Part shown: piece after piece, positions 1 through 64,000 of the stretch | Numbering within the stretch: the first letter of the stretch is position 1 | How the letters are laid out: each line of letters begins with the position of its first letter | DNA from: Candidatus Brennerbacteria bacterium | GTDB lineage: Bacteria; Patescibacteriota; Minisyncoccia; UBA6257; GWB1-50-10 | Assembly (NCBI GenBank): GCA_016183535.1 | Contig: JACPEK010000002.1 | Coordinates: 1,382-65,381 of the forward strand | Direction: 5' to 3' | DNA: 64,000 nt | Made by a program: the position numbers and the translations under genes | Notes under the pieces: model-generated | What the model was told of the DNA's origin: nothing | Databases searched by the model: none | What the model saw: the letters and a program-made list of their open reading frames with translations, nothing else

Positions 1-9
1 TAATGTTTT

Positions 10-84
10 TGCGGGGAAGTGTAACGGTTGCACGTCTGGCTCATAACCAGAAGGCAGTGGGTTCAATTCCCGCCCCCGCAACAA
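10..84 (+). tRNA. tRNA-Met or Ile2 (anticodon CAT)
   Basis: Manual cloverleaf: acceptor TGCGGGG/CCCCGCA, anticodon stem TCTGG/CCAGA with loop CTCATAA, T-arm GTGGG-TTCAATT-CCCGC. No encoded CCA. Position 1 is U1:A72 and there is no U8. Confidence 0.6.
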
Positions 85-85
85 A

Positions 86-1225
86 ATGAGGAAAATAAAT
101 ATAGATTTTCCGGAAGCGCAAGAACTTGGCGCAGAACTTTTAAAACGCACGGATCCCGAAGGACTCCGCCTGGCACGCTTTCTCGCGATGCCGGATCTTT
201 CGCGGAAGGAAGGAAATCCCATTGCGGAGATTGTGAATCGGATATTGGCGAGTCCGTACTTTAAAGATTTAGACCTCATCAAAACGCCCGAGATCGTGCC
301 GGCCTCCGTGAGTTTTGATCTCTTCGATTTTCCCGCCGATCACCCCGCCCGGAGCCCTTCCGACACCTACTACGTGAATCATGAGCGCATCTTGCGCCCT
401 CACACTACCGTGATGTGGTATTACTACCTTCTTGATGAGGAAGTGAAACAACGCATCGCCGCCAACAAACCCGTCGGATGTTTCAGCTTCGGGAAAGTAT
501 ATCGCCGTGACGAGATAGATCGTAATCACATGAACGTGTTCCATCAGATTGACGGGTGGTATTTGGCTCCTCAAGCAGTGAAGACAATAGGCGTGAAAGA
601 GCTCGAAGAGGCACTCGGCGCTATCGCAACGGCGGTGTTCGGGTCGAGTGTGAGATATCGCCTGAACGAGGACACCTTCCCGTACACCCACCCTTCTCGC
701 GAGATGGAGGTGGAGATTAAAGGGAAGTGGGTGGAGGTGGTCGGATGCGGCGTGGTGAAGGGAAGTGTACTCGAAAAACTCGGGGTCGACCCCTCGAACT
801 ACACGGGATGGGCGTTCGGGTTCGGATTGGAGCGGCTCGCGATCGCGAGTATGGAGCTTCCGGATATCCGTCTCTTGTGGTCCGAAGATCCGCGGGTAAC
901 GCGTCAGCTGAAACTGGGGAATGAATACAAGGAAGTGAGTAAATTTCCCCCCATCACGCGCGATATCTCGTTCGTGGTGGGAAAGAATTTCGTGCCGAAC
1001 GATTATTTTGATCTCATCCGCGATATCGGCGGCGATTTAGTCGAAGAGGTGTCGCTTCTTGATAAGTACGAGGATGCCGGTAAGTTCGGCGCCGATAAAG
1101 TAAGCCATACCTATCGGACGGTATATCGCTCGAACGAGCGAACCCTCACCGCGGAGGAAATCAATGCGATACATGAGAACATTACGCGGGAAACGAAAGA
1201 ACGGTTCGGCGCGGAGGTGCGCTGA
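86..1225 (+). CDS. pheS: Phenylalanine--tRNA ligase alpha-type catalytic subunit with a C-terminal FDX-ACB-like anticodon-binding domain (monomeric, mitochondrial-type architecture)
   Basis: Class II motif 3 GWAFGFGLERLAI. C-terminal ~100 aa (FPPITRDISFVV...LLDKYED...KVSHTYRTVYRSNERTLTAEEI) resembles the ferredoxin-fold anticodon-binding domain normally found in PheT or mitochondrial PheRS. Confidence 0.8.
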   Translation: MRKINIDFPEAQELGAELLKRTDPEGLRLARFLAMPDLSRKEGNPIAEIVNRILASPYFKDLDLIKTPEIVPASVSFDLFDFPADHPARSPSDTYYVNHERILRPHTTVMWYYYLLDEEVKQRIAANKPVGCFSFGKVYRRDEIDRNHMNVFHQIDGWYLAPQAVKTIGVKELEEALGAIATAVFGSSVRYRLNEDTFPYTHPSREMEVEIKGKWVEVVGCGVVKGSVLEKLGVDPSNYTGWAFGFGLERLAIASMELPDIRLLWSEDPRVTRQLKLGNEYKEVSKFPPITRDISFVVGKNFVPNDYFDLIRDIGGDLVEEVSLLDKYEDAGKFGADKVSHTYRTVYRSNERTLTAEEINAIHENITRETKERFGAEVR

Positions 1226-1242
1226 AGGGCGAGCGTGAGACG

Positions 1243-1677
1243 ATGAAGTCATTCATGAAATTTTTCGACAGGGCGGAGGACAAAATGCGTGGTTGGTTGA
1301 GCCACTATCCGATCCTCTACGGTATCGTCGGCGGGGTCGGCACGGTGCTCATGTGGCGCGGTATCTGGCATACGGCCGATTTCTTTTCGGCGCGCTACGT
1401 GCACGGTGGTATGGAGGCCGGGCCCGGCACGGTAAGCTATCCGTTTTTGTGGGACGGTTTCCTCTCTCTCGTTGTGGGATTTATCATGTTGCTCGCGACC
1501 GGCCTTTTCGTCGCCAGTTTTATCGGTGATCACATCTTGATTTCCGGACTCCGCCGCGAGAAGAAAATTGCGGAGAAGACCGAGGAAGAAGTGGAGGAGG
1601 AAGCACAGAAGCTTGCGAGCATGAAGAACCAACTCGATCGCATCGAAAAGTCTCTCGAAGAGTTGAAGAAAAAATAA
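1243..1677 (+). CDS. Hypothetical membrane protein with a C-terminal charged coiled coil
   Basis: Two predicted TM helices followed by a K/E-rich helical tail. It is tightly packed between pheS and recG. Confidence 0.45.
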   Translation: MKSFMKFFDRAEDKMRGWLSHYPILYGIVGGVGTVLMWRGIWHTADFFSARYVHGGMEAGPGTVSYPFLWDGFLSLVVGFIMLLATGLFVASFIGDHILISGLRREKKIAEKTEEEVEEEAQKLASMKNQLDRIEKSLEELKKK

Positions 1678-1681
1678 CGTT

Positions 1682-3835
1682 CTATTCGAAATGCACCGTC
1701 CGGGCAAACGCCTCAAGACGGTTTTTGAGCGCGGGATAACGCGAGAGGGCTGGATCTTTTCCGGTGAGCGCTTCGGCGGCCGTGCGCGCTTTCGGTATGA
1801 GCGCGGGATGCTGGAGCGCTTTCATCGCAACATCCGGCATGCCGGTCTGTATGGTGCCGAGGAATTCACCGGGGCCGCGGAGTTTTAGGTCTTCCTCCGC
1901 GAGTTCAAAACCGTTCTTTGCCCGCGTCACCGCTTCGAGGCGTTTTTTCGTCGCCTCGGACGGTGAGCCGGTGAAGAGGAAAAAGAAAGACTGGTGAGTG
2001 CCGCGTCCCACGCGTCCGCGGAACTGGTAGAGTTGGGCGAGACCGAAACGTTCCGCGCTCTCCACCACCATAATGGTCGCGTTCGGCACGTCGACGCCGA
2101 CCTCGATGACGGCGGTCGAAACAAGAATGTCGATGGCGCCCTTCGCAAAGCGATCCATGATCTCGATCTTCTCCTTCGCTTTAAGCTTTCCGTGGAGCAT
2201 GGTAACTCGGAGATCGGGGAACACCTTTTCTGAAAGTTTTTCGTATTCCTCGGTTACATTTTTCATCTCTAATAACGAATATTCACGAATGCGCGCACGA
2301 ATTTCACGAATGTCATTCGTGGTATTAGCGTCCAATTCGTGTTCATTTGTAATCCTAGGGCAGACGACGAATACTTGCCGCCCGCGTTTCACGAATTCCT
2401 TAATGAACGCGTAAGCCTTCAAGCGGTCTGCGGGCGCCACAACCTTCGTTGTTATCTCTTTCCTTCCCTTCGGGAGCTCCGTTATCTGCGAAACGGCAAG
2501 ATTTCCGAAAAGGGTAAGCGCGAAGGTGCGCGGGATAGGCGTCGCGGACATAGAGAGGAAGTGTGGCGTCATGCCCTCCCGCGCGAGCGCCGCACGTTGC
2601 GAAACGCCGAATCGGTGTTGTTCGTCGACGACAACAAGCGCAAGGCGCGGAAATGCAACGTTTTGAGCTATGAGTGCATGGGTTCCTATCACGATTGCTA
2701 TCTCACCGTGTTTCAGCATGCTTCGCATTTCCTCTTTTTTCGCGTTGCGCTCCAGTCCGTCGCCGAGGAAGATGCGCGCGCCGCTCCCTGTGAGGAGTCC
2801 GATGCCGCCCTCGAAGTCGGCAAAGAATCCTTTGAGGGTCGTGTAGTGCTGGCGGGCGAGTATTTCGGTCGGTGCCATGAACGCGGTTTGATATTCCGTT
2901 TCCGCCGCCGCCCGTGCCGCGATTGCGGCGACGACAGTCTTCCCCGATCCGACGTCGCCCTGCAGAAGCCGGTTCATTGGATGCGGGCGGGCGATGTCCG
3001 CGAGAATATCGTCGAGCGCCTTCGTTTGTGTTTCGGTGAGCGTGAAAGGAAGCGCGCCCATTAATTCTTTGCGGCGTTTTTCGGCGAGTGGAATGACAGG
3101 GGCGCGTTCTTTCGCGAGTCGCGCGCGCTCGCGCGCGTTTATAAGTTCGAGGAGAAAAAGATCTTCGAATGCGAACCGCCGCTTCGCGACCTCCGCTTCG
3201 GAAAGTTTGTCGGGGAAGTGAATAGCGTGGAGCGCGGAACCGAGTGAAGGGAACCCTTCTTGCTCCAAAAGCTCCTCCGAAAGGATGTCTTCTGCAGAGG
3301 TATTCTCAAGGATCGGTCGCAGGATGTAGCGGATACCCTTTGAAGTGAGTCCGTGGGTTTCGGGGTAGACCGGAACGATGCGTGCGGTGTGCGTGGGATC
3401 GTGTGGTGAGTAGTGGGTGGTGAGTAGTTCGTAGGCGGGATTCGAGAAATAAATCTCGCCGTTATCGTTTTCCGATACTTTGCCGGAAATATTTATCCGC
3501 ACGCCGGGTCGGAGCGTGTTTTTAAGATATGGCTGGTTCCACCACACCGCGCGAATGGAATTCTCGCCGTCGGTAATAATCGTTTCGGTCAGATAATGGG
3601 TGCGGCCCCACGTTTTCCGGCCGTTCACCTCGTAGATATCGCCTTGAATCGTCGCATCCTGACCGGGTTCGAGCTCTGCGATGCGGTACACACGTGAATA
3701 GTCCTCATAGCGAGAAGGGAAATGATAGAGAAGATCGCGGACGGTCGCAATTTTCAGACGCTTCAAGGCCGCGAGGTACCGCGGCGCGATGCCATGGATC
3801 GACGCGAGTGGGGTCTCGAGCGTGAGTACACCCAT
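1682..3835 (-). CDS. recG: ATP-dependent DNA helicase RecG
   Basis: 717 aa. N-terminal wedge/OB domain, Walker A GDVGSGKT, DEQHRFGV motif, helicase C domain. Confidence 0.92.
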   Translation of the reverse strand: MGVLTLETPLASIHGIAPRYLAALKRLKIATVRDLLYHFPSRYEDYSRVYRIAELEPGQDATIQGDIYEVNGRKTWGRTHYLTETIITDGENSIRAVWWNQPYLKNTLRPGVRINISGKVSENDNGEIYFSNPAYELLTTHYSPHDPTHTARIVPVYPETHGLTSKGIRYILRPILENTSAEDILSEELLEQEGFPSLGSALHAIHFPDKLSEAEVAKRRFAFEDLFLLELINARERARLAKERAPVIPLAEKRRKELMGALPFTLTETQTKALDDILADIARPHPMNRLLQGDVGSGKTVVAAIAARAAAETEYQTAFMAPTEILARQHYTTLKGFFADFEGGIGLLTGSGARIFLGDGLERNAKKEEMRSMLKHGEIAIVIGTHALIAQNVAFPRLALVVVDEQHRFGVSQRAALAREGMTPHFLSMSATPIPRTFALTLFGNLAVSQITELPKGRKEITTKVVAPADRLKAYAFIKEFVKRGRQVFVVCPRITNEHELDANTTNDIREIRARIREYSLLEMKNVTEEYEKLSEKVFPDLRVTMLHGKLKAKEKIEIMDRFAKGAIDILVSTAVIEVGVDVPNATIMVVESAERFGLAQLYQFRGRVGRGTHQSFFFLFTGSPSEATKKRLEAVTRAKNGFELAEEDLKLRGPGEFLGTIQTGMPDVAMKALQHPALIPKARTAAEALTGKDPALSRYPALKNRLEAFARTVHFE

Positions 3836-4037
3836 AAATGGCGGATAGTATAGCTGATTTTCTGTTTCTTTTCCATAAAAAACGGGTAGCGTGAATTTTC
3901 ACGCTACCCACCGAGAACATCCTTCATCGCAGTGTGCAACTGCGCGCAACATCCACTTGCGGGCCCATCTCATTTCAACCACCTCCTCCTTCCCAAGGTT
4001 CTGTGTTTACTCTAGCAAACGCGTCAAGAGCGTCTTT

Positions 4038-4110
4038 GTCCGCCCCCTGGGAGTCGAACCCAGAACCTTATCGTTAAGAGCGATCTGCTCTGCCAGTTGA
4101 GCTAGGGGCG
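4038..4110 (-). tRNA. tRNA-Lys (anticodon CTT)
   Basis: The reverse complement folds as acceptor CCGCCCC/GGGGCGG, D-arm GCTC-AACTGGCA-GAGC, anticodon loop CTCTTAA, T-arm CTGGG-TTCGACT-CCCAG. The tRNA begins with an unusual C1:G72 pair. Confidence 0.7.
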
Positions 4111-4230
4111 GGACGGAAAACAGTATATCCGATATACTGGAATCAGTTCAACTTTTGTGGTGAGCAATATCTGTGAATGTGGCTTTTTATTTTGCCGCCC
4201 GCGATTTTTGGGGATACAATCCATTTATAG

Positions 4231-4305
4231 GCCCCTGTGGTGAAATGGATATCACGACTGCCTTCGAAGCAGTTATTGGGGGTTCGAATCCCTCCGGGGG
4301 CACCA
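4231..4305 (+). tRNA. tRNA-Arg (anticodon TCG), CCA encoded
   Basis: GCCCCTG...CGGGGGC acceptor stem, anticodon loop CTTCGAA, T-loop TTCGAAT, 3-prime CACCA. It ends 5 nt before the cca start codon. Confidence 0.75.
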
Positions 4306-4310
4306 CCCAT

Positions 4311-5822
4311 ATGAAATTCACTATTCCGCACGAGGTGAAAACCATTGCGGAGACGCTCAAAAAGAACGGCCACCAGGCGTACTTGGTGGGCGGGTGTCTT
4401 CGTGATCTTCTCCTGAAGCGCGCGCCCAAAGACTGGGACGTGGCGACCAACGCACTACCCGACGAAATACAGAAAATCTTTTCTCGAACCGAAGACGAGA
4501 CCCCGACCGGCAACGGAGGGGCCGGAACCGTGTATGAAAACACGTTTGGCACGGTGGGCGTGAAGACAGAATCCGACGATCCGACGTTGAAGATTGTGGA
4601 GATTACCACCTTTCGTGTCGAAGGGCGTTATACCGATTTGCGACACCCCGATGAGGTGAGGTTTGCAAGGACGATTGAGGAGGATCTTGCCAGGCGCGAC
4701 TTCACGATAAATTCAGTCGCGCTGGAATTACCAATTACCAATTACCAATTACTAAAAATTGTTGATCCTTTCGGCGGCCAAGAGGATTTGAAAAATAAAA
4801 CTATTCGCGCCGTCGGTGATCCCGCGAAGCGCTTCGAAGAAGATGCACTCCGCCTTATGCGCGCGGTGCGGCTTGCCACGGAGCTCGGGTTTGAGATTGA
4901 GGCGAGGACAAAAGAAGCAATCCGTCGGCGCGCGGCGCTTCTCGAGGCGATTGCGAAAGAGCGTATCCGAGACGAGTTTGTAAAACTTATAATGAGCGAC
5001 CGCGCGGCCGAGGGCGTCATAGCGATGGAAGATCTCGGGCTTTTGAGGTTTGTGGCGCCTGAACTCCGCGAGGGGATAGGATGCGGCCAGAACAAGCATC
5101 ATATCTACACCGTGTTCGATCACAACGTGCGCGCCCTGAACTACGCGGCAGAGAAGAAATATTCATTCGAGGTGCGCCTCGCCTCGCTCCTCCACGATGT
5201 AGGGAAGCCGAAAACGAAGCGTGGCGACGGGCCGGACTCCACGTTCTACAACCACGAGGTCGTAGGCGCAAAGATGGCGGCGGTAATTATGGATCGTTTG
5301 CGGTTCGGGAATGATGTTGCGGAGCGCGTGGTGCACCTCGTGCGACACCATCTTTTCTACTACAACGTGGGTGAAGTGTCGGAGGCGGGCGTGCGGCGAT
5401 TTATCGCGCGGGTGGGGCCGGAGTACATTGAGGATCTTCTGAAAATTCGGGAGGCGGATCGCATCGGTTCCGGCGTGCCGAAGGCGTTTCCCTACAAGCT
5501 CCGCCATCTCCTTTTTATGATGGAGAAAGTGAAAAAAGATCCCATCCACCCGAAGATGCTCGCGGTGAAAGGGGACGACATAATGGCGATTCTCGGTATC
5601 CCGCCGGGGCCGAAAATCGGGAAAATTCTTGGGGTGCTTCTCGAAGAAGTGCTCGACGATCCAAAGCACAACGCGCGCGAATACCTTGAGCCCCGCGTAA
5701 AAGAACTCGCCGCGCTGAAAGATGAGGAATTGGAAACTCTTGCGCGTACCGCCCGCGAGAAAAAGAACGAATTCGAAAGCGGACTTGAGGAAGAGATGAA
5801 AAAAAGATACTACGTGAAATGA
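4311..5822 (+). CDS. cca: CCA-adding tRNA nucleotidyltransferase (class II head domain plus HD domain)
   Basis: GGCLRDLLL and DxD nucleotidyltransferase head; HD motif LLHDVGKP. The six-frame ORF starts at 4173 but overlaps the tRNA-Arg gene, so the start was moved to the ATG at 4311 (MKFTIP). Confidence 0.85.
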   Translation: MKFTIPHEVKTIAETLKKNGHQAYLVGGCLRDLLLKRAPKDWDVATNALPDEIQKIFSRTEDETPTGNGGAGTVYENTFGTVGVKTESDDPTLKIVEITTFRVEGRYTDLRHPDEVRFARTIEEDLARRDFTINSVALELPITNYQLLKIVDPFGGQEDLKNKTIRAVGDPAKRFEEDALRLMRAVRLATELGFEIEARTKEAIRRRAALLEAIAKERIRDEFVKLIMSDRAAEGVIAMEDLGLLRFVAPELREGIGCGQNKHHIYTVFDHNVRALNYAAEKKYSFEVRLASLLHDVGKPKTKRGDGPDSTFYNHEVVGAKMAAVIMDRLRFGNDVAERVVHLVRHHLFYYNVGEVSEAGVRRFIARVGPEYIEDLLKIREADRIGSGVPKAFPYKLRHLLFMMEKVKKDPIHPKMLAVKGDDIMAILGIPPGPKIGKILGVLLEEVLDDPKHNAREYLEPRVKELAALKDEELETLARTAREKKNEFESGLEEEMKKRYYVK

Positions 5823-5870
5823 GATCCGACCCCCGCACTCTTATGAGAAAATCGACAGGTTGGTTTGCTA

Positions 5871-6254
5871 CTAAAACCTGAACCATTCTCTCACTGATCG
5901 GGGCCATCCTACGATGAAAAGCAACGCCAAAGGCGTTCCCCAGTTCGCGGCTCGTTCTACAAAATCCAGCCATCCTACGCCCACGAGCGGTCTCACAAGC
6001 GCGGTCCAGAATGCCCAAAGAGTAGCACCAAGGAGAATTGCGGGGAATGGACGGAGAAGTATCACGAGCGCCGCCGTAACATCGAGAATTCCTATTGCGA
6101 GCAGGAGCTGTTTTGCAAGTATGGGATCAGCGACACCGAATTGCTGGATCCAGGCGATCCAGTCAGCTTTTCCGCCGACCGCGAGAAGTCCGTGGCCGAT
6201 GAATTCTCCCGCAACCGCTATTCGTAAAATCCACTCGACGGTTTTAGTACCCAT
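5871..6254 (-). CDS. DoxX-like small membrane protein
   Basis: 127 aa with 4 predicted TM helices and DoxX-type hydrophobic periodicity. Confidence 0.5.
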   Translation of the reverse strand: MGTKTVEWILRIAVAGEFIGHGLLAVGGKADWIAWIQQFGVADPILAKQLLLAIGILDVTAALVILLRPFPAILLGATLWAFWTALVRPLVGVGWLDFVERAANWGTPLALLFIVGWPRSVREWFRF

Positions 6255-6327
6255 ACATGAATTGTAACAAATCCCCGCATCTCCGATTGTGTTTTTTTAC
6301 GGAAAAAGGTTAAATAAGCATCGGTAG

Positions 6328-6401
6328 CGGGGCATAGTATAATGGCAGTACGCGGGGTTCGGGACTCCGTAGCTTGGGTTCGATTCCCAATGCCCCGACC
6401 A
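6328..6401 (+). tRNA. tRNA-Pro (anticodon CGG), CCA encoded
   Basis: C1:G72 acceptor CGGGGCA/TGCCCCG, which is the bacterial tRNA-Pro identity pair. Anticodon loop TTCGGGA with G37. T-arm TTGGG-TTCGATT-CCCAA. 3-prime ACCA. Confidence 0.75.
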
Positions 6402-6638
6402 TGGGTTTCGTATCGATTTCATCGATATCAACCCTCGTTCGGGAAAAAAAGAAGATAGCAGTATTTTCTTTTATTCTCGTTTTTGACCCTATAGTAAGGT
6501 GGTATTATGCGGTCCCGCCCACACTACTTTGTATAGCGGGATTGCGATTGGTAGATAGAAACCTTACGATTTCTATACCAATCGGAAACATTCGCACCGT
6601 GCCCCGCGCTCAATTTCGCCATAGCTCTTTCCAACGAA

Positions 6639-6712
6639 GGGCCTATGGTTCAGTGGTAGAACACGGCATTCGCATTGCCGGGACGGCGGTTCGATTCCGC
6701 CTAGGTCCACCA
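6639..6712 (+). tRNA. tRNA-Ala (anticodon CGC), CCA encoded
   Basis: Acceptor GGGCCTA/TAGGTCC with the G3:U70 Ala identity pair. Anticodon loop TTCGCAT. T-arm GGCGG-TTCGATT-CCGCC. 3-prime ACCA. Confidence 0.75.
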
Positions 6713-6897
6713 GAAGGCGAAATTTTAGTGCGGGGTTGCCGTCGAGTTCGCGAGGAAGTGGCGGGGCGATTATTGTCCGAGCGTACGATTTTGGTTAGAG
6801 TCACCACGCGCTTCACGCATGGAATGTCAGCCAGGATTCTACTGGAAGTAAATCCGAACTTTTTGGTATAATGACCACCAAAGTTTATTTACGCCAC

Positions 6898-7323
6898 ATG
6901 AATAAAAAAACTCTTCTGTTTGTTCTCGGCGGCGTGGTCGCGCTCGCCGCGCTCTATTTTATTTTCATGTATAGCACGAATGTGCGGACGCTCGCGGACG
7001 GATTGAAAATTGAAGATATTGTGGCGGGAACTGGGGTGGAAGCGGTTGCGGGGAAATTAATTTCCGTGCACTACACCGGCTGGCTTGCCGACGGGAAAAA
7101 ATTCGACAGCTCATACGACCACGGCGCACCGTTCTCGTTTCAGCTTGGGTCCGGGCAGGTCATTAAAGGTTGGGACGAAGGGGTGGCGGGCATGAAGGTC
7201 GGCGGGAAGCGAAAACTGACCATTCCGCCGGAATTGGGGTATGGTGGCGCGAATGTGGGCGGCGGCCTCATCCCGCCGAACTCCACGCTCGTATTCGAAG
7301 TGGAACTTTTGTCTCTAGAGTAG
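6898..7323 (+). CDS. FKBP-type peptidyl-prolyl cis-trans isomerase with an N-terminal membrane anchor
   Basis: FKBP core VHYTGWLADGKKFDSS...GQVIKGWDEG...TIPPELGYG. The ORF track starts at 6871, but that ATG overlaps a TATAAT box at 6860-6865, so the ATG at 6898 (MNKKTLLF) is preferred. Confidence 0.8.
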   Translation: MNKKTLLFVLGGVVALAALYFIFMYSTNVRTLADGLKIEDIVAGTGVEAVAGKLISVHYTGWLADGKKFDSSYDHGAPFSFQLGSGQVIKGWDEGVAGMKVGGKRKLTIPPELGYGGANVGGGLIPPNSTLVFEVELLSLE

Positions 7324-7349
7324 AGCAAGGCAATCTCTTGCTTTTTTTC
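7323..7349 (+). terminator. Rho-independent terminator after the FKBP gene
   Basis: AGCAAG-GCAATCT-CTTGCT hairpin followed by T7. Confidence 0.6.
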
Positions 7350-7482
7350 GTCGGGCATGGTACGATTTTCATGTCTTTCGTAAATATAAGCACTCCATAA
7401 TGGTGCGCGGTCGAACGAGAGAAGTAAGTTAAAAAAGCATTGCTTGAGCGCGTAGGATTCTTCTCAAAGTTTCACAGCGCAC

Positions 7483-7818
7483 TTGCAGCAGAAGGAAATG
7501 GCGAAACGACTTTATGTAGGGAACCTGCCCTACTCGACGAACGAGTCCGAACTCAAGGATATGTTCGCGGAGGCAGGAACCGTGTCGTCTGCCACCGTCA
7601 TCACCGACAAATTCTCCGGCCGTTCAAAAGGCTTCGGGTTTGTCGAGATGTCGTCCGACTCGGAAGCTGATGCCGCCGTTGAGAAACTCAATGGCCGGGA
7701 CATCGGCGGTCGGAAACTTACGGTCAACGAAGCTCGCCCCCGCGAGGAAGGAAGCGCCGGGGGTCGTGGTGGCTTTGGTGGTGGCCGTGGGTTCGGTGGA
7801 GGATACGACCGGGGTTAA
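7483..7818 (+). CDS. RRM-type RNA-binding protein with a glycine-rich tail
   Basis: RNP-2 LYVGNLPY, RNP-1 KGFGFVEM, C-terminal GGRGGFGGGRGFGGG. Confidence 0.85.
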   Translation: MQQKEMAKRLYVGNLPYSTNESELKDMFAEAGTVSSATVITDKFSGRSKGFGFVEMSSDSEADAAVEKLNGRDIGGRKLTVNEARPREEGSAGGRGGFGGGRGFGGGYDRG

Positions 7819-7835
7819 CCTAACCTCTATACTTA

Positions 7836-7876
7836 CCCCGCCTGTCCAATGGACAGGCGGGGTTTGTGTTTTTTAC
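7836..7876 (+). terminator. Rho-independent terminator
   Basis: CCCCGCCTGTCC-AAT-GGACAGGCGGGG hairpin followed by TTTGTGTTTTTT. Confidence 0.7.
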
Positions 7877-7900
7877 GATGCGGGCATTACACTCTAAACA

Positions 7901-9604
7901 ATGACGCGCGATGTGGAACGCCTCAAGGAGAAGCTCGATATTGTCGAGGTGGTGCGCGGTTATCTCCCGCTTCGGCCTGCGGGAAAAAATTTTTTGGCGC
8001 TGTGTCCTTTCCATTCGGAAAAAACCCCCTCGTTCATCGTATCGCCTGATCGGAAGTCATGGCACTGTTTTGGTTGCGGCGCGGGGGGCGACGCGATCTC
8101 CTTCGTGATGCGTTATGAGAATATGGAGTTCCCGGAGGCTCTTAAGTTTCTCGCGGAGAAGGTCGGGCTCACACTTCAGTCGCTCAATCCTGCCCATGAG
8201 CGCGAGTTTGGCGTGCTCTATACACTCCACGACGAGGCGCGTGCGTTCTATGAACGGGAACTCGTGAAATCCGAGGAGGCGAAACAGTATCTGAAATCGC
8301 GTGGATTGACAGGCGAAACCGCGAAGGCGTTCGGACTCGGATTTGCGCCAGGCGGCGAAACTCTTACGCTCCATCTGATCAAAAAAGGGTTCGCGGTAGA
8401 TGATATCGTCCGCGCAGGATTTGCGGTGAAGTCCGGCGGACTCCACCGTGATCGGTTCGAAAACCGCGTAATGTTTCCGCTCATGAACGCGGTGGGACGC
8501 GTGGTGGCGTTTACGGGTCGTATCCTTCCTTCAGGTGATAAGGAAGGGATAGGGAAATATGTGAATAGCCCCGAAACCCCTATTTTCTCCAAATCCAAAA
8601 TTCTCTACGGCCTGCATCTTACCAAGCACGAGATTGCGAAAAAACGCGAGGTGGTGTTTGTGGAGGGGCAAATGGATTTTCTGATGAGCTGGCAGGCGGG
8701 AATAAAGAACGTGGTGGCGGTATCGGGTACGGCCTTGACCGCTCATCACCTTGAGCGTTTACGGCGCATCGCGGACGCGGTAACGCTTTCTTTCGACAGC
8801 GACGAAGCGGGTCTCCGCGCGCTTGAGCGGGCGATGGATATTTTCCACGCATTTGATTTCCACGTGAAAGCTATGGATCTTGCGGGCGCAAAAGACCCCG
8901 CCGAGCTGGCGGTAAAAAATCCCTCGGCGCTTGTCGCCGCCGCGGCGCAGGCAGTGCCCGCTTTTCGCCTTCTCTTTGCTCATTATTTTCCCTCTCGCCC
9001 CTCGGAAAAAGGTGAGGGGCGCGACACGGCTGGTATGAAGCGCGTCATCCGCGCACTTTTGGGAAAGGTAAAGAAACTTCCGAGCGCGGTGGAACAGATG
9101 GCGACGATAAAAGAGCTTGCCGTCGCCTCTGATCTCTCCGAAACGGCGCTCCTCGAGGAATTCGAGTCTGTTCCGGTGGATGCGAAACCGGTGCCGGTTG
9201 CCGACCTGACGCCCGAACGGGAAGCGGAAGGGAGAGTGGAGATGCTTGCAAACCGCCTCGGCACAATCGCCTTTGCGGATCAGAATTTTTTTGCTATAAT
9301 TGCGGCGAACAAAGAATGGCTTCCGGACTATGTGCGCCGGGCCGTTGAAGAGCCGGCTTCCCAGTCGGCACACGCGTTCGAGATGCAGGCGTCGTATCTC
9401 GCCGCGAAGCTTCCGAAAGAAGCGCTTGATCGCGAATGTAATGAATTAGTGAAGCAACTCAAGATCGCCGTTTTGAAGCGGCGGCAGGAAAGCGCGCGGC
9501 GAGACGTGCGTCTCGCCGAAACCCGCGGCGATGAGAAAACGCTCGAGGAAGCGATGAAACATTTCCAGTCGCTCGCCGCGGAATTGCACGCGCTTGTTCT
9601 CTAG
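7901..9604 (+). CDS. dnaG: DNA primase
   Basis: Zn-finger [11 protein letters not shown]...[22 protein letters not shown]. It sits immediately upstream of rpoD in the conserved dnaG-rpoD arrangement. Confidence 0.92.
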
Positions 9605-9612
9605 TTTTTACC

Positions 9613-10872
9613 ATGAAGAAAAAAACCGCTGATAAAAAGAAAAAACTTGTAGCGAGACGCTCACCTTCCGGCACGCGGGTTCGCGCATTGCGCGGAGCAA
9701 AACCCGCGGCGCACCGTCCGGCGCGGAAAGATCCGCGGAATGCCGGCACAAAAAAAAACAAAAAGCAATCGTCGAAAAAGATTTCTCCCGAGGTTCTCAA
9801 AGAGTATGAAGCGCATCTCGACGAACTGGTGCGGCGCGGGAGGGGACGCGGGTTTGTCACGGACGCCGAGGTGTTGAACTATTTTCCCCATATCGAACAA
9901 CATCTCGGTTTTCTCGAGCGTGTTTACGAGCGGCTCGAGAAGGAGGGAATTAAGGTGCAGGAACCCGCGGGGCTTGTCACGAAGAAAGATCGTGAGGAAA
10001 TAAGCCTCGAGGAGCTTCGCAAGGCGACGGATATGGATGATATTCTACCCGATGCCGTACAGATGTATCTCAAGGAAATCGGGAAGACCGCACTCCTTAC
10101 GTCGAAGGAAGAAAAGGAACTCGCGAAGCGCATTGAGGCGGGCGACGAAACCGCGCGTCAAAAGCTTATCCAGGCCAACCTCCGGTTGGTGGTGAGTATC
10201 GCGAAGCGCTATGTGAACCGCTCGCCGCACCTTTCGATCCTCGACTTGGTGCAGGAGGGGAATATCGGGCTCTCGCGCGCGGTCGATAAGTTCGACTACC
10301 GCCGAGGATTCAAGTTTTCCACCTACGCCACCTGGTGGATCCGACAGGCGGTTACCCGCGCCTTAGCCGACTACTCCCGCACCATCCGCATTCCGGTTCA
10401 TATGGTGGAGACGATTACGAAGTATGCCCAGACAAAGCGGCGTCTGATGCAGGAGCTTGGCCGCGATCCGCTTCCCGAAGAAATTGCGACGGAGCTTGGC
10501 ATTGATGTGGAGAAGGTGCACTACATTCAGAAAATTTCCCAGGAAGTCATCTCGCTTGAAACTCCGATCGGTGATGACGATGACGACTCCATACTCTCGG
10601 ACTTTATTCCCGACGAGCGCGGCATGACCCCGGATCAACTTGCCTCGCACGCGCTCCTGCGCGACCAGATCAGGGAAATTCTCGCGGATTTGACCGAGCG
10701 GGAACAGAAAATTCTCTCGATGCGTTTTGGGCTTGAGGACAATATCCCGCACACCTTGGAGGAAGTGGGAAAAATCTTCGGCGTGACGCGCGAGCGCATA
10801 CGGCAGATTGAGGCGAAGGCGCTCGAAAAAATCAGAAGCCATGAAAAGGTGAAGAAACTCGAGGGATATTAA
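9613..10872 (+). CDS. rpoD: RNA polymerase primary sigma factor (sigma-70) with a K/R-rich N-terminal extension
   Basis: Region 2 [16 protein letters not shown] and [14 protein letters not shown], region 4 [22 protein letters not shown]. Confidence 0.93.
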
Positions 10873-12617
10873 TGAACGGCAACGACATTCGCGCCGAGTT
10901 TCTGAAGTTTTTTGCCGCGCGAGGGCATGCGGTGGTGCCCTCCTCTTCGCTCGTGCCGGATGATCCGTCGGTGTTGTTCACCACCGCCGGAATGCAGCAG
11001 TTCAAGAGGTACTACACCGGCGAGCTCGACGCGAAGAAGGATTTCAAGAGTCTCAATGCCGCGTCCGTACAGAAATGTTTTCGTACCTCCGATATCGACG
11101 AGGTGGGGGACGAGTCGCACCTCACGTTTTTCGAGATGCTCGGGAACTTTTCGTTCGGAGAGTATTTTAAAGAAGGAGCCATCCAATACGGGTACGAATT
11201 CATCACAAAGGTCATGAAGCTTCCCATCGACTACGTGACGGTATTTGATCCGGATAAGGTGCCGGAAGGCGATTGGCGAAAAGGGGTGCCGCGCGACGAC
11301 GAATCGCGCGTCATCTGGGAAAAACTCGGCGTGAAAGATGTGCGAGGCGACGGAATAGATGTGTTTTGGGGCCCTACCGGCGCCGAAGGTCCGTGCGGTC
11401 CGACGACCGAAATTTATGTGAAAAGCGCTGCGGGAAAAAGTCTGGAGGTGTGGAATATTGTATTCAACGAGTTCTACCGCGATACAGAGAAAAAGTTAAC
11501 AAAACTCCAGACGCGCGGCGTGGATACCGGCATGGGCTTGGAGCGGCTTGCGATGGTGTCGCAGGGCGTGCCGACGATTTTTGAGACCGACCTCTTCACA
11601 CCGCTCATGAAGCTTTTACCTTCCAACCTATCCGAAAGGACCCGGCGCATTCTCGCGGACCACGTGCGCGGTATCGCGTTCCTATTATCCGATGGCGTGC
11701 GGCCGTCAAACAAGGAAGCGGGCTACGTGCTTCGGCGGCTTATGCGACGCCTCATCACACACCTCCACATTGCTGGTAATCCTATTGATCCAGCGCATCT
11801 TTATTGGGAGGTTCGTGAGCATTATGAAAAATTTTATCCTAAGCTTAACACTCAAATCGTTCTCGAAGAGTTTACCGTTGAATGGGCGCGATTTGAAAAA
11901 ACGCTTGCGGTGGGTTTGAAAGAGCTTGCAAAAGTTGATTCGCTCGATGCAAAGCGCGCATTCACCCTCTACGAGAGCTACGGATTGCCGTACGAAATCT
12001 TAAAGGAGCTTGGCGGTGAGAAGGCGAAGAGACTAAACCGTGAGGAGTTCGACGAGGAATTTGCGAAGCACCAAGAGATATCCCGCGCGGGATCGGTGAA
12101 GAAGTTCGGTGGCCACGGGCTCATTTTGAACACCGGAGAGCTGAAGGCGGGGGATGAAGAGGAGTTGAAAAAAATGACGCGTCTCCACACCGCGACCCAC
12201 TTGCTTCAGAAGGCGCTCCGCGAAGTGCTGGGGTCCGAGGTCGCCCAGCGCGGGTCGGACATCACGCCCGAGCGTACCCGTTTCGATTTCTCGTTCCCGC
12301 GGAAGGTGGAGAAGGAGGAGCTGGAGGAGGCGGAGGAGCTGGTGAATAAAAAGATAAAAGAGGACTTGCCGGTGAACTTCAAGGAAATGTCCAAGGAAGA
12401 AGCGGAAAAGACCGGCGCGCTGTATTTCTTCAAGGAGAAATACCCCAACCGCGTAAAGGTGTATTACGTGGGCCACTCGCTTGAAGATGCATGGAGTAAG
12501 GAATTCTGTGGCGGCCCGCACGTCATGCATACAGGAGAAATCGGTCGTATAAAGATTACAAAAGAAAAGGCGGTCGGGGTGGGAGTGCGGAGAATTCGAG
12601 CGATACTCGTGGAATGA
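10872..12617 (+). CDS. alaS: Alanine--tRNA ligase, short form (catalytic, tRNA-recognition and editing domains; no C-Ala domain)
   Basis: N-terminal FFAARGH...SSLVP...FTTAGMQQFK; editing-domain HTATHLL and CGGPHV motifs. At 581 aa it is shorter than canonical ~870-aa AlaRS. Confidence 0.85.
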   Translation: MNGNDIRAEFLKFFAARGHAVVPSSSLVPDDPSVLFTTAGMQQFKRYYTGELDAKKDFKSLNAASVQKCFRTSDIDEVGDESHLTFFEMLGNFSFGEYFKEGAIQYGYEFITKVMKLPIDYVTVFDPDKVPEGDWRKGVPRDDESRVIWEKLGVKDVRGDGIDVFWGPTGAEGPCGPTTEIYVKSAAGKSLEVWNIVFNEFYRDTEKKLTKLQTRGVDTGMGLERLAMVSQGVPTIFETDLFTPLMKLLPSNLSERTRRILADHVRGIAFLLSDGVRPSNKEAGYVLRRLMRRLITHLHIAGNPIDPAHLYWEVREHYEKFYPKLNTQIVLEEFTVEWARFEKTLAVGLKELAKVDSLDAKRAFTLYESYGLPYEILKELGGEKAKRLNREEFDEEFAKHQEISRAGSVKKFGGHGLILNTGELKAGDEEELKKMTRLHTATHLLQKALREVLGSEVAQRGSDITPERTRFDFSFPRKVEKEELEEAEELVNKKIKEDLPVNFKEMSKEEAEKTGALYFFKEKYPNRVKVYYVGHSLEDAWSKEFCGGPHVMHTGEIGRIKITKEKAVGVGVRRIRAILVE

Positions 12618-12624
12618 GCAAATT

Positions 12625-12664
12625 CACAACATTCCAACATTCTATAGAATGTTGGAATGTTGTG
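12625..12664. repeat. Perfect 40-bp palindrome, repeat family copy A (CACAACATTCCAACATTCTA|TAGAATGTTGGAATGTTGTG)
   Basis: Read directly from the sequence. It starts 8 nt after the alaS stop codon. Related copies are at 16797, 61291, 61617 and 63393. Confidence 0.9.
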
Positions 12665-12777
12665 CTGGTGCCACTTTACGATTCTCGAGGATTGTTAAGT
12701 GGCAAGTATAGTAAGTTGAGAAAAATCATTTCCATGCTTGAGCGCGGTAAGATAGAGGAGGGTATATAATAAATCAC

Positions 12778-14769
12778 ATGGAAGACGCACCGGAGAAAAA
12801 CGTGGCCTATTTCGGCCGTGTGGACTTTCGAAATCAAAATAGGCTTTTTGGCATCAAGCGCATCGACCGGCGCCAGCATATGTATGTGATCGGGAAAACC
12901 GGCACCGGGAAAAGCGCGATGCTTCACAACCTTATCGTCCAGGATATCGCGAACGGTGAGGGGGTGTGTGTGGTGGATCCACACGGCGAGCTTGTGGAAT
13001 CGATCCTCACGAAGATTCCGAAGGAGCGGGTCGCCGACGTGGTGTATTTCAACCCTGCGGACAGCGAATATCCAATGGGATTCAACGTGCTCGAACTCCC
13101 CGACCCGAAATACAAACATCTTGTGGCGTCCGGTCTCATGGGGATTTTCACGAAGATTTGGGCGGGTACGTGGTCCGCGCGGATGGAGTACATTTTGAAC
13201 AACGCGGTCCTGGCGCTCCTTGATACGCCGAGCTCGACGCTTCTCGGCGTGAGCCGCATTCTCGTCGACAAGGAATACCGCCAACAAATTCTCGCGAACG
13301 TGAAGGATCCGGTGGTGCGGTCGTTCTGGCTCAACGAATACGAGGAGTGGCGTGACCAGTTCAGAAACGAGGCCATCGCCCCGATCCAAAACAAAGTGGG
13401 GCAATTTCTCTCGACCGCGATGATTCGGAACGTGGTGGGTCAGCCGCGGAGCACCATCGACATTTTCAAGATCATGAACGAGGGGAAAATTTTTCTCGTG
13501 AACGTGTCAAAGGGCCGCATCGGGGAGGACAACTCGGCGCTCTTGGGCGCCATGCTCATCACAAAAATCCAACTCGCCGCGATGGAGCGCGTGCGCATTT
13601 CCGAGGATGAGCGCGTGGATTTCTACCTCTACGTGGACGAGTTCCAGAATTTTGCGACCGATTCGTTCGCGGGCATCCTTTCCGAGGCGCGGAAATACCG
13701 CCTGAATCTTGTACTTGCGCACCAGTATATCGGTCAGCTGGTTACGGATATTTCCACAAAGGTGCGCGACGCGGTGTTCGGGAATGTGGGGACGATGATC
13801 GTGTTTCGCGTGGGAGCCGCCGATGCGGAATTTTTGGAGCAGGAATTCACGCCGGAACTCACGCAGGAAGATATTGTAAACCTTCCGAACTACACGATTT
13901 ATCTCAAGCTTATGGTGGACGGCATTACCTCGCGGCCGTTTTCCGCGCGCACCCTCCCGCCATTCAAAGTGGAAACTTCGGAAAGCGCCGCGGAGATGGT
14001 AATGATCGAATCGCGCCGGCGTTATGCGAAACCGCGGTATGCGGTGGAGGGAGAAATTACGCGGTGGGCGGGTGGCATGGTGGAAAATAATGGCGCGGCG
14101 GATGGATCCGACGAAAATCACTTTGGGGGCGCGGGGGGAGGTGAGGCGGGAAAATTCGAGGCGGTATGTTCCTCGTGCGGGAAAATCACCACCGTGCCGT
14201 TCAAGCCGCTCCCAGGGCGTCCCGTCTATTGCCAGGATTGTCTGAAAAAAATAAAAACCGGCGAGCTCCCGCCGGTGCGAGTGCCACGCCTGCCCGACCA
14301 GCAAGCGGGTGCGCTTTCGGAACGGGAAGAAACCGGCTCCATGAGCCATCTCGCAAAACTGGGAATAGAGTTCGGGGCTAATGTCCGTGGCGCCGAGAAT
14401 GCTCGTCATAAGCGTGAGGGGGAACATGCGCCGACACCGCGTCGGTTCACAGAAATAAGACCGCGTCCCGCGCCAGTCAACAAAAAGAATTTTGAAAAAC
14501 GCGAAACGCCTCCGCCTCTGCCGGTCGTAGCGGGCCTTAATGAAAAAAATCGCCAAGAGCACCAAGAAAGGCCGCGTCATCGCCCTTCCATCCTCCGCGA
14601 TGATCCTGCCATCCCCGTCTCTTCGGAGGAGGAGCAGGAACATAAACTTCGCTTGAGCGAGCTCCAACCGACGGAACTGAAGGAAACAAAAAAGCCGTCG
14701 TGGGACGACGGCGAGCCGGACATCAAGGGGTTGCAGGATGCGCTCCGCGACGCGCTCAAAAATATTTAA
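12778..14769 (+). CDS. TraG/VirD4/TrwB-like (T4SS coupling-protein-like) P-loop ATPase with a C-terminal CxxC-x17-CxxC zinc ribbon and a long disordered K/E/P-rich tail
   Basis: Walker A IGKTGTGKS, VVDPHGE, Walker B YLYVDEFQNF, AHQYIGQL. CSSCGK...YCQDC ribbon near aa 460. The last ~200 aa are low complexity. TATAAT lies 7 nt upstream of the ATG. Confidence 0.6.
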   Translation: MEDAPEKNVAYFGRVDFRNQNRLFGIKRIDRRQHMYVIGKTGTGKSAMLHNLIVQDIANGEGVCVVDPHGELVESILTKIPKERVADVVYFNPADSEYPMGFNVLELPDPKYKHLVASGLMGIFTKIWAGTWSARMEYILNNAVLALLDTPSSTLLGVSRILVDKEYRQQILANVKDPVVRSFWLNEYEEWRDQFRNEAIAPIQNKVGQFLSTAMIRNVVGQPRSTIDIFKIMNEGKIFLVNVSKGRIGEDNSALLGAMLITKIQLAAMERVRISEDERVDFYLYVDEFQNFATDSFAGILSEARKYRLNLVLAHQYIGQLVTDISTKVRDAVFGNVGTMIVFRVGAADAEFLEQEFTPELTQEDIVNLPNYTIYLKLMVDGITSRPFSARTLPPFKVETSESAAEMVMIESRRRYAKPRYAVEGEITRWAGGMVENNGAADGSDENHFGGAGGGEAGKFEAVCSSCGKITTVPFKPLPGRPVYCQDCLKKIKTGELPPVRVPRLPDQQAGALSEREETGSMSHLAKLGIEFGANVRGAENARHKREGEHAPTPRRFTEIRPRPAPVNKKNFEKRETPPPLPVVAGLNEKNRQEHQERPRHRPSILRDDPAIPVSSEEEQEHKLRLSELQPTELKETKKPSWDDGEPDIKGLQDALRDALKNI

Positions 14770-15341
14770 GCCTTTTCGACGCGCTCGGCATAAGCGCCGG
14801 TCGCGGTGTTGATGCGGACGATGTCGCCCTCGCCGATGAAGAGGGGAACATTCACCTTGCCGCCGGTTTCGAGCGTGACCGACTTCGTGCCGCCGGTCGC
14901 GGTGTCGCCTTTCACGGCGGGCGGCGCCTCGATAACCTTGAGATCTATTTTCACGGGGAGTTCGATCGAGATGATAGCGTCCTTGAATTTAAAGGCTTTC
15001 ACCTCCGTGTTTGTTTTCAAGAATTGGCCCGCATCTCCGATGAGTTCGTCGGTGAGGCTGAAACGTGCCGCAGGTTTTCCTTTCTCGTGAAACCAATACT
15101 CGCCCTTGGCGTGGTAGATAAAATTAACCAGCGCGGTCTCGATCTCCACCTCGTAAAAACTCTCGTTCTGGTGTGCGGCATAGTCGAGCACCTTCCCGGT
15201 GAGGAGGTTTTTGATCTTGAGCTGGGTTACCGGTTTCCGCTGTTGCATGCGGATGAACGCGTACTCCATCACCTTGTAGGGGTTTGGGTCCTCGTTCTTG
15301 GTGAAGATGGTGCCAACTTTCAATTCGTTATAGGAAAGCAT
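14766..15341 (-). CDS. efp: Elongation factor P
   Basis: 191 aa with KOW-like N-domain plus two OB domains; LLTGKV...GDIVRINTATGAYAERV. Confidence 0.88.
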   Translation of the reverse strand: MLSYNELKVGTIFTKNEDPNPYKVMEYAFIRMQQRKPVTQLKIKNLLTGKVLDYAAHQNESFYEVEIETALVNFIYHAKGEYWFHEKGKPAARFSLTDELIGDAGQFLKTNTEVKAFKFKDAIISIELPVKIDLKVIEAPPAVKGDTATGGTKSVTLETGGKVNVPLFIGEGDIVRINTATGAYAERVEKA

Positions 15342-15356
15342 TGCTCGTAGATTCTA

Positions 15357-16610
15357 TTGAAGGATGTGCGTTTTTGCAAGTATGATGGGGGTGCTATGGC
15401 GACTAAGCGAAAAGTATTCGTTGCAATGTCCGGGGGTGTTGATTCGTCGGTCGCGGCATTGTTGCTCAAACAGGCTACACCAAATAATTTCTCGAAATTA
15501 TTTAGTCGCCCGACCCCGAAGGGGTTTAGAGGCTACGACGTGACCGGCGTTTTCATGCGTTGCTACAACATCGACGGGTGCGCGGAGCGCGACGCCGAGG
15601 ATGCCCGCCGCGTCGCGGAGCATATCGGCATTCCTTTTTATGTTTTTGATTTTGAGGAGGAATACAAGAAGCGCGTGGTGGTGTACATGGTGGAAGGGTA
15701 TCGTGCGGGACTCACGCCGAACCCGGATGTGATGTGCAACCGCGAGATAAAGTTCGGCCTGTTTTTCAAAAAAGTGATGGCGCTCGGAGCGGATTACGTG
15801 GCGACGGGGCATTATGCGAGATTGAAGAATTACAAAATTGAAGGATTGAAAAATTCCATTTCTGGAGATAATAAAAAATCTTTCAATTATTCAATCTTTC
15901 AATCCAAGGATTTGAACAAGGACCAGTCGTATTTCCTGTGGACGCTCACACAAAATGAATTGTCGCGCACGTTTTTCCCGGTCGGCGATCTTCTGAAGCC
16001 CGAGGTGCGCGCGATCGCGAAGAAAGCGGAACTCCCGACCGCGGAGAAAAAGGATTCACAGGGCATTTGTTTCTTGGGTGATGTGTCGCTTATGGATTTT
16101 CTCTCGCAATATCTTCCGCGCGAGCGTGGCGCGGTCTTCAACATTGAGGGGAAAAAAATAGGGGAGCATGAAGGCGCGCACTTCTACACCATCGGCCAGC
16201 GGCATATCGGCGTTGCCTCGCTTAAGAAAGGAGGCGGCGCCAAGCCGCACTATGTAGTGGAGAAGGATATCGAGACGAACGCGGTTGTGGTGGCGGAAGG
16301 TTCCGATCACCCCGCGCTTTATAGGAATGAAATTGTGCTCACAGACGTGAATTTTGTAAATCCTCCCATGTCTTCTTTGATGCGTAGGAATAAGCGAATA
16401 GAGGTGATGGCACGGGTAAGATATCGCCAGCCGCTCGCGCCCGCGGTTTTTAAAATTGCCCCGACCTCGTCGCGGATTCGCAATGAAATTGGAAAAAACG
16501 GGAAATGGAAAATTGAATTTGACCAGCCGGTCAAATTCGTCGCTCCCGGCCAATCCGCGGTCTTTTATTCGAAGAGGGGAGAATTACTGGGCGGAGGAAT
16601 CATCGTTTGA
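15357..16610 (+). CDS. mnmA: tRNA-specific 2-thiouridylase MnmA (with an insertion)
   Basis: PP-loop SGGVDSS; catalytic Cys motifs (CNREIKFG, GICFLG). An alternative start exists at 15396 (MATKRK). Confidence 0.85.
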   Translation: MKDVRFCKYDGGAMATKRKVFVAMSGGVDSSVAALLLKQATPNNFSKLFSRPTPKGFRGYDVTGVFMRCYNIDGCAERDAEDARRVAEHIGIPFYVFDFEEEYKKRVVVYMVEGYRAGLTPNPDVMCNREIKFGLFFKKVMALGADYVATGHYARLKNYKIEGLKNSISGDNKKSFNYSIFQSKDLNKDQSYFLWTLTQNELSRTFFPVGDLLKPEVRAIAKKAELPTAEKKDSQGICFLGDVSLMDFLSQYLPRERGAVFNIEGKKIGEHEGAHFYTIGQRHIGVASLKKGGGAKPHYVVEKDIETNAVVVAEGSDHPALYRNEIVLTDVNFVNPPMSSLMRRNKRIEVMARVRYRQPLAPAVFKIAPTSSRIRNEIGKNGKWKIEFDQPVKFVAPGQSAVFYSKRGELLGGGIIV

Positions 16611-16650
16611 AACGACGTCGGGGAGAGACCAGTTGGCTATACTGGACCTA

Positions 16651-18138
16651 ATGCGAGCGTACGACGCGTTTTTCTTCGGGGCGCTTTTCTTTCTCCTCGG
16701 AGTGCTGGTTGCCAGTATGGGATGGCATGAAGCGGTGTGGTGGATCGTCGGAGGCGGGATTGCGCTCTCGATCGCGTTCCAGCTTTGCCACCGTAAAAAA
16801 CATTCTAACATTCTATCGAATGTTAGAATGTGGTGGTGGGGGGAGGGGTGGCTCGTCGTGGCCGTTCTTCTTTTTTTCATTCCCGCAGGCGCGTTTTACT
16901 ATAGAACGGATGATGCGCATTTTAGTCGCGCGCCGCTCCCGGAAGACGAACGGACGTTTCGTGTCGCGGTGGTGTCGCATCCGACGGTGAAAGAAGGGAC
17001 GCAGGAGGCCGTGTTCGCGCTTGAAGGGTACAATATCCGCGTTCTCGCAAAACTCCCGGCCTATCCTGCGTTCTCGTACGGCGATCGCGCGATGTTCGAG
17101 GGGCGTATCGAGAAACCGTTTTCCGATTCGTATCGCACCTACCTCGCGAAAGAACGGATACGCGGGGTGATGGCGTTTCCTAAAATTTTCGCGCACGAAT
17201 CCGGAAACTTATCGTTCCGCGCCGCACTCTATATGTTCCGTGATAAAATCGTTGATGCTTTCCGCCGGACGCTTCCCGCGAAAGAAGCCGCGCTCATGGC
17301 GGGCGTTACGGTCGGGGCGCGCGAGGATTTCTCGGAAGAATTCCGCGCCGCGATGGCGAAGAGCGGCACCACGCATATCACCGCGCTTTCGGGTTACAAC
17401 ATTTCGGTGGTCATTCAATACGTGATGTGGTTTTTGCTTTTCGTATTCCCGCGCCGCAGCGCGTTTATCGCTACGCTCGGGGTGGTGCTTGCGTTCGTGC
17501 TTATGACGGGCGCCGAGGCTTCGGTGGTGCGCGCGGCGGTAATGGGGGCGATCGCGCTTCTCGCGTCTCATGTGGGACGTCGCGCAAGCACGAGAAATAT
17601 AATCATACTCGCGGCGCTCGCGATGGTGCTCGTAAATCCGAAGGTGCTCGCATTTGACCTCGGATTCCAACTTTCATTCCTCGCGCTTCTCGGGATTGTA
17701 TATCTCAAGCCCGCGCTCGACCGGTTTTTTGGATGGGGAAGGGATCATGGGCGGGGTGTTTTCTCGTGGCGTGAAAACCTCACGACGACCGCGTCGGCGC
17801 AATTTGCGGTCGCGCCACTCCTCATCCATACCTTCGGGAGTGTGAGCGTTACCTCGCTCGCCGCGAACCTTCTGGTTCTTGAAGTGGTGCCGCTCACGAT
17901 GGGGCTTGGTTTTATCCTCGCGGGAGTTTCGCTTGTTTCGCTATTTCTTTCAAAACTCATTGCGCTTGTGGCGCTCCTCTTCCTCAAATTTCAGACGTTC
18001 GTAATCGAATTATTTGCAACCCTCGCCATACCGGTGGGGCCGACGTTTTCTCTCGGCACAGTCTTGCTTTACTACGGGGCGATCGTCGTATTTGTGTATT
18101 ATGTTCGCCGAAATCGCTTCATTCCTCGAAAAATCTAG
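16651..18138 (+). CDS. comEC: ComEC/Rec2 competence channel protein, N-terminal part (TM helices, DUF4131-like OB domain, competence domain)
   Basis: Multi-TM; SGTTHITALSGYNISVV competence motif. The start was moved to the first ATG after the mnmA stop. The MBL domain is in a separate overlapping ORF (next feature). Confidence 0.75.
   Translation: MRAYDAFFFGALFFLLGVLVASMGWHEAVWWIVGGGIALSIAFQLCHRKKHSNILSNVRMWWWGEGWLVVAVLLFFIPAGAFYYRTDDAHFSRAPLPEDERTFRVAVVSHPTVKEGTQEAVFALEGYNIRVLAKLPAYPAFSYGDRAMFEGRIEKPFSDSYRTYLAKERIRGVMAFPKIFAHESGNLSFRAALYMFRDKIVDAFRRTLPAKEAALMAGVTVGAREDFSEEFRAAMAKSGTTHITALSGYNISVVIQYVMWFLLFVFPRRSAFIATLGVVLAFVLMTGAEASVVRAAVMGAIALLASHVGRRASTRNIIILAALAMVLVNPKVLAFDLGFQLSFLALLGIVYLKPALDRFFGWGRDHGRGVFSWRENLTTTASAQFAVAPLLIHTFGSVSVTSLAANLLVLEVVPLTMGLGFILAGVSLVSLFLSKLIALVALLFLKFQTFVIELFATLAIPVGPTFSLGTVLLYYGAIVVFVYYVRRNRFIPRKI
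16797..16830. repeat. Palindrome repeat family copy B (ACATTCTAACATTC-TATC-GAATGTTAGAATGT), in frame inside comEC
   Basis: 14-bp stem with a 4-nt loop, one substitution relative to the copy A core. It encodes KKHSNILSNVRMW between TM2 and the OB domain. Confidence 0.85.
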
Positions 18139-18997
18139 ACGACGCACGTTCCTCGTGCTTGTGGCGCTCATTATCCTCGACGCCTTCCTTTTCGGTGTGC
18201 TTGGCGCGGAAGGCGGGGAAAATGGCGGTGCTTCGGTTTCATTCCTCGACGTGGGACAGGGCGACGCATCACTCATCGAGCTGGAGCGCGGCGTGCAGAT
18301 TCTGATTGATGGTGGGCCGCCGAACGGGCGGCTCCTCGCGGCGCTCGGGGAAATCATGCCACCGATTGATCGCACGATTGAACTCGTGGTGCTTACCCAT
18401 CCCGAACTTGACCACTATGGTGGGTTTATTGATCTCCTCACGCGCTACGACGTTGGCGCGTTTCTTGAAACCGGCGTAACGAAAGAAGTTGATGCCTACT
18501 CGACGTTGGCGCGAATTCTCGAGGAACGCGGCGTGCGCCGCATCACACTCCGCGCCGGCGACCGTGTTCGATATGCGGAAAATATTGTTACCGTGCTCTC
18601 GCCCGACGAAGCGCTCGCGCACGCGAAGGAGAAGAATGACACGGGGTTTGTGCTTGCATTCGAGTCGGATCCGTCCGCCGGCGGCGCGCGCTTTCTTTTC
18701 ACCGCGGACATCGGGGCGGAGGTGGAACGGGCGGTCGCAAAAATTATCGACGTTCCCTTCGATGTGCTCAAAGTTTCACACCACGGATCGAAATTTTCTT
18801 CCGATGCGCAATTCCTCGCCACGGTGCGGCCGGCGCTTGCCGCAATTGAGGTCGGGAAGAATTCCTACGGCCACCCAACCAAAGAGGCACTCGCGCGCCT
18901 TGAAGCGGTGGGGACAAAAATCTACCGCACGGACCGCGATGGGACAATCACGGTACGGGTAGAAAATGGCCGCCTACGCGTTTTTGATGAAAGGTAA
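18101..18997 (+). CDS. Metallo-beta-lactamase fold domain protein (ComEC C-terminal domain encoded as a separate ORF)
   Basis: LDVGQGDASLIEL...ILIDGG, HPELDHYGG, KVSHHGS motifs. It overlaps the end of the comEC N-terminal ORF by 38 nt in a different frame. Confidence 0.75.
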   Translation: MFAEIASFLEKSRRRTFLVLVALIILDAFLFGVLGAEGGENGGASVSFLDVGQGDASLIELERGVQILIDGGPPNGRLLAALGEIMPPIDRTIELVVLTHPELDHYGGFIDLLTRYDVGAFLETGVTKEVDAYSTLARILEERGVRRITLRAGDRVRYAENIVTVLSPDEALAHAKEKNDTGFVLAFESDPSAGGARFLFTADIGAEVERAVAKIIDVPFDVLKVSHHGSKFSSDAQFLATVRPALAAIEVGKNSYGHPTKEALARLEAVGTKIYRTDRDGTITVRVENGRLRVFDER

Positions 18998-19031
18998 CGG
19001 GCGGGGTACAATAGTGATAACGTAATCAACC

Positions 19032-20441
19032 ATGGAACGGACGCTCGCGCGGGATATTCCAGAAAGAGAGGGCAAAGAAGTAACGCTCAAAGGATGGGCG
19101 GACACGCGTCGCGACCACGGTAAACTTGTATTTATTGATCTCCGCGACCGGAGCGGGATCGTGCAGGTGGTGCTCAAAGAGGAAATCACGAACGCGGGAG
19201 AGATACGAGGAGAAGACGTGATCGAGGTACGCGGGATCGTAAAAGCGCGTCCCGCGGGGATGGTGAACGAAAAGTTGCCGCACCGGCTTGGCTACTACGA
19301 GGTGCAGGTCACGTCGTTCACATTCTTGAATCAAATAAGAGGGGAGGGAATCCCCATTCCCATTCAAGGCGACGGGTACGAGGTCAACGAAGAGACGCGA
19401 ATGTTGCTTCGCTATCTCGACCTTCGGCGCGCGCGGCTCCAGAAAAACCTCCGGCACCGAGCAAACATAACGCAATTTATAAGGAATTTTCTTGCGGAGC
19501 GGGATTTTACGGAGATAGAAACGCCGATTCTCACAAAGTCCACGCCCGAGGGCGCGCGTGATTATCTTGTGCCCTCCCGTATTGAAAAAGGGTGGTTTTA
19601 TGCGCTCCCGCAATCACCCCAGCAGTACAAACAGCTTTTGATGGTGGCGGGATTCGAGCGATATTTCCAGATCGCGCGGTGTTTCCGCGACGAGGACACG
19701 CGCGGCGACCGTCAGCCGGAATTTACCCAGCTCGATCTCGAGATGAGTTTTGTGGAGCGCGAGGACGTAATGGCGCTCAACGAAGAAGTTTTGATCGCGA
19801 TCGTGGAGAAGCTTTATCCGGAAAAGAAAATACAAGAAAAGCCGTTCCCGCGTCTCACGTATGCGGAGGCGATGGAAAAATATAGCACCGACCGGCCCGA
19901 CCTCCGGAATGATAAAAACGATCCGAATCTTCTCGCGTTCGCGTGGATCGTGGATTTCCCGTTCTTTGAAAAGACCGACAAAGGCGGGTGGACTTTCACC
20001 CATAATCCATTCTCCGCGCCGAAGGAGGAGTTCATGGAAGATCTTCTCGCGAGGAAAAATATCGGCGACATTCTCACGTCGCAGTACGACGTGATACTGA
20101 ACGGATGGGAGATCGGCGGCGGGAGTATTCGCAATCACACGGCGGAGGGGCTTATCGCGGTTCTCAACATTATCGGCCACAAAGATCCGCAGGGCTTCAA
20201 ACATATGTTTGACGCTCTTGCGCGCGGCGCGCCGCCGCACGGCGGTATCGCGTGGGGCCTCGATCGGTTGGTGATGATCCTTGAGAACGAGCCGAACATC
20301 CGCGAGGTGATCGCGTTTCCAAAAACCGGCGATGGGCGCGATCTTATGATGCGTGCACCTTCGGAGGTTGTGAAGGAACAATTAGATGAGTTAGGGTTGG
20401 AAATAAAAAAAGAGTCCGCAAAAAAGAAAAATGGCAAATAA
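19032..20441 (+). CDS. aspS: Aspartate--tRNA ligase, short (archaeal-like) type without the GAD insertion
   Basis: N-terminal OB fold; class II motifs FRDEDTRGDRQPEFTQLDLEMSF and GGGSIR...GLDRLVM. 469 aa. Confidence 0.88.
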   Translation: MERTLARDIPEREGKEVTLKGWADTRRDHGKLVFIDLRDRSGIVQVVLKEEITNAGEIRGEDVIEVRGIVKARPAGMVNEKLPHRLGYYEVQVTSFTFLNQIRGEGIPIPIQGDGYEVNEETRMLLRYLDLRRARLQKNLRHRANITQFIRNFLAERDFTEIETPILTKSTPEGARDYLVPSRIEKGWFYALPQSPQQYKQLLMVAGFERYFQIARCFRDEDTRGDRQPEFTQLDLEMSFVEREDVMALNEEVLIAIVEKLYPEKKIQEKPFPRLTYAEAMEKYSTDRPDLRNDKNDPNLLAFAWIVDFPFFEKTDKGGWTFTHNPFSAPKEEFMEDLLARKNIGDILTSQYDVILNGWEIGGGSIRNHTAEGLIAVLNIIGHKDPQGFKHMFDALARGAPPHGGIAWGLDRLVMILENEPNIREVIAFPKTGDGRDLMMRAPSEVVKEQLDELGLEIKKESAKKKNGK

Positions 20442-21006
20442 AAAAGAACGCACGCTTGTGATCGTAAAACCGGACGGCGTCCAGCGCGGATTAATCGGTG
20501 AAGTCGTGGGGCGTTATGAACGCACCGGCTTAAAACTTGTGGGGCTCAAAATGATGACCGCGGATGAATCGCTCGCGGAGCGACATTATCTTCTGGACCC
20601 AGATTGGAAACGGAAGTCAGGACAGAAAACCATTGATTCCTACCAAAAGAAGGGGCTCACGCCTCCTTCTAAAAATCCTTTGGAAGTGGGAGAGATTACA
20701 CTCGCGAAATTAAGAAAATTTATGACGTCGGGACCCGTTGTTGCCATGGTGTGGCAAGGGATGCACGCGGTAGGGGTGGTCCGGAAGATCACCGGAGGGA
20801 CGGAACCTCTCACTTCGGACGTGGGGACCATCCGCGGAGACTTCACCATTGATTCCTATGAGGTTTCGGATGAGGATAACCGCGCCACGCGGAACATCGT
20901 GCATGCCTCGGGGTCTGCGGAAGAGGCGGAAGCCGAGATTGTGCTGTGGTTCAGACCTGAAGAGATCTTGAATTACCGGCTCGTAGGCGACGCTATTCTC
21001 TATTAG
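20431..21006 (+). CDS. ndk: Nucleoside diphosphate kinase (with an insertion)
   Basis: ERTLVIVKPDGVQRGLIGEV, active-site NIVHASGS. Confidence 0.85.
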   Translation: MANKKERTLVIVKPDGVQRGLIGEVVGRYERTGLKLVGLKMMTADESLAERHYLLDPDWKRKSGQKTIDSYQKKGLTPPSKNPLEVGEITLAKLRKFMTSGPVVAMVWQGMHAVGVVRKITGGTEPLTSDVGTIRGDFTIDSYEVSDEDNRATRNIVHASGSAEEAEAEIVLWFRPEEILNYRLVGDAILY

Positions 21007-21063
21007 AGGCGAGGTCAAATACTTATCCACTTTCACGGGTTGTGGTGGGGGTATAATAGGGAT

Positions 21064-21228
21064 AGGAAGTCCTGCTTTTAGATTCCGGATCAAATTAATT
21101 TGAAAAGGGATTCTTAATCGTTCCGGTTCGTGAATCGGAATTGCGGAAACCCACGTAGGTCAGACGCCGGGAATCATGAGGCAGAACTTCCGATCAAAAA
21201 CCACCTCGCGCGAGGTGGTTTTTGATTT
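21064..21228 (+). ncRNA. Putative ~165-nt structured ncRNA of unknown class
   Basis: TATAAT at 21052-21057. 5-prime GGAAGTCCTGC (21068-78) pairs with 3-prime GCAGAACTTCC (21187-97), closing a multi-hairpin body (TCAAATT/AATTTGA, TTCCG...CGGAA). It ends in the CCACCTCGCGCGAGGTGG + T-tract terminator. No CDS is present. Confidence 0.35.
21195..21228. terminator. Bidirectional intrinsic terminator
   Basis: An A5 run, an 18-nt perfect hairpin CCACCTCGCGCGAGGTGG (21200-21217), then TTTTTGATTTT. It can serve the + strand ncRNA and the - strand tRNA-Pro. Confidence 0.7.
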
Positions 21229-21280
21229 TCTGTCGGCACCTTCACACTCTCGTGTTCAACGCCTCCTTCACTTCGTTCAG

Positions 21281-21351
21281 TCGGGGAGCCGGGAATCGGA
21301 CCCGGGCTACAAGACCCCCAGCCTTGCGTACTGCCACTATACGACTCCCCG
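21281..21351 (-). tRNA. tRNA-Pro (anticodon GGG)
   Basis: The reverse complement folds with a C1:G72 acceptor CGGGGAG/CTCCCCG, anticodon loop CTGGGGG and T-arm CCGGG-TCCGATT-CCCGG. Confidence 0.7.
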
Positions 21352-21584
21352 TCTATCCAAGAGTGGATTTGCAACTCTATTTATTTCTTTGCTCCCGCTC
21401 CCTTCCGGGTGAGCGTTTTGATGCAATTTGTGCAGAGTAGTTTCCGCGTGCCGCCCATCACGCGACTCCACTGGAGGTTCGCTTTCTCCCCCCCATGATG
21501 AAAGATTTTTTACAGCGCGCGCAGGCTCTCATGACCTAGTAATTAGTAATTGGTAATTTTGAATCGGTCAAGTATGATGATGGC

Positions 21585-22202
21585 ATGGAAGTTGTTTTTT
21601 CCGTCATCGTGCTCATCTTCTCGGTGGTGATCCACGAGGTGTCGCACGGAGCAATCGCGGAACGTTTAGGTGATCCGACCGCGCGACTCGCGGGGCGGCT
21701 TACCTTGAATCCGCTCAAGCATCTTGATCTTTTCGGTTCGGTGATACTCCCCTTGATGCTCTCGCTTCTGCCGGGCGGGGTTGTCTTTGGATGGGCGAAG
21801 CCGGTGCCGTACGATCCGCGGAACCTCAAGCGTCCGGTGCGCGATGGCGCGCTGGTTGCCGCGGCGGGGCCGGTCTCGAATCTTCTCCTCGCACTCGTGT
21901 TCGGACTTCTCTTCCGATTTTTCTCTTCCGGTGAAGGGATGAATGCGGTGGGTGAACTTTTCCCGTCACTCATCGCGCAGGTGGTGGTGGTGAACGTATG
22001 GCTCGCGATTTTCAATCTTATGCCCATTCCACCCCTCGACGGCTCAAAGGTGCTTTTTTGGCTTTTGCCGCAGAGTGCGTACGAACTGCGCGCGTTCCTT
22101 GAACGCTATGGGTTCTTTGTCTTGCTCTTTTTTATATTTTTCGGCATCGAGATCATCATCCCGATTATTCGAGCCGTCGCGGGGTTCTTTCTCGGCGTTT
22201 GA
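21585..22202 (+). CDS. Site-2 protease family (M50) zinc metallopeptidase
   Basis: HEVSHG zinc motif inside TM1, multi-TM, LDGSKV motif. 205 aa. Confidence 0.8.
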   Translation: MEVVFSVIVLIFSVVIHEVSHGAIAERLGDPTARLAGRLTLNPLKHLDLFGSVILPLMLSLLPGGVVFGWAKPVPYDPRNLKRPVRDGALVAAAGPVSNLLLALVFGLLFRFFSSGEGMNAVGELFPSLIAQVVVVNVWLAIFNLMPIPPLDGSKVLFWLLPQSAYELRAFLERYGFFVLLFFIFFGIEIIIPIIRAVAGFFLGV

Positions 22203-22259
22203 TTGACTCTCCCGCGCTTCCTTGGTACACTCTTGTCGCGTGCAGGCACGCATTTTTTA

Positions 22260-22679
22260 ATGCCTACCGTAAACCAACTTATCAAGCGAGGTCGCGCGAG
22301 AACTGCGGGGAAGGACAAAACCCCCGGGCTCGGTTTTTATTTCAATTATCTGAAGAATCGGCCGGTGAATTCGCCGTCGCCCTTCAAGCGGGGCGTGTGT
22401 GTGAAGGTATTCACCACGACGCCGAAGAAACCGAACTCGGCCTTGCGGAAAGTCGCGCGCGTCCGCCTTACGAATGGTATGGAGGTAACTGCCTATATTC
22501 CAGGGGAGGGACATAACCTACAGGAGCATTCGGTGGTCGTAATTCGCGGAGGCCGCGTGAAGGATTTGCCCGGTGTGCGGGATCATATTGTCCGCGGTGT
22601 TCTCGACACGGGCGGTGTCCAGAATCGGAAACAGCAGAGGTCGAAGTACGGCGCAAAAACGCCCAAGGAGGTCAAGTAG
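22260..22679 (+). CDS. rpsL: 30S ribosomal protein S12 (with a ~20-aa internal insertion)
   Basis: [12 protein letters not shown]...[39 protein letters not shown]...[12 protein letters not shown]. Confidence 0.93.
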
Positions 22680-22682
22680 GGT

Positions 22683-23153
22683 ATGAGACGAAAAAATTTC
22701 AAGCGTCCCGCGCGCACCGCCGATCCTGAATACAACAGGCTCGACATCGGCCGTTTTGTAAACTACCTCATGAAAGACGGGGAAAAATCTGTTGCGGAGA
22801 AACTGATGCGCGGAACGTTCGCGAAGGTGCAAGAAACAGCGAAGGAGGATCCCGTAAAAGTCTTTGAACGCGCGCTCGAGAACGCCACCCCCCTCGTTGA
22901 GGTGGTGTCGCGGCGCGTGGGAGGCGCGAATTATCAAATTCCGCAGGAGGTGCGTCCCGAGCGGAAGTTTTATCTCGCAACCCGATGGATCATCGCGGCG
23001 GCGCGCGGGAAGAAAGGGAAGCCGATGGCGGAGCGACTCGCCGAAGAACTTATCCTTGCCGCGAAGAACGAAGGGAGCGCGATTAAAAAGAAACAGGACA
23101 TGCATCGTATGGCGGAAGCGAACAGAGCGTTCGCTTCGCTCCTGCGAAGATAG
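22683..23153 (+). CDS. rpsG: 30S ribosomal protein S7
   Basis: 156 aa, S7 signature; position in the str operon. Confidence 0.92.
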   Translation: MRRKNFKRPARTADPEYNRLDIGRFVNYLMKDGEKSVAEKLMRGTFAKVQETAKEDPVKVFERALENATPLVEVVSRRVGGANYQIPQEVRPERKFYLATRWIIAAARGKKGKPMAERLAEELILAAKNEGSAIKKKQDMHRMAEANRAFASLLRR

Positions 23154-23252
23154 CGGTATGCATAGCAATTGTTTCGCAGGAAAATTTTACAGGTCGTGCG
23201 TTCGCCTCTCGGCGGGCGGATTTGATTCGTTTTGGCGACGGTAATCCGTTAT

Positions 23253-25391
23253 ATGCCACGACTATATCCAATCGAAAGAGTCCGCGATATAGGAATTATC
23301 GCTCACATTGACGCGGGGAAAACCACCGTGTCCGAGCGGGTGCTTTTTTATACCGGCGTCTCGCACAAGATCGGCGAGGTGCACGAAGGCGACACCGTGA
23401 TGGACTGGATGGAGCAGGAGCGTGAGCGCGGGATTACCATCACCTCTGCGGCCACCACTTGTTTCTGGACCCCGACTTATGTAGTGGGCGATCCCTCGAC
23501 GAGCTCGGTACAAGTAAATCATAAGGAACGGGAGCACCGCATCAACCTTATCGACACGCCGGGCCACATCGACTTCACGGTCGAGGTGAAGCGGTCGCTT
23601 CGCGTGCTGGACGGCGCGGTGGTGGTATTCGACGGCGTGGCGGGCGTGGAACCGCAGTCCGAAACCAACTGGCGCTATGCGGATGAGTACCATGTGCCAC
23701 GCGTCTGTTTTATTAATAAACTCGATCGGATGGGCGCAAATTTCGAGCATGACATCCAATCTATCCGCGAGCGGCTCACCACAAATCTTGCGATCCTTCA
23801 GCTTCCCATTGGCATCGAAGGAACGTTCGAGGGGGTGGTGGATTTGCTTACGCGCACCGCATACCGTTTCGAAGGAGAGCGGGGCGAGCGGATCGTAAAA
23901 GGAGAAATTCCCGCAGATATGAAAGAATCGGTGGAGCGGTATCGCCACGAGCTCATCGAAAAAATAGCGGAGACCGACGACGCGCTTCTCCACGAATATT
24001 TGGAAGGAAAGGAACCCTCTCTCGAAGCGCTCAAGAAAGCGCTTCGAGCCGCAACCTTGAAGGTACGCTTGGTGCCGATTCTTTGCGGCTCGGCGCTCAA
24101 GAACAAGGGCGTCCAGCTTGTCTTGGACGCTGTGGTGGATTACCTCCCGTCTCCCGTTGATCTTCCGCCGGTCAAAGGAACACATCCTGATACGCATGCT
24201 GAAGAAACGCGCATGCCGTCCGACGATGAACCGTTCGCGGCCTTAGCGTTCAAGATCGCCGCGGATCCGTTCGTGGGGTCCTTGACCTATTTCCGCGTTT
24301 ATTCGGGCATCATGAAACGGGGAAGCTACATTTTGAACGCGACGAAGGGATCGCAGGAACGGGTGGGGCGCATCATGCGGATGCACGCGAACCATCGCGA
24401 AGAGGTGGAAGAGATTTATGCGGGAGATATTGGCGCCATTGTGGGGCTCAAGAACACCACGACGGGGGACAGTTTGGTGGATCCCGCGAAACCCATCGCG
24501 CTCGAGCGCATCACGTTCCCCGAGCCGGTTATCACTATTCGTATCGAGCCGAAAACGAAAGCCGACCAGGAGAAGATGGGTGTTGCGCTCCGGCGTCTCG
24601 CCGAGGAGGATCCCACGTTCCGCGTGTCGGGCGACGCGGAAACGGGCGAGACTCTCATTGCGGGCATGGGTGAACTGCATCTCGAGATCATCGTGGATCG
24701 CATGAAGCGCGAGTTCAATGTGGAAGCGAATGTAGGGCGTCCGCAGGTGGCGTACAAGGAAACCATCAAGGGGAAAGCCGATGCGGAAGGCAAATATATT
24801 CGCCAGTCGGGTGGTCGCGGTCAGTACGGTCATGTGAAGATCAGAGTGGAACCTATGGAACGCGGGAAGGGGTATGAGTTTGTGGACGAGATCAAGGGCG
24901 GCGCGATTCCGCATGAATTCATCGCGCCCGTAGAGAAAGGTTTGGAGGAGGCTACCGGGAAGGGTGTGCTTGCGGGGTACCCGATGACGGACTTGAAAGT
25001 GACGCTCTACGACGGGTCGTACCATGACGTTGATTCTTCGGAATTTGCTTTCAAAATCGCGGCTTCGATGGCGCTCCAAGAAGCCACTAAAAAGGCAAAG
25101 CTCGTGCTGCTTGAGCCGGTGATGAAGGTGCAGGTTATCGCGCCCGACCAGTTTTTGGGAGACGTGACAGGTGATCTCTCCTCGCGGCGCGCGAAGATTA
25201 CCGCAATGGGAGAGCGTGGCATGGCGCGTGTAGTGGACGCGGACGTGCCATTAGCCGAGATGTTCGGCTATGTGACAAATTTGCGTTCAATGACGCAGGG
25301 ACGCGGATCGTTCACGATGGAATTTAGTCATTATGACGAAGTTCCCGGAAACGTTGCCCAGCAGGTAATCGAAGGAAGAATCAAGAAGTAG
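23253..25391 (+). CDS. fusA: Elongation factor G
   Basis: G1 [10 protein letters not shown]3 DTPGH, domains II-V (GELHLEI, EPVMKV). Start set at MPRLYP (23253); the ORF track begins at 23232. Confidence 0.93.
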
Positions 25392-25513
25392 GGAATAAAC
25401 TCCATCGCGTATCATGTTCAGGGAATGCCGGCGCAGGAAGCGCGCCGGCGCTTTGTTATTGACGGGCGGCGCAGAGATGTTATTTTTCTTCTTAGTAATT
25501 TTGGGAGGTTTTC

Positions 25514-25900
25514 ATGGAAGATCAACTTGCGCGCATGCATTATCTGCGCGCCTTGCACCGCGCGAAGACCGCGGCGCGTATTTTGGAACTTCTCGCGCAA
25601 GGGAACGCGCTCAAGCGTTTCGAGGCGTGGGATTGCGGCGGAAAGAACGGAGCCGCAATAAAAAACCGCGTGGCGACGGTATTCGAAACGTCCCGCACGC
25701 GCGTGTTCATTAGGCTGGCTCATGCGACCTCGTTACGGCGAATTTCCATCACGCTCCGTTGCGTGGGAACGGGTACGCGCCGCATCCGCTGGAGGAAAAT
25801 CCACAAACTCTCCTCTCGTAACGTATTTTTTTGGAACGCTTCCGTGGACTTTTTCACGAAGGTGTATGCGGAGGCGGTCCGGAGCCATTTCAGTTGTTGA
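25514..25900 (+). CDS. Hypothetical small protein encoded in the fusA-tuf spacer
   Basis: GGGAGG Shine-Dalgarno 7 nt upstream of the ATG. 128 aa, basic, no recognisable domain. An intrinsic terminator follows immediately. Confidence 0.3.
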   Translation: MEDQLARMHYLRALHRAKTAARILELLAQGNALKRFEAWDCGGKNGAAIKNRVATVFETSRTRVFIRLAHATSLRRISITLRCVGTGTRRIRWRKIHKLSSRNVFFWNASVDFFTKVYAEAVRSHFSC

Positions 25901-25903
25901 GTT

Positions 25904-25934
25904 GCGCCATCCCGAAAAAGGGATGGCGTTTTTT
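25904..25934 (+). terminator. Rho-independent terminator
   Basis: GCGCCATCCC-GAAAAA-GGGATGGCG followed by TTTTTTG. Confidence 0.7.
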
Positions 25935-26089
25935 GAATGGGGTTGACAGTTTTTCGCGGATACGCGAGTATGGAGTGGCCAACGCAAACGTTCCCCTTTA
26001 CAGTCGAAAAGGGAGTGAATATGAATCAGTTGTTAGCGATTAGTTTGAGGGGTTGAAAACTAAAAGCTAAAAACGAGAAACTAATTTTT

Positions 26090-27289
26090 ATGGCAGAGAA
26101 AGCGAAGTTTGAACGGACGAAGCCTCACGTGAATGTGGGGACCATCGGGCACGTCGACCACGGCAAGACCACCTTGACGGCGGCGATGACGCACGTGCTC
26201 TTTATGAAAGGTCTGACGAAGAAGGAGGAGAAGGTAGACATGATCGACAACGCGCCCGAAGAAAAGGCGCGCGGCATCACGATCGCCCTCCACCACTCCG
26301 AGTATGAATCCGAGAAGCGTCACTATGCGCACGTGGATGCGCCCGGTCACGCGGACTACATCAAGAACATGATCACGGGCGCCGCGCAGATGGACGGCGC
26401 GATTCTCGTGGTTTCGGCCGCGGACGGCCCTATGCCGCAGACGCGCGAACACATTCTTTTGGCGCGTCAGGTTGGCGTGCCGGCCATCGTGGTGTTTCTC
26501 AATAAAGTTGACATGGTGGACGACAAGGAGCTTGTTGACCTCGTGGAATCCGAGGTGCGGGAACTCTTGAAAAAATATCAGTTTCCGGGCGACACGACCC
26601 CGGTGATCCGGGGATCAGCCTTAAAGGCGCTCGAATCAAATTCGGCGGACTCGGAAGAGGCAAAGCCGATCTTGGAACTCGTGAAAGCAATCGATGAGTT
26701 CATTCCCGAGCCGGTTCGCGACAAAGATAAGCCGTTCCTCATGCCGATCGAAGATATTTTCTCCATCGAGGGCCGCGGTACCGTCTGCACGGGCCGCGTC
26801 GAGCGGGGGATTTTGAAGGTGAACGACGAGATGGAAATTATCGGTCTCAAGCCGACCCAGAAAACAGTAGTGACGGGCGTCGAGATGTTCCAAAAGACTT
26901 TGGATGAAGCGCAGGCGGGCGACAACGTGGGTATTCTCCTCCGTGGATTGAAGAAGGAAGATGTGGAGCGCGGGCAGGTTATCGCAAAACCGGGATCGGT
27001 CACGCCCCACACGGAGTTCGAAGCGGAGGTATATGTACTCTCGAAGGAAGAGGGCGGCCGACACACACCGTTCTTCAAGGGTTACAAGCCGCAGTTCTAC
27101 ATTCGCACGACTGACGTGACAGGCGAGGTGATTCTTCCCGCGGGTGTCGAGATGGTGATGCCGGGCGATACCGTGTCAATCACCGTGAAACTTATCGCGC
27201 CCGTCGCGCTCGAGGAAAAGCAGCGTTTTGCGATCCGCGAGGGAGGCAAGACGGTGGGTGCGGGTGCGGTGACGAAGATTCTTAAATAA
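26090..27289 (+). CDS. tuf: Elongation factor Tu
   Basis: [28 protein letters not shown]. 399 aa. Confidence 0.97.
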
Positions 27290-27348
27290 ACACTAACGTC
27301 GCGAACCGTTCGTGATATTCGTGGGGTTGTTCGTGAACATTCACGGTA

Positions 27349-27681
27349 ATGAAAAAGAAAGAAGCTGAAGTTCATAAGGAACGCATCCGCCTTCGGGTGA
27401 AATCTTACGACGCGAAGCTCATCGACAATTCGGTGCGCCAAATCATCGAGGCTATTCGGCGGCAGGGAGGCGAAGTGATTGGGCCCACGCCGCTCCCCAC
27501 CGAATTTAAGAAGTACACCGTGAACCGCTCGACTTTCGTGCACAAGAAATCGCGCGAAGCTTTCGAACTGCGGGTCCATAAGCGTATTCTTGACATTCTG
27601 AATCCCGATCCAAAAACGGTTGAATCACTCTCCGATCTTAATTTACCTGCCGGGGTGGATGTTGAGATTAAAATGAGTTGA
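27349..27681 (+). CDS. rpsJ: 30S ribosomal protein S10
   Basis: IRLRVKSYDAKLID...GPTPLPT...VHKKSREAFELRVHKRILDI. Confidence 0.93.
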   Translation: MKKKEAEVHKERIRLRVKSYDAKLIDNSVRQIIEAIRRQGGEVIGPTPLPTEFKKYTVNRSTFVHKKSREAFELRVHKRILDILNPDPKTVESLSDLNLPAGVDVEIKMS

Positions 27682-27879
27682 TCGTTTTGCGACATTGTTC
27701 TGAACAACTCCGACCTTAGGTTGGAGTCGTTCTTTTTTGAGAAGTAGGGCTTGACGGTATCACCTCTTTCGGATAGGATAATGAGGCTTTAGGAGGCACT
27801 CGTGAAACATCGAAACCACCCGCCTGAAGCGCGGGTATTTTTATTCGGTTCGGGAAATTTCGCGAGCCGGGGTGGAAGT

Positions 27880-28317
27880 ATGGTAAAAATAGCGGCTACC
27901 AAAGTGAACATGACGACGATTTGGAAAAGCGACGAGGCAATACCCGTCACGGCTCTTATGATTTCCGCGACGGTCGCACCGGAGACCTGGGATGATCTTC
28001 AAGAAGGGAAGCGGATCGCGGTCGCGGGTACGAGCAAGGGTAAGGGATTTCAGGGCGTCGTGAAGCGTCACGGGTTCCACGGCGGGCCGAAGAGCCACGG
28101 TCAAAAAGACCGACTTCGCGCGCCCGGTTCTTTGGGCCCCACCGCGCCACAGCGCGTTCTTCCCGGGCGTAAAATGGCCGGGCACATGGGAAACGCGCGA
28201 GTGACGACGAAGAATCTCTCCATTGTTGAGAGTAAGAAAGACGCTCGTCTTCTTTTTGTGCGGGGCGCGGTGCCGGGTCCGCGGGGAGGAAAGGTGGAAA
28301 TCAAGATAGTGCAATAG
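27880..28317 (+). CDS. rplC: 50S ribosomal protein L3
   Basis: [12 protein letters not shown]...[17 protein letters not shown]. An alternative GTG start at 27802 with an AGGAGG RBS would add a 26-aa extension. Confidence 0.9.
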
Positions 28318-28324
28318 TCACGGT

Positions 28325-28954
28325 ATGACGACAACGGCGGACATATTCAATCAAGCGCATGAGAAAGTGGGAACGGTGGAACTCCCCGCCGGCCTCTTTG
28401 GCGCACGGTGGGCCCCACGTACGGTGCACCAGGTGGTGACGGCGTTTATGGCAAACCAGCGCAACGTAGTCGCGCACGCGAAGGGGCGGAGCGAAGTCGC
28501 GGGCGGAGGAAAGAAACCGTGGAAACAGAAGCACACCGGTCGCGCGCGGCACGGATCCCGCCGGTCTCCATTGTGGCGGGGTGGGGGCGTCACCCATGGG
28601 CCTCTTACGTCGCGCGATTTTTCAAAAAAAGTGAACGGTGGCATGAAGCGCGCGGCGCTTCGTGCCGTACTTTCGAAAAAAATGAAGGACGGGGAGATAA
28701 TGATACTCGATACGCTCGCCTTGCCGGCGGCGAAGACTAAAACAGTCGCAGGGCTCATAAGGAATTTCGGTGCAAACTCCACGCTTTTCGTTTCCGCAAA
28801 ACCCGCCCCGGCGCTCGCGCGCGCCAGCCGGAACATCGGGAAAGTTGATGCGATAAGTGCCGCCGATCTGCACGCCTATGTGTGTGTGGCGCACCGTACG
28901 CTTCTTGTCGAAAAACATGCATTGGAAGTCTTAAAAAAGCGTTTGGGAAAATAA
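28325..28954 (+). CDS. rplD: 50S ribosomal protein L4
   Basis: GGGKKPWKQKHTGRARHGSRRSPLWRGGGVTHGP. Confidence 0.93.
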   Translation: MTTTADIFNQAHEKVGTVELPAGLFGARWAPRTVHQVVTAFMANQRNVVAHAKGRSEVAGGGKKPWKQKHTGRARHGSRRSPLWRGGGVTHGPLTSRDFSKKVNGGMKRAALRAVLSKKMKDGEIMILDTLALPAAKTKTVAGLIRNFGANSTLFVSAKPAPALARASRNIGKVDAISAADLHAYVCVAHRTLLVEKHALEVLKKRLGK

Positions 28955-28969
28955 AAATTTTAGAAAAGT

Positions 28970-29383
28970 ATGGGAATTTTTTCCAAGAAAACAAAAAAAG
29001 ATGAAGCTCGTCCCGTTCAGGGTCGCGCGCGCGATTCCGTTGCACACGCCTCCGGGACCGCTTCCGCGCCCGCCCGCCGAAACGTCGGCACGGGCGGCGC
29101 TCCTTTGAGCGAAATGCGTCGTGTGTTGGTTCGCCCGCGCGCGAGTGAAAAAAGCACGCGGCTTGAAGGAAAGAATGTCTACGTGTTCGTGGTGCGTGAC
29201 GAGGCGAACAAGCGGTCGGTAAGAGAAGAAGTGGAGCGCCGGTATGGCGTGAGAGTGACGCGTGTGAACATTGTGCGGCGCCGCGCGGCGCGCCGATTTT
29301 TCCACGGGCGGACTCACGAAGGAATTATTACGAAGAAAGCGTTGGTGACCCTCGTGAAGGGTGCCGTCATTAATCTTAAATAA
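28970..29383 (+). CDS. rplW: 50S ribosomal protein L23 with a ~45-aa N-terminal extension
   Basis: L23 core VLVRPRASEKSTRLEGKNVYVFVVRDEANKRSV. Confidence 0.85.
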   Translation: MGIFSKKTKKDEARPVQGRARDSVAHASGTASAPARRNVGTGGAPLSEMRRVLVRPRASEKSTRLEGKNVYVFVVRDEANKRSVREEVERRYGVRVTRVNIVRRRAARRFFHGRTHEGIITKKALVTLVKGAVINLK

Positions 29384-29384
29384 T

Positions 29385-30209
29385 ATGAAGACCTACCATC
29401 CCACCACGCCTTCGCGCCGCCACATGCAGGGGATCGACTACCGGATCCTCACCGTGACAGAGCCGTGGAAACCGCTTACCAAGCGCCTTGTTGCTCGCGC
29501 AGGTCGCAACCATCATGGCCGCATCACCATGCGTCACCAAGGAGGTGGCAACAAGAAACTCTACCGCGTGGTGGATTTTAAAATGGAAAAGCGGAACATT
29601 CCCGCGCGCGTTGAAACCATCGAATACGATCCGTACCGCACCGCGTTTATCGCGCGGATTATCTACCGCGATGGGGCGCGTCGCTATATTCTCGCGCCAC
29701 AAGGACTCGCGGTGAGGGATACGATCGTCGCGGCTCCCGAAGCTCCTTTGAAACCGGGGAATCGGTTGGAGCTTCGGCGCATTCCGGTCGGCACTTTCAT
29801 CCATAACGTGGAAATATTTCCCGGCCGCGGAGGCGCGCTCGCCCGCTCTGCGGGCGCCTCATTGCAGGTACTCGCGAATGAAGATCGATATACCCACCTC
29901 AAGATGCCTTCGGGCGAGGTTCGAAAAGTGCTCGCGCGCGGATATGCCTCCGTGGGGGCGGTCTCAAATCCCGAGCATTCGTTCGTCGCGATAGGCAAGG
30001 CGGGGCGTTCCCGATGGCTTGGCGTGCGTCCTACCACCCGCGCAAAAGCCATGAACCCGCGCGATCACAAATATGGCGGCGGTGAAGGAAGCACTCAACG
30101 CGGCACCAAGCGTCCAAAGGATAAATGGGGTAATATTACGGGCGGGCGGAAAACCCGCAACAAGAAAAAGTGGTCGCGCGCGCTCATTGTTTCCCGCCGC
30201 CGGCGATAA
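29385..30209 (+). CDS. rplB: 50S ribosomal protein L2
   Basis: MKTYHPTTPSRRH..., GRNHHGRIT, K/R-rich C-terminus. Confidence 0.95.
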   Translation: MKTYHPTTPSRRHMQGIDYRILTVTEPWKPLTKRLVARAGRNHHGRITMRHQGGGNKKLYRVVDFKMEKRNIPARVETIEYDPYRTAFIARIIYRDGARRYILAPQGLAVRDTIVAAPEAPLKPGNRLELRRIPVGTFIHNVEIFPGRGGALARSAGASLQVLANEDRYTHLKMPSGEVRKVLARGYASVGAVSNPEHSFVAIGKAGRSRWLGVRPTTRAKAMNPRDHKYGGGEGSTQRGTKRPKDKWGNITGGRKTRNKKKWSRALIVSRRRR

Positions 30210-30218
30210 TTTTCAGCC

Positions 30219-30533
30219 ATGACTCGTCCTCAACGAAAAGGTCCGTGGGTGGACCCAAAACTCGTAAAAAAGATTGCCGGGAAAAACCCGGGAGAAGCCG
30301 CGCCGATTAAGACTTGGTCGCGGGATTCGGAAATCGCTCCGGAGATGGTGGGCTTTACTTTTCTCGTCCACAACGGGAAAGAGTTCCTCCCCGTCCCCGT
30401 TTCCGAAGATATGGTCGGTCATCGCTTGGGCGAATTCTCGCCAACGCGCAAATTCGTGAAGCACGGCGGAAAAATGCAACGCGAGCTTGAAACCTCCGCG
30501 GCGCAGAAAGCTGCCCCGGCCGCGAAAAAATAA
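30219..30533 (+). CDS. rpsS: 30S ribosomal protein S19
   Basis: [14 protein letters not shown]...[30 protein letters not shown]. Confidence 0.93.
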
Positions 30534-30548
30534 AATCATATCATTATC

Positions 30549-31058
30549 ATGACTTCTTCCGCACACGCCTATCTTCGCTATCTTCGCGCCGCGCCGCGCA
30601 AAACGCGCGCGGTAGCTGATGTCATTCGCGGTCTCTCGGTTTCAGAAGCCGAAGCCCAGCTTTTACTCATGTCCCGCAGCGCCGCGATGCCAATTCTAAA
30701 ACTCCTCCGTTCCGCGGCGGCGAACGCACGAGTGGTTTTAAAACGGGAACCGCACGCGCTTTTCGTGAAGGAGATAAGAGTGGATCAAGGGCCAAAATCG
30801 AAGCGGTGGATGCCCCGCGCGCGCGGCGCCATGAGCCCCATTGAACGAAAAACAAGTCATGTATCTATCGTGCTCGGCATGCTCGCCGCGCCAAAACCCG
30901 CGCGATTCACAATCAAGGAAGCGGTGAAACCGCAGGAAAAAACGGGCGGGAAAAAGACGGGTACGCGGGAGCATGACCATGTCCATGAGGAGCGCGAGGG
31001 ACAAGAGAGCGAAAAAAGAGGTTTTGCGAAGCGCGTATTTCGCCGGAAAGCTGTATGA
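30549..31058 (+). CDS. rplV: 50S ribosomal protein L22 with a C-terminal extension
   Basis: L22 fold AHAYLRYLRAAPRKTRAVADVIRG; lysine-rich tail. Confidence 0.88.
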   Translation: MTSSAHAYLRYLRAAPRKTRAVADVIRGLSVSEAEAQLLLMSRSAAMPILKLLRSAAANARVVLKREPHALFVKEIRVDQGPKSKRWMPRARGAMSPIERKTSHVSIVLGMLAAPKPARFTIKEAVKPQEKTGGKKTGTREHDHVHEEREGQESEKRGFAKRVFRRKAV

Positions 31059-31166
31059 CGAATATTCACGAATTATGAACACGAATATCACAAATAATTA
31101 TCGCCCATCGCCCATGCCCGTTCGCGGCATTCGTGGAAGCCATTCGTGTACATTAGTGTTTTAAAC

Positions 31167-31895
31167 ATGGGACAAAAAGTAAAACCGAACGCTTATCGTA
31201 TTGGCATCAGTCTCCCGTGGCAGAACCGCTGGTTCTACCACAAAAACCTCCGCTACTTTTTGGAGGAGGATTTTCATATTCGCCGCTACCTTCGCGAGAA
31301 AGTGCTCCAGGCGGGTATTGCATCGATCGAGATAGAGCGGACGAGTGGCGCGATCCGGGTTATAGTCCGTGCCGCGCGTCCCGGACTCATCATCGGCCGC
31401 GGCGGAAAGGGCATTGAGGAATTGCGGGCGGGACTTTTGGAAACCATTAAGAAATGCCGGCGCGGCGCGAAAATCGGCGTAGTGCCCGCCCGCGCATCAG
31501 GATCGGGCGGCACGGCGGTTTTGAATCTCAACCTTAACATCGAAGAGTTGAAACGATCCGATGTTTCCGCGGCGGTAGTCGCCCAGCAGGTGGCGTTCGA
31601 CATCGAAAAGCGACTCCCATTCCGGCGGGTTATGAGACGAACTCTTGAGACGACTATGCAGAACCGCGAAGCGCAGGGAGCGAAAATCCGTCTCTCGGGC
31701 CGCCTGAATGGCGCGGAAATATCGCGTAACGAATGGCTCGCGAAAGGGCGCATGCCGCTCCAGACGCTCCGTGCAAACGTTGATTATGGGGAGGCCACCG
31801 CCTTCAACACCTACGGCACGATTGGGGTGAAGATATGGATTTATAAAGGCGATGTATTTGAAAAGAAAAATGATCGCGAATCGGCGCGAATGTGA
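31167..31895 (+). CDS. rpsC: 30S ribosomal protein S3
   Basis: MGQKVKPNAYRIGISLPWQNRWF, KH domain. Confidence 0.95.
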   Translation: MGQKVKPNAYRIGISLPWQNRWFYHKNLRYFLEEDFHIRRYLREKVLQAGIASIEIERTSGAIRVIVRAARPGLIIGRGGKGIEELRAGLLETIKKCRRGAKIGVVPARASGSGGTAVLNLNLNIEELKRSDVSAAVVAQQVAFDIEKRLPFRRVMRRTLETTMQNREAQGAKIRLSGRLNGAEISRNEWLAKGRMPLQTLRANVDYGEATAFNTYGTIGVKIWIYKGDVFEKKNDRESARM

Positions 31896-31916
31896 CCATT
31901 GTGAATATTGGTAAAC

Positions 31917-32330
31917 ATGTTACAGCCAAAGAAACAAAAATTTCGCAAACAGCAAAAAGGACGCTCGCGCCGCCGCCTTGTCGAGACGCGCGGCACCACG
32001 CTTGGTTATGGGCGTTTCGGGCTTCAGGCCACTTCCGCCGCGTGGGTAACCGGCAATCAGATTGAAGCGGCGCGCAAAGCGGTGAGCCACACGCTCGCGA
32101 AGGAAGGTAAGATGTGGATCCGTATTTTTCCCGACAAACCCATTACCAAGCTCCCGCCCGAGGTTACCTTAGGAGGAGGCAAGGGTGAGGTGGATCACTA
32201 TGTGTTTCCGGTGAAGCCGGGTCGCATCCTTTTCGAAATTGACGGCGTGAAAGAAGAAACTGCGCGCGCGGCGTTGAGACGCGCAGGGTTTAAACTTCCG
32301 GTCGGTACCCGGGTGGTGGTCAAATCTTGA
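31917..32330 (+). CDS. rplP: 50S ribosomal protein L16
   Basis: MLQPKKQKFRKQQKGR...; an alternative TTG start exists at 31908. Confidence 0.93.
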   Translation: MLQPKKQKFRKQQKGRSRRRLVETRGTTLGYGRFGLQATSAAWVTGNQIEAARKAVSHTLAKEGKMWIRIFPDKPITKLPPEVTLGGGKGEVDHYVFPVKPGRILFEIDGVKEETARAALRRAGFKLPVGTRVVVKS

Positions 32331-32333
32331 GCT

Positions 32334-32546
32334 ATGAAAACGAAGGAACTCATCGCTCGCCGCGGGAAGAATGCGGAGGATCTCATGAAAGAGATTCGCG
32401 AGCTTGCGGCGCGGAAAGAAACGCTCCAATTTGACTTAGCGGCGGGCAAAGTGAAGAATATACGCGAAATTCGGCAAGTGAAGAAAAGCATCGCTCAACT
32501 CAAAACACTCCTCAAGGAGGGGCGAGTGATAAAAATTAAAACATGA
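32334..32546 (+). CDS. rpmC: 50S ribosomal protein L29
   Basis: 70 aa helical hairpin, ELRELAARKETLQFDLAAGK. Confidence 0.9.
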   Translation: MKTKELIARRGKNAEDLMKEIRELAARKETLQFDLAAGKVKNIREIRQVKKSIAQLKTLLKEGRVIKIKT

Positions 32547-32791
32547 GAACGCTCATCGGCATCGTTGTTTCCGATAAAATGAAAAAAACCCGCGTGGTGG
32601 AAGTGACGCGGATCAAACAACACCCTCGTTACGAAAAACGGTATGAAGCAACGGCGAGCTTCAAGGCGCACGACGAACGCGAAGAATACCATGCGGGGGA
32701 CAAGGTGGTTATTAAAGAAATCCGGCCGATGAGCAAGGACAAACGTTGGGTAATTATAGGAAAATCCGAAGCACAAAACCCTAAATCTTAA
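32543..32791 (+). CDS. rpsQ: 30S ribosomal protein S17
   Basis: GIVVSDKMKKTRVVEVTRIKQHPRYEKRY...GDKVVIKEIRP. Confidence 0.92.
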   Translation: MRTLIGIVVSDKMKKTRVVEVTRIKQHPRYEKRYEATASFKAHDEREEYHAGDKVVIKEIRPMSKDKRWVIIGKSEAQNPKS

Positions 32792-32929
32792 ACAAACCAT
32801 AATGACCAAAGCCCGAAATCCCAAACCGTTTGGAACATTCGAATTTCGAATTTGTCCCGACTGCGTCGAGGATACTCGATAAAATCGGTATTTAGGGTTT
32901 AGATATTAGAATTTAGGATTTACCTCAAT

Positions 32930-33295
32930 ATGATTCAAGAAAGAGCGATATTGAAAGTAGCGGACAACAGCGGAGCGAAAACCGTGCGTTGTTTTCGTGT
33001 GCTCGGCGGTTCGCGCAAGCGCTACGCGCGTATCGGCGAGGTATTCGTGGCGTCAGTTCAGACCGCGGAACCGCGGAAGCAGGTGAAGAAAAAAGATGTG
33101 GTGCGGTGCGTGTTGGTGCGGAGCCGTGCGCCGATTCGGCGCCGAGACGGCACCGTGGTTCGTTTCGACGACAATGCCGCGGTCATTATTGAAAAGCAGG
33201 AACCGAAAGGCACCCGCATTTTTGGACCTATCCCGCGCGAGATAAAAGAAAAAGGATACCACACGATCGCGTCGCTTGCCGAGGAACTTGTATAA
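32930..33295 (+). CDS. rplN: 50S ribosomal protein L14
   Basis: MIQERAILKVADNSGAK...; 121 aa. Confidence 0.95.
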   Translation: MIQERAILKVADNSGAKTVRCFRVLGGSRKRYARIGEVFVASVQTAEPRKQVKKKDVVRCVLVRSRAPIRRRDGTVVRFDDNAAVIIEKQEPKGTRIFGPIPREIKEKGYHTIASLAEELV

Positions 33296-33385
33296 CGAAT
33301 GACCACGAAGAGCCGCACGGATATCACGAATTATTCAATCATTAGCAAAATTAGTGGATTTATTCGTGTAAATTAGTAAATTTTT

Positions 33386-33697
33386 ATGAAACTAAAAATA
33401 AAAAAAGGCGATACCGTCGTCGTGCTTCGGGGCAAGGATCGCGGGAAGTCGGGTAAAGTGCTCCAGACGGCGCCCTCTCTTGGTCGCATTGTGGTGGAGG
33501 GTTTGAATCTTGCGAAAAAGCACGTGCGGCCGCGGCGGCAGGGAGAAAAAGGAGAAATGGTTTCCGTTCCCCGCGCCGTGCCGGTCGGCGCGGTGGCCCT
33601 CTTCTGCGGAACGTGCAACCGTGGCGTGCGGTTTGGAGTGAAAAAAGAAGAGAAAGATCGCGTCCGCGTGTGTAAGCGTTGCGGGAATTCCATATAA
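33386..33697 (+). CDS. rplX: 50S ribosomal protein L24, variant with a four-Cys (CxxC...CxxC) C-terminal hairpin
   Basis: KOW motif KIKKGDTVVVLRGKDRGKSGKV. The C-terminal FCGTCNRGVRFGVKKEEKDRVRVCKRCGNSI aligns to the usual L24 C-terminal beta-hairpin but carries 4 Cys. Confidence 0.9.
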   Translation: MKLKIKKGDTVVVLRGKDRGKSGKVLQTAPSLGRIVVEGLNLAKKHVRPRRQGEKGEMVSVPRAVPVGAVALFCGTCNRGVRFGVKKEEKDRVRVCKRCGNSI

Positions 33698-33725
33698 GAC
33701 TCATAAGTCCTCTACGTCCCATACA

Positions 33726-34232
33726 ATGACAAAACAATTTCGCAAAGACAATGATTTGGAAAAAATCGTCGTAAATATCGGCGTGGGTCGCGCGCGCACA
33801 CTCCCGCAGTTCGATGAGAAGGTGTTGCCGGAAGTTGCCGCATCGCTTGCGGCCGTTACCGGACAGAAAGCGGCATCGCGCGCCGCCCGGAAAGCGGTGG
33901 CAAGTTTTAAGACGCGGGCGGGTGACGTAGTGGGACTTCAGGTGACGCTTCGGGGCGTTCGTATGCGCGAGTTTCTCACAAAACTTATCCGCATCGTGCT
34001 CCCGCGCGTGAAGGATTTTCGAGGTCTCGACCGCTCGAACGTGGATGCGCGCGGTAATCTCAATGTCGGCATCCGCGAGCAGTATGTGTTTCCCGAGATC
34101 AATCCCGAGAAGTCGAAGGTGTCGTTTGGGTTGCAGATCACAGTTGTGCCGCGGATGCAGAATCGCGCGCGCGCGATCGCATTCTATGAATCTATCGGTA
34201 TGCCATTGAAAAAGGAGGGGGTAAAAGGTTAA
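33726..34232 (+). CDS. rplE: 50S ribosomal protein L5
   Basis: 168 aa L5 signature; position in the spc operon. Confidence 0.93.
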
Positions 34233-34243
34233 TATCAATCGCC

Positions 34244-34429
34244 ATGGCAAAAACATCCGTTGTTGCACGTTCCAAGAAAACACCGAAATATTCCACGCGC
34301 ATAGTGCGCCGCTGTTTTCGGTGCGGGCGCGGGCGCGGCTATCTGCGGGATTTTAACATGTGTCGCATCTGTTTTCGTGAGCTCGCGAGTCGCGGCGAGA
34401 TTCCGGGGGTGAAGAAAGCGTCATGGTAA
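34244..34429 (+). CDS. rpsZ: 30S ribosomal protein S14 type Z (zinc-binding)
   Basis: 61 aa with [20 protein letters not shown]. Confidence 0.93.
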
Positions 34430-34529
34430 GTTACAAATGAGCACGAAATGGACACAAATATCACGAATAGTATTGCGATAGAAACAGTCATTCGTGCCAT
34501 TTGTGGGATTATTCGCGAAGATTAGTACG

Positions 34530-34901
34530 ATGTATATAAATTTTCTCATCCAACTCAAAAACGCGGTGCGCGCGGGCAAAAAATCCGCGAAGTTGCCGTA
34601 CACGGTCACGGATCTTGAAATCGCTAAGACGCTCGCGCGCTATGGATTTCTGCAAAACATTGAAGTGAAGGGCCGCGCGATGAAAAAAATTATCGAGGTT
34701 GAGTTTAACGCCTCTCGCCCCATTCGCGACGTGAAGTTCAAAAGTACGCCTTCTGTGGCGCGTTATGTCGGATATCGCGACGTGAAATCGGTAAAGCAGG
34801 GTCATGGACTGCTTGTAATGACGACCCCGAAGGGAATTCTTGCGGGGCACGAAGCACGGAAGGAACGAGTCGGCGGAAAACTTTTATTTGAAATTTGGTA
34901 A
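34530..34901 (+). CDS. rpsH: 30S ribosomal protein S8
   Basis: MYINFLIQLKNA...LVMTTPKGILAGHEAR. Start moved to the ATG at 34530. Confidence 0.9.
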   Translation: MYINFLIQLKNAVRAGKKSAKLPYTVTDLEIAKTLARYGFLQNIEVKGRAMKKIIEVEFNASRPIRDVKFKSTPSVARYVGYRDVKSVKQGHGLLVMTTPKGILAGHEARKERVGGKLLFEIW

Positions 34902-34927
34902 GGACTCGATTCAAAATCACGACTCAT

Positions 34928-35479
34928 ATGTCAAAAATAGGCAAACAACCAATCATTATTCCCGAGAATGTTACCGCGATGGTCGCGGATGGCGCAGTTC
35001 TGATAAAAGGAAAAAGTGAATCCGTCGCCATCCGGACACTTCCGGGAACCGAGGTAAAAATCAAGGAGGATGCGATTGTGGTTTCCTCCGTCGGGGCCGG
35101 CAAGCAGGCGCGGGCGAACTGGGGTACGCTTCGCGCACTTATCGCGAACGCCATCAAGGGGCAAGTGGAAGGGTTTTCGAAGACGCTCATCCTTGAAGGT
35201 GTGGGGTTCCGCGCCGCGAAAGAAGGAGAAGGACTGGTTTTGAGTCTCGGGTTTTCGCATCCGGTCAATTTTCCCGCGCGCACAGGCATCTCGTTCGAAG
35301 TGGGAAAAAACAACGCCATCACGGTGAAGGGAACCGATAAAGCGCTGGTGGGTCAGGTGGCGGCGGAGATTCGCGCACTTAAGAAGCCGGAACCGTACAA
35401 AGGGAAGGGGTTTCACTACTCGGATGAGGTCGTTCCGAGGAAGGCGGGAAAGAAGGCCGCCGCGTCCGCGGGAAAATAG
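34928..35479 (+). CDS. rplF: 50S ribosomal protein L6
   Basis: MSKIGKQPIIIPENVT...; two L6 alpha/beta repeats. Confidence 0.93.
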   Translation: MSKIGKQPIIIPENVTAMVADGAVLIKGKSESVAIRTLPGTEVKIKEDAIVVSSVGAGKQARANWGTLRALIANAIKGQVEGFSKTLILEGVGFRAAKEGEGLVLSLGFSHPVNFPARTGISFEVGKNNAITVKGTDKALVGQVAAEIRALKKPEPYKGKGFHYSDEVVPRKAGKKAAASAGK

Positions 35480-35482
35480 ACT

Positions 35483-35851
35483 ATGCGCAGAAAGAAACAC
35501 ACGCTCCAAACCGTCCGCGCGCGCCGCGCCTCCCGCGTGCGGAACAAAATAAGGGAAATTAGCGGTCGGGCGCGCCTCTCCATATTCCGGAGCAATCGTT
35601 TTACCGTTGCCCAGCTTATTGACGACGCGACGGGACGCACGTTGGTGTCGGTTTCTTCGCGTGAATTCTCTGCGGGAAACAAAACTTCAGGGACAAAAAC
35701 TGCGATGGCTACCATGGTCGGAAAAACCCTCGCCGATCGCGCGAAAGCGGCCGGTATCGCACAGGCGGCGGTGGATCGGGGAGGATATCGGTACCATGGA
35801 CGAATAAAAGCGCTTGTGGAAGCGGTGCGGGCGGGTGGGCTTTCGGTGTAG
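35483..35851 (+). CDS. rplR: 50S ribosomal protein L18
   Basis: RLSIFRSNRFTVAQLIDD...GGYRYHGRIKALVEAVRAGGL. Confidence 0.92.
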   Translation: MRRKKHTLQTVRARRASRVRNKIREISGRARLSIFRSNRFTVAQLIDDATGRTLVSVSSREFSAGNKTSGTKTAMATMVGKTLADRAKAAGIAQAAVDRGGYRYHGRIKALVEAVRAGGLSV

Positions 35852-35879
35852 AGCATCTCTCTTCGTGTAAATTAATGTT

Positions 35880-36386
35880 ATGCAGAGAACAATGATGAAA
35901 AAAAAGAGCGAGTACGACGAACGCCTCCTTGAAGTGCGGCGGGTGGCGCGCGTGATGGCGGGAGGCAAGCGATTTAGCTTTCGGGCTTCGGTTGTGGTGG
36001 GAGATCGACGCGGAAAAGTGGGATTCGGGATCGGTAAGGGTCTTGATGTGATGAGCGCGGTCGAGAAGGCGAAGCGGCAGGGGGAGAAACGCCTCATTGT
36101 GGTGCCTTTGGTGGAACATCGCACCATTCCGCATGAAATCGACGCAAAGTATGGCGCGGCGCGTGTGCGTCTCAAACCGGCGAAGAAAGGTCACGGACTC
36201 ATCGCGGGTTCGGCGGCCCGCGCGGTGCTAGAACTTGCCGGCGTTCGTGATGTGTCAGCGAAGACCACCGGGCGCACCAAAAATAAAATCGCGAACGCGC
36301 TCGCGGCGCTCGCGGCGCTCGCGGCGCTCCATCCACGAAAGATTCGGAAGGAAGAGACGGCAAATCCGAAATTTGAAACGGTCTGA
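35880..36386 (+). CDS. rpsE: 30S ribosomal protein S5 (in-frame ALAALAALAAL repeat near the C-terminus)
   Basis: VVVGDRRGKVGFGIGKG, GSAARAVLELAGV. The C-terminus contains a 9-nt tandem repeat GCGCTCGCG x3 (36295-36330). Confidence 0.92.
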   Translation: MQRTMMKKKSEYDERLLEVRRVARVMAGGKRFSFRASVVVGDRRGKVGFGIGKGLDVMSAVEKAKRQGEKRLIVVPLVEHRTIPHEIDAKYGAARVRLKPAKKGHGLIAGSAARAVLELAGVRDVSAKTTGRTKNKIANALAALAALAALHPRKIRKEETANPKFETV

Positions 36387-36415
36387 AGAATAGAATTTAA
36401 ATTTTTTACGAACAT

Positions 36416-36832
36416 ATGCAACTTCATCAATTATCTCCTCAATTGAGGAGAAAAAAAGAAAAGCGGGTGGGTCGCGGCGGCAAGCGCGGAAAAACCGCCG
36501 GCCGCGGCGAGAAAGGGCAGGGTGCTCGTGCGGGACATCGCATTCGGCCCGCCGAGCGGGATCTCATCCAGCGGATTCCGAAACTGCGCGGCATGAAAAA
36601 TCGCCGCATTTCAAACCCGCCGTCGGTGGTAAAAACAGGCGACTTGACCCGTTTTGAGGGGAATGAAGTGACGCGCGCGGCGCTCGCGGCGCAAGGGTTC
36701 ATTCCGCGGGCGGGTGAGAGGGTGAAAATCGTGCGTGGCGGCAGGCTTGTACGAGCGCTTATCATAAAAGACATTCCGGTTTCGGCGGGCGCGAAGGAGG
36801 CGATCGAAACGGCGGGCGGAAAAGCGGCATGA
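36416..36832 (+). CDS. rplO: 50S ribosomal protein L15
   Basis: RRKKEKRVGRGGKRGKTAGRGEKGQ. It directly follows rpsE, so no rpmD (L30) gene is present. Confidence 0.92.
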   Translation: MQLHQLSPQLRRKKEKRVGRGGKRGKTAGRGEKGQGARAGHRIRPAERDLIQRIPKLRGMKNRRISNPPSVVKTGDLTRFEGNEVTRAALAAQGFIPRAGERVKIVRGGRLVRALIIKDIPVSAGAKEAIETAGGKAA

Positions 36833-38100
36833 ATAGGATTCTACAAATATTCAAAATACCGGACCTTCGCAAGAAAGTACTTGCGGTACTGGGGCTTCTC
36901 GTGGTGTTTCGCGCGCTCGCCGCGATTCCGATTCCCGGCATCGACGCGACGCGGCTCGAGGAATTTTTTTCTTCGAACCAACTCTTTGGATTTCTGAATA
37001 TCTTCTCGGGCGGAGGACTTGACAATCTTTCCATTATGATGCTTGGTGTTACTCCCTATATCACGGCGACCATCATTATGCAACTTCTCACCATCATCTT
37101 TCCGAATCTCAAAAAGTATTACTACGAGGAGGGTCCCGAGGGTCGCGCCAAATTCAATCGCATCTCACGCTGGCTCACGGTGCCCTTGGCGGTGCTCCAA
37201 GGATATGGATTTTTGAACCTTTTGAAATCGCAGGGTGTGTTGGGCGAGCTTTCCTTGTTCGAGCTTATAACGAACGTGGTGGTGATCAGCGCGGGGAGCG
37301 TGGTGTTGATGTGGCTCGGCGAGCTCATCACGGAATATAAGATCGGCAACGGCATTTCTTTCCTTATCTTTGCCGGCATCGTGTCGGGTCTCCCGCAGGC
37401 GGTGATTTCCGCGGCGGTGAACTACCAATCTTCGATGATCCCGACTTATCTTGCGTACGTTATCCTCGCGGTGATTGTCGTGGCGGGCGTGGTGTTTGTG
37501 AACGAAGCGGAACGGAAGATTCCGGTCGCGTACGCAAAGCAGGTGCGCGGGAACCGCATGTACGGCGGCGCCCAGACCTACCTGCCGCTCAAGGTGAACC
37601 AGGCGGGTGTAATTCCTATCATCTTCGCGGTTTCCCTACTCCTCTTCCCGCAATTTTTGGCGCAGGCGGCGGCGATTTTCTCGCCCGATCTCTCGATTCG
37701 TTTGAACGAGCTTGTGGGCAGATTCCTCGGGAGCGTAACGGTGTATAGCGCTTTATATTTTGTGCTCGTGGTGCTCTTCACATATTTCTACACCGCGGTA
37801 ACGTTCGATCCGGAGGAAATTGCGAAGAATCTTCAGAAGAGCGGGGGATTCATTCCGGGCATCCGTCCGGGTGAACAGACTTCTGCCGCGATCGGGAAGG
37901 TGGTCCATCGCACGACGCTCTTCGGCGCGCTTTTCTTGGGTGTGGTTGCCATCCTTCCGAATCTCACCCAGATTGTAACGGGGATCCAGGCCCTGACGAT
38001 CGGTGGCACCGCGCTCCTCATTGTGGTGGCGGTGGCGCTCGAGGTGTTGAAGCAGGTGGAAAGTCAGCTTACGGTGCGCGAGTACGAGGGGATTTTTTAG
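36829..38100 (+). CDS. secY: Protein translocase subunit SecY
   Basis: 423 aa, 10 TM helices, GITPYITA and GNGISFLIFAGIV motifs. Confidence 0.95.
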   Translation: MNRILQIFKIPDLRKKVLAVLGLLVVFRALAAIPIPGIDATRLEEFFSSNQLFGFLNIFSGGGLDNLSIMMLGVTPYITATIIMQLLTIIFPNLKKYYYEEGPEGRAKFNRISRWLTVPLAVLQGYGFLNLLKSQGVLGELSLFELITNVVVISAGSVVLMWLGELITEYKIGNGISFLIFAGIVSGLPQAVISAAVNYQSSMIPTYLAYVILAVIVVAGVVFVNEAERKIPVAYAKQVRGNRMYGGAQTYLPLKVNQAGVIPIIFAVSLLLFPQFLAQAAAIFSPDLSIRLNELVGRFLGSVTVYSALYFVLVVLFTYFYTAVTFDPEEIAKNLQKSGGFIPGIRPGEQTSAAIGKVVHRTTLFGALFLGVVAILPNLTQIVTGIQALTIGGTALLIVVAVALEVLKQVESQLTVREYEGIF

Positions 38101-38212
38101 CTCGCTCGGCACCCCTCCTCATCAGGCGGCCTTCTCCGGGGCGACGCCCAAATCTCAGCCTTCTTCGTAGGGACTTTGATGGGATACTGAAGTTATATAG
38201 AATATATCCACC

Positions 38213-38914
38213 ATGCATAAACAAGCGGTGATTCTCTACGGGCCTCCCGGGGCGGGAAAGGGGACGCAGGCGGAGCTTCTCGCGCGCCGGTATGGATTCG
38301 TCCATTTCGACGGCGGGCGTGTTATTGAGGCCATCGTCCATGCGCCGGGAGCGGAAAAGAGCTCGGTGCTTCGGCGGCAGCGCGCGCTTTTCGACTCCGG
38401 CAAAATGTGCGACCCCGAATGGTTTTTGGGCACGGTGAAAGAAATGTCCGCACGCATCGCAGGGTCCGGCTCAAGCGTGGTTTTCAGCGGTGCGTTCCGT
38501 ACCGACTTTGAGGTATTCGGCGGGAATGGCCGAAAGGGTCTTCTCGAGACACTCATCAAGCTTTATGGAAAAAAGAACGTGCATGTGGTGATGCTCTCCA
38601 TTCCGCCCAAAGATTCCATCCACCGGAACTCGCTCCGCAAGGTATGCACGGTGTGCGGCCTCCAGCAACTTCCGGGAAGCAAGCATCCGCGCTGCCTTTT
38701 CTGCGACGGGCCTATGCGGGTGCGAAGTTTGGATAGTCCCTCGGTCATCAAAGAGCGTTTGAAGGTGTATCACGCGAAGGCGGTGCCGATTCTTACGAAG
38801 CTCAAGCGCCATGGTGTGCGCGTCGTAACGGTGCGCGGCACGTCCGCGCCGTACAAGGTTTTCCAGGGTGTACTGAAAGCGTTGAAACTTCCGCCACTCC
38901 AACTTAAAAAATAA
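38213..38914 (+). CDS. adk: Adenylate kinase (long-lid form with a Cys4 zinc knuckle)
   Basis: P-loop GPPGAGKGTQ; lid CTVCG...CLFCDG. Confidence 0.9.
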   Translation: MHKQAVILYGPPGAGKGTQAELLARRYGFVHFDGGRVIEAIVHAPGAEKSSVLRRQRALFDSGKMCDPEWFLGTVKEMSARIAGSGSSVVFSGAFRTDFEVFGGNGRKGLLETLIKLYGKKNVHVVMLSIPPKDSIHRNSLRKVCTVCGLQQLPGSKHPRCLFCDGPMRVRSLDSPSVIKERLKVYHAKAVPILTKLKRHGVRVVTVRGTSAPYKVFQGVLKALKLPPLQLKK

Positions 38915-39672
38915 TGCGGTTGAAGACGAAAAAAGATATCGCGGCGCTCCGTGTCTCGGGGCGTATTCTTGCGGAGACGCTCCATTCGCTAGCGAAAGAA
39001 TGCAAACGGGGAGTTTCGCTCGAATATTTGGATGATCTCGCGCGGGAGCGTATCAGAGTACAAGGAGCAAAGCCGGCATTCTTGGGATATCAACCGGCAT
39101 GGGCGGACGAGCCATACCCGGCGGCAATCTGCGCTTCCCTGAACGAACAGATCGTCCATGGTCTTCCTTCGGCCTATGTGATGCGGGATGGCGATGTGGT
39201 GAAGCTTGACTTAGGTGTGGACTATCGGGGTTATTTTACCGATGCGGCGATCACGGTTGCGGTAGGGAAGATTCCGGCGCGGAGCGCGCGTCTCATTGTG
39301 GCGACAAAAAAAGCGCTTATGGCGGGTATTCGCGCGGCGCGGCCGGGAAACCGTCTGGGCGATGTGGGGTACGCGATAGCGCGCGCGATAGAGGGCGCAG
39401 GGTTTCGTATCGTGAATGGTCTCACGGGTCATGGTGTGGGGTTCGCGCCGCACGAGGATCCGGAGGTTTTGAATTATGGCGAGAGGGGAACAGGTTTGGA
39501 GATCAAGCCGGGACTCGTGATCGCGATAGAGCCGATGGCGAGCGCGGGGACGCCCGAGGCGAGAGAAAATCCCGACGGGAGTTTCTCGACGGCGGACGGT
39601 TCGGTTGCGGCGCATTTCGAGCATACGGTATACGTGGGCGAGAAAGGGCCCGAGATATTGACTTCTGCGTAG
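38914..39672 (+). CDS. map: Type I methionine aminopeptidase
   Basis: Pita-bread fold; metal ligands D...D...H...E...E (GHGVGFAPHE, VIAIEPM). Confidence 0.92.
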   Translation: MRLKTKKDIAALRVSGRILAETLHSLAKECKRGVSLEYLDDLARERIRVQGAKPAFLGYQPAWADEPYPAAICASLNEQIVHGLPSAYVMRDGDVVKLDLGVDYRGYFTDAAITVAVGKIPARSARLIVATKKALMAGIRAARPGNRLGDVGYAIARAIEGAGFRIVNGLTGHGVGFAPHEDPEVLNYGERGTGLEIKPGLVIAIEPMASAGTPEARENPDGSFSTADGSVAAHFEHTVYVGEKGPEILTSA

Positions 39673-39733
39673 CGGCTGGGGTATAGTGGCCCGCGGATCT
39701 TTTTATTTTATTTTTCCAACGAAAGGAGTCTTC

Positions 39734-39991
39734 ATGGAAGAAAAAGAACTGGCGCTCGGACTTGTCGCGTTCGTAATTTCGGCGCCCATCAGTCGCTTTC
39801 TTATAGGACGTACGTTTCTTGCGGATAGCGCGGAGAAGCGAAAAAAAAGCGCGTTCGCGCTTTTCATTTTTGTTCTTGCCGCATCGGTGGCCGCTCTTTC
39901 GGGCGACATTCTGCCGAGTATCGGTTTCGGTTCCCTTGCGGGGATCGTAATCGGGGCGCTCATTGCGCCACTCGACCGAACGCGAAAATAA
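39734..39991 (+). CDS. Hypothetical small membrane protein
   Basis: AAAGGAG Shine-Dalgarno 6 nt upstream of the ATG. 85 aa with 2-3 TM helices. Confidence 0.4.
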   Translation: MEEKELALGLVAFVISAPISRFLIGRTFLADSAEKRKKSAFALFIFVLAASVAALSGDILPSIGFGSLAGIVIGALIAPLDRTRK

Positions 39992-40028
39992 AAAAACTCG
40001 CCTCCCCTTCATAGTGGGGGCGTTTTTA

Positions 40029-42296
40029 TTATTTCCGAAGTGCGTCCTCGCTTTTCAATTTATGGGGGTTGTGCGCGGGACAGGATTTATTCGAACATCG
40101 TTCGGGGATGGTCTTTGTGCCCTCCATCATCAAAGCCCCGCAGATATCGCACGTATTTCCCGTGGGGCGGGATTTCATGATGAATTTGCACTTCGGGTAG
40201 TTTTTACAGCTGTAGAACGGGCCGAAGCGGCCGCGTCGCGCGACGATCTCTCCGCTATCTTCAGGGCATTTCACGCCGGTGCCGTTCGAGTTGTTTTCGC
40301 TCTCCTTCACATATTTGCATTTCGGATAATTCGAGCATGCGATGAAGAAACCAAATCGTCCCTCGCGCTCAACAAGTTTTCCTCCGCCCGCCGGCGGATT
40401 TGCGCCCCCGCATCGCGGGCACACCTCCCCGATTTCTTTTGGCGGCTCCATTACACTCCCGTCGGCTTTACGGGCGCCGAGACATTCGGGAAACCGCTTG
40501 CAACTCAAAAATTTTCCCGTGCGGCCGAGTTTCACCACCATAGGACCTCCACAGAGCGGGCATACGTGCGCGGCATCCGCTTCGCCGAGCGTTGTGGCTT
40601 TTTCTATTTTTTCTTTTGCTTTGACGTCTTTCGCGAAGGGGCTGTAGAAATCTTTGAGCGTTTTCACATAGTTACGTTTTCCATCTGCAATCTCGTCCAG
40701 ATCATTTTCCATTTCCGCAGTGAAGGAGTCGCTGATGTAATGACCGAAGTGTTGCTCGAGGAACCCGGAAACCACCTCGCCGGTGTCGGTGGGTTTCAAA
40801 GACCGGCCGAGCTTTTCGACGTAGCCGCGCTTTTGAAGGGTGGTGATGATGGAGGCGTAGGTCGAGGGGCGGCCGATCTCCCGCTTCTCGAGCTCCTTCA
40901 CGAGTCCCGCTTCGGTGTAGCGCGGCGGCGGCTCGGTTTGCTTCTCCTCCTCCGTGATATTTTTGAGGGTGAGCGGTTCGCTCTCTCTTACCTCCGGGAG
41001 TTCCGTATCTTCGCCTCGGGCGCGCGGGTCGCCGGCAAGCCAGCCGGGAAACTGCACAATACTTCCCGTTGCAGAAAAATCGGGGCTAGAAATCGCGGAG
41101 CGATTTCGCCCGACCGCGCCTTCGGTGCGATTTAGGGAATGGCTACCGCTTATGACATTTGCCGTCACGGTGGTACGCAGGAGCCGCGCCTCCGCCATTT
41201 GCGATGCGAGCGTGCGTTCGCGGATCAAAGTGTAGAGTTTTTTTTGTTCCTCGTTCGCACCTGCGGATTTTTTTCGCGCATCCGTCGGGCGTATTGCCTC
41301 GTGCGCCTCCTGCGCGGTCTTGGATCGCGTTGCGTACGTGCGCGGCGCGAGATATTCTTTTCCGAACGTCTGTTCGATCACGCCGTAGATTACAGGAAGC
41401 ACTTCCTTGCTTAAATTCAAACTATCAGTGCGCATGTAGGTGATGAACCCCTGCTCGTAGAGTTTTTGCGCGACGGCCATCGTGCGGGAAGGCGCGAAGC
41501 CGAGGCGGGAACTTGCGGTTTGCTGGAGCGTCGAGGTGATAAAGGGCGGGCGTGGCGACCGTTTCACCTCGGTCTGTTTCACACCCGTCACGCGCCACGG
41601 ATGTTTTTTTGCGGTGGCAAGGATGGCGTCCGCTTCGGCGCGATCGCGCGGTTCTTTGGTGCAGGTGAGAATAATCGATTTCTTCCCTTCGGTAAGAAAT
41701 TCGCCGGTGATCACCCAGAACGTCTCTGGCGCGAATTTTTGTATCTCGCGCTCGCGCTCGACAAGGATCCGGAGCGCGGGGGACTGTACGCGGCCCGCCG
41801 AGAGACCGTACCGCACTTTTTTCCAGATGAGGCCCGAGAGGTCATATCCGAAGAGGCGATCAAGAACTCTTCGCGCCTCCTGCGCTTTCACGAGATGTGG
41901 ATCTACGTCGCGCGGATGCGCGATCGCCTCGCGCACGGCGGGTTCCGTGATCTCATGGAAAACCACTCGTTTCGCTTTCTCGCCCGGTTTCAGAAGTTCC
42001 GCAATGTGCCAGGCGATTGCCTCGCCCTCGCGGTCGGGGTCGGTGGCGAGGTAGACGGTCTCGGCTTTTTTCGCGAGTTTTGCGAGCTCGGCGACGATTG
42101 CGTCCTTGCCCTTCACCACCTCGTAGCGGGGGACGAAGCCGCCCGGAACATCAATCGCCTCCCGGTTGCTTTTCGGAAGGTCGCGCACATGCCCCACGCT
42201 CGCCTTGATGGTGAACGATTTGTCGAGATATTTCGAAATAGTCCGCGCTTTTGTTGGAGATTCAACTATTACCAAGTTCATATTTCGACTACTCAC
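40029..42296 (-). CDS. topA: DNA topoisomerase I with multiple C-terminal zinc ribbons
   Basis: TOPRIM LVIVESPTKA, active-site region YTEAGLVKELE...; 4 C-terminal CxxC...CxxC modules. Confidence 0.93.
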   Translation of the reverse strand: MSSRNMNLVIVESPTKARTISKYLDKSFTIKASVGHVRDLPKSNREAIDVPGGFVPRYEVVKGKDAIVAELAKLAKKAETVYLATDPDREGEAIAWHIAELLKPGEKAKRVVFHEITEPAVREAIAHPRDVDPHLVKAQEARRVLDRLFGYDLSGLIWKKVRYGLSAGRVQSPALRILVEREREIQKFAPETFWVITGEFLTEGKKSIILTCTKEPRDRAEADAILATAKKHPWRVTGVKQTEVKRSPRPPFITSTLQQTASSRLGFAPSRTMAVAQKLYEQGFITYMRTDSLNLSKEVLPVIYGVIEQTFGKEYLAPRTYATRSKTAQEAHEAIRPTDARKKSAGANEEQKKLYTLIRERTLASQMAEARLLRTTVTANVISGSHSLNRTEGAVGRNRSAISSPDFSATGSIVQFPGWLAGDPRARGEDTELPEVRESEPLTLKNITEEEKQTEPPPRYTEAGLVKELEKREIGRPSTYASIITTLQKRGYVEKLGRSLKPTDTGEVVSGFLEQHFGHYISDSFTAEMENDLDEIADGKRNYVKTLKDFYSPFAKDVKAKEKIEKATTLGEADAAHVCPLCGGPMVVKLGRTGKFLSCKRFPECLGARKADGSVMEPPKEIGEVCPRCGGANPPAGGGKLVEREGRFGFFIACSNYPKCKYVKESENNSNGTGVKCPEDSGEIVARRGRFGPFYSCKNYPKCKFIMKSRPTGNTCDICGALMMEGTKTIPERCSNKSCPAHNPHKLKSEDALRK

Positions 42297-42311
42297 TGCT
42301 TTTTTTGCCGC

Positions 42312-43193
42312 TCAATGAATTCTGAATTTTCCATTTTCTTCCGTGATCGTGCCTTCGAGTGTAAGCATCGTAAGATGGGTGAGCACGATATTGGGCTCCA
42401 GTGTAGTGAGTGCCGCTATTTTGTCAACGGAAAGAGGTTCGCGTGCCGTGATGAGCGCCGCGAAAACGGGGTTCGAAACGGCGCGGGGTTCGGTGAGACG
42501 TTCGGCGCGCGCGGACTTGCTCGCCAAAGCTTCCGCGACGGCGGGGAGGTCTTCTAAGAGATCTTTCGCGTTTCGTATGAGCCGCGCTCCTTCGCGAATG
42601 AGCATATGCGATCCTTCGTAGTGCGGGTGATCGGCGGGACCCGGCATGACGAACACTTCGCGTCCTTGGTTTGCGGCATGGCGCGCGGTCGCCAAAGCGC
42701 CCGAGGCGATCGGAGCTTCGACGATTATGACGGCGTCCGCGAGTCCGCTGATAATACGGTTCCGTGCGAGAAACTGGTTCGGGTAGGCGGGAGTTCCCGC
42801 GGGATATTCGGAAATAATCGCGCCGCGCACTTCAATGCGCCGCCCCAACGATTCGTGGGAAGAGGGATAGATCGTATCGGCGCCACACCCGAGGACCGCC
42901 ACCGTGATTCCTTCGGCGTCCAACGCTCCTTCGTGCGCGGCGGCGTCGACACCGAGCGCGAGGCCAGAGACGATCACCGCGCCGCGATTTCCGAGCTCGC
43001 GGGCGAGCGTACGTGCGCGCGCCCGCCCCTCATGGGTGGCTTTTCGCGTGCCGACTATCGCGATCACAGGGACGTCGTCTTGCGGAAGCGTGCCGCGCAC
43101 ATAAAGCGTGGTTGGTGGATCGGCGATTTCCTTGAGTCGAGTGGGATAAACGCTGTCATAGCGTGAAACAGCGTATATGTTTTTTACCTCCAT
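42312..43193 (-). CDS. dprA: DNA processing protein DprA (Smf)
   Basis: Rossmann-like DprA domain GLALGVDAAAHEGAL...; C-terminal winged-helix-like tail. Confidence 0.88.
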   Translation of the reverse strand: MEVKNIYAVSRYDSVYPTRLKEIADPPTTLYVRGTLPQDDVPVIAIVGTRKATHEGRARARTLARELGNRGAVIVSGLALGVDAAAHEGALDAEGITVAVLGCGADTIYPSSHESLGRRIEVRGAIISEYPAGTPAYPNQFLARNRIISGLADAVIIVEAPIASGALATARHAANQGREVFVMPGPADHPHYEGSHMLIREGARLIRNAKDLLEDLPAVAEALASKSARAERLTEPRAVSNPVFAALITAREPLSVDKIAALTTLEPNIVLTHLTMLTLEGTITEENGKFRIH

Positions 43194-43268
43194 ACGGATT
43201 AAACCGGTTATCTTAGTCGCCTTCCATACTATATAATGATAGCATTGCGGGGGATACCTTGTATTTTT

Positions 43269-43799
43269 ATGACATCATTCAAGAACAAACTCTTCGTGGA
43301 AATTGGCATTGGGGGAGGTATAGTGATTGCGCTTGGCATCGCGCTTGCCATGCTCGGCGGATCTATGAAAACCGCGAGCGGGCGCGTCGTAACGACTCGG
43401 ACGGAACTTCTCGAACGCTCTGCCTCGGTAGGATCTCTTGCGGCGCTCCGCGAGACATGGAAAACCAGAGCAGAGACGAGTTTGAACGTACTACGGAACG
43501 TGGTGCCGGAGAAAGATACGCTCATTAATGTTTCGCGTGATTTCCAGTCGCTCGCGTCGCAAACCCGCACCGAGTATTCATTCGGGTTCGTCGGGGAGAC
43601 GCCGGCGGGTGCGGCGGGCGATATCGGCGCGCTAAACTTTCGGCTTACGCTCCGCGGAGATCTCCCGAACATCTACTCGTTTATCGAGAAGTTTAGAGAA
43701 TTTCCGTATTTCTCCATGATTGACAGTTTTGTCATCGAGCGAAAAGGATCCGAAGCGCGAAGCGAACTCGTTGCGAATGGGAGGATATTCTACCGCTGA
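43269..43799 (+). CDS. PilO-like type IV pilus / competence pilus assembly protein
   Basis: N-terminal TM, a coiled coil, then a C-terminal ferredoxin-like region LRGDLPNIYSFIEKFREFPYFSMIDSFVIERKG...VANGRIFYR resembling PilO C-domains. It is divergent from dprA. Confidence 0.5.
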   Translation: MTSFKNKLFVEIGIGGGIVIALGIALAMLGGSMKTASGRVVTTRTELLERSASVGSLAALRETWKTRAETSLNVLRNVVPEKDTLINVSRDFQSLASQTRTEYSFGFVGETPAGAAGDIGALNFRLTLRGDLPNIYSFIEKFREFPYFSMIDSFVIERKGSEARSELVANGRIFYR

Positions 43800-43821
43800 C
43801 CATCAACTATTTTCATCTGCC

Positions 43822-44052
43822 ATGGATCGTCTCAAACGCGCCTTGGACGGCATTCAAAAAATAAAGCTGACGCGACGCACCCTCTTTTCCGCTTTGGGGA
43901 TGGTGATGGCGGTAGTAGTAGTGGGCGTTATCGTATGGCTCTCTACGTTTCTCGCAAACCAAATCAACGAGGCTTTGACCGCTGACCCGCATGCCGCTCC
44001 CTCGGTGCGGTTTGACATCGAAGGTTTTGAGAAGTTACAACTAACGAAGTAG
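43822..44052 (+). CDS. Hypothetical small membrane protein (possible pilus-assembly partner)
   Basis: 76 aa with a single TM helix VMAVVVVGVIVWL; it follows the pilO-like gene. Confidence 0.35.
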   Translation: MDRLKRALDGIQKIKLTRRTLFSALGMVMAVVVVGVIVWLSTFLANQINEALTADPHAAPSVRFDIEGFEKLQLTK

Positions 44053-44055
44053 CGG

Positions 44056-44130
44056 TGGTGGGTGTGGAAGGAATCGAACCTTCGACCTCTGTCTTATCAG
44101 GACAGCGTTCTACCACTGAACTACACACCC
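44056..44130 (-). tRNA. tRNA-Ile (anticodon GAT), CCA encoded
   Basis: The reverse complement folds as GGGTGTG...CACACCC-A-CCA with anticodon loop CTGATAA and T-loop TTCGATT. Confidence 0.75.
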
Positions 44131-44184
44131 GAACGGATTCTATCGTGCCATTGTCGTCGTATTTTTTCAAGCGAAATAGTTATC

Positions 44185-44414
44185 GGGCCGTTAGCTCAGC
44201 GGTAGAGCACTTCATTGGTCCCGATATTGTTCAAATTTTCAATTTGATTACAATATCGAGGATCCCGTATGACTTTGGTGGGCCTATAGCTTAATGGTAG
44301 AGCACCCGGTTTGCATCCGGGAGACGCGGGTTCGATTCCCACTAGGTCCACAGGTCCACCAAAGTTATCGGGACAATGAAAGGGTCGCCGGTTCAAATCC
44401 GGCACGGTCCACCA
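44185..44414 (+). tRNA. Interrupted tRNA-Thr (anticodon GGT): 5-prime exon 44185-44219, a 155-nt intervening sequence, and a 3-prime exon 44375-44414 with CCA
   Basis: Exon 1 GGGCCGT-TA-GCTC-AGCGGTA-GAGC-A-CTTCA-TTGGT joined to exon 2 AA-TGAAA-GGGTC-GCCGG-TTCAAAT-CCGGC-ACGGTCC-A-CCA gives a canonical 75-nt cloverleaf with G3:U70 and loop TTGGTAA. The exact junction is ambiguous by 1-2 nt. Confidence 0.5.
44280..44350 (+). tRNA. tRNA-Ala (anticodon TGC)-like sequence embedded in the intervening sequence (possibly a pseudo-tRNA)
   Basis: GGGCCTA/TAGGTCC acceptor with G3:U70; anticodon loop TTTGCAT. The T-stem GCGGG/CCCAC has one C-A mismatch. There is no CCA after the discriminator; it is followed by a duplicated GGTCCACCA. 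Confidence 0.45.
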
Positions 44415-44462
44415 AAGTTATACACAAACTCCTGCGGGAGCGGGCGATATAATTAAAGAGAA

Positions 44463-44723
44463 ATGAATCGGTCTACCATCATCGCGATTGTAATAGCCCT
44501 TATTGCCGTTGCGGTAGGCGTCTATTACTTTACGGCCGATCTCGATACGACGCCGGAGGAGCGCGCGCTTACCGAAGCGGCGGATCTCCTCGCGGGAGAC
44601 GAGTCGAGCAACTTGTCGTCCGTGGTGGATACGAGCGTGAATCCGGTGGGGGAAACGCCCGACGTGAATCCGGTGGAGCGCGCGAATCCCTTTAGCGGCG
44701 TGAAGACTAATCCGTTCGAATAA
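44463..44723 (+). CDS. Hypothetical small secreted or membrane-anchored protein
   Basis: 86 aa with an N-terminal TM/signal anchor and an acidic, Pro-rich C-terminus. Confidence 0.4.
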   Translation: MNRSTIIAIVIALIAVAVGVYYFTADLDTTPEERALTEAADLLAGDESSNLSSVVDTSVNPVGETPDVNPVERANPFSGVKTNPFE

Positions 44724-44725
44724 AT

Positions 44726-46582
44726 ATGAAACGAGAACTTATCGCGAGCGCGTTGATACTCTTTGTCGGCATCGTGGTCGCGGGAGCGGTGGCGGTCGTG
44801 CCGGCACTCGCGCAAGAAGGGAATGTGGCGAAGATCGAGTTTCCCGTCGCGGAGCTTGGCAATTGCGGGAGCGAGCAGGCGTGCAAAACCTATTGCGACG
44901 ATCCTGCGCACATCAAAGCGTGTGTGAATTTCGCGGAGCAGAACGGTCTCATGTCGCGCGCGGAAGCCGCGACCGCGCGGAAGTTCGCGGAAGGCGCATT
45001 CAAAGGCCCCGGCGGATGCACGTCGCGAGAATCGTGCGAATCGTACTGCGACGACGTGAGTCGCATTAATGAATGTGTGGCGTTCGCTGAATCGCAGGGG
45101 TTTCTCCCTCCCGAAGAATTAGCGGAGGTAAAACAGGTGCAATCCGCCATTGCGCGGGGCGTGGTGCCGCCCGCGTGCGGGAACAAGCGCGCGTGTGAAA
45201 GTTACTGCCGCGCGCCCGCGCACATGCAGGAATGTATCGCGTTCGGCGAAGCGGCTGGCTTCATCAAGGGGCAGGAATTGGAAGATGCGAAGAAAGTTTT
45301 GGGCGCGATAGAGAAAGGCGTAACCCCGCCCCCGTGCGGCGGGAAAAAAGAGTGCGATACCTACTGCGGAGAGGAAGCGAATTTCCCGCAGTGTATCGCG
45401 TTCGCGGAGGCCGCGGGGTTCATGTCGAAGGAAGAAGTTGCAATAGCAAAGAAGACGGGCGGGAAAGGCCCTGGCGGGTGCCGCGGCGAAGAATGTAAAA
45501 CCTATTGCGACAATCCCGCGAATCAGGGAATATGCTTCGCCTTCGCGAAGGAACATGGCCTCTTGAAACAGGAGGATCTTCAAAGGATGGAGGAGGGGAA
45601 GGCAAAGTTTGCGGAAGGGCTCCGGCAGGCGCCGCCCGAGGTGGCGGAGTGCTTGAAATCAACGGTAGGCGAAGAAGTATTGAACAAGCTTGCCACGGAG
45701 GGCGGTATGCCCCCGCGGGACCTGGGCGAGAAAATGCGCGCGTGTTTCGAGAATTTCAGACCTCGCCCGTCCGAAGAGTTCCGCGAAGGTGGGCCCTCGC
45801 AGGGGAATTTTCAAGGGCCGCCCTCGTTCGGAGAAGGTTTTGGTGAATCGCAGGGCGCATTCAGCGGCCCGGGCGGATGCACGAGTCCGGAAGAGTGCCG
45901 TTCCTACTGCGAATCGAATCCGGAGGCGTGCGCTAACTTTGGCGGCGGGATGATAAGGGAAGGAAGAGAAATTCCGCGTCCCGGCGAAGTTCCTCATTTC
46001 GAAGACGGGTTTCAAAGGGGTCAGTTCCCTGCATGTTCATCGCCCGAAGAGTGCAAACAGCAGTTCGAGGGTCGGGGCGGTTTCCCGGGCGGAACATCGG
46101 AGGGAGCGTTTCCGGTTCCTCCCAACAACATGATGCCGCAGGAGTTTCAAAAACAGTTTGGTGATCAATACCGCGCGGAATTTGAAAAACAATATCAACA
46201 AGGAAATATGCTGCCTGCGGGTCTTTCTCCGCAATATCCGCAAGGAGCGATGCCGTCTGGTGTGATGATGCCGCAGTCGCCGATGCGGGAGTTTCAGGGC
46301 GCGCCGTATCCCGCGCCGGGCGCGTATCCGCAACCGACCGGCGGAACCTATCCCTCACCGAGCGCTTATCCTTCAGGTGCAGAAAGTTTCCAGCAGTATC
46401 AGCAGTATCAAGGAACGACCGGCGGCTATCCGCCTGCCCCGACCGGAGCGTCGGGACCGCCACCTTCTGGTGAATTTAACGCGCCGCCGCCCGAGTTTCA
46501 AAGCGCGCCGCCGCCGCCTCCTTCAAGCTTGGGTCCGCAGACGCTCCTCGGTCTCTTCCTCAACATCTTCCGCGGCGAGTAG
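44726..46582 (+). CDS. Secreted cysteine-rich repeat protein (at least 6 repeats of ~50 aa, C-x4-C-x3-C-x8-9-C) with a C-terminal Q/P/Y/G low-complexity tail
   Basis: Signal peptide ending ALAQEG. Repeat units include GxCxSxExCxxYCDxPxHxxxCxxFAExxGF. The last ~200 aa are proline/glutamine rich. Confidence 0.7.
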   Translation: MKRELIASALILFVGIVVAGAVAVVPALAQEGNVAKIEFPVAELGNCGSEQACKTYCDDPAHIKACVNFAEQNGLMSRAEAATARKFAEGAFKGPGGCTSRESCESYCDDVSRINECVAFAESQGFLPPEELAEVKQVQSAIARGVVPPACGNKRACESYCRAPAHMQECIAFGEAAGFIKGQELEDAKKVLGAIEKGVTPPPCGGKKECDTYCGEEANFPQCIAFAEAAGFMSKEEVAIAKKTGGKGPGGCRGEECKTYCDNPANQGICFAFAKEHGLLKQEDLQRMEEGKAKFAEGLRQAPPEVAECLKSTVGEEVLNKLATEGGMPPRDLGEKMRACFENFRPRPSEEFREGGPSQGNFQGPPSFGEGFGESQGAFSGPGGCTSPEECRSYCESNPEACANFGGGMIREGREIPRPGEVPHFEDGFQRGQFPACSSPEECKQQFEGRGGFPGGTSEGAFPVPPNNMMPQEFQKQFGDQYRAEFEKQYQQGNMLPAGLSPQYPQGAMPSGVMMPQSPMREFQGAPYPAPGAYPQPTGGTYPSPSAYPSGAESFQQYQQYQGTTGGYPPAPTGASGPPPSGEFNAPPPEFQSAPPPPPSSLGPQTLLGLFLNIFRGE

Positions 46583-46675
46583 AAAATTCCCGAAGAATAT
46601 CGTCGGGAATTTTCTATTATCATGATCCCGTCGAGGCTTGTCTCGAGCGAAGCCGAGGGATAGGATGGTTCCGCC

Positions 46676-47170
46676 ATGACAAGGAAAGGGGTAAAACTAT
46701 TGAACGTAAAACCGTTCCGGGAGACCTCGGGGTTCTGCGGACCCGCGTCGCTCAAAATGGTACTCGCGTATTACGGTGTGCGGAAGTCCGAGCGCGCGCT
46801 CGCACGCCTTGCGGGTGCCACGCGAAGTCAGGGCGTGGAAGCGCCGGGTCTCGTGAAAGCGGCGCGACGGCTGGGGTTTATCGCGCGCATCAAGGACCGC
46901 GCGACGCTCGCGGACATCAAAAAGTACATAAGGAAGTGCATCCCCGTTATCGTGGACTGGTTTTCTAATGACGACGGCCATTATTCGGTGGTGGTCGGCA
47001 TCACAAAGAGCACTATCTATCTCCAGGATCCGGAAATCGGGCGGGTGCGGGCAATGGACACGAAGACATTCAAGCGGGTGTGGTTTGATTTTCCCGGCGA
47101 CATCCTCCGCTCCAAAAACGCGGTGGTTCTTCAGCGTATGCTCGTGGTCCGCCGTTCGGGCAAAAATTAA
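46676..47170 (+). CDS. Standalone peptidase C39-like (papain-fold) domain protein
   Basis: Catalytic Cys context SGFCGPASLKMVLAYYG and His context DGHYSVVVG. 164 aa with no ABC-transporter domain. Confidence 0.65.
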   Translation: MTRKGVKLLNVKPFRETSGFCGPASLKMVLAYYGVRKSERALARLAGATRSQGVEAPGLVKAARRLGFIARIKDRATLADIKKYIRKCIPVIVDWFSNDDGHYSVVVGITKSTIYLQDPEIGRVRAMDTKTFKRVWFDFPGDILRSKNAVVLQRMLVVRRSGKN

Positions 47171-47195
47171 AATGATCCCGCCAAGGGGAAGATTT

Positions 47196-47909
47196 TTAAT
47201 GAAGCGCTTCCTTGATTTGTTCGCGGACTTCTTTGCTGGCACGCAGGACGGGATTTTTCGAGGCGACCGCTATGACTCTTCCTTTTGCGTCGAAAACGTA
47301 ATCGTCCAGATACACGCCATTGCACACCTGACATTGCGGTATCGTGTTCGAGAGGGCGAGAGGTTTATGCGGATCCATATGCCCCTGTTGGAGCGCTGTT
47401 GTTTTGCCGGGCTCAAGAAAATTTGGCTTGTGTTCTTGTGAGCCGCACGTGGCGCAACGGAACCCGTACACTACTTTAAGTTGTGCAAAATCTTTTGCGG
47501 CAATACGCCCCGCGCGTTTCAGCGATTTGAAGAGAAACGTAGGCTTCGGACTTTCGGTAGTGATGAGAATATGGTAGCCGCTCGGCACCACTTCTTTTTT
47601 GTTCTGATATTTGTCGCCTTTATTAAGCACATACCATCCGTCGCTCGCCAGATGACGAACTTGCTGGTCTTTGCCCGCTTTCGGATTTACGCTCGCTACA
47701 AATGACGAAATGGTGTCTTTGTGGACGAGCGCGCCCTTGTTCTTCCGCAGGAAAATGAGCCACAAGGCTTTTATACTGTTCCTCGCCGGGAACTTCACGC
47801 TGTACGGCGAGAGGTGGGTTTTGTGTTCTGCTTCGAGTTTTCGGTACCAACTTTCTATTTCATCGGGGGACATATACACATGCCCTCCTTGCTTATCCAG
47901 TTTTTTCAT
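47196..47909 (-). CDS. HNH (His-Me finger) endonuclease, putative Type II restriction enzyme
   Basis: CATCGS...QQGHMDPHKP...NTIPQCQVCN (CxxC - H-x-DPH - N - CxxC). It overlaps the upstream methyltransferase gene by 17 nt in an AT-rich island. Confidence 0.6.
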   Translation of the reverse strand: MKKLDKQGGHVYMSPDEIESWYRKLEAEHKTHLSPYSVKFPARNSIKALWLIFLRKNKGALVHKDTISSFVASVNPKAGKDQQVRHLASDGWYVLNKGDKYQNKKEVVPSGYHILITTESPKPTFLFKSLKRAGRIAAKDFAQLKVVYGFRCATCGSQEHKPNFLEPGKTTALQQGHMDPHKPLALSNTIPQCQVCNGVYLDDYVFDAKGRVIAVASKNPVLRASKEVREQIKEALH

Positions 47910-49431
47910 AGTTTTTTAAACGCTTCTCCGCAATGGCGAAGTATTTTTTCTCTATTTCAAAACCGATGAATTTCCTATTTTTTCTCAAGGCGGCGACTCC
48001 TGTAGTGCCGCTTCCCATGAAGGGGTCGAAAACCGTTTGTTTCGGGGAGGTGAATATCTCAATCAGCCGCTCCATAAGGTCTATCGGTTTTATAGTCATG
48101 TGGTCAATGAGTTTTCTTGAGTTCGGTTTTTTATAGTTCAGCACGGTCGTTTGTTGCGATTCGGGAAAATCCGTTTGGATAAGTCCCGTGCGCCATGTGA
48201 GCCAGTTTTCGACGAATGTCCCTTCTTTCGGCTTGTGCGCGAGCAGAATCGCCTCGAATTTCGGTCGTAGTTGAGGGGTTTTTCTGTTTTCAAGGCTCTT
48301 GATAATCTGCTCTTTTTCGTGCGCGGGGATCTTCATCTTTTTCACGAAGTGGTTTTGAGTGAACGCTTTTCCTTGCCCGCCGTTATGCTCCCATATCAGC
48401 ATATCCCGTATTTCAAAACCGGCGTTTTCGGCCGCGAGCGCGAGACGGTGGAAGAGTCTTCCCTGCGAAAATGAGATCATAAATCCTCCGGGCTTGAGCA
48501 CTCGTAACGCTTCGTGGAAAACTTTGGTGAAAAATTTTTCGAGCTTTTTTCCTTGTTCAGGATCGAATTTCATGCCTACCGGGAGGCCTTGTATCGCTCC
48601 GGCCCTTGCCGATTTTTGTTTCAGTTTGGCATCCGACCACTCGTTGTCCATCCCATCAAGAAAATAAGGGGGATCGGTGGCGATAAAATCTACGCTGTTC
48701 GTGTCAATACTTTTGAATGCGTCCAAGCAGTCAGCGAGATAAATTGAGACGTTACGCCAAGTTTTTTTATCAACGATCTTTTTCCCGCTCGTTTTCTCGG
48801 CGACGCGTTCCGGTGTTATTGCGGGCGCGGATTTTTTGTTTCGGATAACGTCGACAAAAACACCTTGGATTGCAAAGTCCTTTTTTCCCCACTTGACGAT
48901 GATCGGCTCGAAGTTTTTGTTCGCGGGCTGAAGGCGAATTTGGTTCCTCTCCTTGTAGTAAGTTTTCAAAGTAGTGTCATAGTTATCGATGAGCGCGACC
49001 ACCTTCTGCCCGTTCTCCGCGACCGATTGATGGCGAACCAATATGATGTCGCTGTCATTGATATTTTCTTCGACCATACTCTCGCCTTGCACGCGCAACG
49101 CGTACACGTTGCCCGCATTCGGAATCCGGTTCGCGGGGACGGCGATCGTTTCGGTGGGTGTATCGAAGAGCGTGAGCGGTTGTCCGGCAACGATGGTGCC
49201 GAGTAGGGGAATTTGAACCATGGAGGTTGCTTCAAATATCTGCACCCCTCTTCGTTGGTTTTTGTTCAGCTGAAGGTATCCCGCGTCCTCCAAATTTTGG
49301 AGATGTTCATGCACAGTGCCGACCGCTCGCTTGAGGCCGGCGGCTATCTCGGGGATGGAAGGGGAGTATCCGCGCCTCCGCGCGTATTTAGTAACAAAGT
49401 CGAGCACCTCTTTTTTCTTATCGGTGAGCAT
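47893..49431 (-). CDS. Fusion protein: full-length LexA-like repressor (wHTH plus S24 autopeptidase) joined to a beta-class N6A/N4C DNA methyltransferase
   Basis: aa 1-205 form a LexA domain (MLTDKKKEVLDFV...PSIPEIAAGL; IPLLGTIVAGQP; GESM Ser and KTYY Lys). From aa ~225 onward it is an MTase (SVDFIATDPPYF motif IV, FDPFMGSGTT motif I). It is a single 512-codon ORF with no internal stop. Confidence 0.65.
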   Translation of the reverse strand: MLTDKKKEVLDFVTKYARRRGYSPSIPEIAAGLKRAVGTVHEHLQNLEDAGYLQLNKNQRRGVQIFEATSMVQIPLLGTIVAGQPLTLFDTPTETIAVPANRIPNAGNVYALRVQGESMVEENINDSDIILVRHQSVAENGQKVVALIDNYDTTLKTYYKERNQIRLQPANKNFEPIIVKWGKKDFAIQGVFVDVIRNKKSAPAITPERVAEKTSGKKIVDKKTWRNVSIYLADCLDAFKSIDTNSVDFIATDPPYFLDGMDNEWSDAKLKQKSARAGAIQGLPVGMKFDPEQGKKLEKFFTKVFHEALRVLKPGGFMISFSQGRLFHRLALAAENAGFEIRDMLIWEHNGGQGKAFTQNHFVKKMKIPAHEKEQIIKSLENRKTPQLRPKFEAILLAHKPKEGTFVENWLTWRTGLIQTDFPESQQTTVLNYKKPNSRKLIDHMTIKPIDLMERLIEIFTSPKQTVFDPFMGSGTTGVAALRKNRKFIGFEIEKKYFAIAEKRLKNYEKTG

Positions 49432-49537
49432 AACTTTCGTCTTCTTTCAGTATGTTATAATTCTACTAAACCGACCCGAAAGAAAACCGAAAGTCTGTGG
49501 ATAACTAAAAGGTCGTTTAGATTAAAGCATTATTAAC

Positions 49538-49660
49538 ATGGTTGAAGAAAATGATACCATTGGTGAACTTCGTCAGCAGTTCAATGAACTCGAAAAGCGA
49601 GTAGTAACTATTGAGGAAAAGTTGGCTGAATTAGAGAAGGAGGGACAATCTCAAAACTGA
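49538..49660 (+). CDS. Hypothetical 40-aa coiled-coil peptide (not in the ORF track, below 60 aa)
   Basis: MVEENDTIGELRQQFNELEKRVVTIEEKLAELEKEGQSQN. AT-rich, just beyond the R-M operon on the opposite strand. Confidence 0.25.
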   Translation: MVEENDTIGELRQQFNELEKRVVTIEEKLAELEKEGQSQN

Positions 49661-49769
49661 TCACCTACGTTAAAACCTCGCCCCACGGCGAGGTTTCGGT
49701 TGAAATTTTTCCGAAAACGAGGTATAATCAGAAAAAAGTAGGGGATTCGCGTCCCAACCTGAAAGCCGT

Positions 49770-50078
49770 TTGACTTCCAAGCCGGGGCAGCCCGGAATTT
49801 GTTCTATGTCACAAGGAATCGACCTGAAAACAGCTGCATATAGATACGCTAAGAATTCTATAAGAACGTTTGTGGAGGGAGGGAAATACGCCCGTGACAA
49901 AAAACCAAGGAGTATAGCTTGGTTGTTAGGAGTTGTTGGAGAATCTGGAGTCAGTAGGGATGATTTGGTGAGAATTTTTTCGGAGTTAAGCACTTACCCT
50001 ATGGACGCAGAAGGGAGAATTAGGTTTGAAGAGGGCAAACGAAAGATCGAAGAAATGATCGAAAGGCGAACTCGATGA
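49770..50078 (+). CDS. Hypothetical protein
   Basis: 102 aa ORF (alternative start 49806, MSQGIDLKT) with no recognisable domain, inside the AT-rich island. Confidence 0.35.
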   Translation: MTSKPGQPGICSMSQGIDLKTAAYRYAKNSIRTFVEGGKYARDKKPRSIAWLLGVVGESGVSRDDLVRIFSELSTYPMDAEGRIRFEEGKRKIEEMIERRTR

Positions 50079-50398
50079 ATTCGACAATCACAGTTTGTGA
50101 GAATTGCAAAAAGGAAACCGACCAGGTTATCCTCACCGCTTTTGTGGGTGACAAGAAGTTAATCGAACCTCTTGAAAGTGCGCCGTTTAGGTGTGGTCGT
50201 TGCAAGCGGTCTCTGGCACCGAATGAGAAGTTCTTTAGAGTTACTGCGACTATTTTATATGTTTGCAAAAATGGCCACACCGGTGATCATCCAGACGTTG
50301 AGGCTAAAATGGATGAGGATTCAAGAGAGTGGGAAGGGCATTTTGTGTGTGAAGAATGTGGAGAGGAAATGAAAATCGATGGAGAAAGAGTAGGGTAA
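50075..50398 (+). CDS. Zinc-ribbon protein with four CxxC pairs
   Basis: CENC...CGRC...C-x8-H...CEEC; 107 aa. Its start overlaps the previous stop (ATGA). Confidence 0.45.
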   Translation: MNSTITVCENCKKETDQVILTAFVGDKKLIEPLESAPFRCGRCKRSLAPNEKFFRVTATILYVCKNGHTGDHPDVEAKMDEDSREWEGHFVCEECGEEMKIDGERVG

Positions 50399-50515
50399 GA
50401 AAAATTCATGCCCTCCCACGGCGCGATCATCGAAGAAAGCCCGTAGCCCTCATTCGCCAATTCGCGCGAATAAGCGAATAGTTCCCGCCGTCCAGTTTTG
50501 AGGTAGAATGTGGTC

Positions 50516-51100
50516 ATGCTGAAAGCCGTCATCTTTGATCTTAATGGAGTTTTCGTAAAAAGCCGTAAGTTGAGCGAACGCTTTCATGAGCGATTCGGCG
50601 TTGCACCCGAAGAATTCTTTTCCGCACTGAACGTCATTATGGCAAAAGTGCGCATGCCGAATGCCGGCGACTCCTTTGCATACTGGGAGCCGTATTTTGA
50701 GAAGTGGGGCGTGGGACTCACGAAGGAGGCATTCCTCGATTTTTGGTTTTCGGGCGAGGAGGAAGTGCCCGAGATGGTATCGCTCGCCCGCGAGCTAAAA
50801 GCAAAAGGAGTAAAGCTATTCATTCTTTCCAACAATTTTTCCGAGCGCACCGTGTTTTATCAGGAGCATTTTCCGTTCCTTCGGGAACTTTTTGATAAGG
50901 TGTATTACTCTTGGCAAACGGGCTTTCGGAAGGATAGCGAGAAGGCGTATCAGAATCTTCTCACGGAGAACAGCCTCGCGCCGGGGGACTGCGCGTTTTT
51001 TGATGATTCACCGGAGAATATTGAAATAGCCCGCCGCCTCGGCATCCAGGCGTACCCATTTGAAAACCCCGAGCGCACCCGCAGTATTTTAGTGAAATAA
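50516..51100 (+). CDS. HAD-superfamily hydrolase
   Basis: Motif I FDLNGV(F), motif II SNN, motif IV FFDDS. Start set at the ATG 7 nt after a TAGAAT box; the ORF track's GTG at 50510 overlaps the -10 box. Confidence 0.75.
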   Translation: MLKAVIFDLNGVFVKSRKLSERFHERFGVAPEEFFSALNVIMAKVRMPNAGDSFAYWEPYFEKWGVGLTKEAFLDFWFSGEEEVPEMVSLARELKAKGVKLFILSNNFSERTVFYQEHFPFLRELFDKVYYSWQTGFRKDSEKAYQNLLTENSLAPGDCAFFDDSPENIEIARRLGIQAYPFENPERTRSILVK

Positions 51101-51221
51101 CCCATGTTCCACGGCGCCATCATTGAAGAAAGCTTGTGATTGGGATTGACAAATAGCACGGAAACGTGCTACTTTGTTTTCAGTTCTAATTCACTGTTTT
51201 CTCACTTCAACGGAGGTTGTG

Positions 51222-51557
51222 ATGACAACCAAAATAGTGACGGCATTAACACTTGGGTTCGTGGTCGGTGTCCTGGTCGGTGTTTTTCTCATCCAGAAAG
51301 ATCCGTCCGCTCAGGTGGGCACTCAAGAGGACGTGGCGATGCTCCGCTTCCTCGTGAACATGGAGAAGGGACAGGCAAAACCGTTCGATGATCTTGAACT
51401 GGGGACATACCGAATCGGTGCCCTCGTCGACGACTACACAATGGTGCTAATCCAGCCGGTCCCGAAAGGACACATCCCGATTCTGGTCCGGAACGTTCCT
51501 TTGCATGCCATTCGGAACGGTTTCGTTTACAAATATTATCCTTTTGAGCCCTCTTGA
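51222..51557 (+). CDS. Hypothetical small membrane protein
   Basis: GGAGG RBS; a single N-terminal TM helix; 111 aa. Confidence 0.5.
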   Translation: MTTKIVTALTLGFVVGVLVGVFLIQKDPSAQVGTQEDVAMLRFLVNMEKGQAKPFDDLELGTYRIGALVDDYTMVLIQPVPKGHIPILVRNVPLHAIRNGFVYKYYPFEPS

Positions 51558-51570
51558 ATGGTTTATCGCG

Positions 51571-51606
51571 CGGGTGCTTCGATTAATCGAAGCACCCGTT
51601 TTTTGT
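51571..51606 (+). terminator. Rho-independent terminator (duplicated element, copy 1)
   Basis: CGGGTGCTTCGA-TTAA-TCGAAGCACCCG perfect hairpin followed by TTTTTTGTTG. A near-identical copy lies at 52945-52977. Confidence 0.75.
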
Positions 51607-51627
51607 TGTCCGGAGTATAATAGGTGT

Positions 51628-51819
51628 ATGTCACACCGAAGCTTTGCGCGCGCGGCGGGAGTGGTGTTTGCGTTCGTGTTCATCGTCCACCTTCTGCGGC
51701 TCGTGCTCGGTTGGGAGGCGGTGATCGGGGGGGTCGTGATACCCATGTGGGTGAGCGGGCTCGGGCTTATCATCGCCGGCATCCTTGGCTACTACGGTTT
51801 CCGTCATCAGCGGCAATAG
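51628..51819 (+). CDS. Hypothetical small membrane protein (63 aa, two TM helices)
   Basis: TATAAT at 51616-51621 sits 6 nt upstream of the ATG, so the mRNA is probably leaderless. Confidence 0.45.
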   Translation: MSHRSFARAAGVVFAFVFIVHLLRLVLGWEAVIGGVVIPMWVSGLGLIIAGILGYYGFRHQRQ

Positions 51820-51821
51820 GC

Positions 51822-52937
51822 ATGAACTATCAATTGACGGTGGAACGGCTCCTCGCGCGTGCGGGGATAACGATAAACGGCGATGAGCCATGGGACATTC
51901 GGGTTGCGAACGAAGGTTTCTACCGGCGGGTAATCCGTAAAGGATCGCTTGGTCTTGGCGAATCGTACATGGACGGTTGGTGGGATGCGCCGAAGCTCGA
52001 CGAATTTTTCTTTCGGGCGCTCCGCACAAATCTTAGGAAAGAAGTCGGTATTTCTTTCGCGCAATTCGTGCTGTTCCTGCGGAGCGTTATCCTGAACCCC
52101 CAGCGTCATTCGCGGGCGTTCATCATCGGCAAACGGCACTATGACCTCGGGAACGATTTCTATACCGCGATGCTTGACCAACGTATGGCATACAGCTGTG
52201 GATACTGGAACGGCGCGAAAAACTTAGACGAGGCACAGGAGGCGAAGTTGGACCTCATCTGTAGAAAGCTTGGGCTTCAGCCGGGGATGAACGTGTTAGA
52301 TATCGGATGCGGATGGGGAAGTTTCGTGAAATATGCGGCGGAGCATTATAACGTGAAAGTTCTCGGCATTACGGTTTCCAAGGAGCAAGCGGTGTACGGC
52401 GCGAATCTTTGCGAGGGACTTGCGGGTTCTACTGTCCGTTATGCAGACTACCGCACATTAAACCGCCAATTCGACCGCATTGTGTCGGTCGGGATGTTCG
52501 AGCATGTGGGGCGCAAGAACTACCACACCTTTATGGAAGTGGTGCACCGAAATCTTGCACCGGACGGGCTTGCACTTCTCCACACGATTGGCGGGAACGC
52601 CTCGGTCTGGTGCAACGATATATGGATCGACAGATATATTTTCCCGAACTCCATGCTACCATCAGTCGCACAGATCAGTCGCGCCATCGAGGGGCTCTTC
52701 GTGATGGAGGACTGGCATAGCTTCGGCGCCGATTACGACCGAACACTCATGGCGTGGTTTCAAAACTTCGACGCGCACTGGGGCCGACTCCAAACGAAAT
52801 ACGGCGATCGCTTCTACCGCATGTGGAAATACTACTTGCTTTCATGCGCCGGCTCGTTTCGGGCGCGGCGCAACCAGCTCTGGCAGGTGGTGCTTTCAAA
52901 GAAGGGCGTGCCGGGCGGATATCGCTCGGTACGATGA
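51822..52937 (+). CDS. cfa: Cyclopropane-fatty-acyl-phospholipid synthase family SAM-dependent methyltransferase
   Basis: VLDIGCGWGSF SAM motif; LHTIG, YRMWKYYL C-terminal motifs. Start at MNYQLTV directly after the previous stop. Confidence 0.8.
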   Translation: MNYQLTVERLLARAGITINGDEPWDIRVANEGFYRRVIRKGSLGLGESYMDGWWDAPKLDEFFFRALRTNLRKEVGISFAQFVLFLRSVILNPQRHSRAFIIGKRHYDLGNDFYTAMLDQRMAYSCGYWNGAKNLDEAQEAKLDLICRKLGLQPGMNVLDIGCGWGSFVKYAAEHYNVKVLGITVSKEQAVYGANLCEGLAGSTVRYADYRTLNRQFDRIVSVGMFEHVGRKNYHTFMEVVHRNLAPDGLALLHTIGGNASVWCNDIWIDRYIFPNSMLPSVAQISRAIEGLFVMEDWHSFGADYDRTLMAWFQNFDAHWGRLQTKYGDRFYRMWKYYLLSCAGSFRARRNQLWQVVLSKKGVPGGYRSVR

Positions 52938-52944
52938 TATGAAC

Positions 52945-52977
52945 GGGCGCTTTGATTCATCGAAGCACCCGTTTTTT
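52945..52977 (+). terminator. Rho-independent terminator (duplicated element, copy 2)
   Basis: CGGGCGCTTTGATTCATCGAAGCACCCG imperfect hairpin followed by TTTTTTGTTG. Confidence 0.6.
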
Positions 52978-53001
52978 GTTGGGTTAGGGTAGAATGAAAG
53001 T

Positions 53002-53478
53002 ATGAATATTCGAAAGGGGATTGCGCTTGTGGTGGCGGTGGGGGCGTCGCTTCTCGCGGGCGCTATCGGTTCCATATTCACCGCATCCTCAGTCTCCTTG
53101 TGGTACCCGACACTCATGAAACCGGCGCTCAACCCTCCCTCGTGGGTTTTTGGCCCCGTGTGGACCGTGCTCTACGTGCTTATGGGTATTGCGGCGTTCC
53201 TCGTGTGGAGGCAAGGGTGGGAGCGGCGCGACGTAAAAGACGCGCTCAAGATATTTGCGCTCCAGCTCGTGCTGAATGCGCTTTGGTCCGTACTCTTCTT
53301 CGGGCTCCAAAGCCCGCTTCTCGCGCTCGTGGGCATCGTGCTCTTGTGGGGCGCAATACTCTGGGTTATATCTGCGTTCGCACGCATTTCACGCCCTGCG
53401 GCGTGGCTTTTGGTGCTCTACCTCGCGTGGGTTACCTTCGCGACATATCTCAATGCCGCCATCTGGCTCTTGAACTAG
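53002..53478 (+). CDS. tspO: TspO/MBR family tryptophan-rich sensory protein
   Basis: 158 aa, 5 TM helices, W-rich (PSWVFGPVWTVLY, LNALWSVLFF). GGGTAGAAT box 8 nt upstream of the ATG. Confidence 0.85.
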   Translation: MNIRKGIALVVAVGASLLAGAIGSIFTASSVSLWYPTLMKPALNPPSWVFGPVWTVLYVLMGIAAFLVWRQGWERRDVKDALKIFALQLVLNALWSVLFFGLQSPLLALVGIVLLWGAILWVISAFARISRPAAWLLVLYLAWVTFATYLNAAIWLLN

Positions 53479-53559
53479 GTGCTCGGAGTTTTTGCCGGTT
53501 AATTGACGATGTCTTGCGTTCGGGCGTAGGGTTTCGTTGTGTTGGGGTAGAATGAAGAT

Positions 53560-53652
53560 ATGAACACGAGCCTCGCAACGACAAAGGCTTATGACAAGAT
53601 CGCGCCGCGCTACAATCCGGCCGGTCGCCGGAAAAGCGCGGCAACGGTCTGA
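53560..53652 (+). pseudogene. Truncated N-terminal fragment of a UbiE/MenG-like class I methyltransferase (copy 1)
   Basis: MNTSLATTKAYDKIAPRYN then an early stop. It is preceded by the GGGTAGAATGaAGAT promoter cassette and is ~85% identical to copy 2. Confidence 0.5.
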
Positions 53653-53814
53653 AATTGGTTCGGGAAGTGGTACTTGCTAATCCGATAGATTTATTTTTCG
53701 AGAGCGGTGACGCGGAAGTGCACCTCAAAGGCGACGATAAATATTTTCGGGTTACGCGCGGTCCCAATGTAGTTCGGGGTTGTATGGCAAAAATTAATTT
53801 TTAGCTAATACAAT

Positions 53815-54108
53815 ATGAAAATACCATTAGAAAAATTCGGCACCACTCTTATCTCACGCGAACTGGGTAGCGAGGCGTTCAAGGCGTTTCAGCCCACCTT
53901 GTTGGAACTGCCGCCCCATGAAGAGTTGGAAATCGATTTTTCCGGAATATTAACGTTGTCACCTTCGTGGGCGGATGAATTTTTAAGCCCTCTCCTTGAG
54001 CGATTCGGTGAACGGCTGGTGTTGTTGCCTTCCGACAATCTCTCGGTGCACGCAACTTTGAAAATTCTGCAAGAGGCGAATAAACGCCCGTTCAAATTTA
54101 GGCAGTGA
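53815..54108 (+). CDS. DUF4325-like (STAS-like) small protein
   Basis: 97 aa; the ELEIDFSGILTLSPSWADEFLSPL pattern matches STAS-like DUF4325. An AT-rich promoter lies upstream. Confidence 0.5.
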   Translation: MKIPLEKFGTTLISRELGSEAFKAFQPTLLELPPHEELEIDFSGILTLSPSWADEFLSPLLERFGERLVLLPSDNLSVHATLKILQEANKRPFKFRQ

Positions 54109-54244
54109 GCCTCTCGGTCACTTCGCACCCTCGCCTTGCTTGCTTCGGAGCAACGGGGGAGTGTAGCACCGTTAATCCCTCATTCGCCAATTCGCGCGAA
54201 TTGGTGAATGATTCCCGCTGTGCGTTTTAGGGTAGAATGGAGAT

Positions 54245-54316
54245 ATGAACACGAACCTTGCGACGACAAAGGCGTACGATAAGATGGCACCGCACTACAG
54301 TAAGATTCATTTTGAT
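54245..54316 (+). pseudogene. Truncated N-terminal fragment of a UbiE/MenG-like methyltransferase (copy 2)
   Basis: MNTNLATTKAYDKMAPHYSKIHF then a stop. The upstream 70 nt duplicate the cassette found before the HAD gene (ATTCGCGCGAAT palindrome plus GGGTAGAATG). Confidence 0.5.
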
Positions 54317-54478
54317 CCGAATGAGCAGAGGATGATTCGCCGATCAGTTGAAGCATCGGGCGTTCTATAAGGCGTCTTACCGAGCTTTTTGTGAGACAAA
54401 TTGCGGCCTTTTGTGGTTGTCCACAGGCAGAGACGACAGTGGGGAGTAAGATAAAAGAGAAGTAATAAAGAACAGCTC

Positions 54479-54546
54479 GGCGTTTCGAGAGTACACATAG
54501 TGTGAGACCACGCGGTCTTGTGTGTTCTCGAAACGCCGTTTTTGTT
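54479..54546 (+). terminator. Long compound hairpin terminator
   Basis: GGCGTTTCGAGAGTACACA...TGTGTTCTCGAAACGCC with an inner AGACC/GGTCT stem, followed by TTTTTGTTTG. Confidence 0.6.
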
Positions 54547-54586
54547 TGCGCGCGAAGCGCAAAAAGGTCAGTTAATCTCAAAAATT

Positions 54587-55180
54587 ATGGATGAACAAAA
54601 TCAAAATCAATTTGGCGCAGGTCCGGCGAATGTTCCGCCTGTGGTGAGCCAGCCCGCAGTGAACCGATCGAATCTGCCGAACCCACCCGTGACAGAACCC
54701 TCAAATCCACGGAAATCGAAGTTCTGGAAATTCGTGGCGTGGTTTGTTGCGATTGTGATCGTGGCGGCTGCAGGACTGTGGGCGATTGGGGATTATCAGT
54801 ATTCGGAGGGTATTAAAGCTTTTGAGAAATGGGCGGAGGATACAAAGCGCGCGACGGAAGAGTTTGAGGCGAGAAAGGCGGCGGACACCTTCGGCGGCGC
54901 GACGCCGCAGGAAACGCTCCGTGTGTACATTGAAGCGGTTGAGAAAGGTGATTACGAATTGGCGAGTAAGTATTTTGTATTTGATCGCCAGGAGAAGGAA
55001 TTAAGAAGTCTCACTAATTCGCCACCAGATAATGTCGTAAACGTAACGCGACTTCTAAGGGAGGCACTGAATAATGAGGGAAGTTATTCGGCTGACAGAA
55101 AAGAATTCGCAATTAGAAGACCAATCCTCGTGGACTTTATTCTCTATCCTAGCGGCCTTTGGAAAATTGTAGAGATCTAA
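54587..55180 (+). CDS. Hypothetical membrane-anchored protein (Q/N/P-rich N-terminus, one TM helix, alpha/beta periplasmic domain)
   Basis: 197 aa; TM WKFVAWFVAIVIVAAAGLWAI. It lies immediately upstream of the giant surface protein. Confidence 0.5.
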   Translation: MDEQNQNQFGAGPANVPPVVSQPAVNRSNLPNPPVTEPSNPRKSKFWKFVAWFVAIVIVAAAGLWAIGDYQYSEGIKAFEKWAEDTKRATEEFEARKAADTFGGATPQETLRVYIEAVEKGDYELASKYFVFDRQEKELRSLTNSPPDNVVNVTRLLREALNNEGSYSADRKEFAIRRPILVDFILYPSGLWKIVEI

Positions 55181-55190
55181 AAAATTCGCG

Positions 55191-58100
55191 ATGCGTAGGG
55201 CCACCGTATCACTCATTGTACTTGCGGTTACGATAGGAATTGTTTTTCCTGCTCGGGCACTCGCGTACGATCAAGAAACTACTCACGCCGCACTCACGGA
55301 TGAGGCGGTGGATTTCTACAACCTTCTCTATCCGGACGAACCACTCACCGCCGAGCAAAAAGAATGGATTGTAGAGGGAAGCATCAACGAGGATGAATTT
55401 CCGCGGTGGCTGAACCACTTCTATGACCCGATAAGGAAAATTGGATGGAATGGTGAACATCAAGGGATCGCGAGCGCCGGGGCAACGCGCGCGGTAGCGT
55501 ATGCAACATTAGTGCCGATCGGCGGCGCAGTTCTCCCCACGACAGCGTGGGTGCACGATCACGCCATGCAAGCCGGCCCCTACGCGAATATGGGAGGCGA
55601 CCGCACGTGGGAGCAGGCGCTTAAATACTACGTGGATGGAAACAAGGAAGAAGCATACCGGACGCTCGGCCACGCCCTCCATCTTCTTCAAGACATGACG
55701 GTACCCGACCACAGCCGGAATGATTCGCATGCGCCGCTTGCCGGTGACGACGGATCGCCTCTTGAGGATTATCTGGAAAAATGGAATCGCGGGAATATCG
55801 GGGAGTTGGATTTGGTCGGTAATCTTACTGCACAAAATACGCGGCCGCCCTCGTTCAATAAAATCGAGGACTATTTTACAAACACGGCAGAGTACAGCAA
55901 TAAACATTTCTTCTCAAAGGACACTATAATTAGTGATGTATACACTTTTCCAGAAATAGTCAAGGATAATGGAAATTTTGGATATGGAATTGATGAGAAC
56001 GGAAATGAATTTCCACTTGCGGGTGTTGATTTTATAACCGATGAAAGTAAAAAAGTTTCGAAAATATTTTTAATTGGGAACAAAAAAGAGTACTACCCCA
56101 TCCTCAACGCATATTTCTCCCGCCTCGCGCCAAAAGCAGTGCTTTATGGCGCAGGTGTCATCGAACTGTTTGAAAAGCAGGCGCGCGACGCGCTTGAGTT
56201 CAAGGATATCGCTCCCCATGCTACGCGTTTGGATTTATCGCGCGTAACTTCACTCTTCTCATTTTCGCTTGGCGCATTGGGAAAAAATATTGTAACCGGT
56301 GTTGCTTCTTTACCCTCTTTGATTGGTCGAGTATTTTCTACCGCGGTGGGTGGCGTAAAAAACGCCGCGAGCGATGTGGCGGCGTTCACGCAGAATATTA
56401 TCTCGAAGATTCAGAATAATCCTAAGCGTGCCGCGGAGATCGCGACGGAAAGCGCGGAGCAAATAGAAAATCTCCTCGCGGGGGATCCGACGGACGGCGT
56501 CGTGATCGACACCGAGGAAGAACGGGCACAACTCAAGGAGCTCCAGAATCAACTCGACGATATCGCGGATCAAGTAGACGACTTCACGTATCAAGTGGAT
56601 AAGGCGGCGGGGAACGAGGGAAGGGGAGGAGCGCAGGAAACCGCTGGTGGCGCTGACGAAACGGAGGACGCGCAGAAGAAGACTGGTAGTGTGGACAAAA
56701 GCGTTGATACGAAAGAGAAAACGAATAACACGGGAAGTAAGAAAAATATTTCAAGTGGGGGAGGCGGTGGTGTGGCGGCGAGTGCACCGAATCTCGCGAT
56801 TACCGAGATTATGTATAACGCGTCCGGCACCGACGACGGGCGCGAATGGATTGAAGTGAGGAATGATGGGGCCTCCTCCGCAAGTTTTGATGACGTGCGG
56901 TTTCTTGAGGGTGGCACAAATCATCGGCTCGTGTTTGCGCGTGGCGCCGCGGCGCTCGCGGCGGGCGCCTATGCGATTATCACCGATGATGCTGATCGGT
57001 TTATCATTGATTATCCATCATTCGCGGGGAGTCTCTTCGATAGTTCGTTCTCCCTCTCGAACGACGGCGAGACGCTCGCGCTCACGTTCAATGGCAGTAC
57101 CTTTCATTCGGTTTCATACAGCTCGAGCACGGGCGCGCATGGCGACGGGAACTCTCTCCAATTGATCGGGGCGGCATGGCAAGCGGCGACACCGACGCCG
57201 GGTGTGGTGAATGTCGCGGGGTCATCCGGCGGCGGATCTTCAGGTGAGGGTTCTTTAAGCGCCACTTCGACCGCAACCTCCTCGCCGCCCACGTCAGGGT
57301 TCGGCGCCTCCCACGTGGTGATAAGTGAGGTACAGGTGGCGGGCGCGGATGCGGGCGACGAGTTTATCGAACTTTACAATCCGACGGATCAGGCGGTGGA
57401 TATGTCAGGCTGGTCGCTCCAGTACGCGGGCGGCAACACCGTCGTTACGTCTTCCACAGTAAGCAAGAAGAATTTTCTCGCGACGAGTTCCATTGTGGCG
57501 AAAAGCTTTTACCTTGTGGGGCGCGGACTCGACGAAGCAGGCGGAGACGGCTATCGCGGGAGCGTCGTATCTGATATGGCCCACCGCACGTTTTCGCTTT
57601 CGGGCGCCTCGGCGGGTGCCAAGCTTTTCCTTGTGCCAAGCTCTACATTAATAGAAAGCGAAACCGATCCGATTATTCTCGACACGCTCGATTACACCTC
57701 GACCACCGTGGTGGACGCGGGTCAAAGTTTCGAGCGGCGCGCGTGGAGCAATAATCTTTGCCACTCGGCGATCGCGGGCGGCACGGGAGAATTTCTAGGG
57801 AACGGGTGCGATACTGGTACCTTTGCGGAAGACTTTGAGATACGGGCGGCGGCGAATCCACAAAACAGCGGGAGCTTCAAAGAACCACGCACGGCGCCCT
57901 CGGTGCTCCAGGCCCCGACGGGGACTACGGCACTCGCCGTCTATAACCGCAATGCGATCGCCATCAACTTTGCATGGCAAGCCTCAAGTGATTTCGAGGG
58001 TGCAACCTCCACCGTTACCTACCGCGTTACGAATGCGTCAACCTCCGCGATTATTTTCAATACGACCTCAACATCGTTTTCGAAACAAATAACCGAGGTG

Positions 58101-59615
58101 GGACGCTCATATTCATATATCTTCCAAGCATTTGATCGCGACGGCATGGGATCCGCGACAAGCTCCGTTACGGTGGAAGCGCCGAGTTTTTTGAGCGCGC
58201 TCTATCTCTATCCCGATCCGTTTGCTACGAGCAGTCGTTATGTGATTGACCTCTACTATGATTCATATCCATTCATCCCGCATCGCTGGAGTTCGGGCGG
58301 CGCGTGGCGCCTGCCGCTGTTCTACTTGAACCGCGTTGCGCCGGGGAGTACGAGCACACACGTCTATGATCCTGAACCGATTTCCGCGGCGCTTGCCAAC
58401 GGCATCGTCGCGATGAAATTTCGCGACTGCGGTGGTCAACCGGACGAGGTGAATGTACGGGTGCGCCTGCCCGACACCGCCGCGCAGTGTGTATCCTCCG
58501 GCGCGGGCGTGGACGACATAGCCTTCTCACTATTGGAGGATCCCCACCTGCGGCTCACGCTCGCCTCGTCAAGCGACGCGCTTCCGCTTTCAACATCTGA
58601 TTATCTCACCGTCGCCTTCTATGATTATTCGACGCCCACCTTGGTATACGGTGGCGGCCGCGCGTTCTCGCTCGTCGCGACCGACACGAATCAATACCAT
58701 TTCAGTGTTTCCGCCCCCGCCTTCATCGCTCCGCACATTCCCGATTCGTTCACCGTAGAATTTGACGCCACAAGCTCGCGCCTCATCGCGCGATGGGCGA
58801 CCTCGACCGACGTAGACACTTTGGATAACCTTCTCACCTACGAAGTTGCATTTTCGACGAGTACCTCTCCCGCGGAGTCTGACTGGCAGTCTGCAGGGTC
58901 CCAGCCGCACGCGGATGTGGATGACCAGACGTTTATCTCCCATCGCTACCTGCGGCACGTGGCGCCGGGCGACGCATTCACCATAGGCGTGCGCGCGAAG
59001 GACGAATTTGGCGTAACCTCGACGCCGCGCACCGCGGCGTGGCAATATCAGGCCGCCACGGAGGTGTTTTTACAGGCAACGAGCACCGGGTGGAGTAACG
59101 TGTGGGGTCAAAAGGATTCGGGGCACCCGCAATATCCTGCTCGGGCATCCCTCCAAAGCATTGTTCCTGCGAGCGCGCTTATATTCGATGTTGCGACGAT
59201 ACGGGCGTGGGAAGAGGTAATAGGAAGAAGCGTGCTGACCACGCTCCGGCTCGGTGTGTTCGTGGATGACGGCGCGAACCGACCGCTCCTCACAAACAAA
59301 CTTGGCGAGGCCACGGTCGATCAACTTGGAAATTTCGCAACCTCCACCGATCTCGCGTTTGTGTTTACCTCTCCTATAACGCTTGCCACAAGTACAAAAT
59401 ATTGGTTTGCACTCGACGTGGGGAGCGTGAGCGACAACGCGGCATATTTTGAAAATCAGTGGCGGAACGCGATCGCGACCGGCGACCCCTATTCCGCGGG
59501 GCAGGCAGGGAGAGGCGCGGTGGAGGAATGCGCCAACAACGACTATTGCGGCACGAGTATTCCCTCGCCCTCGGCCGACGCGGATTGGTATCTGAAACTG
59601 TATTTGCGGCAGTAG
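55191..59615 (+). CDS. Giant secreted surface protein: zinc-dependent phospholipase C / P1-nuclease-like N-domain, two lamin-tail domains (LTD), and a ~900-aa beta-rich C-terminal region
   Basis: Signal peptide ARALA|YDQ. PLC/S1-P1 fold motifs NHFYDP and GHALHLLQDMTVPDH. LTD1 LAITEIMYNASGTDDGREWIEVRN, LTD2 VVISEVQVAGADAGDEFIELYNPTDQAVDMSGWSL. 1474 aa. Confidence 0.7.
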   Translation: MRRATVSLIVLAVTIGIVFPARALAYDQETTHAALTDEAVDFYNLLYPDEPLTAEQKEWIVEGSINEDEFPRWLNHFYDPIRKIGWNGEHQGIASAGATRAVAYATLVPIGGAVLPTTAWVHDHAMQAGPYANMGGDRTWEQALKYYVDGNKEEAYRTLGHALHLLQDMTVPDHSRNDSHAPLAGDDGSPLEDYLEKWNRGNIGELDLVGNLTAQNTRPPSFNKIEDYFTNTAEYSNKHFFSKDTIISDVYTFPEIVKDNGNFGYGIDENGNEFPLAGVDFITDESKKVSKIFLIGNKKEYYPILNAYFSRLAPKAVLYGAGVIELFEKQARDALEFKDIAPHATRLDLSRVTSLFSFSLGALGKNIVTGVASLPSLIGRVFSTAVGGVKNAASDVAAFTQNIISKIQNNPKRAAEIATESAEQIENLLAGDPTDGVVIDTEEERAQLKELQNQLDDIADQVDDFTYQVDKAAGNEGRGGAQETAGGADETEDAQKKTGSVDKSVDTKEKTNNTGSKKNISSGGGGGVAASAPNLAITEIMYNASGTDDGREWIEVRNDGASSASFDDVRFLEGGTNHRLVFARGAAALAAGAYAIITDDADRFIIDYPSFAGSLFDSSFSLSNDGETLALTFNGSTFHSVSYSSSTGAHGDGNSLQLIGAAWQAATPTPGVVNVAGSSGGGSSGEGSLSATSTATSSPPTSGFGASHVVISEVQVAGADAGDEFIELYNPTDQAVDMSGWSLQYAGGNTVVTSSTVSKKNFLATSSIVAKSFYLVGRGLDEAGGDGYRGSVVSDMAHRTFSLSGASAGAKLFLVPSSTLIESETDPIILDTLDYTSTTVVDAGQSFERRAWSNNLCHSAIAGGTGEFLGNGCDTGTFAEDFEIRAAANPQNSGSFKEPRTAPSVLQAPTGTTALAVYNRNAIAINFAWQASSDFEGATSTVTYRVTNASTSAIIFNTTSTSFSKQITEVGRSYSYIFQAFDRDGMGSATSSVTVEAPSFLSALYLYPDPFATSSRYVIDLYYDSYPFIPHRWSSGGAWRLPLFYLNRVAPGSTSTHVYDPEPISAALANGIVAMKFRDCGGQPDEVNVRVRLPDTAAQCVSSGAGVDDIAFSLLEDPHLRLTLASSSDALPLSTSDYLTVAFYDYSTPTLVYGGGRAFSLVATDTNQYHFSVSAPAFIAPHIPDSFTVEFDATSSRLIARWATSTDVDTLDNLLTYEVAFSTSTSPAESDWQSAGSQPHADVDDQTFISHRYLRHVAPGDAFTIGVRAKDEFGVTSTPRTAAWQYQAATEVFLQATSTGWSNVWGQKDSGHPQYPARASLQSIVPASALIFDVATIRAWEEVIGRSVLTTLRLGVFVDDGANRPLLTNKLGEATVDQLGNFATSTDLAFVFTSPITLATSTKYWFALDVGSVSDNAAYFENQWRNAIATGDPYSAGQAGRGAVEECANNDYCGTSIPSPSADADWYLKLYLRQ

Positions 59616-59616
59616 A

Positions 59617-61020
59617 ATGCGCTATGATTTGCCCATGACGCAAGAACAAGCGCTTTTGGTTTTAAAAAGCGGTGCCAATGTCTTTCTCACCGGCGAGCCG
59701 GGATCGGGAAAAACACACACCGTGACCCGCTACGTGGCCTATCTGCGGGAGTACGGTATCGAGCCCGCGATCACCGCCTCGACCGGCATCGCGGCGACGC
59801 ATGTAGGAGGCATGACCATTCACGCGTGGAGCGGCATCGGCGTGCGGAAATCGCTCTCGCGCGACGAGGCGGAATCTCTGGCGGACAACGATCGACTCGC
59901 CGCGCGGGTCGCGCGCGCCACGGTACTCATTATTGACGAAATCTCGATGCTCGACGCCGCGACGCTCTCTGCGGTGGACCTTGCGTGCCGCGCGCTCCGC
60001 CGACGCGAGTCGCCGTTCGGCGGTTTGCAGATCGTGCTCGTGGGGGATTTTTTCCAACTGCCGCCCGTCGCGCGCGAGGACGAGCCGCCGGCGCAATTTG
60101 CGTTCCATTCCTCCTCGTGGGAGGATGCAAACCTCTCCGTATGCTACCTCTCGGAGCAATACCGGCAAGACGACCCGGCCTTCCTTTCGTTCCTTGCAAC
60201 CCTGCGGCGTGGCGCGGCAAACCATGAAACGTCCGCGGCGCTCCGCGCGGGCGTAAAGGAGGGCGTCCGCGACGCGCACGACACACACCTTTACGCGCAC
60301 AACGTTGATGTCGATCGTATGAACGAGAATCATTTAACGGCGCTCCCCGGGGAATCCCATGCGTTTGTGATGGAATCGCACGGCGCAAAGGCGCTCGTCG
60401 AGCAATTGAAACGCGGGTGTCTTTCGCCCGAACGGCTCTCGCTTAAAACCAGTGCGCGCGTGCTCTTCACAAAAAATAATTTTGAAAATGGATTTGTGAA
60501 CGGCACGCTCGGCGAGGTGGAAGATTTTGCCGAGGATGGCTATCCGTTGGTGCGTACGCGCACGGGGCGCCTCATCCACGCGCTTCCCATGGAATGGTCC
60601 ATCATGGACGGTGCACGTGCGCTCGCCCGCATCCGGCAGGTGCCCTTGAAGCTCGCATGGGCGATTACCATGCATAAAAGTCAGGGGATGACGCTCGATG
60701 TCGCCACGGTGGACCTCTCTCGCGCGTTCGAGTACGGGCAGGGATACGTAGCGCTCTCCCGCGTGCGCTCTTTTGCGGGTCTCTCCCTCCTCGGCTGGAA
60801 TGAACGCGCGCTCGAAGTGCATCCCGACATTCTCGCGCGCGACGAAGATTTTCGGGCGCACGCGGCGCGTACCGCGGCCGCGCTTGCAGGGCGCGCACCC
60901 GCCGCACAAAATGGGCTCGAAAAAAAATTCATTACCGCGTGCGGCGGGAAAATGAAGAAATCAAACGCGGCGCGGAGGGGTAGGTGGCGTACGCGGAGAA
61001 AATTTTCTACCCGCGGCTAA
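59617..61020 (+). CDS. Pif1/RecD2-family ATP-dependent DNA helicase with a basic C-terminal tail
   Basis: Walker A GEPGSGKT, Walker B LIIDEISM, VLVGDFFQLPPV, MHKSQGMT..VALSRV motifs. It starts 2 nt after the giant protein's stop. Confidence 0.8.
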   Translation: MRYDLPMTQEQALLVLKSGANVFLTGEPGSGKTHTVTRYVAYLREYGIEPAITASTGIAATHVGGMTIHAWSGIGVRKSLSRDEAESLADNDRLAARVARATVLIIDEISMLDAATLSAVDLACRALRRRESPFGGLQIVLVGDFFQLPPVAREDEPPAQFAFHSSSWEDANLSVCYLSEQYRQDDPAFLSFLATLRRGAANHETSAALRAGVKEGVRDAHDTHLYAHNVDVDRMNENHLTALPGESHAFVMESHGAKALVEQLKRGCLSPERLSLKTSARVLFTKNNFENGFVNGTLGEVEDFAEDGYPLVRTRTGRLIHALPMEWSIMDGARALARIRQVPLKLAWAITMHKSQGMTLDVATVDLSRAFEYGQGYVALSRVRSFAGLSLLGWNERALEVHPDILARDEDFRAHAARTAAALAGRAPAAQNGLEKKFITACGGKMKKSNAARRGRWRTRRKFSTRG

Positions 61021-61053
61021 TCCCTACCTACGGCAAGGCACGTTTTTGTTTTT

Positions 61054-61290
61054 TTGGAGTACAATGAACGTATGAGATTCTTCGTGCGCGTGAAGCCGAA
61101 CGCGAAGGAGGAGAAAGTGACGGGCGAGGGGACGAATTTTACGGTAGCGGTGAAAGCGCCGCCGCGCGAGGGCAAGGCAAACACGGCGGTCATCGCGGCG
61201 CTCGCCGCGCATTTCAACGTGCCAAAATCGCAGGTCAACATTGTTGCCGGCCACGTTGCACGCCACAAAGTCATTGAAATTTCTCCCTAG
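61054..61290 (+). CDS. DUF167 (YggU-like) small protein
   Basis: RFFVRVKPNAKEEKV...VAVKAPPREGKANTAVIAALAAHFNVPKSQVNIVAGHVARHKVIEI. Confidence 0.75.
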   Translation: MEYNERMRFFVRVKPNAKEEKVTGEGTNFTVAVKAPPREGKANTAVIAALAAHFNVPKSQVNIVAGHVARHKVIEISP

Positions 61291-61330
61291 CACAACATTC
61301 CAACATTCTGCAGAATGTTGGAATGTTGTG
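61291..61330. repeat. Perfect 40-bp palindrome, family copy C (CACAACATTCCAACATTCTG|CAGAATGTTGGAATGTTGTG)
   Basis: It starts immediately after the DUF167 stop and overlaps the -35 position of the TATAAT (61347-61352) promoter of the ArsR-like gene. Confidence 0.9.
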
Positions 61331-61358
61331 GAAAAAGTCGGTGCGGTATAATGAAACT

Positions 61359-61625
61359 ATGAAAACGCCACAGCAACTGGAGCGATATTTCAAGGGGGCG
61401 GCGAACCATTGGCGTATCTCAATTTTGACCGCCGTCGGGAAACACAACGGCATTACGCTCGATGGAGTCGCGCGAGCGCTCGGCGGCAATTTCAAGACCG
61501 TTTCACAACATACCCGTCAGCTGGTGCGCGCGGGGCTTCTTAATAAGCGATATCAAGGACGCTGGGTCACTCATTCGCTTTCGCCCTACGGCCGCCGATT
61601 TCTCACCTTTATGAGAACATTCTAA
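61359..61625 (+). CDS. ArsR/SmtB-family winged-helix transcriptional regulator
   Basis: 88 aa; HTH GITLDGVARALGGNFKTVSQHTRQLVRAGLL. Start set at MKTPQQ, 6 nt after the TATAAT box (leaderless). The ORF track's 61323 start lies inside the palindrome. Confidence 0.65.
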   Translation: MKTPQQLERYFKGAANHWRISILTAVGKHNGITLDGVARALGGNFKTVSQHTRQLVRAGLLNKRYQGRWVTHSLSPYGRRFLTFMRTF

Positions 61626-61652
61626 TATTCTGCAGAATGTTAGAATGTTGTA
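61617..61652. repeat. Palindrome family copy D (ACATTCTAATATTCTG|CAGAATGTTAGAATGT, one mismatch)
   Basis: It overlaps the ArsR-like stop codon. Confidence 0.85.
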
Positions 61653-61692
61653 AGAAGGAAAAGAAAGCTTAACGATACGACGGTGCGGGGCG

Positions 61693-62439
61693 GTGTGTAT
61701 ACTTTCCATGCTTCGCAAAGGAAAGAAAAAGAGCGAGCGCGACGTCGTGCTCGTGGCGGTTCTCAAAGATCCGCGCGATCTCCGCATCCTGCGGCGAAAG
61801 CGCTGGTATCGGATCCCGCTCGCGTTTCTGCCGAAGCGGAAGTTCCACTACCTCGCGTTTTATCAACCCGCGATCTTCGGAAAGAACGGAACGCGCATCG
61901 CATACTACGGGCGGGTGGCACGGCAGAGAGTCGCGGAACGCGTGAAACTCCTGCCGTGCGAAGTGAGCCACCCGCGGGCGCATCATTTATACGCACAGAT
62001 ATTTTTGAAGCGGATCGAAACGCTCCCGCGTCCGATACGGAATGTCGCGCCGCGCCGAGTCTCCTTTGGCTTCACCACGCTCGCGAAGCTCCGCACGGCC
62101 AAAAATCTCCTTGCGCTCTATGGGGTGCCGCCGACCGAAGACATTATGGCGCGCGCACTTCGGCGCGAAAATCTCCGCGCGCTCCGTGAATTCCCCGTTT
62201 CACTCGCGGGGAAACGTTTTCGGTTGGACTTCGCGGTGCTCGCGGGTGGGCGGCGGATCGCGATCGAGTGTGACAACGAAAAGGCGCATGCAAATAAAAT
62301 CCAACGACGCCGGGATCGGGCCAAAAACATTGTCCTCCGCCGCGCGGGTTGGCGCGTGATTCGTCTCGGGGAGCACGATATTACGGAGCACCTCGACGTG
62401 TGTATGGAAAGAATCCGCATCAACATAGAAAAGATATGA
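61693..62439 (+). CDS. DUF559 (Vsr-like endonuclease fold) domain protein with an unknown N-terminal domain
   Basis: C-terminal RLDFAVLAGGRRIAIECDNEKAHANKIQRRRDRAKNIVLRRAGWRVIRLGEHDI matches the DUF559 pattern. Confidence 0.6.
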   Translation: MCILSMLRKGKKKSERDVVLVAVLKDPRDLRILRRKRWYRIPLAFLPKRKFHYLAFYQPAIFGKNGTRIAYYGRVARQRVAERVKLLPCEVSHPRAHHLYAQIFLKRIETLPRPIRNVAPRRVSFGFTTLAKLRTAKNLLALYGVPPTEDIMARALRRENLRALREFPVSLAGKRFRLDFAVLAGGRRIAIECDNEKAHANKIQRRRDRAKNIVLRRAGWRVIRLGEHDITEHLDVCMERIRINIEKI

Positions 62440-62654
62440 AATATGGAACGGACAACCCGCATCCGCCCCTGCGGAGCGAGATCAAGGTGGGCGACGCGGT
62501 GTGGGTCATAGAAAAAGCCAACTACGGCACGACGAACTACACGCAGGGCATCGTGGCGGCTATCCTCTCGCCCGGCGGTGTCCATCCGAGGGGCATCAAA
62601 GTGCGCCTCACCGACGGTATCATCGGCAGGGTGCAGTGGAAGATAGAGGGTTAG
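62436..62654 (+). CDS. YwbE-like (DUF2196) small protein
   Basis: GDAVWVIEKANYGTTNYTQGIVAAILSPGGVHPRGIKVRLTDGIIGRV. Its start overlaps the upstream stop (ATGA). Confidence 0.7.
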   Translation: MKYGTDNPHPPLRSEIKVGDAVWVIEKANYGTTNYTQGIVAAILSPGGVHPRGIKVRLTDGIIGRVQWKIEG

Positions 62655-62674
62655 TTGTTTATAATAAAAGGAAG

Positions 62675-63394
62675 ATGAAGGCAATAGGGATAGATGTAGG
62701 CGGTTCGAAGATACGCGCGGTGCGGGTTCGGCTGGCTCACCGCGAGCGGTGGAACGGCACGAGGGTAGAGAAGCTCGTCGTCGCGAAAACTCCGCGGAGC
62801 GCCGCGGCGCTCACCAAGATTCTCCGGCGGATAATCGTGTCGCTTGAAGAACATGAAGCGTTTTCTGTGGGAATAGGATTTGCAGGCGTCGTTCAGGACC
62901 GGAAGATCGTTATGAGCCCCAATAACCGATTTTTAAAACACTATGATCCTTCGCGCGCGCTTGGTCGTGCGGTGACAATAGACAACGACGCGCGTGTGTT
63001 TGCCAGAGCTGAATATGCCATGGGTGCGGCGAAGGGAGCTCAACGCGCGCTCTTTCTTACATTCGGCACGGGTGTGGGTCGCGCGTACGGTATTGGAAGT
63101 GAGGTAAAGCGCGTGAAGCGATTCGAGTACCCGGAGCAATGGGAGAAACATTATCAACACGTGAAGGGTGTTGCGGCGCTCGCGCCGTTCCTTGCGGAAA
63201 AACTTCAGCCGCTCATCCGTGCATACCAGCCGGCAGTTATCGTCGCGGGCGGCGCAGTTGCCGAGAAAAAAGGATTTATTGCCGCGTTCCGTGCGGAATT
63301 AAAGAAGCGGGGGTTTAAAGACGTTGTTGCGGGCGCCAAGCTTGGCACGCTTGCGGGCGCGATCGGCGCGGCGATGACTGCACGTGCAAAATAA
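62675..63394 (+). CDS. ROK-family sugar kinase (glucokinase-like)
   Basis: N-terminal IGIDVGGSKIRAV ATP-binding motif; sugar-kinase fold. AAAAGGAAG RBS. Confidence 0.7.
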   Translation: MKAIGIDVGGSKIRAVRVRLAHRERWNGTRVEKLVVAKTPRSAAALTKILRRIIVSLEEHEAFSVGIGFAGVVQDRKIVMSPNNRFLKHYDPSRALGRAVTIDNDARVFARAEYAMGAAKGAQRALFLTFGTGVGRAYGIGSEVKRVKRFEYPEQWEKHYQHVKGVAALAPFLAEKLQPLIRAYQPAVIVAGGAVAEKKGFIAAFRAELKKRGFKDVVAGAKLGTLAGAIGAAMTARAK

Positions 63395-63429
63395 CATTCC
63401 AACATTCTGCAGAATGTTGGAATGTTGTG
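63393..63429. repeat. Palindrome family copy E (AACATTCCAACATTCTG|CAGAATGTTGGAATGTTGTG)
   Basis: It overlaps the ROK stop codon and ends 1 nt before the GH1 start codon. Confidence 0.9.
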
Positions 63430-63430
63430 A

Positions 63431-64000
63431 ATGATGAATAATAATAAAGTGGAAAAATTCTATTTTGGAGCTTCGTCGAGCGCTCACCAAGCGGAGGGAG
63501 GGCAGAGGAATGATTGGTCGGAATGGGAAATAAGAACCGCAACAGGCAAAGCGCACAACGCAAGGAACCGTCCGCCGACCGGCGGATGGCCGGCATACAT
63601 CCTCGAACGCCATCCCAATCCGCTCGAAGAGACAAATTACGTTGCGGGGCGTGCGGCGGATCACTGGCATCGCTATGAAGAGGATTTCGACCTCGCAAAA
63701 GAACTCGGCCACACCGCGCACCGCTTTTCGATCGAGTGGTCGCGCGTGGAGCCGGAAGAAGGCAGGTTCGACGAGCGCGCCCTCGCGCATTACCGCGACG
63801 TCGTCCGTGCCCTCCGCGCGCGTGGCATGGAGCCTTTCGTCACGCTGTGGCATTGGCCTTTACCGCTCTGGCTTGCGCGAAAGGGTGGATGGGAATCCTC
63901 CGCGGCTATCGGCGCTTTTGCAAAGTATGCGGGGCGCGTTGCGGCGTATCTTAAAGACGACGTGAAGTTCTGGATTCCACTCAACGAGCCGGAAATCTAT
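63431..64000 (+). CDS. Glycoside hydrolase family 1 (beta-glucosidase), N-terminal part; continues past the window end
   Basis: Manual translation from the ATG at 63431: ...KFYFGASSSAHQAEGG...FSIEWSRVEP...TLWHWPLPLWL...IPLNEPEIY. These GH1 signatures include the catalytic NEP glutamate. Confidence 0.8.
   Translation, partial: MMNNNKVEKFYFGASSSAHQAEGGQRNDWSEWEIRTATGKAHNARNRPPTGGWPAYILERHPNPLEETNYVAGRAADHWHRYEEDFDLAKELGHTAHRFSIEWSRVEPEEGRFDERALAHYRDVVRALRARGMEPFVTLWHWPLPLWLARKGGWESSAAIGAFAKYAGRVAAYLKDDVKFWIPLNEPEIY

What the first reader, a model, noticed from the sequence alone, without database searches (positions are those of the whole stretch)
86..1225. Monomeric mitochondrial-type phenylalanyl-tRNA synthetase (PheS fused to an FDX-ACB anticodon-binding domain)
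The 379-aa protein has only a short N-terminal region, a standard class II catalytic core, and a ~100-aa C-terminal domain whose motifs (FPPITRDISFVV, LLDKYED, TYRTVYRSNERTLTAEEI) match the ferredoxin-fold anticodon-binding domain normally at the C-terminus of bacterial PheT or of monomeric mitochondrial PheRS. No pheT follows it; the next genes are a membrane protein and recG. If the genome lacks pheT, this organism uses a minimal single-chain PheRS without the PheT editing domain, which has implications for Tyr/Phe discrimination. The gene is also tightly coupled to a tRNA(CAT) 4 nt upstream.
Basis: partly seen in the sequence, partly recalled or inferred. Interest (0 to 1): 0.55.

Follow-up and report, generated by a model that had tools for sequence, protein, structure and literature searches.

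The report
Single-chain PheRS in a CPR bacterium
This gene of a tiny groundwater bacterium (Candidatus Brennerbacteria) encodes a one-piece phenylalanyl-tRNA synthetase built like the mitochondrial enzyme, and the same gene is widespread in related bacteria, which suggests that a large bacterial group charges tRNA-Phe without the usual second subunit and its proofreading site.

Summary
ORF 86..1225 (+) encodes 379 aa: a class II PheS catalytic core (aa 60-274, Pfam E 1e-53) fused to an FDX-ACB anticodon-binding domain (aa 285-379, E 4e-24). It has no PheS N-terminal coiled coil. A tRNA(CAT) gene ends 3-4 nt before the ATG. The AlphaFold model (pLDDT 90) best matches human mitochondrial PheRS (TM 0.73).

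The protein is identical to a "hypothetical protein" of a Candidatus Brennerbacteria MAG. Relatives at 59-86% identity occur in at least 525 GTDB species genomes, all named ones Parcubacteria-type Patescibacteria.

Phe-pocket and ATP motifs are invariant in the family. They are altered in the bacterial paralogue family SrmL.

The CPR clade lies outside the eukaryotic and viral PheRS-M clade.

In 13 of 82 related loci a mini-gene for only the PheT B2 domain sits directly upstream, or is fused. No editing (B3/4), B5 or B6/7 sequence appears in 1.24 Mb of related loci or in the window.

Best reading: this is the housekeeping, editing-free, single-chain PheRS of this lineage. Absence of pheT from the whole genome could not be tested here. 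I found no published description. Interest is moderate.

The parts
86..1225 (+). Gene for a 379-aa single-chain PheRS-like protein (coordinates include the stop codon). It is identical to NCBI 'hypothetical protein HYU81_00610 [Candidatus Brennerbacteria bacterium]'.
   Evidence: ORF. The 100% identical database protein is P0001. The AlphaFold model has pLDDT 90 and pTM 0.84.
86..262 (+). Short helical N-terminal region (aa 1-59). It contains the invariant 'MPDLSR...P' segment, which aligns with the E. coli PheS segment 'LPGR..G..HP' that precedes motif 1. There is no coiled-coil tRNA-binding arm.
   Evidence: No PF02912 hit. Helices at 9-20, 24-34 and 45-54 in the model. Invariant residues D23, R28, R31 and M35-R40. 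Alignment with E. coli PheS.
263..907 (+). Class II PheS catalytic core (aa 60-274). Its key segments are H106-T-T108; motif 2 G136..R140..F152-H-Q-I-D-G157 (nt 491-556); the Phe-pocket segment F198-P-Y-T201..P203-S204 (nt 677-697); and motif 3 G241-W-A243-F-G-F-G-L-E-R250 (nt 806-835).
   Evidence: Pfam PF01409 E 1.2e-53. All listed residues are invariant in 50 family members. Alignment to E. coli PheS and to mitochondrial PheRS.
938..1222 (+). C-terminal ferredoxin-fold anticodon-binding domain (FDX-ACB, equivalent to PheT domain B8), aa 285-379.
   Evidence: Pfam PF03147 positions 1-94 of 94, E 4.2e-24. It matches pheT_bact positions 698-798 and E. coli PheT residues 630-791 by tblastn.
10..82 (+). 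tRNA(CAT) gene that abuts the start codon. It has a U1-A72 pair and only two G-C pairs at the bottom of the anticodon stem, so it is not initiator-like. It is probably co-transcribed with the PheRS gene. After tRNA 3' processing the mRNA would have almost no leader.
   Evidence: ARAGORN. The same abutment, 0-12 nt, occurs in close relatives L002-L006, L011, L012 and L082. Co-transcription and leaderless translation are inferences.
1243..1677 (+). Conserved downstream neighbour: a 144-aa protein with two hydrophobic segments and a charged C-terminal helix, with no Pfam match. It is listed as context; no functional link to the PheRS gene is shown.
   Evidence: ORF. No Pfam family. A syntenic small gene is present in L002-L006 and L010 at 47-66% identity.

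Best explanation
The gene encodes a functional single-chain phenylalanyl-tRNA synthetase of the PheRS-M architecture: the alpha-subunit catalytic module fused to the beta-subunit B8 anticodon-binding domain. It most likely serves as the housekeeping PheRS of this Brennerbacteria genome and of Parcubacteria-type Patescibacteria in general.

The proposed mechanism follows human mitochondrial PheRS. The core activates Phe with ATP using class II motifs 2 and 3 and an aromatic pocket (F198, Y200, T201, A243). The hinged FDX-ACB domain reads the GAA anticodon. One polypeptide charges one tRNA-Phe.

The protein has no B3/B4 domain, so Tyr-tRNA-Phe and m-Tyr-tRNA-Phe cannot be edited in cis. Fidelity would rest on active-site discrimination alone.

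In some sister lineages a vestigial beta subunit survives as a B2 (OB-fold tRNA-binding) mini-protein, encoded immediately upstream or fused to the N-terminus. It presumably adds tRNA affinity.

What is shown: the architecture, the predicted fold, motif conservation, the phylogenetic spread, synteny, and the B2 remnants. What is inferred: catalytic activity, the monomeric state, loss of pheT from the whole genome, and loss of editing.
For: Evidence for the architecture and fold:
- Pfam finds the PheS core plus a full-length FDX-ACB domain.
- The best PDB relative by sequence is human mitochondrial PheRS, E 6e-60 over both domains.
- The AlphaFold model (pLDDT 90) superposes on 3CMQ and 5MGH with TM 0.73. 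Alpha subunits of (alpha-beta)2 enzymes give about 0.54.

Evidence for PheRS function:
- The PheRS-specific residues are invariant in 50 family members: H-T-T, R140, FHQ-x-D-G, F-P-Y-T-x-P-S and GWAFGFGLER.
- The bacterial paralogue family SrmL has HPYT-x-NG and GLA[LM]G..DR at the same positions.
- Tyr at the Tt-Phe260 position is the normal residue of cytosolic eukaryotic PheRS, and Thr at the Val261 position matches human mitochondrial PheRS (PMC3275996).

Evidence for a housekeeping role:
- At least 6,844 90%-identity clusters share words with the query.
They include Nomura-, Giovannoni-, Yanofsky-, Zambryski-, Vogel-, Niyogi- and Doudnabacteria, Paceibacterota and Minisyncoccia.
- The gene is more conserved than its neighbour recG in the same genome pairs: 86% against 71%, and 79% against 52-56%.
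- It sits among core genes in a conserved order.

Evidence for loss of a full beta subunit:
- Stand-alone proteins of 128-181 aa best match pheT_bact positions 39-152, the B2 domain, at E 1e-33.
- These genes lie directly upstream of the PheRS gene in 13 of 82 loci, and 505-aa B2-PheRS fusions exist.
- E. coli PheT tblastn against 87 loci (1.24 Mb) and against the window hits only B2 and B8 pieces, never B3/4, B5 or B6/7.
Against: - Absence of canonical pheS and pheT from the rest of this MAG, or from any complete relative, was not tested. The tools give at most about 21 kb around a gene.
- The window protein scores just below the curated cutoffs of both pheS_mito (245.6 against 258.35) and SrmL (245.8 against 300). 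NCBI therefore left it as 'hypothetical'.
- Proteins of the same architecture exist in bacterial lineages that are not genome-reduced and presumably also carry canonical PheST (not checked): P0125 from an Oligoflexia MAG and the SrmL 'mystery ligase' family. The architecture alone does not prove a housekeeping role.
- Motif 2 has Asp156 where canonical and mitochondrial enzymes have Glu, and the FPF motif reads FPY. Effects on specificity are unknown.
- No B2 gene occurs near the gene in this window or in its closest relatives.
- No biochemical data exist.
Confidence: 0.7

Rival explanations
1. The protein is an auxiliary second PheRS, or a PheRS-like paralogue that still uses Phe. In this reading it coexists with a canonical (alpha-beta)2 PheST encoded elsewhere in the genome, for example as a stress-specific or analogue-resistant isoenzyme.
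For: Whole-genome absence of pheT was not tested. Bacterial lineages that are not genome-reduced also carry proteins of this architecture, such as Oligoflexia P0125 and SrmL; whether those genomes also hold PheST was not checked. Mukai et al. 2017 (PMC5370408) state that many CPR bacteria have a PheRS beta subunit, although their example is not a Parcubacterium.
Against: Redundant aaRS genes are unlikely in genomes of 0.6-1 Mb. The family is very widespread and strongly conserved. Remnant B2-only 'beta' genes and B2 fusions at the locus point to dismantling of pheT rather than coexistence with it. No B3/4, B5 or B6/7 sequence appears in 1.24 Mb of related loci.
Confidence: 0.2
2. The protein is a member of the SrmL-type 'PheS-related mystery ligase' group, with a substrate other than Phe and tRNA-Phe.
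For: The NCBIfam SrmL model gives the top score, 245.8 bits, marginally above pheS_mito. In the NJ tree the CPR clade groups weakly (50-58%) with SrmL and other bacterial sequences.
Against: The score is well below the SrmL cutoff of 300, while true SrmL (P0245) scores 387. The SrmL pocket residues (HPYT-NG, GLALG, DR) differ from those of PheRS, whereas the CPR family keeps the PheRS set. The CPR representative P0121 passes the pheS_mito cutoff.
Confidence: 0.06
3. The gene is a recent transfer from a eukaryote (a mitochondrial FARS2-like gene) or from a giant virus or jumbo phage, or it is a contaminant contig.
For: The best solved relative is human mitochondrial PheRS. Closely related short PheRS-M genes occur on 45 IMG/VR contigs, including jumbo-phage-sized and giant-virus contigs.
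Against: The CPR clade has 100% bootstrap support and lies outside the eukaryote and virus clade, which has 93% support. The gene is embedded in conserved CPR core synteny with recG, the CCA-adding enzyme and tRNAs. GC content is uniform across the window. Orthologues occur across many Parcubacteria lineages.
Confidence: 0.03

Closest known systems
Mitochondrial/organellar monomeric PheRS (PheRS-M; human FARS2, yeast MSF1; TIGR00469; PDB 3CMQ, 3TUP)
   Same: The two-module architecture is the same: an alpha-subunit catalytic module plus a B8/FDX-ACB domain. Both lack the coiled coil, the editing domain and the B1-B7 domains. The sequence match spans both domains (E 6e-60). The predicted fold matches the closed form with TM 0.73. 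Thr at the Val261 position and the GWAFG-x-GLERL motif 3 are shared.
   Different: The gene is bacterial, chromosomal and part of the core genome. It lacks the insertion in the core that splits eukaryotic matches into two stretches. It has FPY instead of FPF and FHQ-I-D instead of FHQ-x-E. It falls outside the 93%-supported eukaryote and virus clade. It scores just under the TIGR00469 cutoff. Some relatives add a B2 domain in trans or in cis.
Canonical bacterial (alpha-beta)2 PheRS (PheS TIGR00468 and PheT TIGR00472; for example E. coli 3PCO, T. thermophilus 1PYS)
   Same: The catalytic core is homologous (126 bits to M. tuberculosis PheS). The C-terminal domain is homologous to PheT B8. The pocket and ATP motifs are shared.
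   Different: There is no N-terminal coiled coil, no adjacent pheT, and no B1, B3/4 (editing), B5 or B6/7 domains. The protein scores 156.9 against the PheS cutoff of 237.45. The review PMC3275996 states that the heterotetramer is conserved in all known prokaryotes.
SrmL, 'PheS-related mystery ligase' (NCBIfam NF051887)
   Same: It is a bacterial protein with the same core plus FDX-ACB layout and a similar length. The model aligns over aa 52-370 of the window protein.
   Different: The window protein scores below the cutoff (245.8 against 300). The SrmL Phe-pocket and motif 3 residues are changed while the CPR family keeps the PheRS residues. SrmL forms a separate clade with 100% support.
Editing-defective PheRS of Mycoplasma and other host-restricted bacteria (Li et al. 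2011 and Melnikov et al. 2018, as cited in PMC10057733 and PMC7373986)
   Same: Both are reduced-genome bacteria that appear to have given up PheRS post-transfer editing.
   Different: Those organisms keep a full PheT with a mutated editing site. Here the whole beta subunit appears to be gone, or reduced to the B2 domain.
Stand-alone PheT-B2-like tRNA-binding proteins (YtpR NF045760, TapR NF045867, Trbp111/CsaA type)
   Same: The mini-proteins next to the CPR PheRS gene in sister lineages are OB-fold PF01588 domains.
   Different: They match PheT B2 (116 bits) better than YtpR (87 bits, below its cutoff of 100). They are encoded beside, or fused to, the single-chain PheRS. None is found in this window.

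Membership tests
Monomeric PheRS-M (mitochondrial-type PheRS, TIGR00469) | Class II PheS-type catalytic module with motifs 1-3 and the Phe pocket | tested here: met
   PF01409 E 1.2e-53. The motif and pocket residues are invariant in the family.
Monomeric PheRS-M (mitochondrial-type PheRS, TIGR00469) | FDX-ACB (B8) anticodon-binding domain fused to the C-terminus of the same chain | tested here: met
   PF03147 matched over its full length, E 4.2e-24. The AlphaFold model shows a ferredoxin-like beta-alpha-beta-beta-alpha domain at aa 290-374.
Monomeric PheRS-M (mitochondrial-type PheRS, TIGR00469) | No N-terminal coiled coil, and no editing, B5 or catalytic-like (CLM, B6/7) domains | tested here: met
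   Pfam finds no other domain above its gathering cutoff at E<=0.1; the only extra hit is a sub-threshold match to the PheT CLM family PF17759 (13.7 bits against 22.4), as expected because CLM is homologous to the catalytic core. The protein has only 379 aa.
Monomeric PheRS-M (mitochondrial-type PheRS, TIGR00469) | Whole-chain fold like solved mitochondrial PheRS | tested here: met
   Foldseek top hits are 5MGH and 3CMQ, E about 1e-35, TM 0.73.
Monomeric PheRS-M (mitochondrial-type PheRS, TIGR00469) | Scores above the curated TIGR00469 cutoff | tested here: not met
   245.6 bits against a cutoff of 258.35. The 61%-identical family representative P0121 does pass, at 264.3.
Monomeric PheRS-M (mitochondrial-type PheRS, TIGR00469) | Phylogenetic membership of the mitochondrial clade | tested here: not met
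   In an NJ tree rooted with E. coli PheS core plus PheT B8, the eukaryote and virus clade has 93% support and excludes the CPR clade, which has 100% support. This is a distance method only.
Monomeric PheRS-M (mitochondrial-type PheRS, TIGR00469) | Acts as a monomer and charges tRNA-Phe without a beta subunit | not testable with these tools
   This needs biochemistry: size-exclusion chromatography with light scattering (SEC-MALS) and aminoacylation assays.
Monomeric PheRS-M (mitochondrial-type PheRS, TIGR00469) | No canonical PheS/PheT in the same translation compartment or genome | tested here: inconclusive
   None was found in the 64-kb window or in 87 related loci totalling 1.24 Mb. B2-only remnants occur in relatives. 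Whole genomes could not be scanned.
Canonical bacterial PheS alpha subunit (TIGR00468) | Score above the cutoff, an N-terminal coiled coil, and a partner pheT (usually adjacent) | tested here: not met
   156.9 bits against a cutoff of 237.45. There is no PF02912 hit. No pheT lies in the window.
SrmL PheS-related mystery ligase (NF051887) | Score above the curated cutoff and SrmL-type pocket residues | tested here: not met
   245.8 bits against a cutoff of 300. True SrmL has HPYT-x-NG and GLA[LM]G..DR, whereas this family has FPYT-x-PS and GWAFG..ER.

The most novel reading that the evidence does not exclude
Parcubacteria-type Patescibacteria as a group have replaced the bacterial (alpha-beta)2 PheRS with a single-chain enzyme. 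PheT was dismantled: B8 moved onto the alpha chain, B2 survives in some lineages as a roughly 140-aa vestigial 'beta subunit' or as an N-terminal fusion, and the editing domain was lost. A major bacterial radiation would then translate Phe codons with no cis-editing of Tyr or m-Tyr. The PheRS-M architecture would also be an old bacterial invention, shared with jumbo phages and giant viruses, rather than something that arose in eukaryotes. That would make the origin of mitochondrial PheRS directly testable.
Probability: 0.55. Interest if true: 0.7.

Novelty: new member of a known kind. Interest (0 to 1): 0.5.

Why it matters
Reviews state that bacterial PheRS is always an (alpha-beta)2 heterotetramer, and that the single-chain form is unique to organelles and is the only monomeric class II synthetase (PMC3275996; AARS Online lists PheRS-M under FARS2).

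A widespread, strongly conserved single-chain PheRS in free-standing bacterial genomes would change that picture in four ways:
- It would give a natural bacterial example of complete loss of PheRS editing, going beyond the point mutations seen in Mycoplasma.
- It would explain why pheS and pheT marker genes may be reported as missing in Patescibacteria completeness estimates. JGI labels the two pieces 'alpha chain' and 'beta chain', and NCBI calls this one hypothetical.
- It would offer small, tractable enzymes for studying how a minimal PheRS recognises tRNA-Phe.
- It would provide bacterial and viral outgroups for working out where mitochondrial PheRS came from.

Tried and rejected
- **Whole-genome test for pheT.** This was not possible.
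- **Domain-only protein searches.** The word-indexed protein search does not return long proteins for a domain-only query. The 505-aa protein that supplied the B2 query was itself not listed. A CPR PheT could therefore not be retrieved without a CPR PheT seed, and none was available.
- **Literature.** Ten searches found nothing on SrmL, on a monomeric PheRS in CPR/Patescibacteria, or on pheT loss in Parcubacteria. Melnikov et al. 2018 (PNAS) is not held.
- **First NJ tree.** It had no true outgroup, because the sequences I took for canonical PheS were truncated monomeric ones. I redid it with an E. coli PheS core plus PheT B8 outgroup. One bootstrap run timed out.
- **tRNA coupling as a family-wide feature.** Rejected. 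The tRNA(CAT) abutment is confined to the window and its close relatives, although tRNA-Met and tRNA-Asp genes are often within 1.5 kb upstream.
- **B2 mini-gene in this window or its closest relatives.** None was found.
- **Eukaryotic contamination or recent transfer.** Rejected on tree position, synteny and uniform GC content.
- **Not attempted.** Residue-level checks of anticodon contacts in the ACB domain.
Full report
**Observation**

The ORF at 86..1225 (+) is real and encodes 379 aa. It starts at the first possible start codon after an upstream stop.

Pfam finds the class II PheS core (PF01409, aa 60-274, E 1.2e-53). It also finds the ferredoxin-fold anticodon-binding domain over its whole length (PF03147, aa 285-379, E 4.2e-24). 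Nothing else appears at E<=0.1 apart from a sub-threshold match to the PheT catalytic-like module, so the PheS N-terminal coiled coil is absent.

ARAGORN places a tRNA(CAT) gene at 10..82 (+). Its discriminator base is at 81, which leaves four bases before the ATG.

Downstream are a 144-aa protein with two hydrophobic segments and, on the other strand, recG. tblastn with E. coli PheT against the whole window hits only the FDX-ACB part of this ORF. The ORF itself has no second copy in the window.

**Identity and context**

The protein is 100% identical to NCBI 'hypothetical protein HYU81_00610 [Candidatus Brennerbacteria bacterium]'. The window is an ordinary CPR core-genome fragment. It carries DnaG, sigma-70, AlaRS, a class IIb synthetase, EF-G, EF-Tu, ribosomal protein L2, SecY, adenylate kinase, Map, TopA and DprA, and its GC content is uniform.

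**What it resembles**

The best solved relative by sequence is human mitochondrial PheRS (E about 6e-60, aligned through both domains). Alpha subunits of bacterial heterotetramers match only the core, and PheT chains match only the last 100 residues.

An AlphaFold2 model built from 50 family members has pLDDT 90 and pTM 0.84. Foldseek against the PDB ranks human mitochondrial PheRS first (5MGH, 3CMQ; TM 0.73). The tRNA-bound open form 3TUP and all alpha subunits score lower, about 0.54-0.59.

NCBIfam gives near-equal scores to two single-chain models. SrmL, the 'PheS-related mystery ligase', scores 245.8 against a cutoff of 300. pheS_mito scores 245.6 against a cutoff of 258.35. The protein is far below the cutoff for canonical PheS (156.9 against 237.45). 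That is presumably why the NCBI record names it only 'hypothetical protein'.

**How widespread it is**

The word-indexed protein search scored 6,844 clusters at E<=0.001. The best 120 are 70-100% identical and come from Patescibacteria, Minisyncoccia, Brenner- and Doudnabacteria.

The best 80 (59-79% identity) are from Nomura-, Giovannoni-, Yanofsky-, Zambryski-, Vogel-, Niyogi- and Doudnabacteria, Paceibacterota, Parcubacteria and Minisyncoccia MAGs. They include contigs of 681, 420, 318 and 312 kb.

In the same genome pairs the gene is more conserved than recG (86% against 71%; 79% against 52-56%). It is at least as conserved as the CCA-adding enzyme in those closest pairs (86% against 82%; 79% against 67-69%), though not in more distant ones. 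The order PheRS, small membrane protein, recG, CCA enzyme is kept in close relatives.

**Is it a PheRS?**

In a 50-sequence family alignment the following are invariant:
- H106-T-T108
- motif 2: R140, D142, H148, F152-H-Q-I-D-G157
- the pocket segment: F198-P-Y-T201-x-P-S204-x-E206
- motif 3: G241-W-A-F-G-F-G-L-E-R250

Aligned with E. coli PheS and with eukaryotic mitochondrial enzymes, these are the PheRS residues, with three conservative differences:
- H-T-T in place of H-T-S
- FPY in place of FPF
- Asp156 in place of Glu

According to PMC3275996, Tyr at the Tt-Phe260 position is the invariant residue of eukaryotic cytosolic PheRS, and Thr at the Val261 position is what human mitochondrial PheRS has. 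The Ala that limits para-substituted substrates (E. coli A294) is kept as A243.

True SrmL sequences (P0245 scores 387 bits) instead have HPYT-x-NG and GLA[LM]G..DR at these positions. The CPR family therefore keeps a Phe pocket that the 'mystery ligase' has changed.

**Phylogenetic position**

HMMER against 1.84 billion cluster representatives found only 230 clusters at E<=1e-30. Most full-length sequences among the best 150 have the core plus FDX-ACB layout, and those lacking the FDX-ACB domain proved to be truncated copies.

I built an NJ tree with 100 bootstraps, rooted with E. coli PheS core plus PheT B8. It shows:
- The CPR clade has 100% support.
- A clade of eukaryotic mitochondrial sequences (Salpingoeca, Schizosaccharomyces, Branchiostoma, Schistocerca) plus short metagenomic sequences has 93% support and excludes the CPR clade.
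- The CPR clade groups only weakly (50-58%) with an Oligoflexia protein, two unnamed sequences and SrmL.

The gene is therefore mitochondrial-like in architecture but is not a member of the mitochondrial clade, and it is not a recent transfer from eukaryotes. The tree uses a distance method with a single outgroup, so deep branching remains unresolved.

**The beta subunit**

Three of the top 120 relatives are about 505 aa long and carry an N-terminal PF01588 domain. Searching with that domain returned at least 120 stand-alone proteins of 128-181 aa from Patescibacteria. JGI names them 'PheRS beta chain'.

Their best NCBIfam match is pheT_bact positions 39-152, the B2 domain (E 1e-33). This is better than the matches to YtpR, TapR, MetRS C-terminal or CsaA models.

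Many lie on the same contigs as the single-chain PheRS. One example is the adjacent locus tags NTX98_00440 and NTX98_00445. In L007 the B2 gene (9392-9829) sits directly upstream of the PheRS gene (10001-11143).

Across 82 non-redundant loci, 13 have this upstream B2 gene or fusion. tblastn with E. coli PheT against 87 loci (1.24 Mb) hits only B8, inside the gene, and B2, upstream of it. It never hits B3/4, B5 or B6/7.

This pattern looks like a dismantled pheT. It is the strongest indirect evidence that these lineages lack a full beta subunit and hence lack cis-editing. Neither the window nor its closest relatives has the B2 gene nearby.

**Limits**

I could not scan the rest of this MAG or any complete relative for pheS and pheT. 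The zero count in 1.24 Mb is weak on its own, since only one or two hits would be expected by chance. No CPR PheT seed could be obtained.

Mukai et al. 2017 note that many CPR bacteria have a PheRS beta subunit, often lacking B2. Their example is not from Parcubacteria, which is compatible with a lineage-specific replacement.

The ten literature searches found no description of a bacterial housekeeping single-chain PheRS. Reviews state that the heterotetramer is conserved in all known prokaryotes and that the monomer is mitochondrial.

**tRNA coupling**

The tRNA(CAT) has a U1-A72 pair and only two G-C pairs at the base of the anticodon stem, so it is not initiator-like. The start codon follows it by 0-12 nt in the window and in L002-L006, L011, L012 and L082 only.

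More loosely, tRNA-Met(CAT) and tRNA-Asp(GTC) genes lie within 1.5 kb upstream in many Parcubacteria loci. No Shine-Dalgarno-like sequence is visible in the last bases of the tRNA. Co-transcription followed by tRNA processing would leave a nearly leaderless mRNA. This is an inference.

**Verdict**

The most likely reading (about 0.7) is a housekeeping, editing-free, single-chain PheRS that characterises Parcubacteria-type CPR bacteria. The main alternative (about 0.2) is a second PheRS alongside an undetected canonical enzyme.

It is a new, apparently unreported bacterial member of a known enzyme kind. Interest is moderate, and would be higher if genome-wide absence of pheT is confirmed.

Noticed in passing
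L007 9392-9829; also L013, L014, L018, L020, L030, L036, L050, L055, L059, L072, L086; proteins P0284-P0403; fused forms P0062, P0100, P0113: Stand-alone mini-proteins of about 140 aa consist only of the PheT B2 (OB-fold tRNA_bind) domain. They are encoded directly upstream of the single-chain PheRS gene, or fused to its N-terminus, in Doudnabacteria and other Patescibacteria. They look like a vestigial beta subunit.
   Followed up: partly
L091-L135 (IMG/VR contigs); P0136 context in L089: PheRS-M-like genes of 340-360 aa cluster with eukaryotic mitochondrial PheRS (93% NJ bootstrap). They occur on 45 viral contigs, including jumbo-phage-sized contigs of 200-530 kb and giant-virus (GVMAG) contigs. 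One metagenomic copy sits next to a PcfJ-like gene.
   Followed up: partly
window 47893-49431 (-): One 512-aa ORF combines a LexA DNA-binding domain, an S24 peptidase (LexA autocleavage) domain and an N6/N4 DNA methyltransferase domain. This is an unusual repressor-methylase fusion.
   Followed up: no
window 10872-12617 (+): The AlaRS has only 581 aa. It has the class IIc core at aa 5-412 and tRNA_SAD at aa 528-575, which is close to the C-terminus. It gave no Pfam match beyond these two domains, so it may lack the C-terminal (C-Ala) region and may have a shortened editing region.
   Followed up: no
window 10-82, and 82 related loci (L002-L088): tRNA-Met(CAT) genes (27 cases) and tRNA-Asp(GTC) genes (17 cases) lie within 1.5 kb upstream of the PheRS gene across Parcubacteria. 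In the window and a few close relatives the tRNA(CAT) ends 0-12 nt before the start codon, which implies a nearly leaderless mRNA after tRNA processing.
   Followed up: partly
window 4173-5822 (+) and tRNA-Arg(TCG) 4231-4305: The longest ORF for the CCA-adding enzyme (GTG at 4173) overlaps a same-strand tRNA-Arg gene. The real start is probably the ATG at 4308, so this gene also begins 2 nt after a tRNA gene ends.
   Followed up: no
window 55191-59615 (+): A 1,474-aa protein whose only Pfam match is to lamin-tail domains. It is followed by a PIF1-like helicase (59617-61020) and a DUF559/MTES_1575 endonuclease-like protein (61693-62439).
   Followed up: no
window 12778-14769 (+): A TrwB/VirD4-like type IV coupling ATPase with a treble-clef zinc finger lies among core genes, between the AlaRS gene and a tRNA 2-thiouridylase (MnmA-type, PF03054) gene.
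   Followed up: no
L059 (Candidatus Binatia MAG contig, 4.5 kb) and P0401 (Limnocylindria MAG): A CPR-type PheRS and B2 genes appear on short contigs binned into non-CPR MAGs. These are probably mis-binned Patescibacteria contigs.
   Followed up: no

Follow-up and report, generated by a model that had tools for sequence, protein, structure and literature searches.

The 64-kb stretch of DNA analysed here (the window), which derives from a Candidatus Brennerbacteria MAG, carries five copies of a palindrome, two of which bracket a gene (wHTH) encoding an 88-aa ArsR/SmtB-fold protein. Our best reading, to which we give slightly better than even chances, is that the wHTH gene and its two sites form an autoregulated repressor-site module, and that the remaining copies are orphan sites of a REP/MITE/RPE-like kind. 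The 88-aa protein (61359-61625) would recognise the palindrome as its cognate site, and the gene with its flanking sites would be a self-contained unit occurring in many phyla.

The palindrome family and its copies in the window

Searching the window with the degenerate 32-mer pattern ACATTCYAAYATTC-NNNN-GAATRTTRGAATGT returned five matches without mismatches, starting at 12629, 16800, 61295, 61617 and 63394, versus a chance expectation of 0.00 in 64 kb obtained from dinucleotide-preserving shuffles. All five copies listed in an earlier note on this DNA are thereby confirmed. The copies and the associated features are the following (no strand is assigned to the palindromes, except for copy B).

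12625..12664: copy A, orphan; perfect palindrome, 40 bp
16800..16831, + strand: copy B, orphan; in frame within comEC (gene 16651-18138)
59617..61020, + strand: PIF1/RecD2-type SF1B helicase (Pfam PIF1, 3e-32)
61291..61330: copy C, perfect palindrome, 40 bp, directly 5' of the wHTH gene; upstream site of the module
61347..61352, + strand: TATAAT -10 box of a leaderless-type promoter, 6 nt before the wHTH ATG (61359), from sequence reading
61359..61625, + strand: wHTH gene, 88-aa ArsR/SmtB-fold protein (Pfam, NCBIfam and PDB profile matches to ArsR/SmtB, HlyU and CadC)
61616..61649: copy D, palindrome of 34 bp interrupted by one T.G mismatch; downstream module site
61693..62439, + strand: DUF559/MTES_1575 PD-(D/E)xK-type nuclease-domain protein (Pfam MTES_1575, 7e-13)
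63393..63426: copy E, orphan; perfect palindrome, 34 bp, 1.8 kb from the module

Copies A and C are perfect 40-bp palindromes with the extents previously described. Copy E is also perfect, as had been noted, but it spans 34 bp and ends at 63426 instead of 63429; the first GH1 ATG (63431) is found 4 nt beyond it, and not 1 nt as had been claimed. The single mismatch of copy D was correctly recognised, while its coordinates had been placed 1-3 nt off. Copy B is the 14-bp-stem version that had been described in the ComEC frame: its arms (16800-16813 and 16818-16831) flank a 4-nt centre, TATC, and the region reads K49-KHSNILSNVRM-W61 (nt 16795-16833), in a loop after the second transmembrane helix. 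The contacts with stop codons were likewise seen correctly. Copy A is located 7 nt 3' of the AlaRS stop (TGA) and 113 nt 5' of the start of a T4CP-like ATPase gene, and the DUF167/YggU stop (TAG) adjoins copy C. Copy D contains the wHTH TAA (61623-61625) and lies 44 nt 5' of the DUF559 ORF. The ROK kinase TAA (63392-63394; ROK region 62392-63394) overlaps copy E, which is followed by the GH1 start at 63431 or 63449.

The same 32-bp core, usually within a 34-40-bp perfect dyad, is present in more than 100 genomes. The exact pattern occurs in at least 118 blocks of 8 kb, taken from about 100 genomes and at least six phylum-level groups, the bearers being Patescibacteria, Verrucomicrobiota, Kiritimatiellia, Lentisphaerae, Phycisphaerae and Bdellovibrionales-labelled MAGs. 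The GC content is 52-60% in PVC loci versus about 31% in the element. By extrapolation, genomes carry about 10-20 copies each, tens at most and not hundreds. Variant sub-families, the copies of which have derived changes in common, are amplified inside single genomes.

Arms vary in a compensated manner. Double-sided changes were found in 16 of 20 pairs, in 250 cells versus 142 +/- 9.6 in shuffles, none of 500 shuffles being as high. The centre dinucleotide (GC, CA/TG, TA or AT) varies between otherwise constant arms. Arm identity may be kept by hairpin formation and template-switch correction of quasi-palindromes in replication or, alternatively, by selection for a cruciform.

The wHTH gene between its two sites

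Flanking of the wHTH gene by palindromes is near-obligate. In a metagenome sample selected via the protein, and not via the palindrome, an upstream copy was found in 62 of 67 modules, 14-78 nt (median 29) 5' of the start codon, and a downstream copy at the stop codon in 65 of 68, usually coding Thr-Phe-stop. The core begins 9 nt before the end of the stop codon in 55 of these 65 downstream copies; in the window, the last two codons and the stop (ACA TTC TAA) are supplied by copy D. The link between palindrome and ArsR-like gene, as proposed in the earlier note, is borne out by these counts. Independent protein look-ups yielded a palindrome-flanked wHTH gene in every instance, and the gene lies beside the palindrome in 21 of 118 loci selected via the palindrome. 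Module contexts vary between loci.

The AlphaFold model of the 88-aa protein (pLDDT 88.8) has the topology a1-a2-a3-a4-b1-b2-a5 and compares to CadC, ArsR and SmtB with TM values of 0.86-0.90. We identified 373 homologues in several phyla (50-76% identity), and the mean column identity across phyla is 78%. Profile scores fall below the curated family cut-offs, and the protein contains neither metal-ligand residues nor HUH/Tyr motifs. Judging from its position, it is a putative palindrome-binding protein, which may bind as two dimers on four 8-bp repeats (AACATTCY).

The upstream copy features a conserved promoter geometry. In 58 of 84 modules, a hexamer identical to TATAAT in at least five of six positions ends mostly 6-10 nt before the start codon. 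This box most often starts 14-15 nt past the upstream core, at a spacing of 17-18 nt from the TTGGAA in the right arm. Boxes resembling -10 elements are 5-fold enriched on the gene-facing side of the upstream copy, and the enrichment is confined to that side and that copy: the value at operator spacing is 0.058 for the upstream copy, and solo copies show no such box (0.006 versus a background of 0.009). The upstream palindrome and the TATAAT-like box at promoter spacing fit an autoregulatory operator. Since copy C, the putative operator of the wHTH gene, overlaps the -35/spacer of the leaderless-type promoter, as had been claimed, the protein most likely represses itself.

An explanation by regulation alone would extend this role to all copies, the protein being a transcription factor and every palindrome the operator of the adjoining gene; in the window, the regulon would include wHTH itself and the DUF559, GH1 and T4CP ATPase genes. 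We regard this as unlikely. The autoregulatory geometry of the upstream copy agrees with it, as does a different ArsR paralogue, in locus L120, which is bracketed by a palindrome of its own. PIF1, the most frequent module neighbour (13 of 190 loci), has a palindrome 44-64 nt 5' of its start in five of the 13 loci (L102, L132, L133, L171 and L205), and the DUF559 family, found near the module in 11 of 190 loci, shows a palindrome at 32-84 nt 5' of the start, or overlapping it, in four of the 11. The right arm of copy E begins a promoter-like match, TTGGAA-17-AATAAT, ahead of GH1. Orphan copies are densest less than 2 kb from the wHTH gene, and copy density declines from 11 copies/100 kb at that distance to 0.9 at 7-10 kb, a decay which speaks for dispersal as units but is also expected of a local regulon.

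Neighbouring genes, in contrast, are heterogeneous. The 58 genes located at most 100 nt 3' of copies represent 72 Pfam families, and the 67 downstream neighbours of the module represent 78, with no dominant function in either set; only DUF559 and PIF1 recur as module neighbours in the 190 loci, and both are candidates for a role in the palindrome system. Solo copies, as reported above, have no -10 box at operator spacing, and compensated arms are unexpected for a plain dimer operator. Copy A is located about 100 nt 5' of the T4CP -10 box, and in the closest relatives found the corresponding AlaRS-T4CP junction has no copy. The link to the ArsR-like gene thus holds, and the geometry of the upstream copy fits an autoregulatory operator, while the small regulon advanced in the earlier note is not supported, given the varied neighbours and the placement of copies described below.

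Placement and proposed origin of the orphan copies

Of the 119 intergenic copies, 22 (18%) lie between convergent genes, slightly above the baseline. In tandem spacers, 57 copies are closer to the stop and 27 to the start, and 33 of 84 are at most 5 nt from the stop. Within housekeeping genes, 18 of 322 copies are found (one in comEC and 17 elsewhere, in unrelated genes). All three observations speak against operators, as does the absence of copies A and B in relatives with the same gene order.

One reading frame, giving the peptide HSNILxNVGM, is used by 16 of the 18 in-gene copies. In F_bP_aldolase, a single domain spans the inserted palindrome peptide; TsaD and MnmA carry copies at differing positions between genomes. 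The 12 closest ComEC orthologues (61-69% identity) do not contain the copy B peptide and have a different loop, WYAQGRGWKFNRW. Together with the 17 other in-gene copies, this supports the behaviour that had been suggested as the alternative to an operator, namely, a REP/MITE-like palindrome able to insert in frame. The ComEC and MnmA cases resemble loop replacement (net +2-6 aa), and not a clean 12-aa insertion. The AlaRS-T4CP spacer of L126 measures 16 nt and has no palindrome, and neither L125 nor L126, the closest relatives found, contains a palindrome in the 21-kb syntenic region. In contigs 95-100% identical, the presence or absence of copies never differs, and ongoing mobility was not seen. 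No target-site duplication is visible, and no transposase or recombinase linked to the palindrome or the module was found among 1716 ORFs from 190 loci.

We infer that the orphan copies (A, B and E in the window) were dispersed as discrete units of 34-40 bp, much like REP, MITE and Rickettsia palindromic elements, and persist where they are least harmful, i.e., right after stop codons, between convergent genes and inside genes. In-gene persistence would rely on the one frame that gives a stop-free, cysteine-free peptide. The PIF1-type helicase and the DUF559 nuclease are the only candidates seen for a copying enzyme.

Alternatively, the palindrome could act at RNA 3' ends, as a 16-20-bp hairpin that terminates transcripts in either direction or protects them against exonucleases, with a secondary role for the protein. 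The copies form strong hairpins as RNA (-22 to -31 kcal/mol, z -5.8 to -7.0), and in about one quarter of them A-rich 5' and T-rich 3' flanks lengthen the stem (AAAAACATTC...GAATGTTTTT); the proximity to stops, the modest excess between convergent genes and the compensated arms point the same way. Nevertheless, we consider it rather unlikely. Upstream copies lie 5' of their own -10 box and should therefore escape transcription other than read-through from genes further upstream, yet they are equally compensated and show no G.U bias (17 G.U versus 24 A.C mismatches in upstream copies, 35 versus 24 overall). Copies in the window lack a T-tract and were not called terminator-like, no Rfam family matches the palindrome, its sequence is conserved across phyla, unlike that of terminators, and a terminator inside 18 essential genes would be harmful.

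A role in chromosome organisation, in which the protein would act on the nucleoid or as a roadblock, like ParB-parS, Noc or MatP, and the palindromes would be its dispersed loading or barrier sites of use to the host, is quite improbable. It would account for very strong conservation of the protein in the absence of a conserved target gene and for tens of sites per genome, some in-gene. Moreover, an aldolase copy common to two orthologues differs in 2 of 10 codons, versus 112 of 207 around it; it is conserved beyond nearby synonymous sites, which hints at function and not junk. However, the distribution is patchy, as the empty 21-kb regions of the two closest relatives indicate, copies gather near the protein gene and not across a chromosomal domain, and known sites of this kind originate in point mutations affecting 13-16 bp, unlike foreign inserts of 34-40 bp with about 31% GC in genomes of 55-60% GC.

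Lastly, the palindromes could be core sites (read as 13-6-13 or 15-2-15) of a site-specific recombinase whose gene lies elsewhere in the genome. They would then bound single-gene cassettes, comparable to pdif modules or integron attC sites, with wHTH as accessory or directionality factor. This reading agrees with the single genes found between two copies (wHTH itself, a 238-aa gene in L086 and, in L120, DUF559), with the variable central dinucleotide between fixed arms and with the varied module contexts. It is very improbable, however: none of the tyrosine or serine recombinase, integrase and transposase families recurs in the ORFs surveyed, most copies are solitary, cassettes are neither gained nor lost between near-identical strains, and the in-frame in-gene copies are left unexplained.

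Comparison with known systems

Our literature search found no description of a dispersed palindrome paired with a dedicated DNA-binding-protein gene. CIRCE/HrcA is similar in combining an inverted repeat conserved across phyla with a conserved winged-helix repressor. CIRCE, however, is known only from positions before chaperone operons, so that its regulon is conserved, and it is not known to interrupt genes or to lie on both sides of hrcA.

ArsR/SmtB repressors (HlyU, CadC, SmtB) have the same fold as the 88-aa protein and a site overlapping their own promoter, and members of this family act as dimers on AT-rich dyad sites. The 2-bp centre of the palindrome recalls the 12-2-12 layout of SmtB/CzrA operators. 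For HlyU, the bound site is an imperfect palindrome of 17 bp lying within a footprint of 35 bp (PMC4330345). Unlike these repressors, the 88-aa protein lacks metal-ligand residues and stays under the curated cut-offs in profile scores; variation in its site, a perfect palindrome, is compensated, and the site has many orphan copies that are not associated with promoters and recurs as a second copy fused to the gene's stop codon.

RPE and in-gene MITEs (Coxiella, PMC5896051; MITE review, PMC10969869) similarly comprise stop-free in-frame palindromes in tolerated loops of conserved genes, in addition to intergenic copies. These elements measure 100-500 bp, are lineage-restricted and have no dedicated binding-protein gene, whereas the palindrome consists essentially of two abutted arms (34-40 bp), occurs in several phyla, is paired with the wHTH gene and uses one frame in 16 of 18 in-gene copies.

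REP/REPIN sequences are also hairpin palindromes (20-40 bp), mainly extragenic, often near 3' ends and occasionally in-gene, in which two inverted arms act as one unit. In REPtrons, a single-copy gene, RAYT, is itself flanked by repeat copies (PMC3733652). REP sequences are species-specific, while the palindrome is conserved across phyla, lacks a GTAG or CGTC tag and is present in tens of copies, not hundreds. In contrast to REPtrons, the flanked gene encodes an ArsR-fold DNA-binding protein and not a Y1 transposase, and the upstream palindrome appears to serve also as the promoter/operator of the gene.

Palindrome copies and their hosts

Five copies of the palindromic element were identified in the window, in which the 32-mer ACATTCYAAYATTC-NNNN-GAATRTTRGAATGT and the 17-mer core match at 12629, 16800, 61295, 61617 and 63394. 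Shuffled sequence yielded 0.00 matches to the 32-mer pattern.

Copy A, 12625-12664, perfect 40-bp palindrome
Copy B, 16800-16831, 14-bp arms around a non-palindromic centre, TATC
Copy C, 61291-61330, perfect 40-bp palindrome
Copy D, 61616-61649, palindrome with one T.G mismatch
Copy E, 63393-63426, perfect 34-bp palindrome

The arm is composed of two direct 8-bp repeats, AACATTCC AACATTCT, and the centre of the element is T-NN-A. The element has a GC content of about 31%, compared with 54% for the window. Coordinates in the earlier note were accurate to 1-3 nt, and the contacts with stop codons are present as it described. Copy E, reported there to end 1 nt before the ATG of the GH1 gene, ends at 63426, and the ATG lies 4 nt beyond. 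In the best-supported reading, copies C and D form a module with the intervening gene (61359-61625, + strand), which encodes an 88-aa protein of ArsR/SmtB fold (the wHTH protein). Copy E is a local orphan, and copies A and B are distant orphans.

A scan for the 32-mer, covering one genome per species in 8-kb blocks, revealed at least 118 palindrome-bearing blocks in about 100 genomes, and the resulting list of taxa is a lower bound. The same sequence occurs in at least six phylum-level groups. Among the matches listed, the hosts include many lineages of Patescibacteria (Paceibacteria-type groups, Saccharibacteria-labelled MAGs, Doudna-, Uhr-, Harrison-, Giovannoni-, Lipton- and Zambryskibacteria), as well as Verrucomicrobiota, Kiritimatiellia, Lentisphaerae, Phycisphaerae and Bdellovibrionales-labelled MAGs. 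Because most PVC loci have a GC content of 52-60% (two Phycisphaerae loci have 42-43%), the AT-rich element is conspicuous there too. The palindrome and close relatives of wHTH were both absent from viral contigs, phage records and plasmid records, which thus pointed to no vector. Searches of Rfam 15 returned only sub-threshold, chance look-alikes of microRNA hairpins (19-30 bits, against gathering scores of 65-98), and full-text literature searches by DNA string, encoded peptide and topic retrieved no paper describing the element. The notion that the palindromes are assembly breakpoints was discarded, as contig ends are not enriched (2/100, against a background of 3.6%).

A second, unrelated repeat is present in the window at 50447-50510 and 54177-54245. 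It features the palindrome TCATTCGCCAATTCGCGCGAATTGGTGAATGA (the first copy is imperfect), followed by about 30 common bases and a TAGAAT box located approximately 7 nt before the start codon of a gene, either a HAD-type hydrolase (at 50517) or an ORF starting at about 54226. This repeat looks like the shared operator-promoter of another regulator.

The wHTH gene and its flanking copies

The AlphaFold model of the wHTH protein (pLDDT 88.8) displays the complete a1-a2-a3-a4-b1-b2-a5 topology, with a5 free for dimerisation, and Foldseek matched it to CadC, ArsR, SmtB, HlyU and CzrA with TM values of 0.86-0.90. Although the protein scores under curated cut-offs (39.5 bits versus 55 for NCBIfam HTH_metalloreg, 21.4 versus 27 for Pfam HTH_20), a profile built from its homologues reaches HlyU and CadC in the PDB at 4e-7 to 3e-6 (HlyU, CadC and ArsR at 4e-7 to 2e-5). 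It is therefore a distant ArsR/SmtB member. Metal or metalloid ligands (the a3 Cys motif, the a5 Asp/His/Glu site) were sought in an alignment of 38 homologues; no Cys is conserved, and a5 (SPYGKSFLKFMKTF) carries no His, Asp or Glu. Conservation is unusually high, with 373 homologue clusters, 50-76% identity between phyla and a mean column identity of 78%. PADLOC defence-system models gave only generic matches to wHTH, helicase and nuclease domains. The solved structure closest in sequence is HlyU, which binds an imperfect palindrome as a dimer with a 35-bp footprint (PMC4330345).

Among the matches listed, the wHTH gene directly adjoins the palindrome in 21 of 118 blocks ascertained through the palindrome. 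Loci picked through the protein rather than the palindrome provided an unbiased test of flanking. All individually inspected wHTH homologues have one palindrome before the start codon and another at the stop codon. In 69 distinct metagenome modules, the upstream copy was found in 62 of the 67 that could be tested, its core ending at a median of 29 nt before the start, and the downstream copy in 65 of 68. In 55 of these 65, the start of the downstream core precedes the end of the stop codon by exactly 9 nt, so that the palindrome includes the sequence ACA TTC TAA (Thr-Phe-stop).

A match to TATAAT at five or more of the six positions lies between palindrome and start codon in 58 of 84 modules, and in the window the TATAAT box that had been noted 6 nt upstream of the ATG of this small regulator gene was confirmed. 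The -10 hexamer mostly ends 6-10 nt before the start codon, a leaderless-type arrangement, and most often begins 14-15 nt after the core, which leaves the right-arm TTGGAA 17-18 nt away, as expected of a -35 box. Enrichment of -10-like hexamers at operator spacing is five-fold on the side of the upstream copy that faces the gene (0.058 versus 0.012 per position). By its position, the upstream copy resembles an operator acting on the promoter of the wHTH gene itself, and the geometry fits binding by the putative regulator at a site overlapping its own promoter. Given this geometry and the palindrome binding of HlyU, autorepression through the palindrome would be the natural expectation; binding by the wHTH protein, autorepression and the insertion mechanism are all points that we infer.

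Leaderless-type promoters seem usual in the lineage, with TATAAT found 6-7 nt before the start of the wHTH and T4CP-like ATPase genes in the window (61347-61358, 12760-12777) and two relatives (locus L125, 4470-4490; locus L126, 6350-6366). A different ArsR-family paralogue (88 aa, PF01022), located at 11160-11640 of locus L120, has its own palindrome, CATTGAACAATTC-N4-GAATTGT, on either side. The promoter bears one of these two copies, and the other is just past the stop codon, ahead of the TAGAAT box of the next gene. In these genomes, it may be common for small ArsR genes to be flanked by their own sites.

Neighbouring genes, in-gene copies and arm symmetry

The earlier note had proposed that the palindromes are operators of a small regulon. 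Using greedy ORF calls made in this analysis, we grouped the 279 ORFs adjacent to copies into 211 clusters, the sole large one being wHTH. Genes with a copy within 100 nt upstream are similarly diverse (72 Pfam families for 58 genes), as are the downstream neighbours of the module (78 families for 67 genes). Intergenic copies are in tandem (84), convergent (22) and divergent (13) spacers, broadly as intergenic spacers in general; once spacer length is allowed for, convergent spacers contain slightly more copies than expected and divergent spacers fewer (p = 0.03). In tandem spacers, the nearer gene end is the upstream stop in 57 cases and the downstream start in 27, and the copy lies within 5 nt of the stop in 33 of 84. 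Among solo copies, -10 boxes at operator spacing are no commoner than in the background (0.006 versus 0.009).

Copy A is located 7 nt past the stop codon of the AlaRS gene and about 100 nt upstream of the TATAAT of the T4CP-like ATPase gene. Two relatives, L125 and L126, have the gene order of the window (DnaG-RpoD-AlaRS-T4CP-EFP-MnmA-ComEC), but differ at the AlaRS-T4CP junction. The spacer of L126 (6351-6366) measures 16 nt, as opposed to 160 nt in the window, and lacks the palindrome. In L125, a Sua5 gene is found between AlaRS and T4CP, with no palindrome at the junction. Neither relative carries a copy in 21 kb. Besides the 40-bp palindrome, the window spacer includes about 100 nt of additional sequence relative to L126 (12665-12777), and an RVT_1 reverse-transcriptase ORF follows T4CP in L125. 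The T4CP-like ATPase (12778-14769) comprises a TrwB/TraD-type P-loop and, ahead of a long low-complexity tail, a CxxC-x17-CxxC treble-clef zinc finger. Its synteny with AlaRS is kept in the relatives examined, which suggests a core gene and not a component of a conjugative element.

The only recurrent genes near copies encode a PIF1-type helicase (13 of 190 loci), a DUF559/MTES_1575 nuclease (11) and TspO (10; in the window, 53002-53478). The palindrome precedes PIF1 by 44-64 nt in five cases and DUF559 by at most 84 nt in four. PIF1/RecD2-type helicase and DUF559/MTES_1575 genes were also observed beside the module in distant lineages (window 59617-62439; loci L119, L120, L132, L133, L171, L205 and L102). 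The PIF1/DUF559 association is possibly a small conserved link and not a regulon. Apart from the autoregulatory site and, in part, PIF1/DUF559, no functionally coherent, conserved gene set with promoter sites emerged. A pure regulon retains some probability, but is at odds with the heterogeneous neighbours, the convergent placement, the solo copies lacking a -10 box and the copy A junction that is empty in relatives.

Most copies (94%) are outside genes. Of 322 distinct copies, 18 lie well inside an ORF of at least 200 aa, according to a 120-nt criterion. The genes concerned include the following.

TsaD, two genomes, two positions
MnmA, one copy, in locus L115
Class-II aldolase (FBA), PurL, MurC, UvrC, GluRS, a 6PGD-like enzyme, an FAD oxidase, PrmC and ComEC, further genes with an internal copy

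The insert is spanned by a single Pfam domain in the aldolase and splits the TsaD and FAD-binding domains. The reading phase HSNILxNVGM is used in 16 of the 18 in-gene copies, and the phase NIPTFCRMLEC in none. Since all three phases of the C variant are open, this bias indicates selection on the encoded peptide. Two aldolase orthologues share an in-gene copy in which 2 of 10 codons are changed, compared with 112 of 207 surrounding synonymous sites; function, homogenisation or independent insertion could each account for this conservation.

Copy B is read in frame in ComEC as KHSNILSNVRM, as the earlier note had it. The 12 closest orthologues (61-69% identity) lack this peptide and have WYAQGRGWKFNRW where the window has HRKKHSNILSNVRMWWW, which argues for the insertion suggested there. 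The net change in length is only 4-6 aa, so the event looks like loop replacement and not a clean insert. Another MnmA gene, that of locus L080, carries a copy near its 3' end, outside the 120-nt criterion and at a position different from that in L115; the MnmA gene of the window has none. The C-terminal loop of the window MnmA (16470-16510) was considered as a decayed copy and found unconvincing on inspection. This loop, RIRNEIGKNGKW, aligns with the palindrome-encoded KKHSNILKNVGMLW of L080 MnmA, and its DNA bears a faint likeness to the palindrome (ATTCGCAAT...GGAAATGG), which could reflect an old decayed copy or coincidence.

The two arms co-vary. Among 150 distinct copies, both sides vary in 16 of the 20 stem pairs; doubly changed cells number 250, compared with 142 +/- 9.6 in shuffles, none of 500 reaching that value. 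Covariation scores 0.179, versus 0.06-0.12 in slid controls. Perfectly symmetric whole variants exist, such as ATATTCTCACATTCT..AGAATGTGAGAATAT with six changes. In the downstream copy, the left-arm T imposed by the stop codon is nearly always matched by a right-arm A, the fully compensated form alone occurring 32 times and the uncompensated one 4 times. Upstream copies are likewise compensated; as they precede their own -10 box, they are expected to be untranscribed unless read through from upstream genes. Selection at the RNA level would favour G.U over A.C mismatches, and counts did not differ significantly (35 versus 24 overall, 17 versus 24 upstream). Compensation in upstream copies without a G.U preference therefore seems to mean that pairing matters, or acts, at the DNA level. 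Template-switch correction of quasi-palindromes during replication would produce exactly such arm symmetry without selection. Alternatives that these data do not separate from template switching are selection for cruciform extrusion and selection for a hairpin intermediate of copying.

A role as RNA terminator or stabiliser also keeps some probability. Intrinsic terminators have a G+C-rich stem followed by a U-tract, whereas this stem has about 31% GC; a scan of 60900-63600 (copies C, D and E) called none of them terminator-like, and a T-rich 3' flank accompanies only about a quarter of all copies. Sequence conservation across phyla, in-gene copies and compensation upstream of a -10 box all speak against this role.

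Dispersal and relation to known repeat families

The density of orphan copies declines with distance from the wHTH gene.

Density of orphan copies by distance from the wHTH gene
0.15-1 kb, 11 copies per 100 kb
1-2 kb, 11.5 copies per 100 kb
2-4 kb, 4.8 copies per 100 kb
4-7 kb, 2.7 copies per 100 kb
7-10 kb, 0.9 copies per 100 kb

At 7-10 kb, the density meets the background of blocks without a wHTH gene (about 0.85 per 100 kb). Extrapolation from pieces of 8-20 kb gives an estimated 10-20 copies per 1-Mb genome. Variant sub-families with derived changes in common exist within single genomes. L146 has three copies of ACATACCAACAAACT..AGTTTGTTGGTATGT, L070 has two identical copies with three mismatches, L008 and L133 have TCAC/GTGA variants, and L171 has ATAA-flanked, TATA-centred copies. 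Diverged sub-families (e.g., ACATACCAACAAACT-NN-AGTTTGTTGGTATGT; L146 at 5045, 6888 and 12018; L132 at 8078 and 9502) were observed beside canonical copies flanking wHTH genes. All sub-family changes in the L146 and L132 copies are compensated. In L124 (11786-11854), the arms of one copy are split by a 39-nt insert, either an interrupted palindrome or a longer variant.

The element is made up solely of two inverted arms. Among the 1716 ORFs of the 190 loci, there is no recurrent family of transposases, integrases or recombinases. No pair of single arms brackets a transposase or other gene as in a parent IS, isolated arms being rare, decayed palindromes, and no direct repeats were seen at in-gene copies. 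Among 327 copies in all fetched loci, every pair of sequences with 95-100% identity has the same copies, with no polymorphism between empty and filled sites. Given the absence of a linked enzyme, of single-arm pairs and of polymorphism in near-identical contigs, spread is inferred over evolutionary distance. Recombination sites keep some probability, against which stands the lack of a linked recombinase; so do nucleoid or roadblock sites, with which the patchy distribution and the clustering around the wHTH gene fit poorly. None of these four alternatives (regulon, terminator, recombination or nucleoid sites) explains all of the facts together.

The reading with the best support has two parts, a putatively autoregulated module and orphan copies of the wHTH site. 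The module is ordered as palindrome, promoter, wHTH gene and palindrome; the orphan copies, putative wHTH sites, would be dispersed as 34-40-bp units and retained beside stop codons, in convergent spacers and, within genes, in a single tolerated frame. We consider it unlikely that the wHTH gene and its two sites are a transposase-free selfish pair, autonomous across phyla, the site being copied into new loci, reading frames included, via a hairpin intermediate by enzymes that the pair does not encode. Candidate enzymes would be the PIF1-type helicase and the DUF559 PD-(D/E)xK nuclease, in a Helitron-like division of labour. If true, this would be the first REPIN-like repeat population in which a sequence-specific DNA-binding protein takes the place of the transposase as organiser.

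Bacteria of the Candidate Phyla Radiation (CPR) have tiny genomes and few regulators. The wHTH protein is among their most conserved small DNA-binding proteins, and its only conserved candidate target is the 34-40-bp palindrome, scattered over several phyla, even in genes for tRNA modification, glycolysis, cell wall and DNA uptake. If the protein binds these sites, the repeat family would be defined by a repressor-operator pair and not by a transposase-end pair, a kind of family of which no description turned up in the literature searched. How sites are copied and whether wHTH protects, silences or exploits them become testable questions, as does rewiring of expression, since each arm has an outward TTGGAA. 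In practice, the conserved 32-mer is an easy marker of horizontal transfer between CPR and PVC bacteria, and the HSNILxNVGM peptide can be recognised in housekeeping proteins as an annotation artefact.

The closest known architecture to the wHTH module is the REPtron, a single-copy RAYT gene flanked by REPs that RAYT is thought to mobilise (PMC3733652). Like REPs and REPINs, the element is a short, hairpin-forming palindrome, mostly extragenic and 3'-proximal. In REP/REPIN-RAYT systems, however, the flanked gene encodes an HUH-Tyr, IS200-like transposase, whereas here it is wHTH, with no recurrent transposase in 190 loci. REPs and REPINs number hundreds per genome, are species-specific and carry a GTAG or CGTC tag; the present element has a background of about 0.9 per 100 kb (11 next to the wHTH gene), occurs in at least six phylum-level groups and lacks a tag. 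In-gene behaviour is closest to that of Rickettsia palindromic elements (RPEs) and some MITEs (PMC5896051, PMC10969869), as in-frame palindromes occur in conserved genes (TsaD, MnmA, FBA, PurL, MurC, UvrC, GluRS, ComEC and others). RPEs are 100-150 bp long, as opposed to 34-40 bp, and have a different host range, so this is resemblance and not membership. MITEs are defined by terminal inverted repeats, duplication of the target site and a parent IS that shares their ends. With no HUH transposase, no tag, a low copy number, a sequence shared across phyla and a length of 34-40 bp, the element departs from the defining features of REPtrons and RPEs and is therefore filed as a separate variant, a small dispersed palindrome distinguished by a dedicated gene for a putative sequence-specific, repressor-type protein.

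Follow-up and report, generated by a model that had tools for sequence, protein, structure and literature searches.

Palindromic heptamer repeats in the long spacers of a ribosomal-protein gene cluster from a Candidatus Brennerbacteria bacterium

Gene order of the ribosomal-protein cluster

The window, a DNA stretch of 64,000 nucleotides from a CPR bacterium of the Candidatus Brennerbacteria (Parcubacteria), carries a ribosomal-protein array laid out as fusA, tuf-rpsJ, a run from rplC to rplO and secY, and adk-map. The following genes and junctions were called, with NCBIfam for the gene order:

23232-25391, fusA
26090-27289, tuf
27349-27681, rpsJ
between rpsJ and rplV, rplC, rplD, rplW, rplB and rpsS, in that order
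30549-31058, rplV
31167-31895, rpsC
between rpsC and rpsQ, rplP and rpmC
32543-32791, rpsQ
32930-33295, rplN
33386-33697, rplX
between rplX and rpsN, rplE
34244-34429, rpsN
34530-34901, rpsH
between rpsH and rpsE, rplF and rplR
35880-36386, rpsE
36387-36415, plus strand, rpsE-rplO junction of 29 nt without rpmD (L30)
36416-36832, rplO
between rplO and map, secY and adk
38914-39672, map
39686-39991, plus strand, open reading frame of 101 aa with three hydrophobic segments
40029-42296, minus strand, topA, convergent

The original prediction that the L30 gene is absent is borne out by the short rpsE-rplO spacer, as expected of a CPR ribosomal gene set, and by a negative tblastn search of the window. 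L30 has been reported to be universally missing from CPR bacteria (bioRxiv 10.1101/2022.01.07.475337), in line with this result. The array was also said to stop after map, and it does: the small membrane protein frame and the convergent topA follow there, and E. coli queries for IF1, L36, S13, S11, S4 and L17, like that for L30, give no tblastn match in the 64 kb, in a search that recovers S10 and S14 but L29 only weakly, so that short proteins could escape detection. The order map, small open reading frame, topA (minus), dprA (minus) is identical in the relatives L129-L132. Judged from these gene orders, the break after map is clade-wide and no peculiarity of this genome; the layout is common to the closest relatives and is therefore ordinary for this CPR clade.

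Terminator, promoter and leader before rplC

The junction of rpsJ and rplC holds the following features:

27702-27738, plus strand, intrinsic terminator 3' of rpsJ (stem of 13 bp with a single mismatch, then T6)
27751-27779, plus strand, sigma-70-type promoter TTGACG-17 nt-TAGGAT preceding the rplC to secY unit
27784-27879, plus strand, rplC leader (alignment, terminator scan, folds)
27880-28317, plus strand, rplC (L3, 145 aa) with revised start (tblastn, L3 lengths in relatives, N-terminus comparison)

The hairpin with T6 and the TTGACG element resembling a -35 box, both noticed earlier at this junction, are real and kept in relatives. The terminator hairpin (27702-27732, with T6 at 27733-27738) has a folding energy of -18.3 kcal/mol and a z score of -3.67, and an equivalent hairpin with a T-run lies 3' of rpsJ in L003, L004, L006, L008, L129, L130 and L131. 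The same promoter hexamers at the same spacing occur in L007, L008, L129, L130 and L131. Hairpin, T-run and hexamers 17 nt apart thus make up a conserved terminator and sigma-70 promoter.

Within the rplC leader lie the conserved motif GGGCTTTAGG and, at 27818-27836, a terminator-like hairpin with ATTTTTATT after it; hairpin and U-run are conserved in an alignment of 7 sequences, and another hairpin, specific to the window, covers the start region. GGGCUUUAGG can pair with the loop and 5' half of the leader hairpin in 95.8% of cells, with no compensatory or double changes and at a level not above shuffle controls. The leader may be attenuator-like. The rplC start is most likely the ATG at 27880 and not the upstream GTG at 27802, judging from tblastn matches of relatives, which begin at about residue 27 of the frame opened by the GTG, and from the L3 proteins of 142-145 aa called in L130-L132.

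The likeness to the E. coli S10-operon leader with its L4-mediated attenuation concerns the rplC leader only, which likewise heads an L3-L4-L23-L2… unit and has a terminator hairpin at its end, ahead of the first cistron. It differs in that rpsJ is here transcribed with tuf, so that the leader stands before rplC, and in having no sequence or Rfam similarity to its E. coli counterpart. The conserved control signal of the operon is the set of terminator, promoter and apparently attenuator-like leader before rplC. Distinct from the repeats, the transcriptional punctuation of the cluster consists of terminators after fusA and rpsJ, promoters before rplC and adk, and the leader before rplC.

A repeat family in the long spacers

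The spacers tuf-rpsJ, rplV-rpsC, rplN-rplX and rpsN-rpsH had been singled out as unusually long, and had been located correctly. They contain E2-E5 in the following list of palindromes:

2267-2352, minus strand, E1, full copy inside recG (1682-3835, minus strand) (translation, nhmmer)
27290-27348, plus strand, E2, short degenerate copy filling the tuf-rpsJ spacer (nhmmer, 27.3 bits, E 4e-7)
31056-31166, plus strand, E3, filling the rplV-rpsC spacer (alignment, nhmmer)
32792-32929, plus strand, rpsQ-rplN spacer with a palindrome of a different heptamer (inverted repeat I7)
33293-33385, plus strand, E4, filling the rplN-rplX spacer (alignment, nhmmer)
34430-34529, plus strand, E5, filling the rpsN-rpsH spacer (alignment, nhmmer, fold)

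A full copy measures about 85-110 nt and consists of four CACNAAT-type heptamers and, beyond a variable loop, four ATTNGTG-type heptamers in inverted orientation, with a mirror-symmetric spacing of about 10/12/9 and 9/12/10. This 4+4 architecture is common to E1, E3, E4, E5 and two recG copies of other species, which can be aligned from end to end; the heptamers are retained while the spacers between them diverge. A recurrence of the heptamers beyond chance had been claimed and holds: CACGAAT occurs 24 times on both strands, compared with 11.9 ± 3.3 in shuffled sequence, and none of 100 shuffles reaches 24. The entire excess is confined to five clusters, the other occurrences being at chance level. 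An nhmmer profile finds no copies in the 64-kb window besides E1-E5. All five intergenic palindromes lie within the rpsL-map region, which makes up only about 13% of the pre-insertion non-coding DNA; their placement is non-random. Two independent Logan assemblies, L001 and L002, contain the rplN-rplX and rpsN-rpsH spacers with exactly the same sequence.

Some details of the first description need revision. Paired heptamers recur in the rpsC, rplX and rpsH spacers as proposed, but the tuf-rpsJ spacer lacks an exact CACGAAT; E2 (CACTAAC, CGCGAAC; GTTCGTG, ATTCGTG, GTTCGTG) has one exact ATTCGTG. The inner separations of the arms are 42, 30 and 21 nt instead of 30-60 nt. An ATTAGT near the ATG is present in three copies (9, 8 and 3 nt before it) and absent from E2, and it is no separate element but the outermost, degenerate heptamer of the right arm (ATTAGTG or ATTAGTA).

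The copies fit closely between the flanking genes. The first heptamer of E3 overlaps the TGA stop codon and its last (ATTAGTG, 31152) ends 8 nt 5' of the ATG; in E4 the first heptamer likewise overlaps a stop codon (TAA), and the end of ATTAGTA (33372) lies 7 nt 5' of the ATG; in E5, ATTAGTA (34521) ends 2 nt 5' of the ATG. The corresponding junctions of relatives are tight: tuf and rpsJ overlap or lie 5 nt apart in L129, L131 and L008, the rplV-rpsC spacer measures 12 nt in L008 and 5 nt in L129, and rplN-rplX and rpsN-rpsH spacers measure 4-9 and 1-7 nt.

The rpsQ-rplN spacer is a fifth long spacer that the first reading overlooked. Its heptamers are CCCTAAAT … ATTTAGG GTTTAGA TATTAGA ATTTAGG ATTTACC. 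The Logan contigs break within this palindrome, and rpsQ and rplN abut or overlap in relatives.

The copy inside recG

The recG copy E1 also went unnoticed at first. It is in frame, contains no stop codon and encodes TNEHELDANTTNDIREIRARIREYSLLE; the nhmmer score is 76.5 on the minus strand versus 39.3 on the plus strand, and the heptamers start at 2274, 2284, 2296 and 2305 in one arm and at 2315, 2324, 2335 and 2345 in the other. Within RecG the peptide falls in a variable linker, and 6 of the 40 homologues aligned have it. Orthologous copies are found in L134-L137, and in-frame DNA palindromes are confirmed in five species; the copies look orthologous yet retain intact heptamers. At identical residues, the third codon positions of the right arm show an identity of 0.6-1.0 (0.75-1.0 in 9 of 10 species pairs), compared with 0.40-0.56 in the rest of recG. 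This synonymous conservation points to constraint at the nucleotide level or to conversion, and would be unexpected for junk DNA.

With a palindrome in frame and the conserved gene intact, the recG copy resembles the Rickettsia palindromic elements (RPE), in which an in-frame palindromic repeat adds a peptide to a tolerant part of a protein and is retained across species. Organism, sequence and architecture differ from those of RPE, and most copies here are intercistronic.

Relatives and other genomes

Nine relatives (L003, L005-L008, L129-L132; S3 56-77% identical) have no copies at the same ribosomal-protein junctions, where the spacers measure about 0-15 nt and lack a Shine-Dalgarno (SD) sequence. 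It had been suggested that the spacers could be operators, internal promoters or mRNA structures for autogenous control, an idea that was to fall if relatives did not share them; the comparison finds them absent in 9 of 9.

A more distant CPR genome (L004, MAG WY2.bin82) carries six near-identical TACGAAT-type elements of about 135 nt before rpsG, rplB, rpsS, rpsC, rplP and rpmC, each ending in GTAGAGAAAT plus 2 nt before the ATG. Palindromes of the CACGAAT, CGCGAAT and TTTAAAT types precede its rplD, rplV and rpsJ. These elements would represent an independent colonisation of the ribosomal-protein operon. Among the matches listed in a metagenome scan, heptamer palindromes occur in every type of intergenic context, and the pattern is present in 54 viral contigs, 24 of them with it on both strands.

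Interpretation of the repeats

The long spacers are best explained, with a probability of about 0.6, as insertions, specific to this lineage, of a single family of dispersed, non-coding palindromic repeats similar to REP/REPIN, MITE or RPE elements. Copies would have inserted between consecutive ribosomal-protein genes, in the gap from stop to start codon, and one in frame in the RecG linker. Most window genes lack an SD motif, and a published survey finds the anti-SD often missing in Parcubacteria; the inserts may be tolerated because translation here starts largely without SD pairing, and each of them would end in an A/U-rich stretch right before the ATG. When transcribed, an insert could fold into an irregular intercistronic hairpin, which would draw stop and start codon close together or offer a site for processing or stabilisation. 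The inserts would not be conserved feedback sites for ribosomal proteins. Neither E3-E5 nor the five aligned L004 copies show a target-site duplication, so that mobility is deduced solely from the distribution of the copies. A purely selfish model does not explain the concentration of copies in the ribosomal-protein operons of two genomes.

The heptamer arrays could alternatively be sequence-specific sites for a trans-acting DNA- or RNA-binding protein, comparable to omega-repressor heptads and mycobacteriophage stoperators, with several protomers along one helix face modulating transcription or translation across junctions of highly expressed operons. The spacing speaks for this rather unlikely reading, since heptamer starts lie about one helical turn apart, 9-12 nt in the window copies and 8-11 nt (peak 9-10) in 120 metagenome copies, as do the retained heptamers between diverged spacers and the synonymous conservation of the recG right arm. 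Variant middle bases are compensated in the mirror arm in only 2 of 41 cases, in a test biased by locus selection; arrays on both strands are found for CACGAAT and TACGAAT and for neither of two control heptamers (0/100 and 0/25), and some phage contigs carry arrays in nearly all intergenic gaps. However, no candidate binder has been identified and no window protein is common to the array-rich phage contigs, all close relatives have the same junctions without sites, and copies also lie between convergent genes and within coding sequence. In other genomes the same architecture is built from different heptamers, which is easier to reconcile with a mobile or structural element than with one conserved regulator.

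Internal promoters giving leaderless or nearly leaderless rpsC, rplX, rpsH and rplN transcripts are improbable. In their favour, several SD-less genes of the window carry a TAnAAT box at a distance of 6-9 nt from the start codon, TAGTGT of the rpsC copy stands exactly 7 nt 5' of the ATG, and TAGGAT, which is also the -10 hexamer of the rplC promoter, closes the rpsQ-rplN spacer 10 nt 5' of the ATG. The -10 geometry is plausible in the rpsC copy only; TAGTAA of the rplX copy lacks the T at position 6 and TAGTAC of the rpsH copy lies just 1 nt before the ATG; there is no -35 element, a consensus scan of the sense strand of the element spacers finds no promoter-like site, the recG copy is intragenic, and relatives express the same genes without such sites. 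Neither the reading of the spacers as operators nor that as mRNA leaders through which L4, S8 or similar proteins control their own synthesis is supported. The latter draws on the position of the elements inside ribosomal-protein operons, immediately 5' of start codons, and on their capacity to form hairpins. It is contradicted by the tight junctions of relatives, 0 of 9 of which conserve the elements, and by the identical element before the unrelated genes for S3, L24 and S8 and within recG; the same family also occurs in phage and unrelated metagenome contigs. No Rfam family matches the spacer elements, and the covariation expected of such leaders did not appear, RNAalifold giving a weak consensus of -8.65 kcal/mol in which a single pair is compensatory and the covariation term is positive (+1.55). 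E3 and E4 (2 of 4 main copies) fold no better than shuffled sequence, among the window copies E5 alone has a fold that is clearly non-random (z -3.5), and in the CPR copies sense strands fold less well than antisense strands. On these predicted folds, the evidence for RNA structure in the repeats is weak. Autogenous control is very improbable.

Comparison with known repeat and operator systems

The elements resemble the REP/BIME sequences and RAYT-mobilised REPINs of proteobacteria as short, non-coding, imperfect palindromes that seem to be dispersed and mostly intergenic and are organised as inverted doublets; REP sequences often lie within operons, and their hairpins, once transcribed, can stabilise the mRNA or punctuate it. 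The 64 kb hold five homologous copies and one related palindrome, one of them intragenic. In contrast to REP sequences, the arms are tandem heptamer arrays and one copy is intragenic; a GTAG head is missing from the window family, and no transposase or RAYT gene was found among the scanned window ORFs. The L004 family starts with CTACGAA and ends with TTCGTAG.

The Correia elements of Neisseria (CREE/NEMIS), which are MITEs, likewise have about 100-150 bp and inverted ends, adjoin genes and are co-transcribed; in Neisseria they are known to serve as RNase III targets, promoters or terminators. Inverted arms are present here, but neither a TA target duplication, a defined terminal inverted repeat nor a parent IS was found, and Correia elements are without the internal heptamer periodicity. 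Mycobacterial MIRUs also sit in intercistronic operon spacers between stop and next start codon, oriented with transcription; they are direct tandem repeats with small overlapping ORFs for translational coupling, whereas the window elements are palindromes with no ORF.

The omega-repressor heptads of inc18 plasmids and the stoperators of cluster A mycobacteriophages resemble the window arrays in being series of sequence-specific sites, 7 or 13 nt long, that occur in both direct and inverted orientation, the stoperators being scattered through short intergenic gaps of operons. They have a cognate repressor, whereas none is known for the window arrays, in which the heptamers are 9-12 nt apart and not contiguous and the arms are split by a loop. 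Some phage TACGAAT arrays do contain contiguous heptamers.

Palindromic inserts at ribosomal protein gene junctions

The heptamer CACGAAT occurs 24 times in the window, compared with 11.9 ± 3.3 times in shuffles, and its recurrence beyond chance, as stated in the original prediction, is thus confirmed. The entire excess falls into five clusters, and a profile built from the alignment of the family finds these five as the only matches in the window.

Clusters of the CACGAAT/ATTCGTG palindrome in the window
2267-2352, E1, full copy within recG
27290-27348, E2, tuf-rpsJ spacer, degenerate half-copy only
31056-31166, E3, rplV-rpsC spacer
33293-33385, E4, rplN-rplX spacer
34430-34529, E5, rpsN-rpsH spacer

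A full copy consists of four heptamers on the left (TNACRAAT, CACGAA, CACNAAT, and CACGAAT), a loop, and four inverted heptamers on the right (ATTCGTG, ATTYGTG, ATTCGYG, and ATTMGT), with heptamer starts spaced 10/12-13/9 nt in the left arm and 9/12-13/10 nt in the right arm. E1, E3, E4, and E5 can be aligned over their whole length with the recG copies of two other species, which together with the common 4+4 layout shows a single homologous family and not the chance recurrence of a word. Inverted heptamer pairs had been expected in all four long spacers and are found in three, the tuf-rpsJ spacer being the exception. The inner separations of the arms are 42, 30, and 21 nt, not the proposed 30 to 60 nt, and the ATTAGT sequence formerly seen as a separate element is the outermost heptamer of the right arm. 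The E4 and E5 spacers recur base for base in two independent Logan assemblies. A further long spacer between rpsQ and rplN (32792-32929) contains a palindrome of another heptamer type. The five intergenic copies all lie within the rpsL-map region, which accounted for only ∼13% of the noncoding DNA before insertion.

The closest other genomes show 71 to 77% identity in S3. One relative (L008) has the tight junctions TAA-tcaca-ATG, TAA-ataaagatct-ATG, TAG-acatgacc-ATG, and TAA-acacacc-ATG at the same places, and four others (L129 to L132) have 0 to 15 nt. No copy of the heptamer element is present in any of nine relatives, by inspection of the junctions and by profile search. Hence, the window elements are insertions of this lineage, and the spacers represent homologous inserts that are dispersed and lineage specific; a reading as conserved leaders is contradicted by these element-free junctions. 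The inserts extend from the stop codon to 2 to 8 nt upstream of the next ATG, and in E3 and E4, the first heptamer overlaps the stop codon. Profile scores are always higher on the sense strand of the host gene (by 3 to 12 bits for copies outside the training set), but pairwise alignments contradict the profile for E1 versus E3 and E4, so a fixed orientation is suggestive only.

Two other ideas for the heptamer were rejected. Both in the window and across 381 kb of other loci, isolated heptamers are about as frequent as expected by chance, which speaks against a DNA uptake sequence, and comparison by eye with DnaA boxes and parS reveals only CAC in common.

The copy within recG

E1 is in frame with recG and encodes the peptide TNEHELDANTTNDIREIRARIREYSLLE, which falls between the RecG motifs VVCPRI and LEMKNVTEEYEKL. 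A TN…IREIR…IRE peptide is found at this linker in 6 of 40 aligned homologues; a seventh, P0005, carries a degenerate version outside the counting motif, and the linker of the remaining homologues is ∼12 residues shorter. The carriers are scattered in a neighbor-joining tree. At the DNA level, the site shows intact heptamer arrays in five species, with divergent sequence between the heptamers. Where residues are identical, the third codon position agrees in 0.6 to 1.0 of cases in the right arm (0.75 to 1.0 in 9 of 10 species pairs) and 0.6 to 0.8 in the left arm, compared to 0.40 to 0.56 in the rest of recG; each arm offers 10 to 13 codons, and the result is consistent across the ten pairs. The host motif CPRI itself has a heptamer in its coding sequence (CCACGAATA) in one species. 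E1 is far closer to the recG copies of other species than to the spacer copies of its own window and therefore looks old and vertically inherited. The codon pattern looks like constraint at the nucleotide level or repeated conversion. That an in-frame copy has persisted in several species under synonymous-site constraint is a hint that the repeats are not mere passengers.

A second colonized genome

The more distant CPR genome WY2.bin82 (S3 63% identical) contains six near-identical TACGAAT-type copies of ∼135 nt before rpsG, rplB, rpsS, rpsC, rplP, and rpmC, each of which terminates in GTAGAGAAAT-NN-ATG. Palindromes of the CACGAAT, CGCGAAT, and TTTAAAT types precede rplD, rplV, and rpsJ. This genome has thus been colonized independently.

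An insert with an unrelated palindrome, ATGAATCCCGTTAGAAA…TTTCTAACGGGATGAAA, is located exactly at a ribosomal protein start codon in two other CPR genomes, before rpmC in L008 (∼11133-11268) and before rplC in L006 (∼6818-6945), with the ATG seemingly duplicated at both ends.

Distribution in metagenomes and phages

The pattern CACGAAT-N1-13-CACGAAT-N2-32-ATTCGTG is found in at least 120 stretches of the metagenome collection with G+C contents of 0.32 to 0.72. The matches listed typically read TTAGC-CACGAAT-n-CACGAAT-loop-ATTCGTG-n-ATTCGTG-GCTAA, with heptamers recurring every 8 to 11 nt; of their contexts, 43 are tandem, 16 are convergent, 10 are divergent, and 17 are within crude open reading frame (ORF) calls. 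Loci of at least 8 kb hold about one cluster each, with 43 isolated heptamers versus 46.5 expected, which makes the density in the two CPR ribosomal protein operons exceptional. In six contigs (L011, L058, L088, L103, L107, and L116), the CACGAAT hairpin is part of a larger conserved unit between ggcagggcagaccgtc and gacggttttctcagcaaattatc…cttgtgatggtaggt; this unit matches no Rfam family and could represent a structured RNA not described so far or the end of a mobile element.

In viral contigs, 24 of the 54 stretches with the CACGAAT pattern match on both strands, compared to none of the 100 and 25 stretches for two composition-matched control heptamers; for TACGAAT, the figure is 4 of 33. 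Phage contigs with HK97-type head genes (L168, L175, and L185 from IMG/VR; G+C content, 0.60) carry arrays in nearly every intergenic gap, with up to six heptamers per arm and two CACGAAT arrays that separate the genes of the prohead protease and the major capsid protein. In other phages (L332 and L338), there are contiguous TACGAAT heptads ∼25 nt before a Shine-Dalgarno sequence and ATG at several genes. Proteins shared between the window and the array-rich phage contigs are limited to generic LexA and methylase similarity. A BLAST search of the consensus element against plasmids and phages yields four weak matches, all unannotated.

RNA structure and possible function

Rfam searches at gathering thresholds (window and 26 loci) and a permissive search of 25300-39800 return tRNAs and otherwise only three matches: a Flavo-1 RNA, which marks one metagenome locus as flavobacterial; a c-di-GMP riboswitch elsewhere; and a Trp_leader over the rplC terminators, judged spurious. 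Single-sequence folds of the window copies are mixed (z-scores of +0.36, −0.27, −1.7, and −3.5). The consensus fold of the element alignment is weak, pairs the heptamers out of register, and is without covariation. The antisense strand is more stable than the sense strand in the CPR copies, and the sense strand is slightly favored in 73 tandem-context copies from other contigs; there is no clear strand-specific RNA signal. Mirror-pair compensation (2/41) was discarded as evidence, since three perfect heptamers are imposed by the search pattern itself.

The inserts can be assigned, by inference, to the broad bacterial class of palindromic repeats that includes REP/REPIN, MITE, and RPE. Their nearest known kinds are REP/REPINs and MITEs such as the Correia elements; the GTAG head and RAYT, which define REPs, and the target duplication and parent insertion sequence (IS), which define MITEs, were not found for the window elements. 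The recG copy shares the in-frame insertion of Rickettsia palindromic elements (RPE), and the intercistronic position resembles that of MIRUs. A limited search of the literature on MITEs, REPs, palindromic elements, or heptamers in CPR bacteria (Patescibacteria) found nothing relevant; within the searchable literature, elements of this type have not been described from CPR genomes.

Such inserts are presumably tolerated at the junctions because the organism hardly uses Shine-Dalgarno pairing. Most genes of the window lack a Shine-Dalgarno motif, and the anti-Shine-Dalgarno sequence is often missing in Parcubacteria according to a published survey. Several genes have a −10-like TAnAAT box 6 to 9 nt before the ATG (upstream of 12778, 38213, 50516, 53002, and others), which suggests that leaderless or near-leaderless mRNAs are frequent. 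An A/U-rich stretch before the ATG would close each insert, and a transcribed copy could fold into four 7-bp helices with symmetric internal loops, a fold that is weakly indicated by modeling. This hairpin could draw stop and start codons together or offer an RNase III-type site.

Whether the arrays act beyond this is a matter of tentative readings. That they are sequence-specific functional sites, with the omega heptad operators and phage stoperators as functional analogues, is favored by the near-helical-turn spacing of the heptamers, their conserved sequence, and the synonymous-site constraint in recG, and is nonetheless unlikely. A reading in which the CACGAAT/TACGAAT arrays are a cis-element recognized by a putative factor, tuning processing, termination, or reinitiation at junctions of highly expressed genes, would cover CPR ribosomal protein operons without Shine-Dalgarno initiation as well as phage head gene operons; its probability is put at roughly 0.18. 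It would explain the concentration in the ribosomal protein genes of two genomes, the docking before start codons, and the synonymous conservation in recG. Internal promoters, also proposed originally, are distinctly improbable, the rpsC copy being the one place where they are conceivable. Autogenous control by L4 or S8 can practically be dismissed, as the spacers are lineage-specific inserts and not conserved leaders.

Few parts of bacterial genomes are as tightly packed and conserved as the ribosomal protein operons, and CPR genomes are small, with scant spare space. With five junctions filled here and nine in the second CPR genome, such junctions can evidently absorb inserts of 60 to 140 nt, which raises the question of how downstream cistrons are translated in organisms that seemingly use stop-start coupling over Shine-Dalgarno pairing. 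The repeats also break short-read assemblies at marker genes and mislead start codon calls, as for rplC and rpsC.

Gene order and transcription units

NCBIfam and Pfam scans show a gene map of the kind usual in small-genome bacteria and bear out the predicted ribosomal gene order. Besides the S10/spc cluster, which continues into secY, adk, and map and is followed on the opposite strand by topA and dprA, the window contains pheS, recG, the CCA-adding enzyme gene, dnaG, rpoD, alaS, mnmA, comEC, asnS, ndk, rpsL, rpsG, and fusA. The expected lack of L30 holds, with rpsE (35880-36386) and rplO (36416-36832) separated by 29 nt without an L30 gene; according to a published survey, L30 is absent in all CPR bacteria, with S5 adjoining L15 (10.1101/2022.01.07.475337). 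Downstream of map lie a 101-amino-acid ORF with three hydrophobic segments and the convergent topA. The infA-to-rplQ block is missing there as predicted: tblastn with Escherichia coli IF1, L36, S13, S11, S4, and L17 gives no match in the window or in six related loci, in a search that detects the controls S10 and S14 and is weakly sensitive for very short proteins. Since four Brennerbacteria-like relatives share the order map-(small ORF)-topA(−)-dprA(−), the break after map is a clade-wide gene order and not an oddity of this genome. The absence of L30, the break after map, and the terminator and promoter upstream of rplC are ordinary for the clade.

The ribosomal protein genes are divided into four units.

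Transcription units of the ribosomal protein region
Unit 1, rpsL-rpsG-fusA, ending at the terminator 25904-25929
Unit 2, tuf-rpsJ
Unit 3, rplC…secY
Unit 4, adk-map, promoter TTGATG-16-TAGAAT at 38176-38203

Other lineages are also known to cotranscribe rpsJ and tuf, as in the cyanobacterial str operon. The hairpin with T6 noted between rpsJ and rplC proves to be a good intrinsic terminator (27702-27732; −18.3 kcal/mol; z-score, −3.7), and the TTGACG element downstream of it is part of TTGACG-17-TAGGAT (27751-27779), common to relatives. There, the terminator and the same two promoter hexamers are followed by GGGCTTTAGG, an invariant motif, and ∼20 nt past this motif by a second hairpin (…AACCCGCC-TNAA-GGCGGGTT…), a U-run, and the rplC ATG; the second hairpin is found in the window at 27818-27836. 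GTG 27802, which opens a long rplC ORF, falls within this leader. The tblastn matches of relatives begin at about residue 27 of this ORF, L3 is called as 142 to 145 amino acids in three relatives, and the L3 N termini align from MVKIAATK onward, so that ATG 27880 (145 amino acids) is most likely the true start instead of GTG 27802. Pairing of the hairpin, through its 5′ half and loop, with the conserved GGGCUUUAGG is possible in 95.8% of cells, with zero compensatory changes and no excess over shuffles, which leaves an antiterminator/terminator switch plausible but unproven. The leader matches no Rfam family and is a modest new candidate for a ribosomal protein attenuator in Parcubacteria.

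The 700-nt gap between fusA and tuf (25392-26089) contains, besides its strong terminator (25904-25929), a 128-amino-acid ORF without a family match; in the relatives L129 and L131, this gap is occupied by one or two genes, including one for a DUF5667 protein. The nucleoside diphosphate kinase (20431-21006; 191 amino acids) is matched by its Pfam profile in two stretches, which suggests an insertion or extension compared to typical enzymes.

Other palindromes and mobile traces

A second palindromic family, CAC-AACATTC-n-AACATTC-TGCA-GAATGTT-n-GAATGTT-GTG, lies directly 3′ of stop codons.

Copies of the second palindromic family in the window
12625-12664
16799-16824
61291-61330
61599-61666
63393-63426

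Among the matches listed, arrays of the AACATTC heptamer are very common in phage contigs of IMG/VR. A third palindrome, CTCATTCGCCAATTCGCGCGAAT…, occurs twice (50452-50479 and 54180-54211) in noncoding gaps upstream of genes. Behind a tRNA-Ala gene lie two direct repeats that copy its 3′ end (GGTCCACCAAAGTTAT; 44280-44423) and look like integration scars. The stretch downstream, lower in G+C content, contains a gene for a fusion of a LexA DNA-binding and S24 peptidase domain with an N6/N4 DNA methylase (47893-49431).
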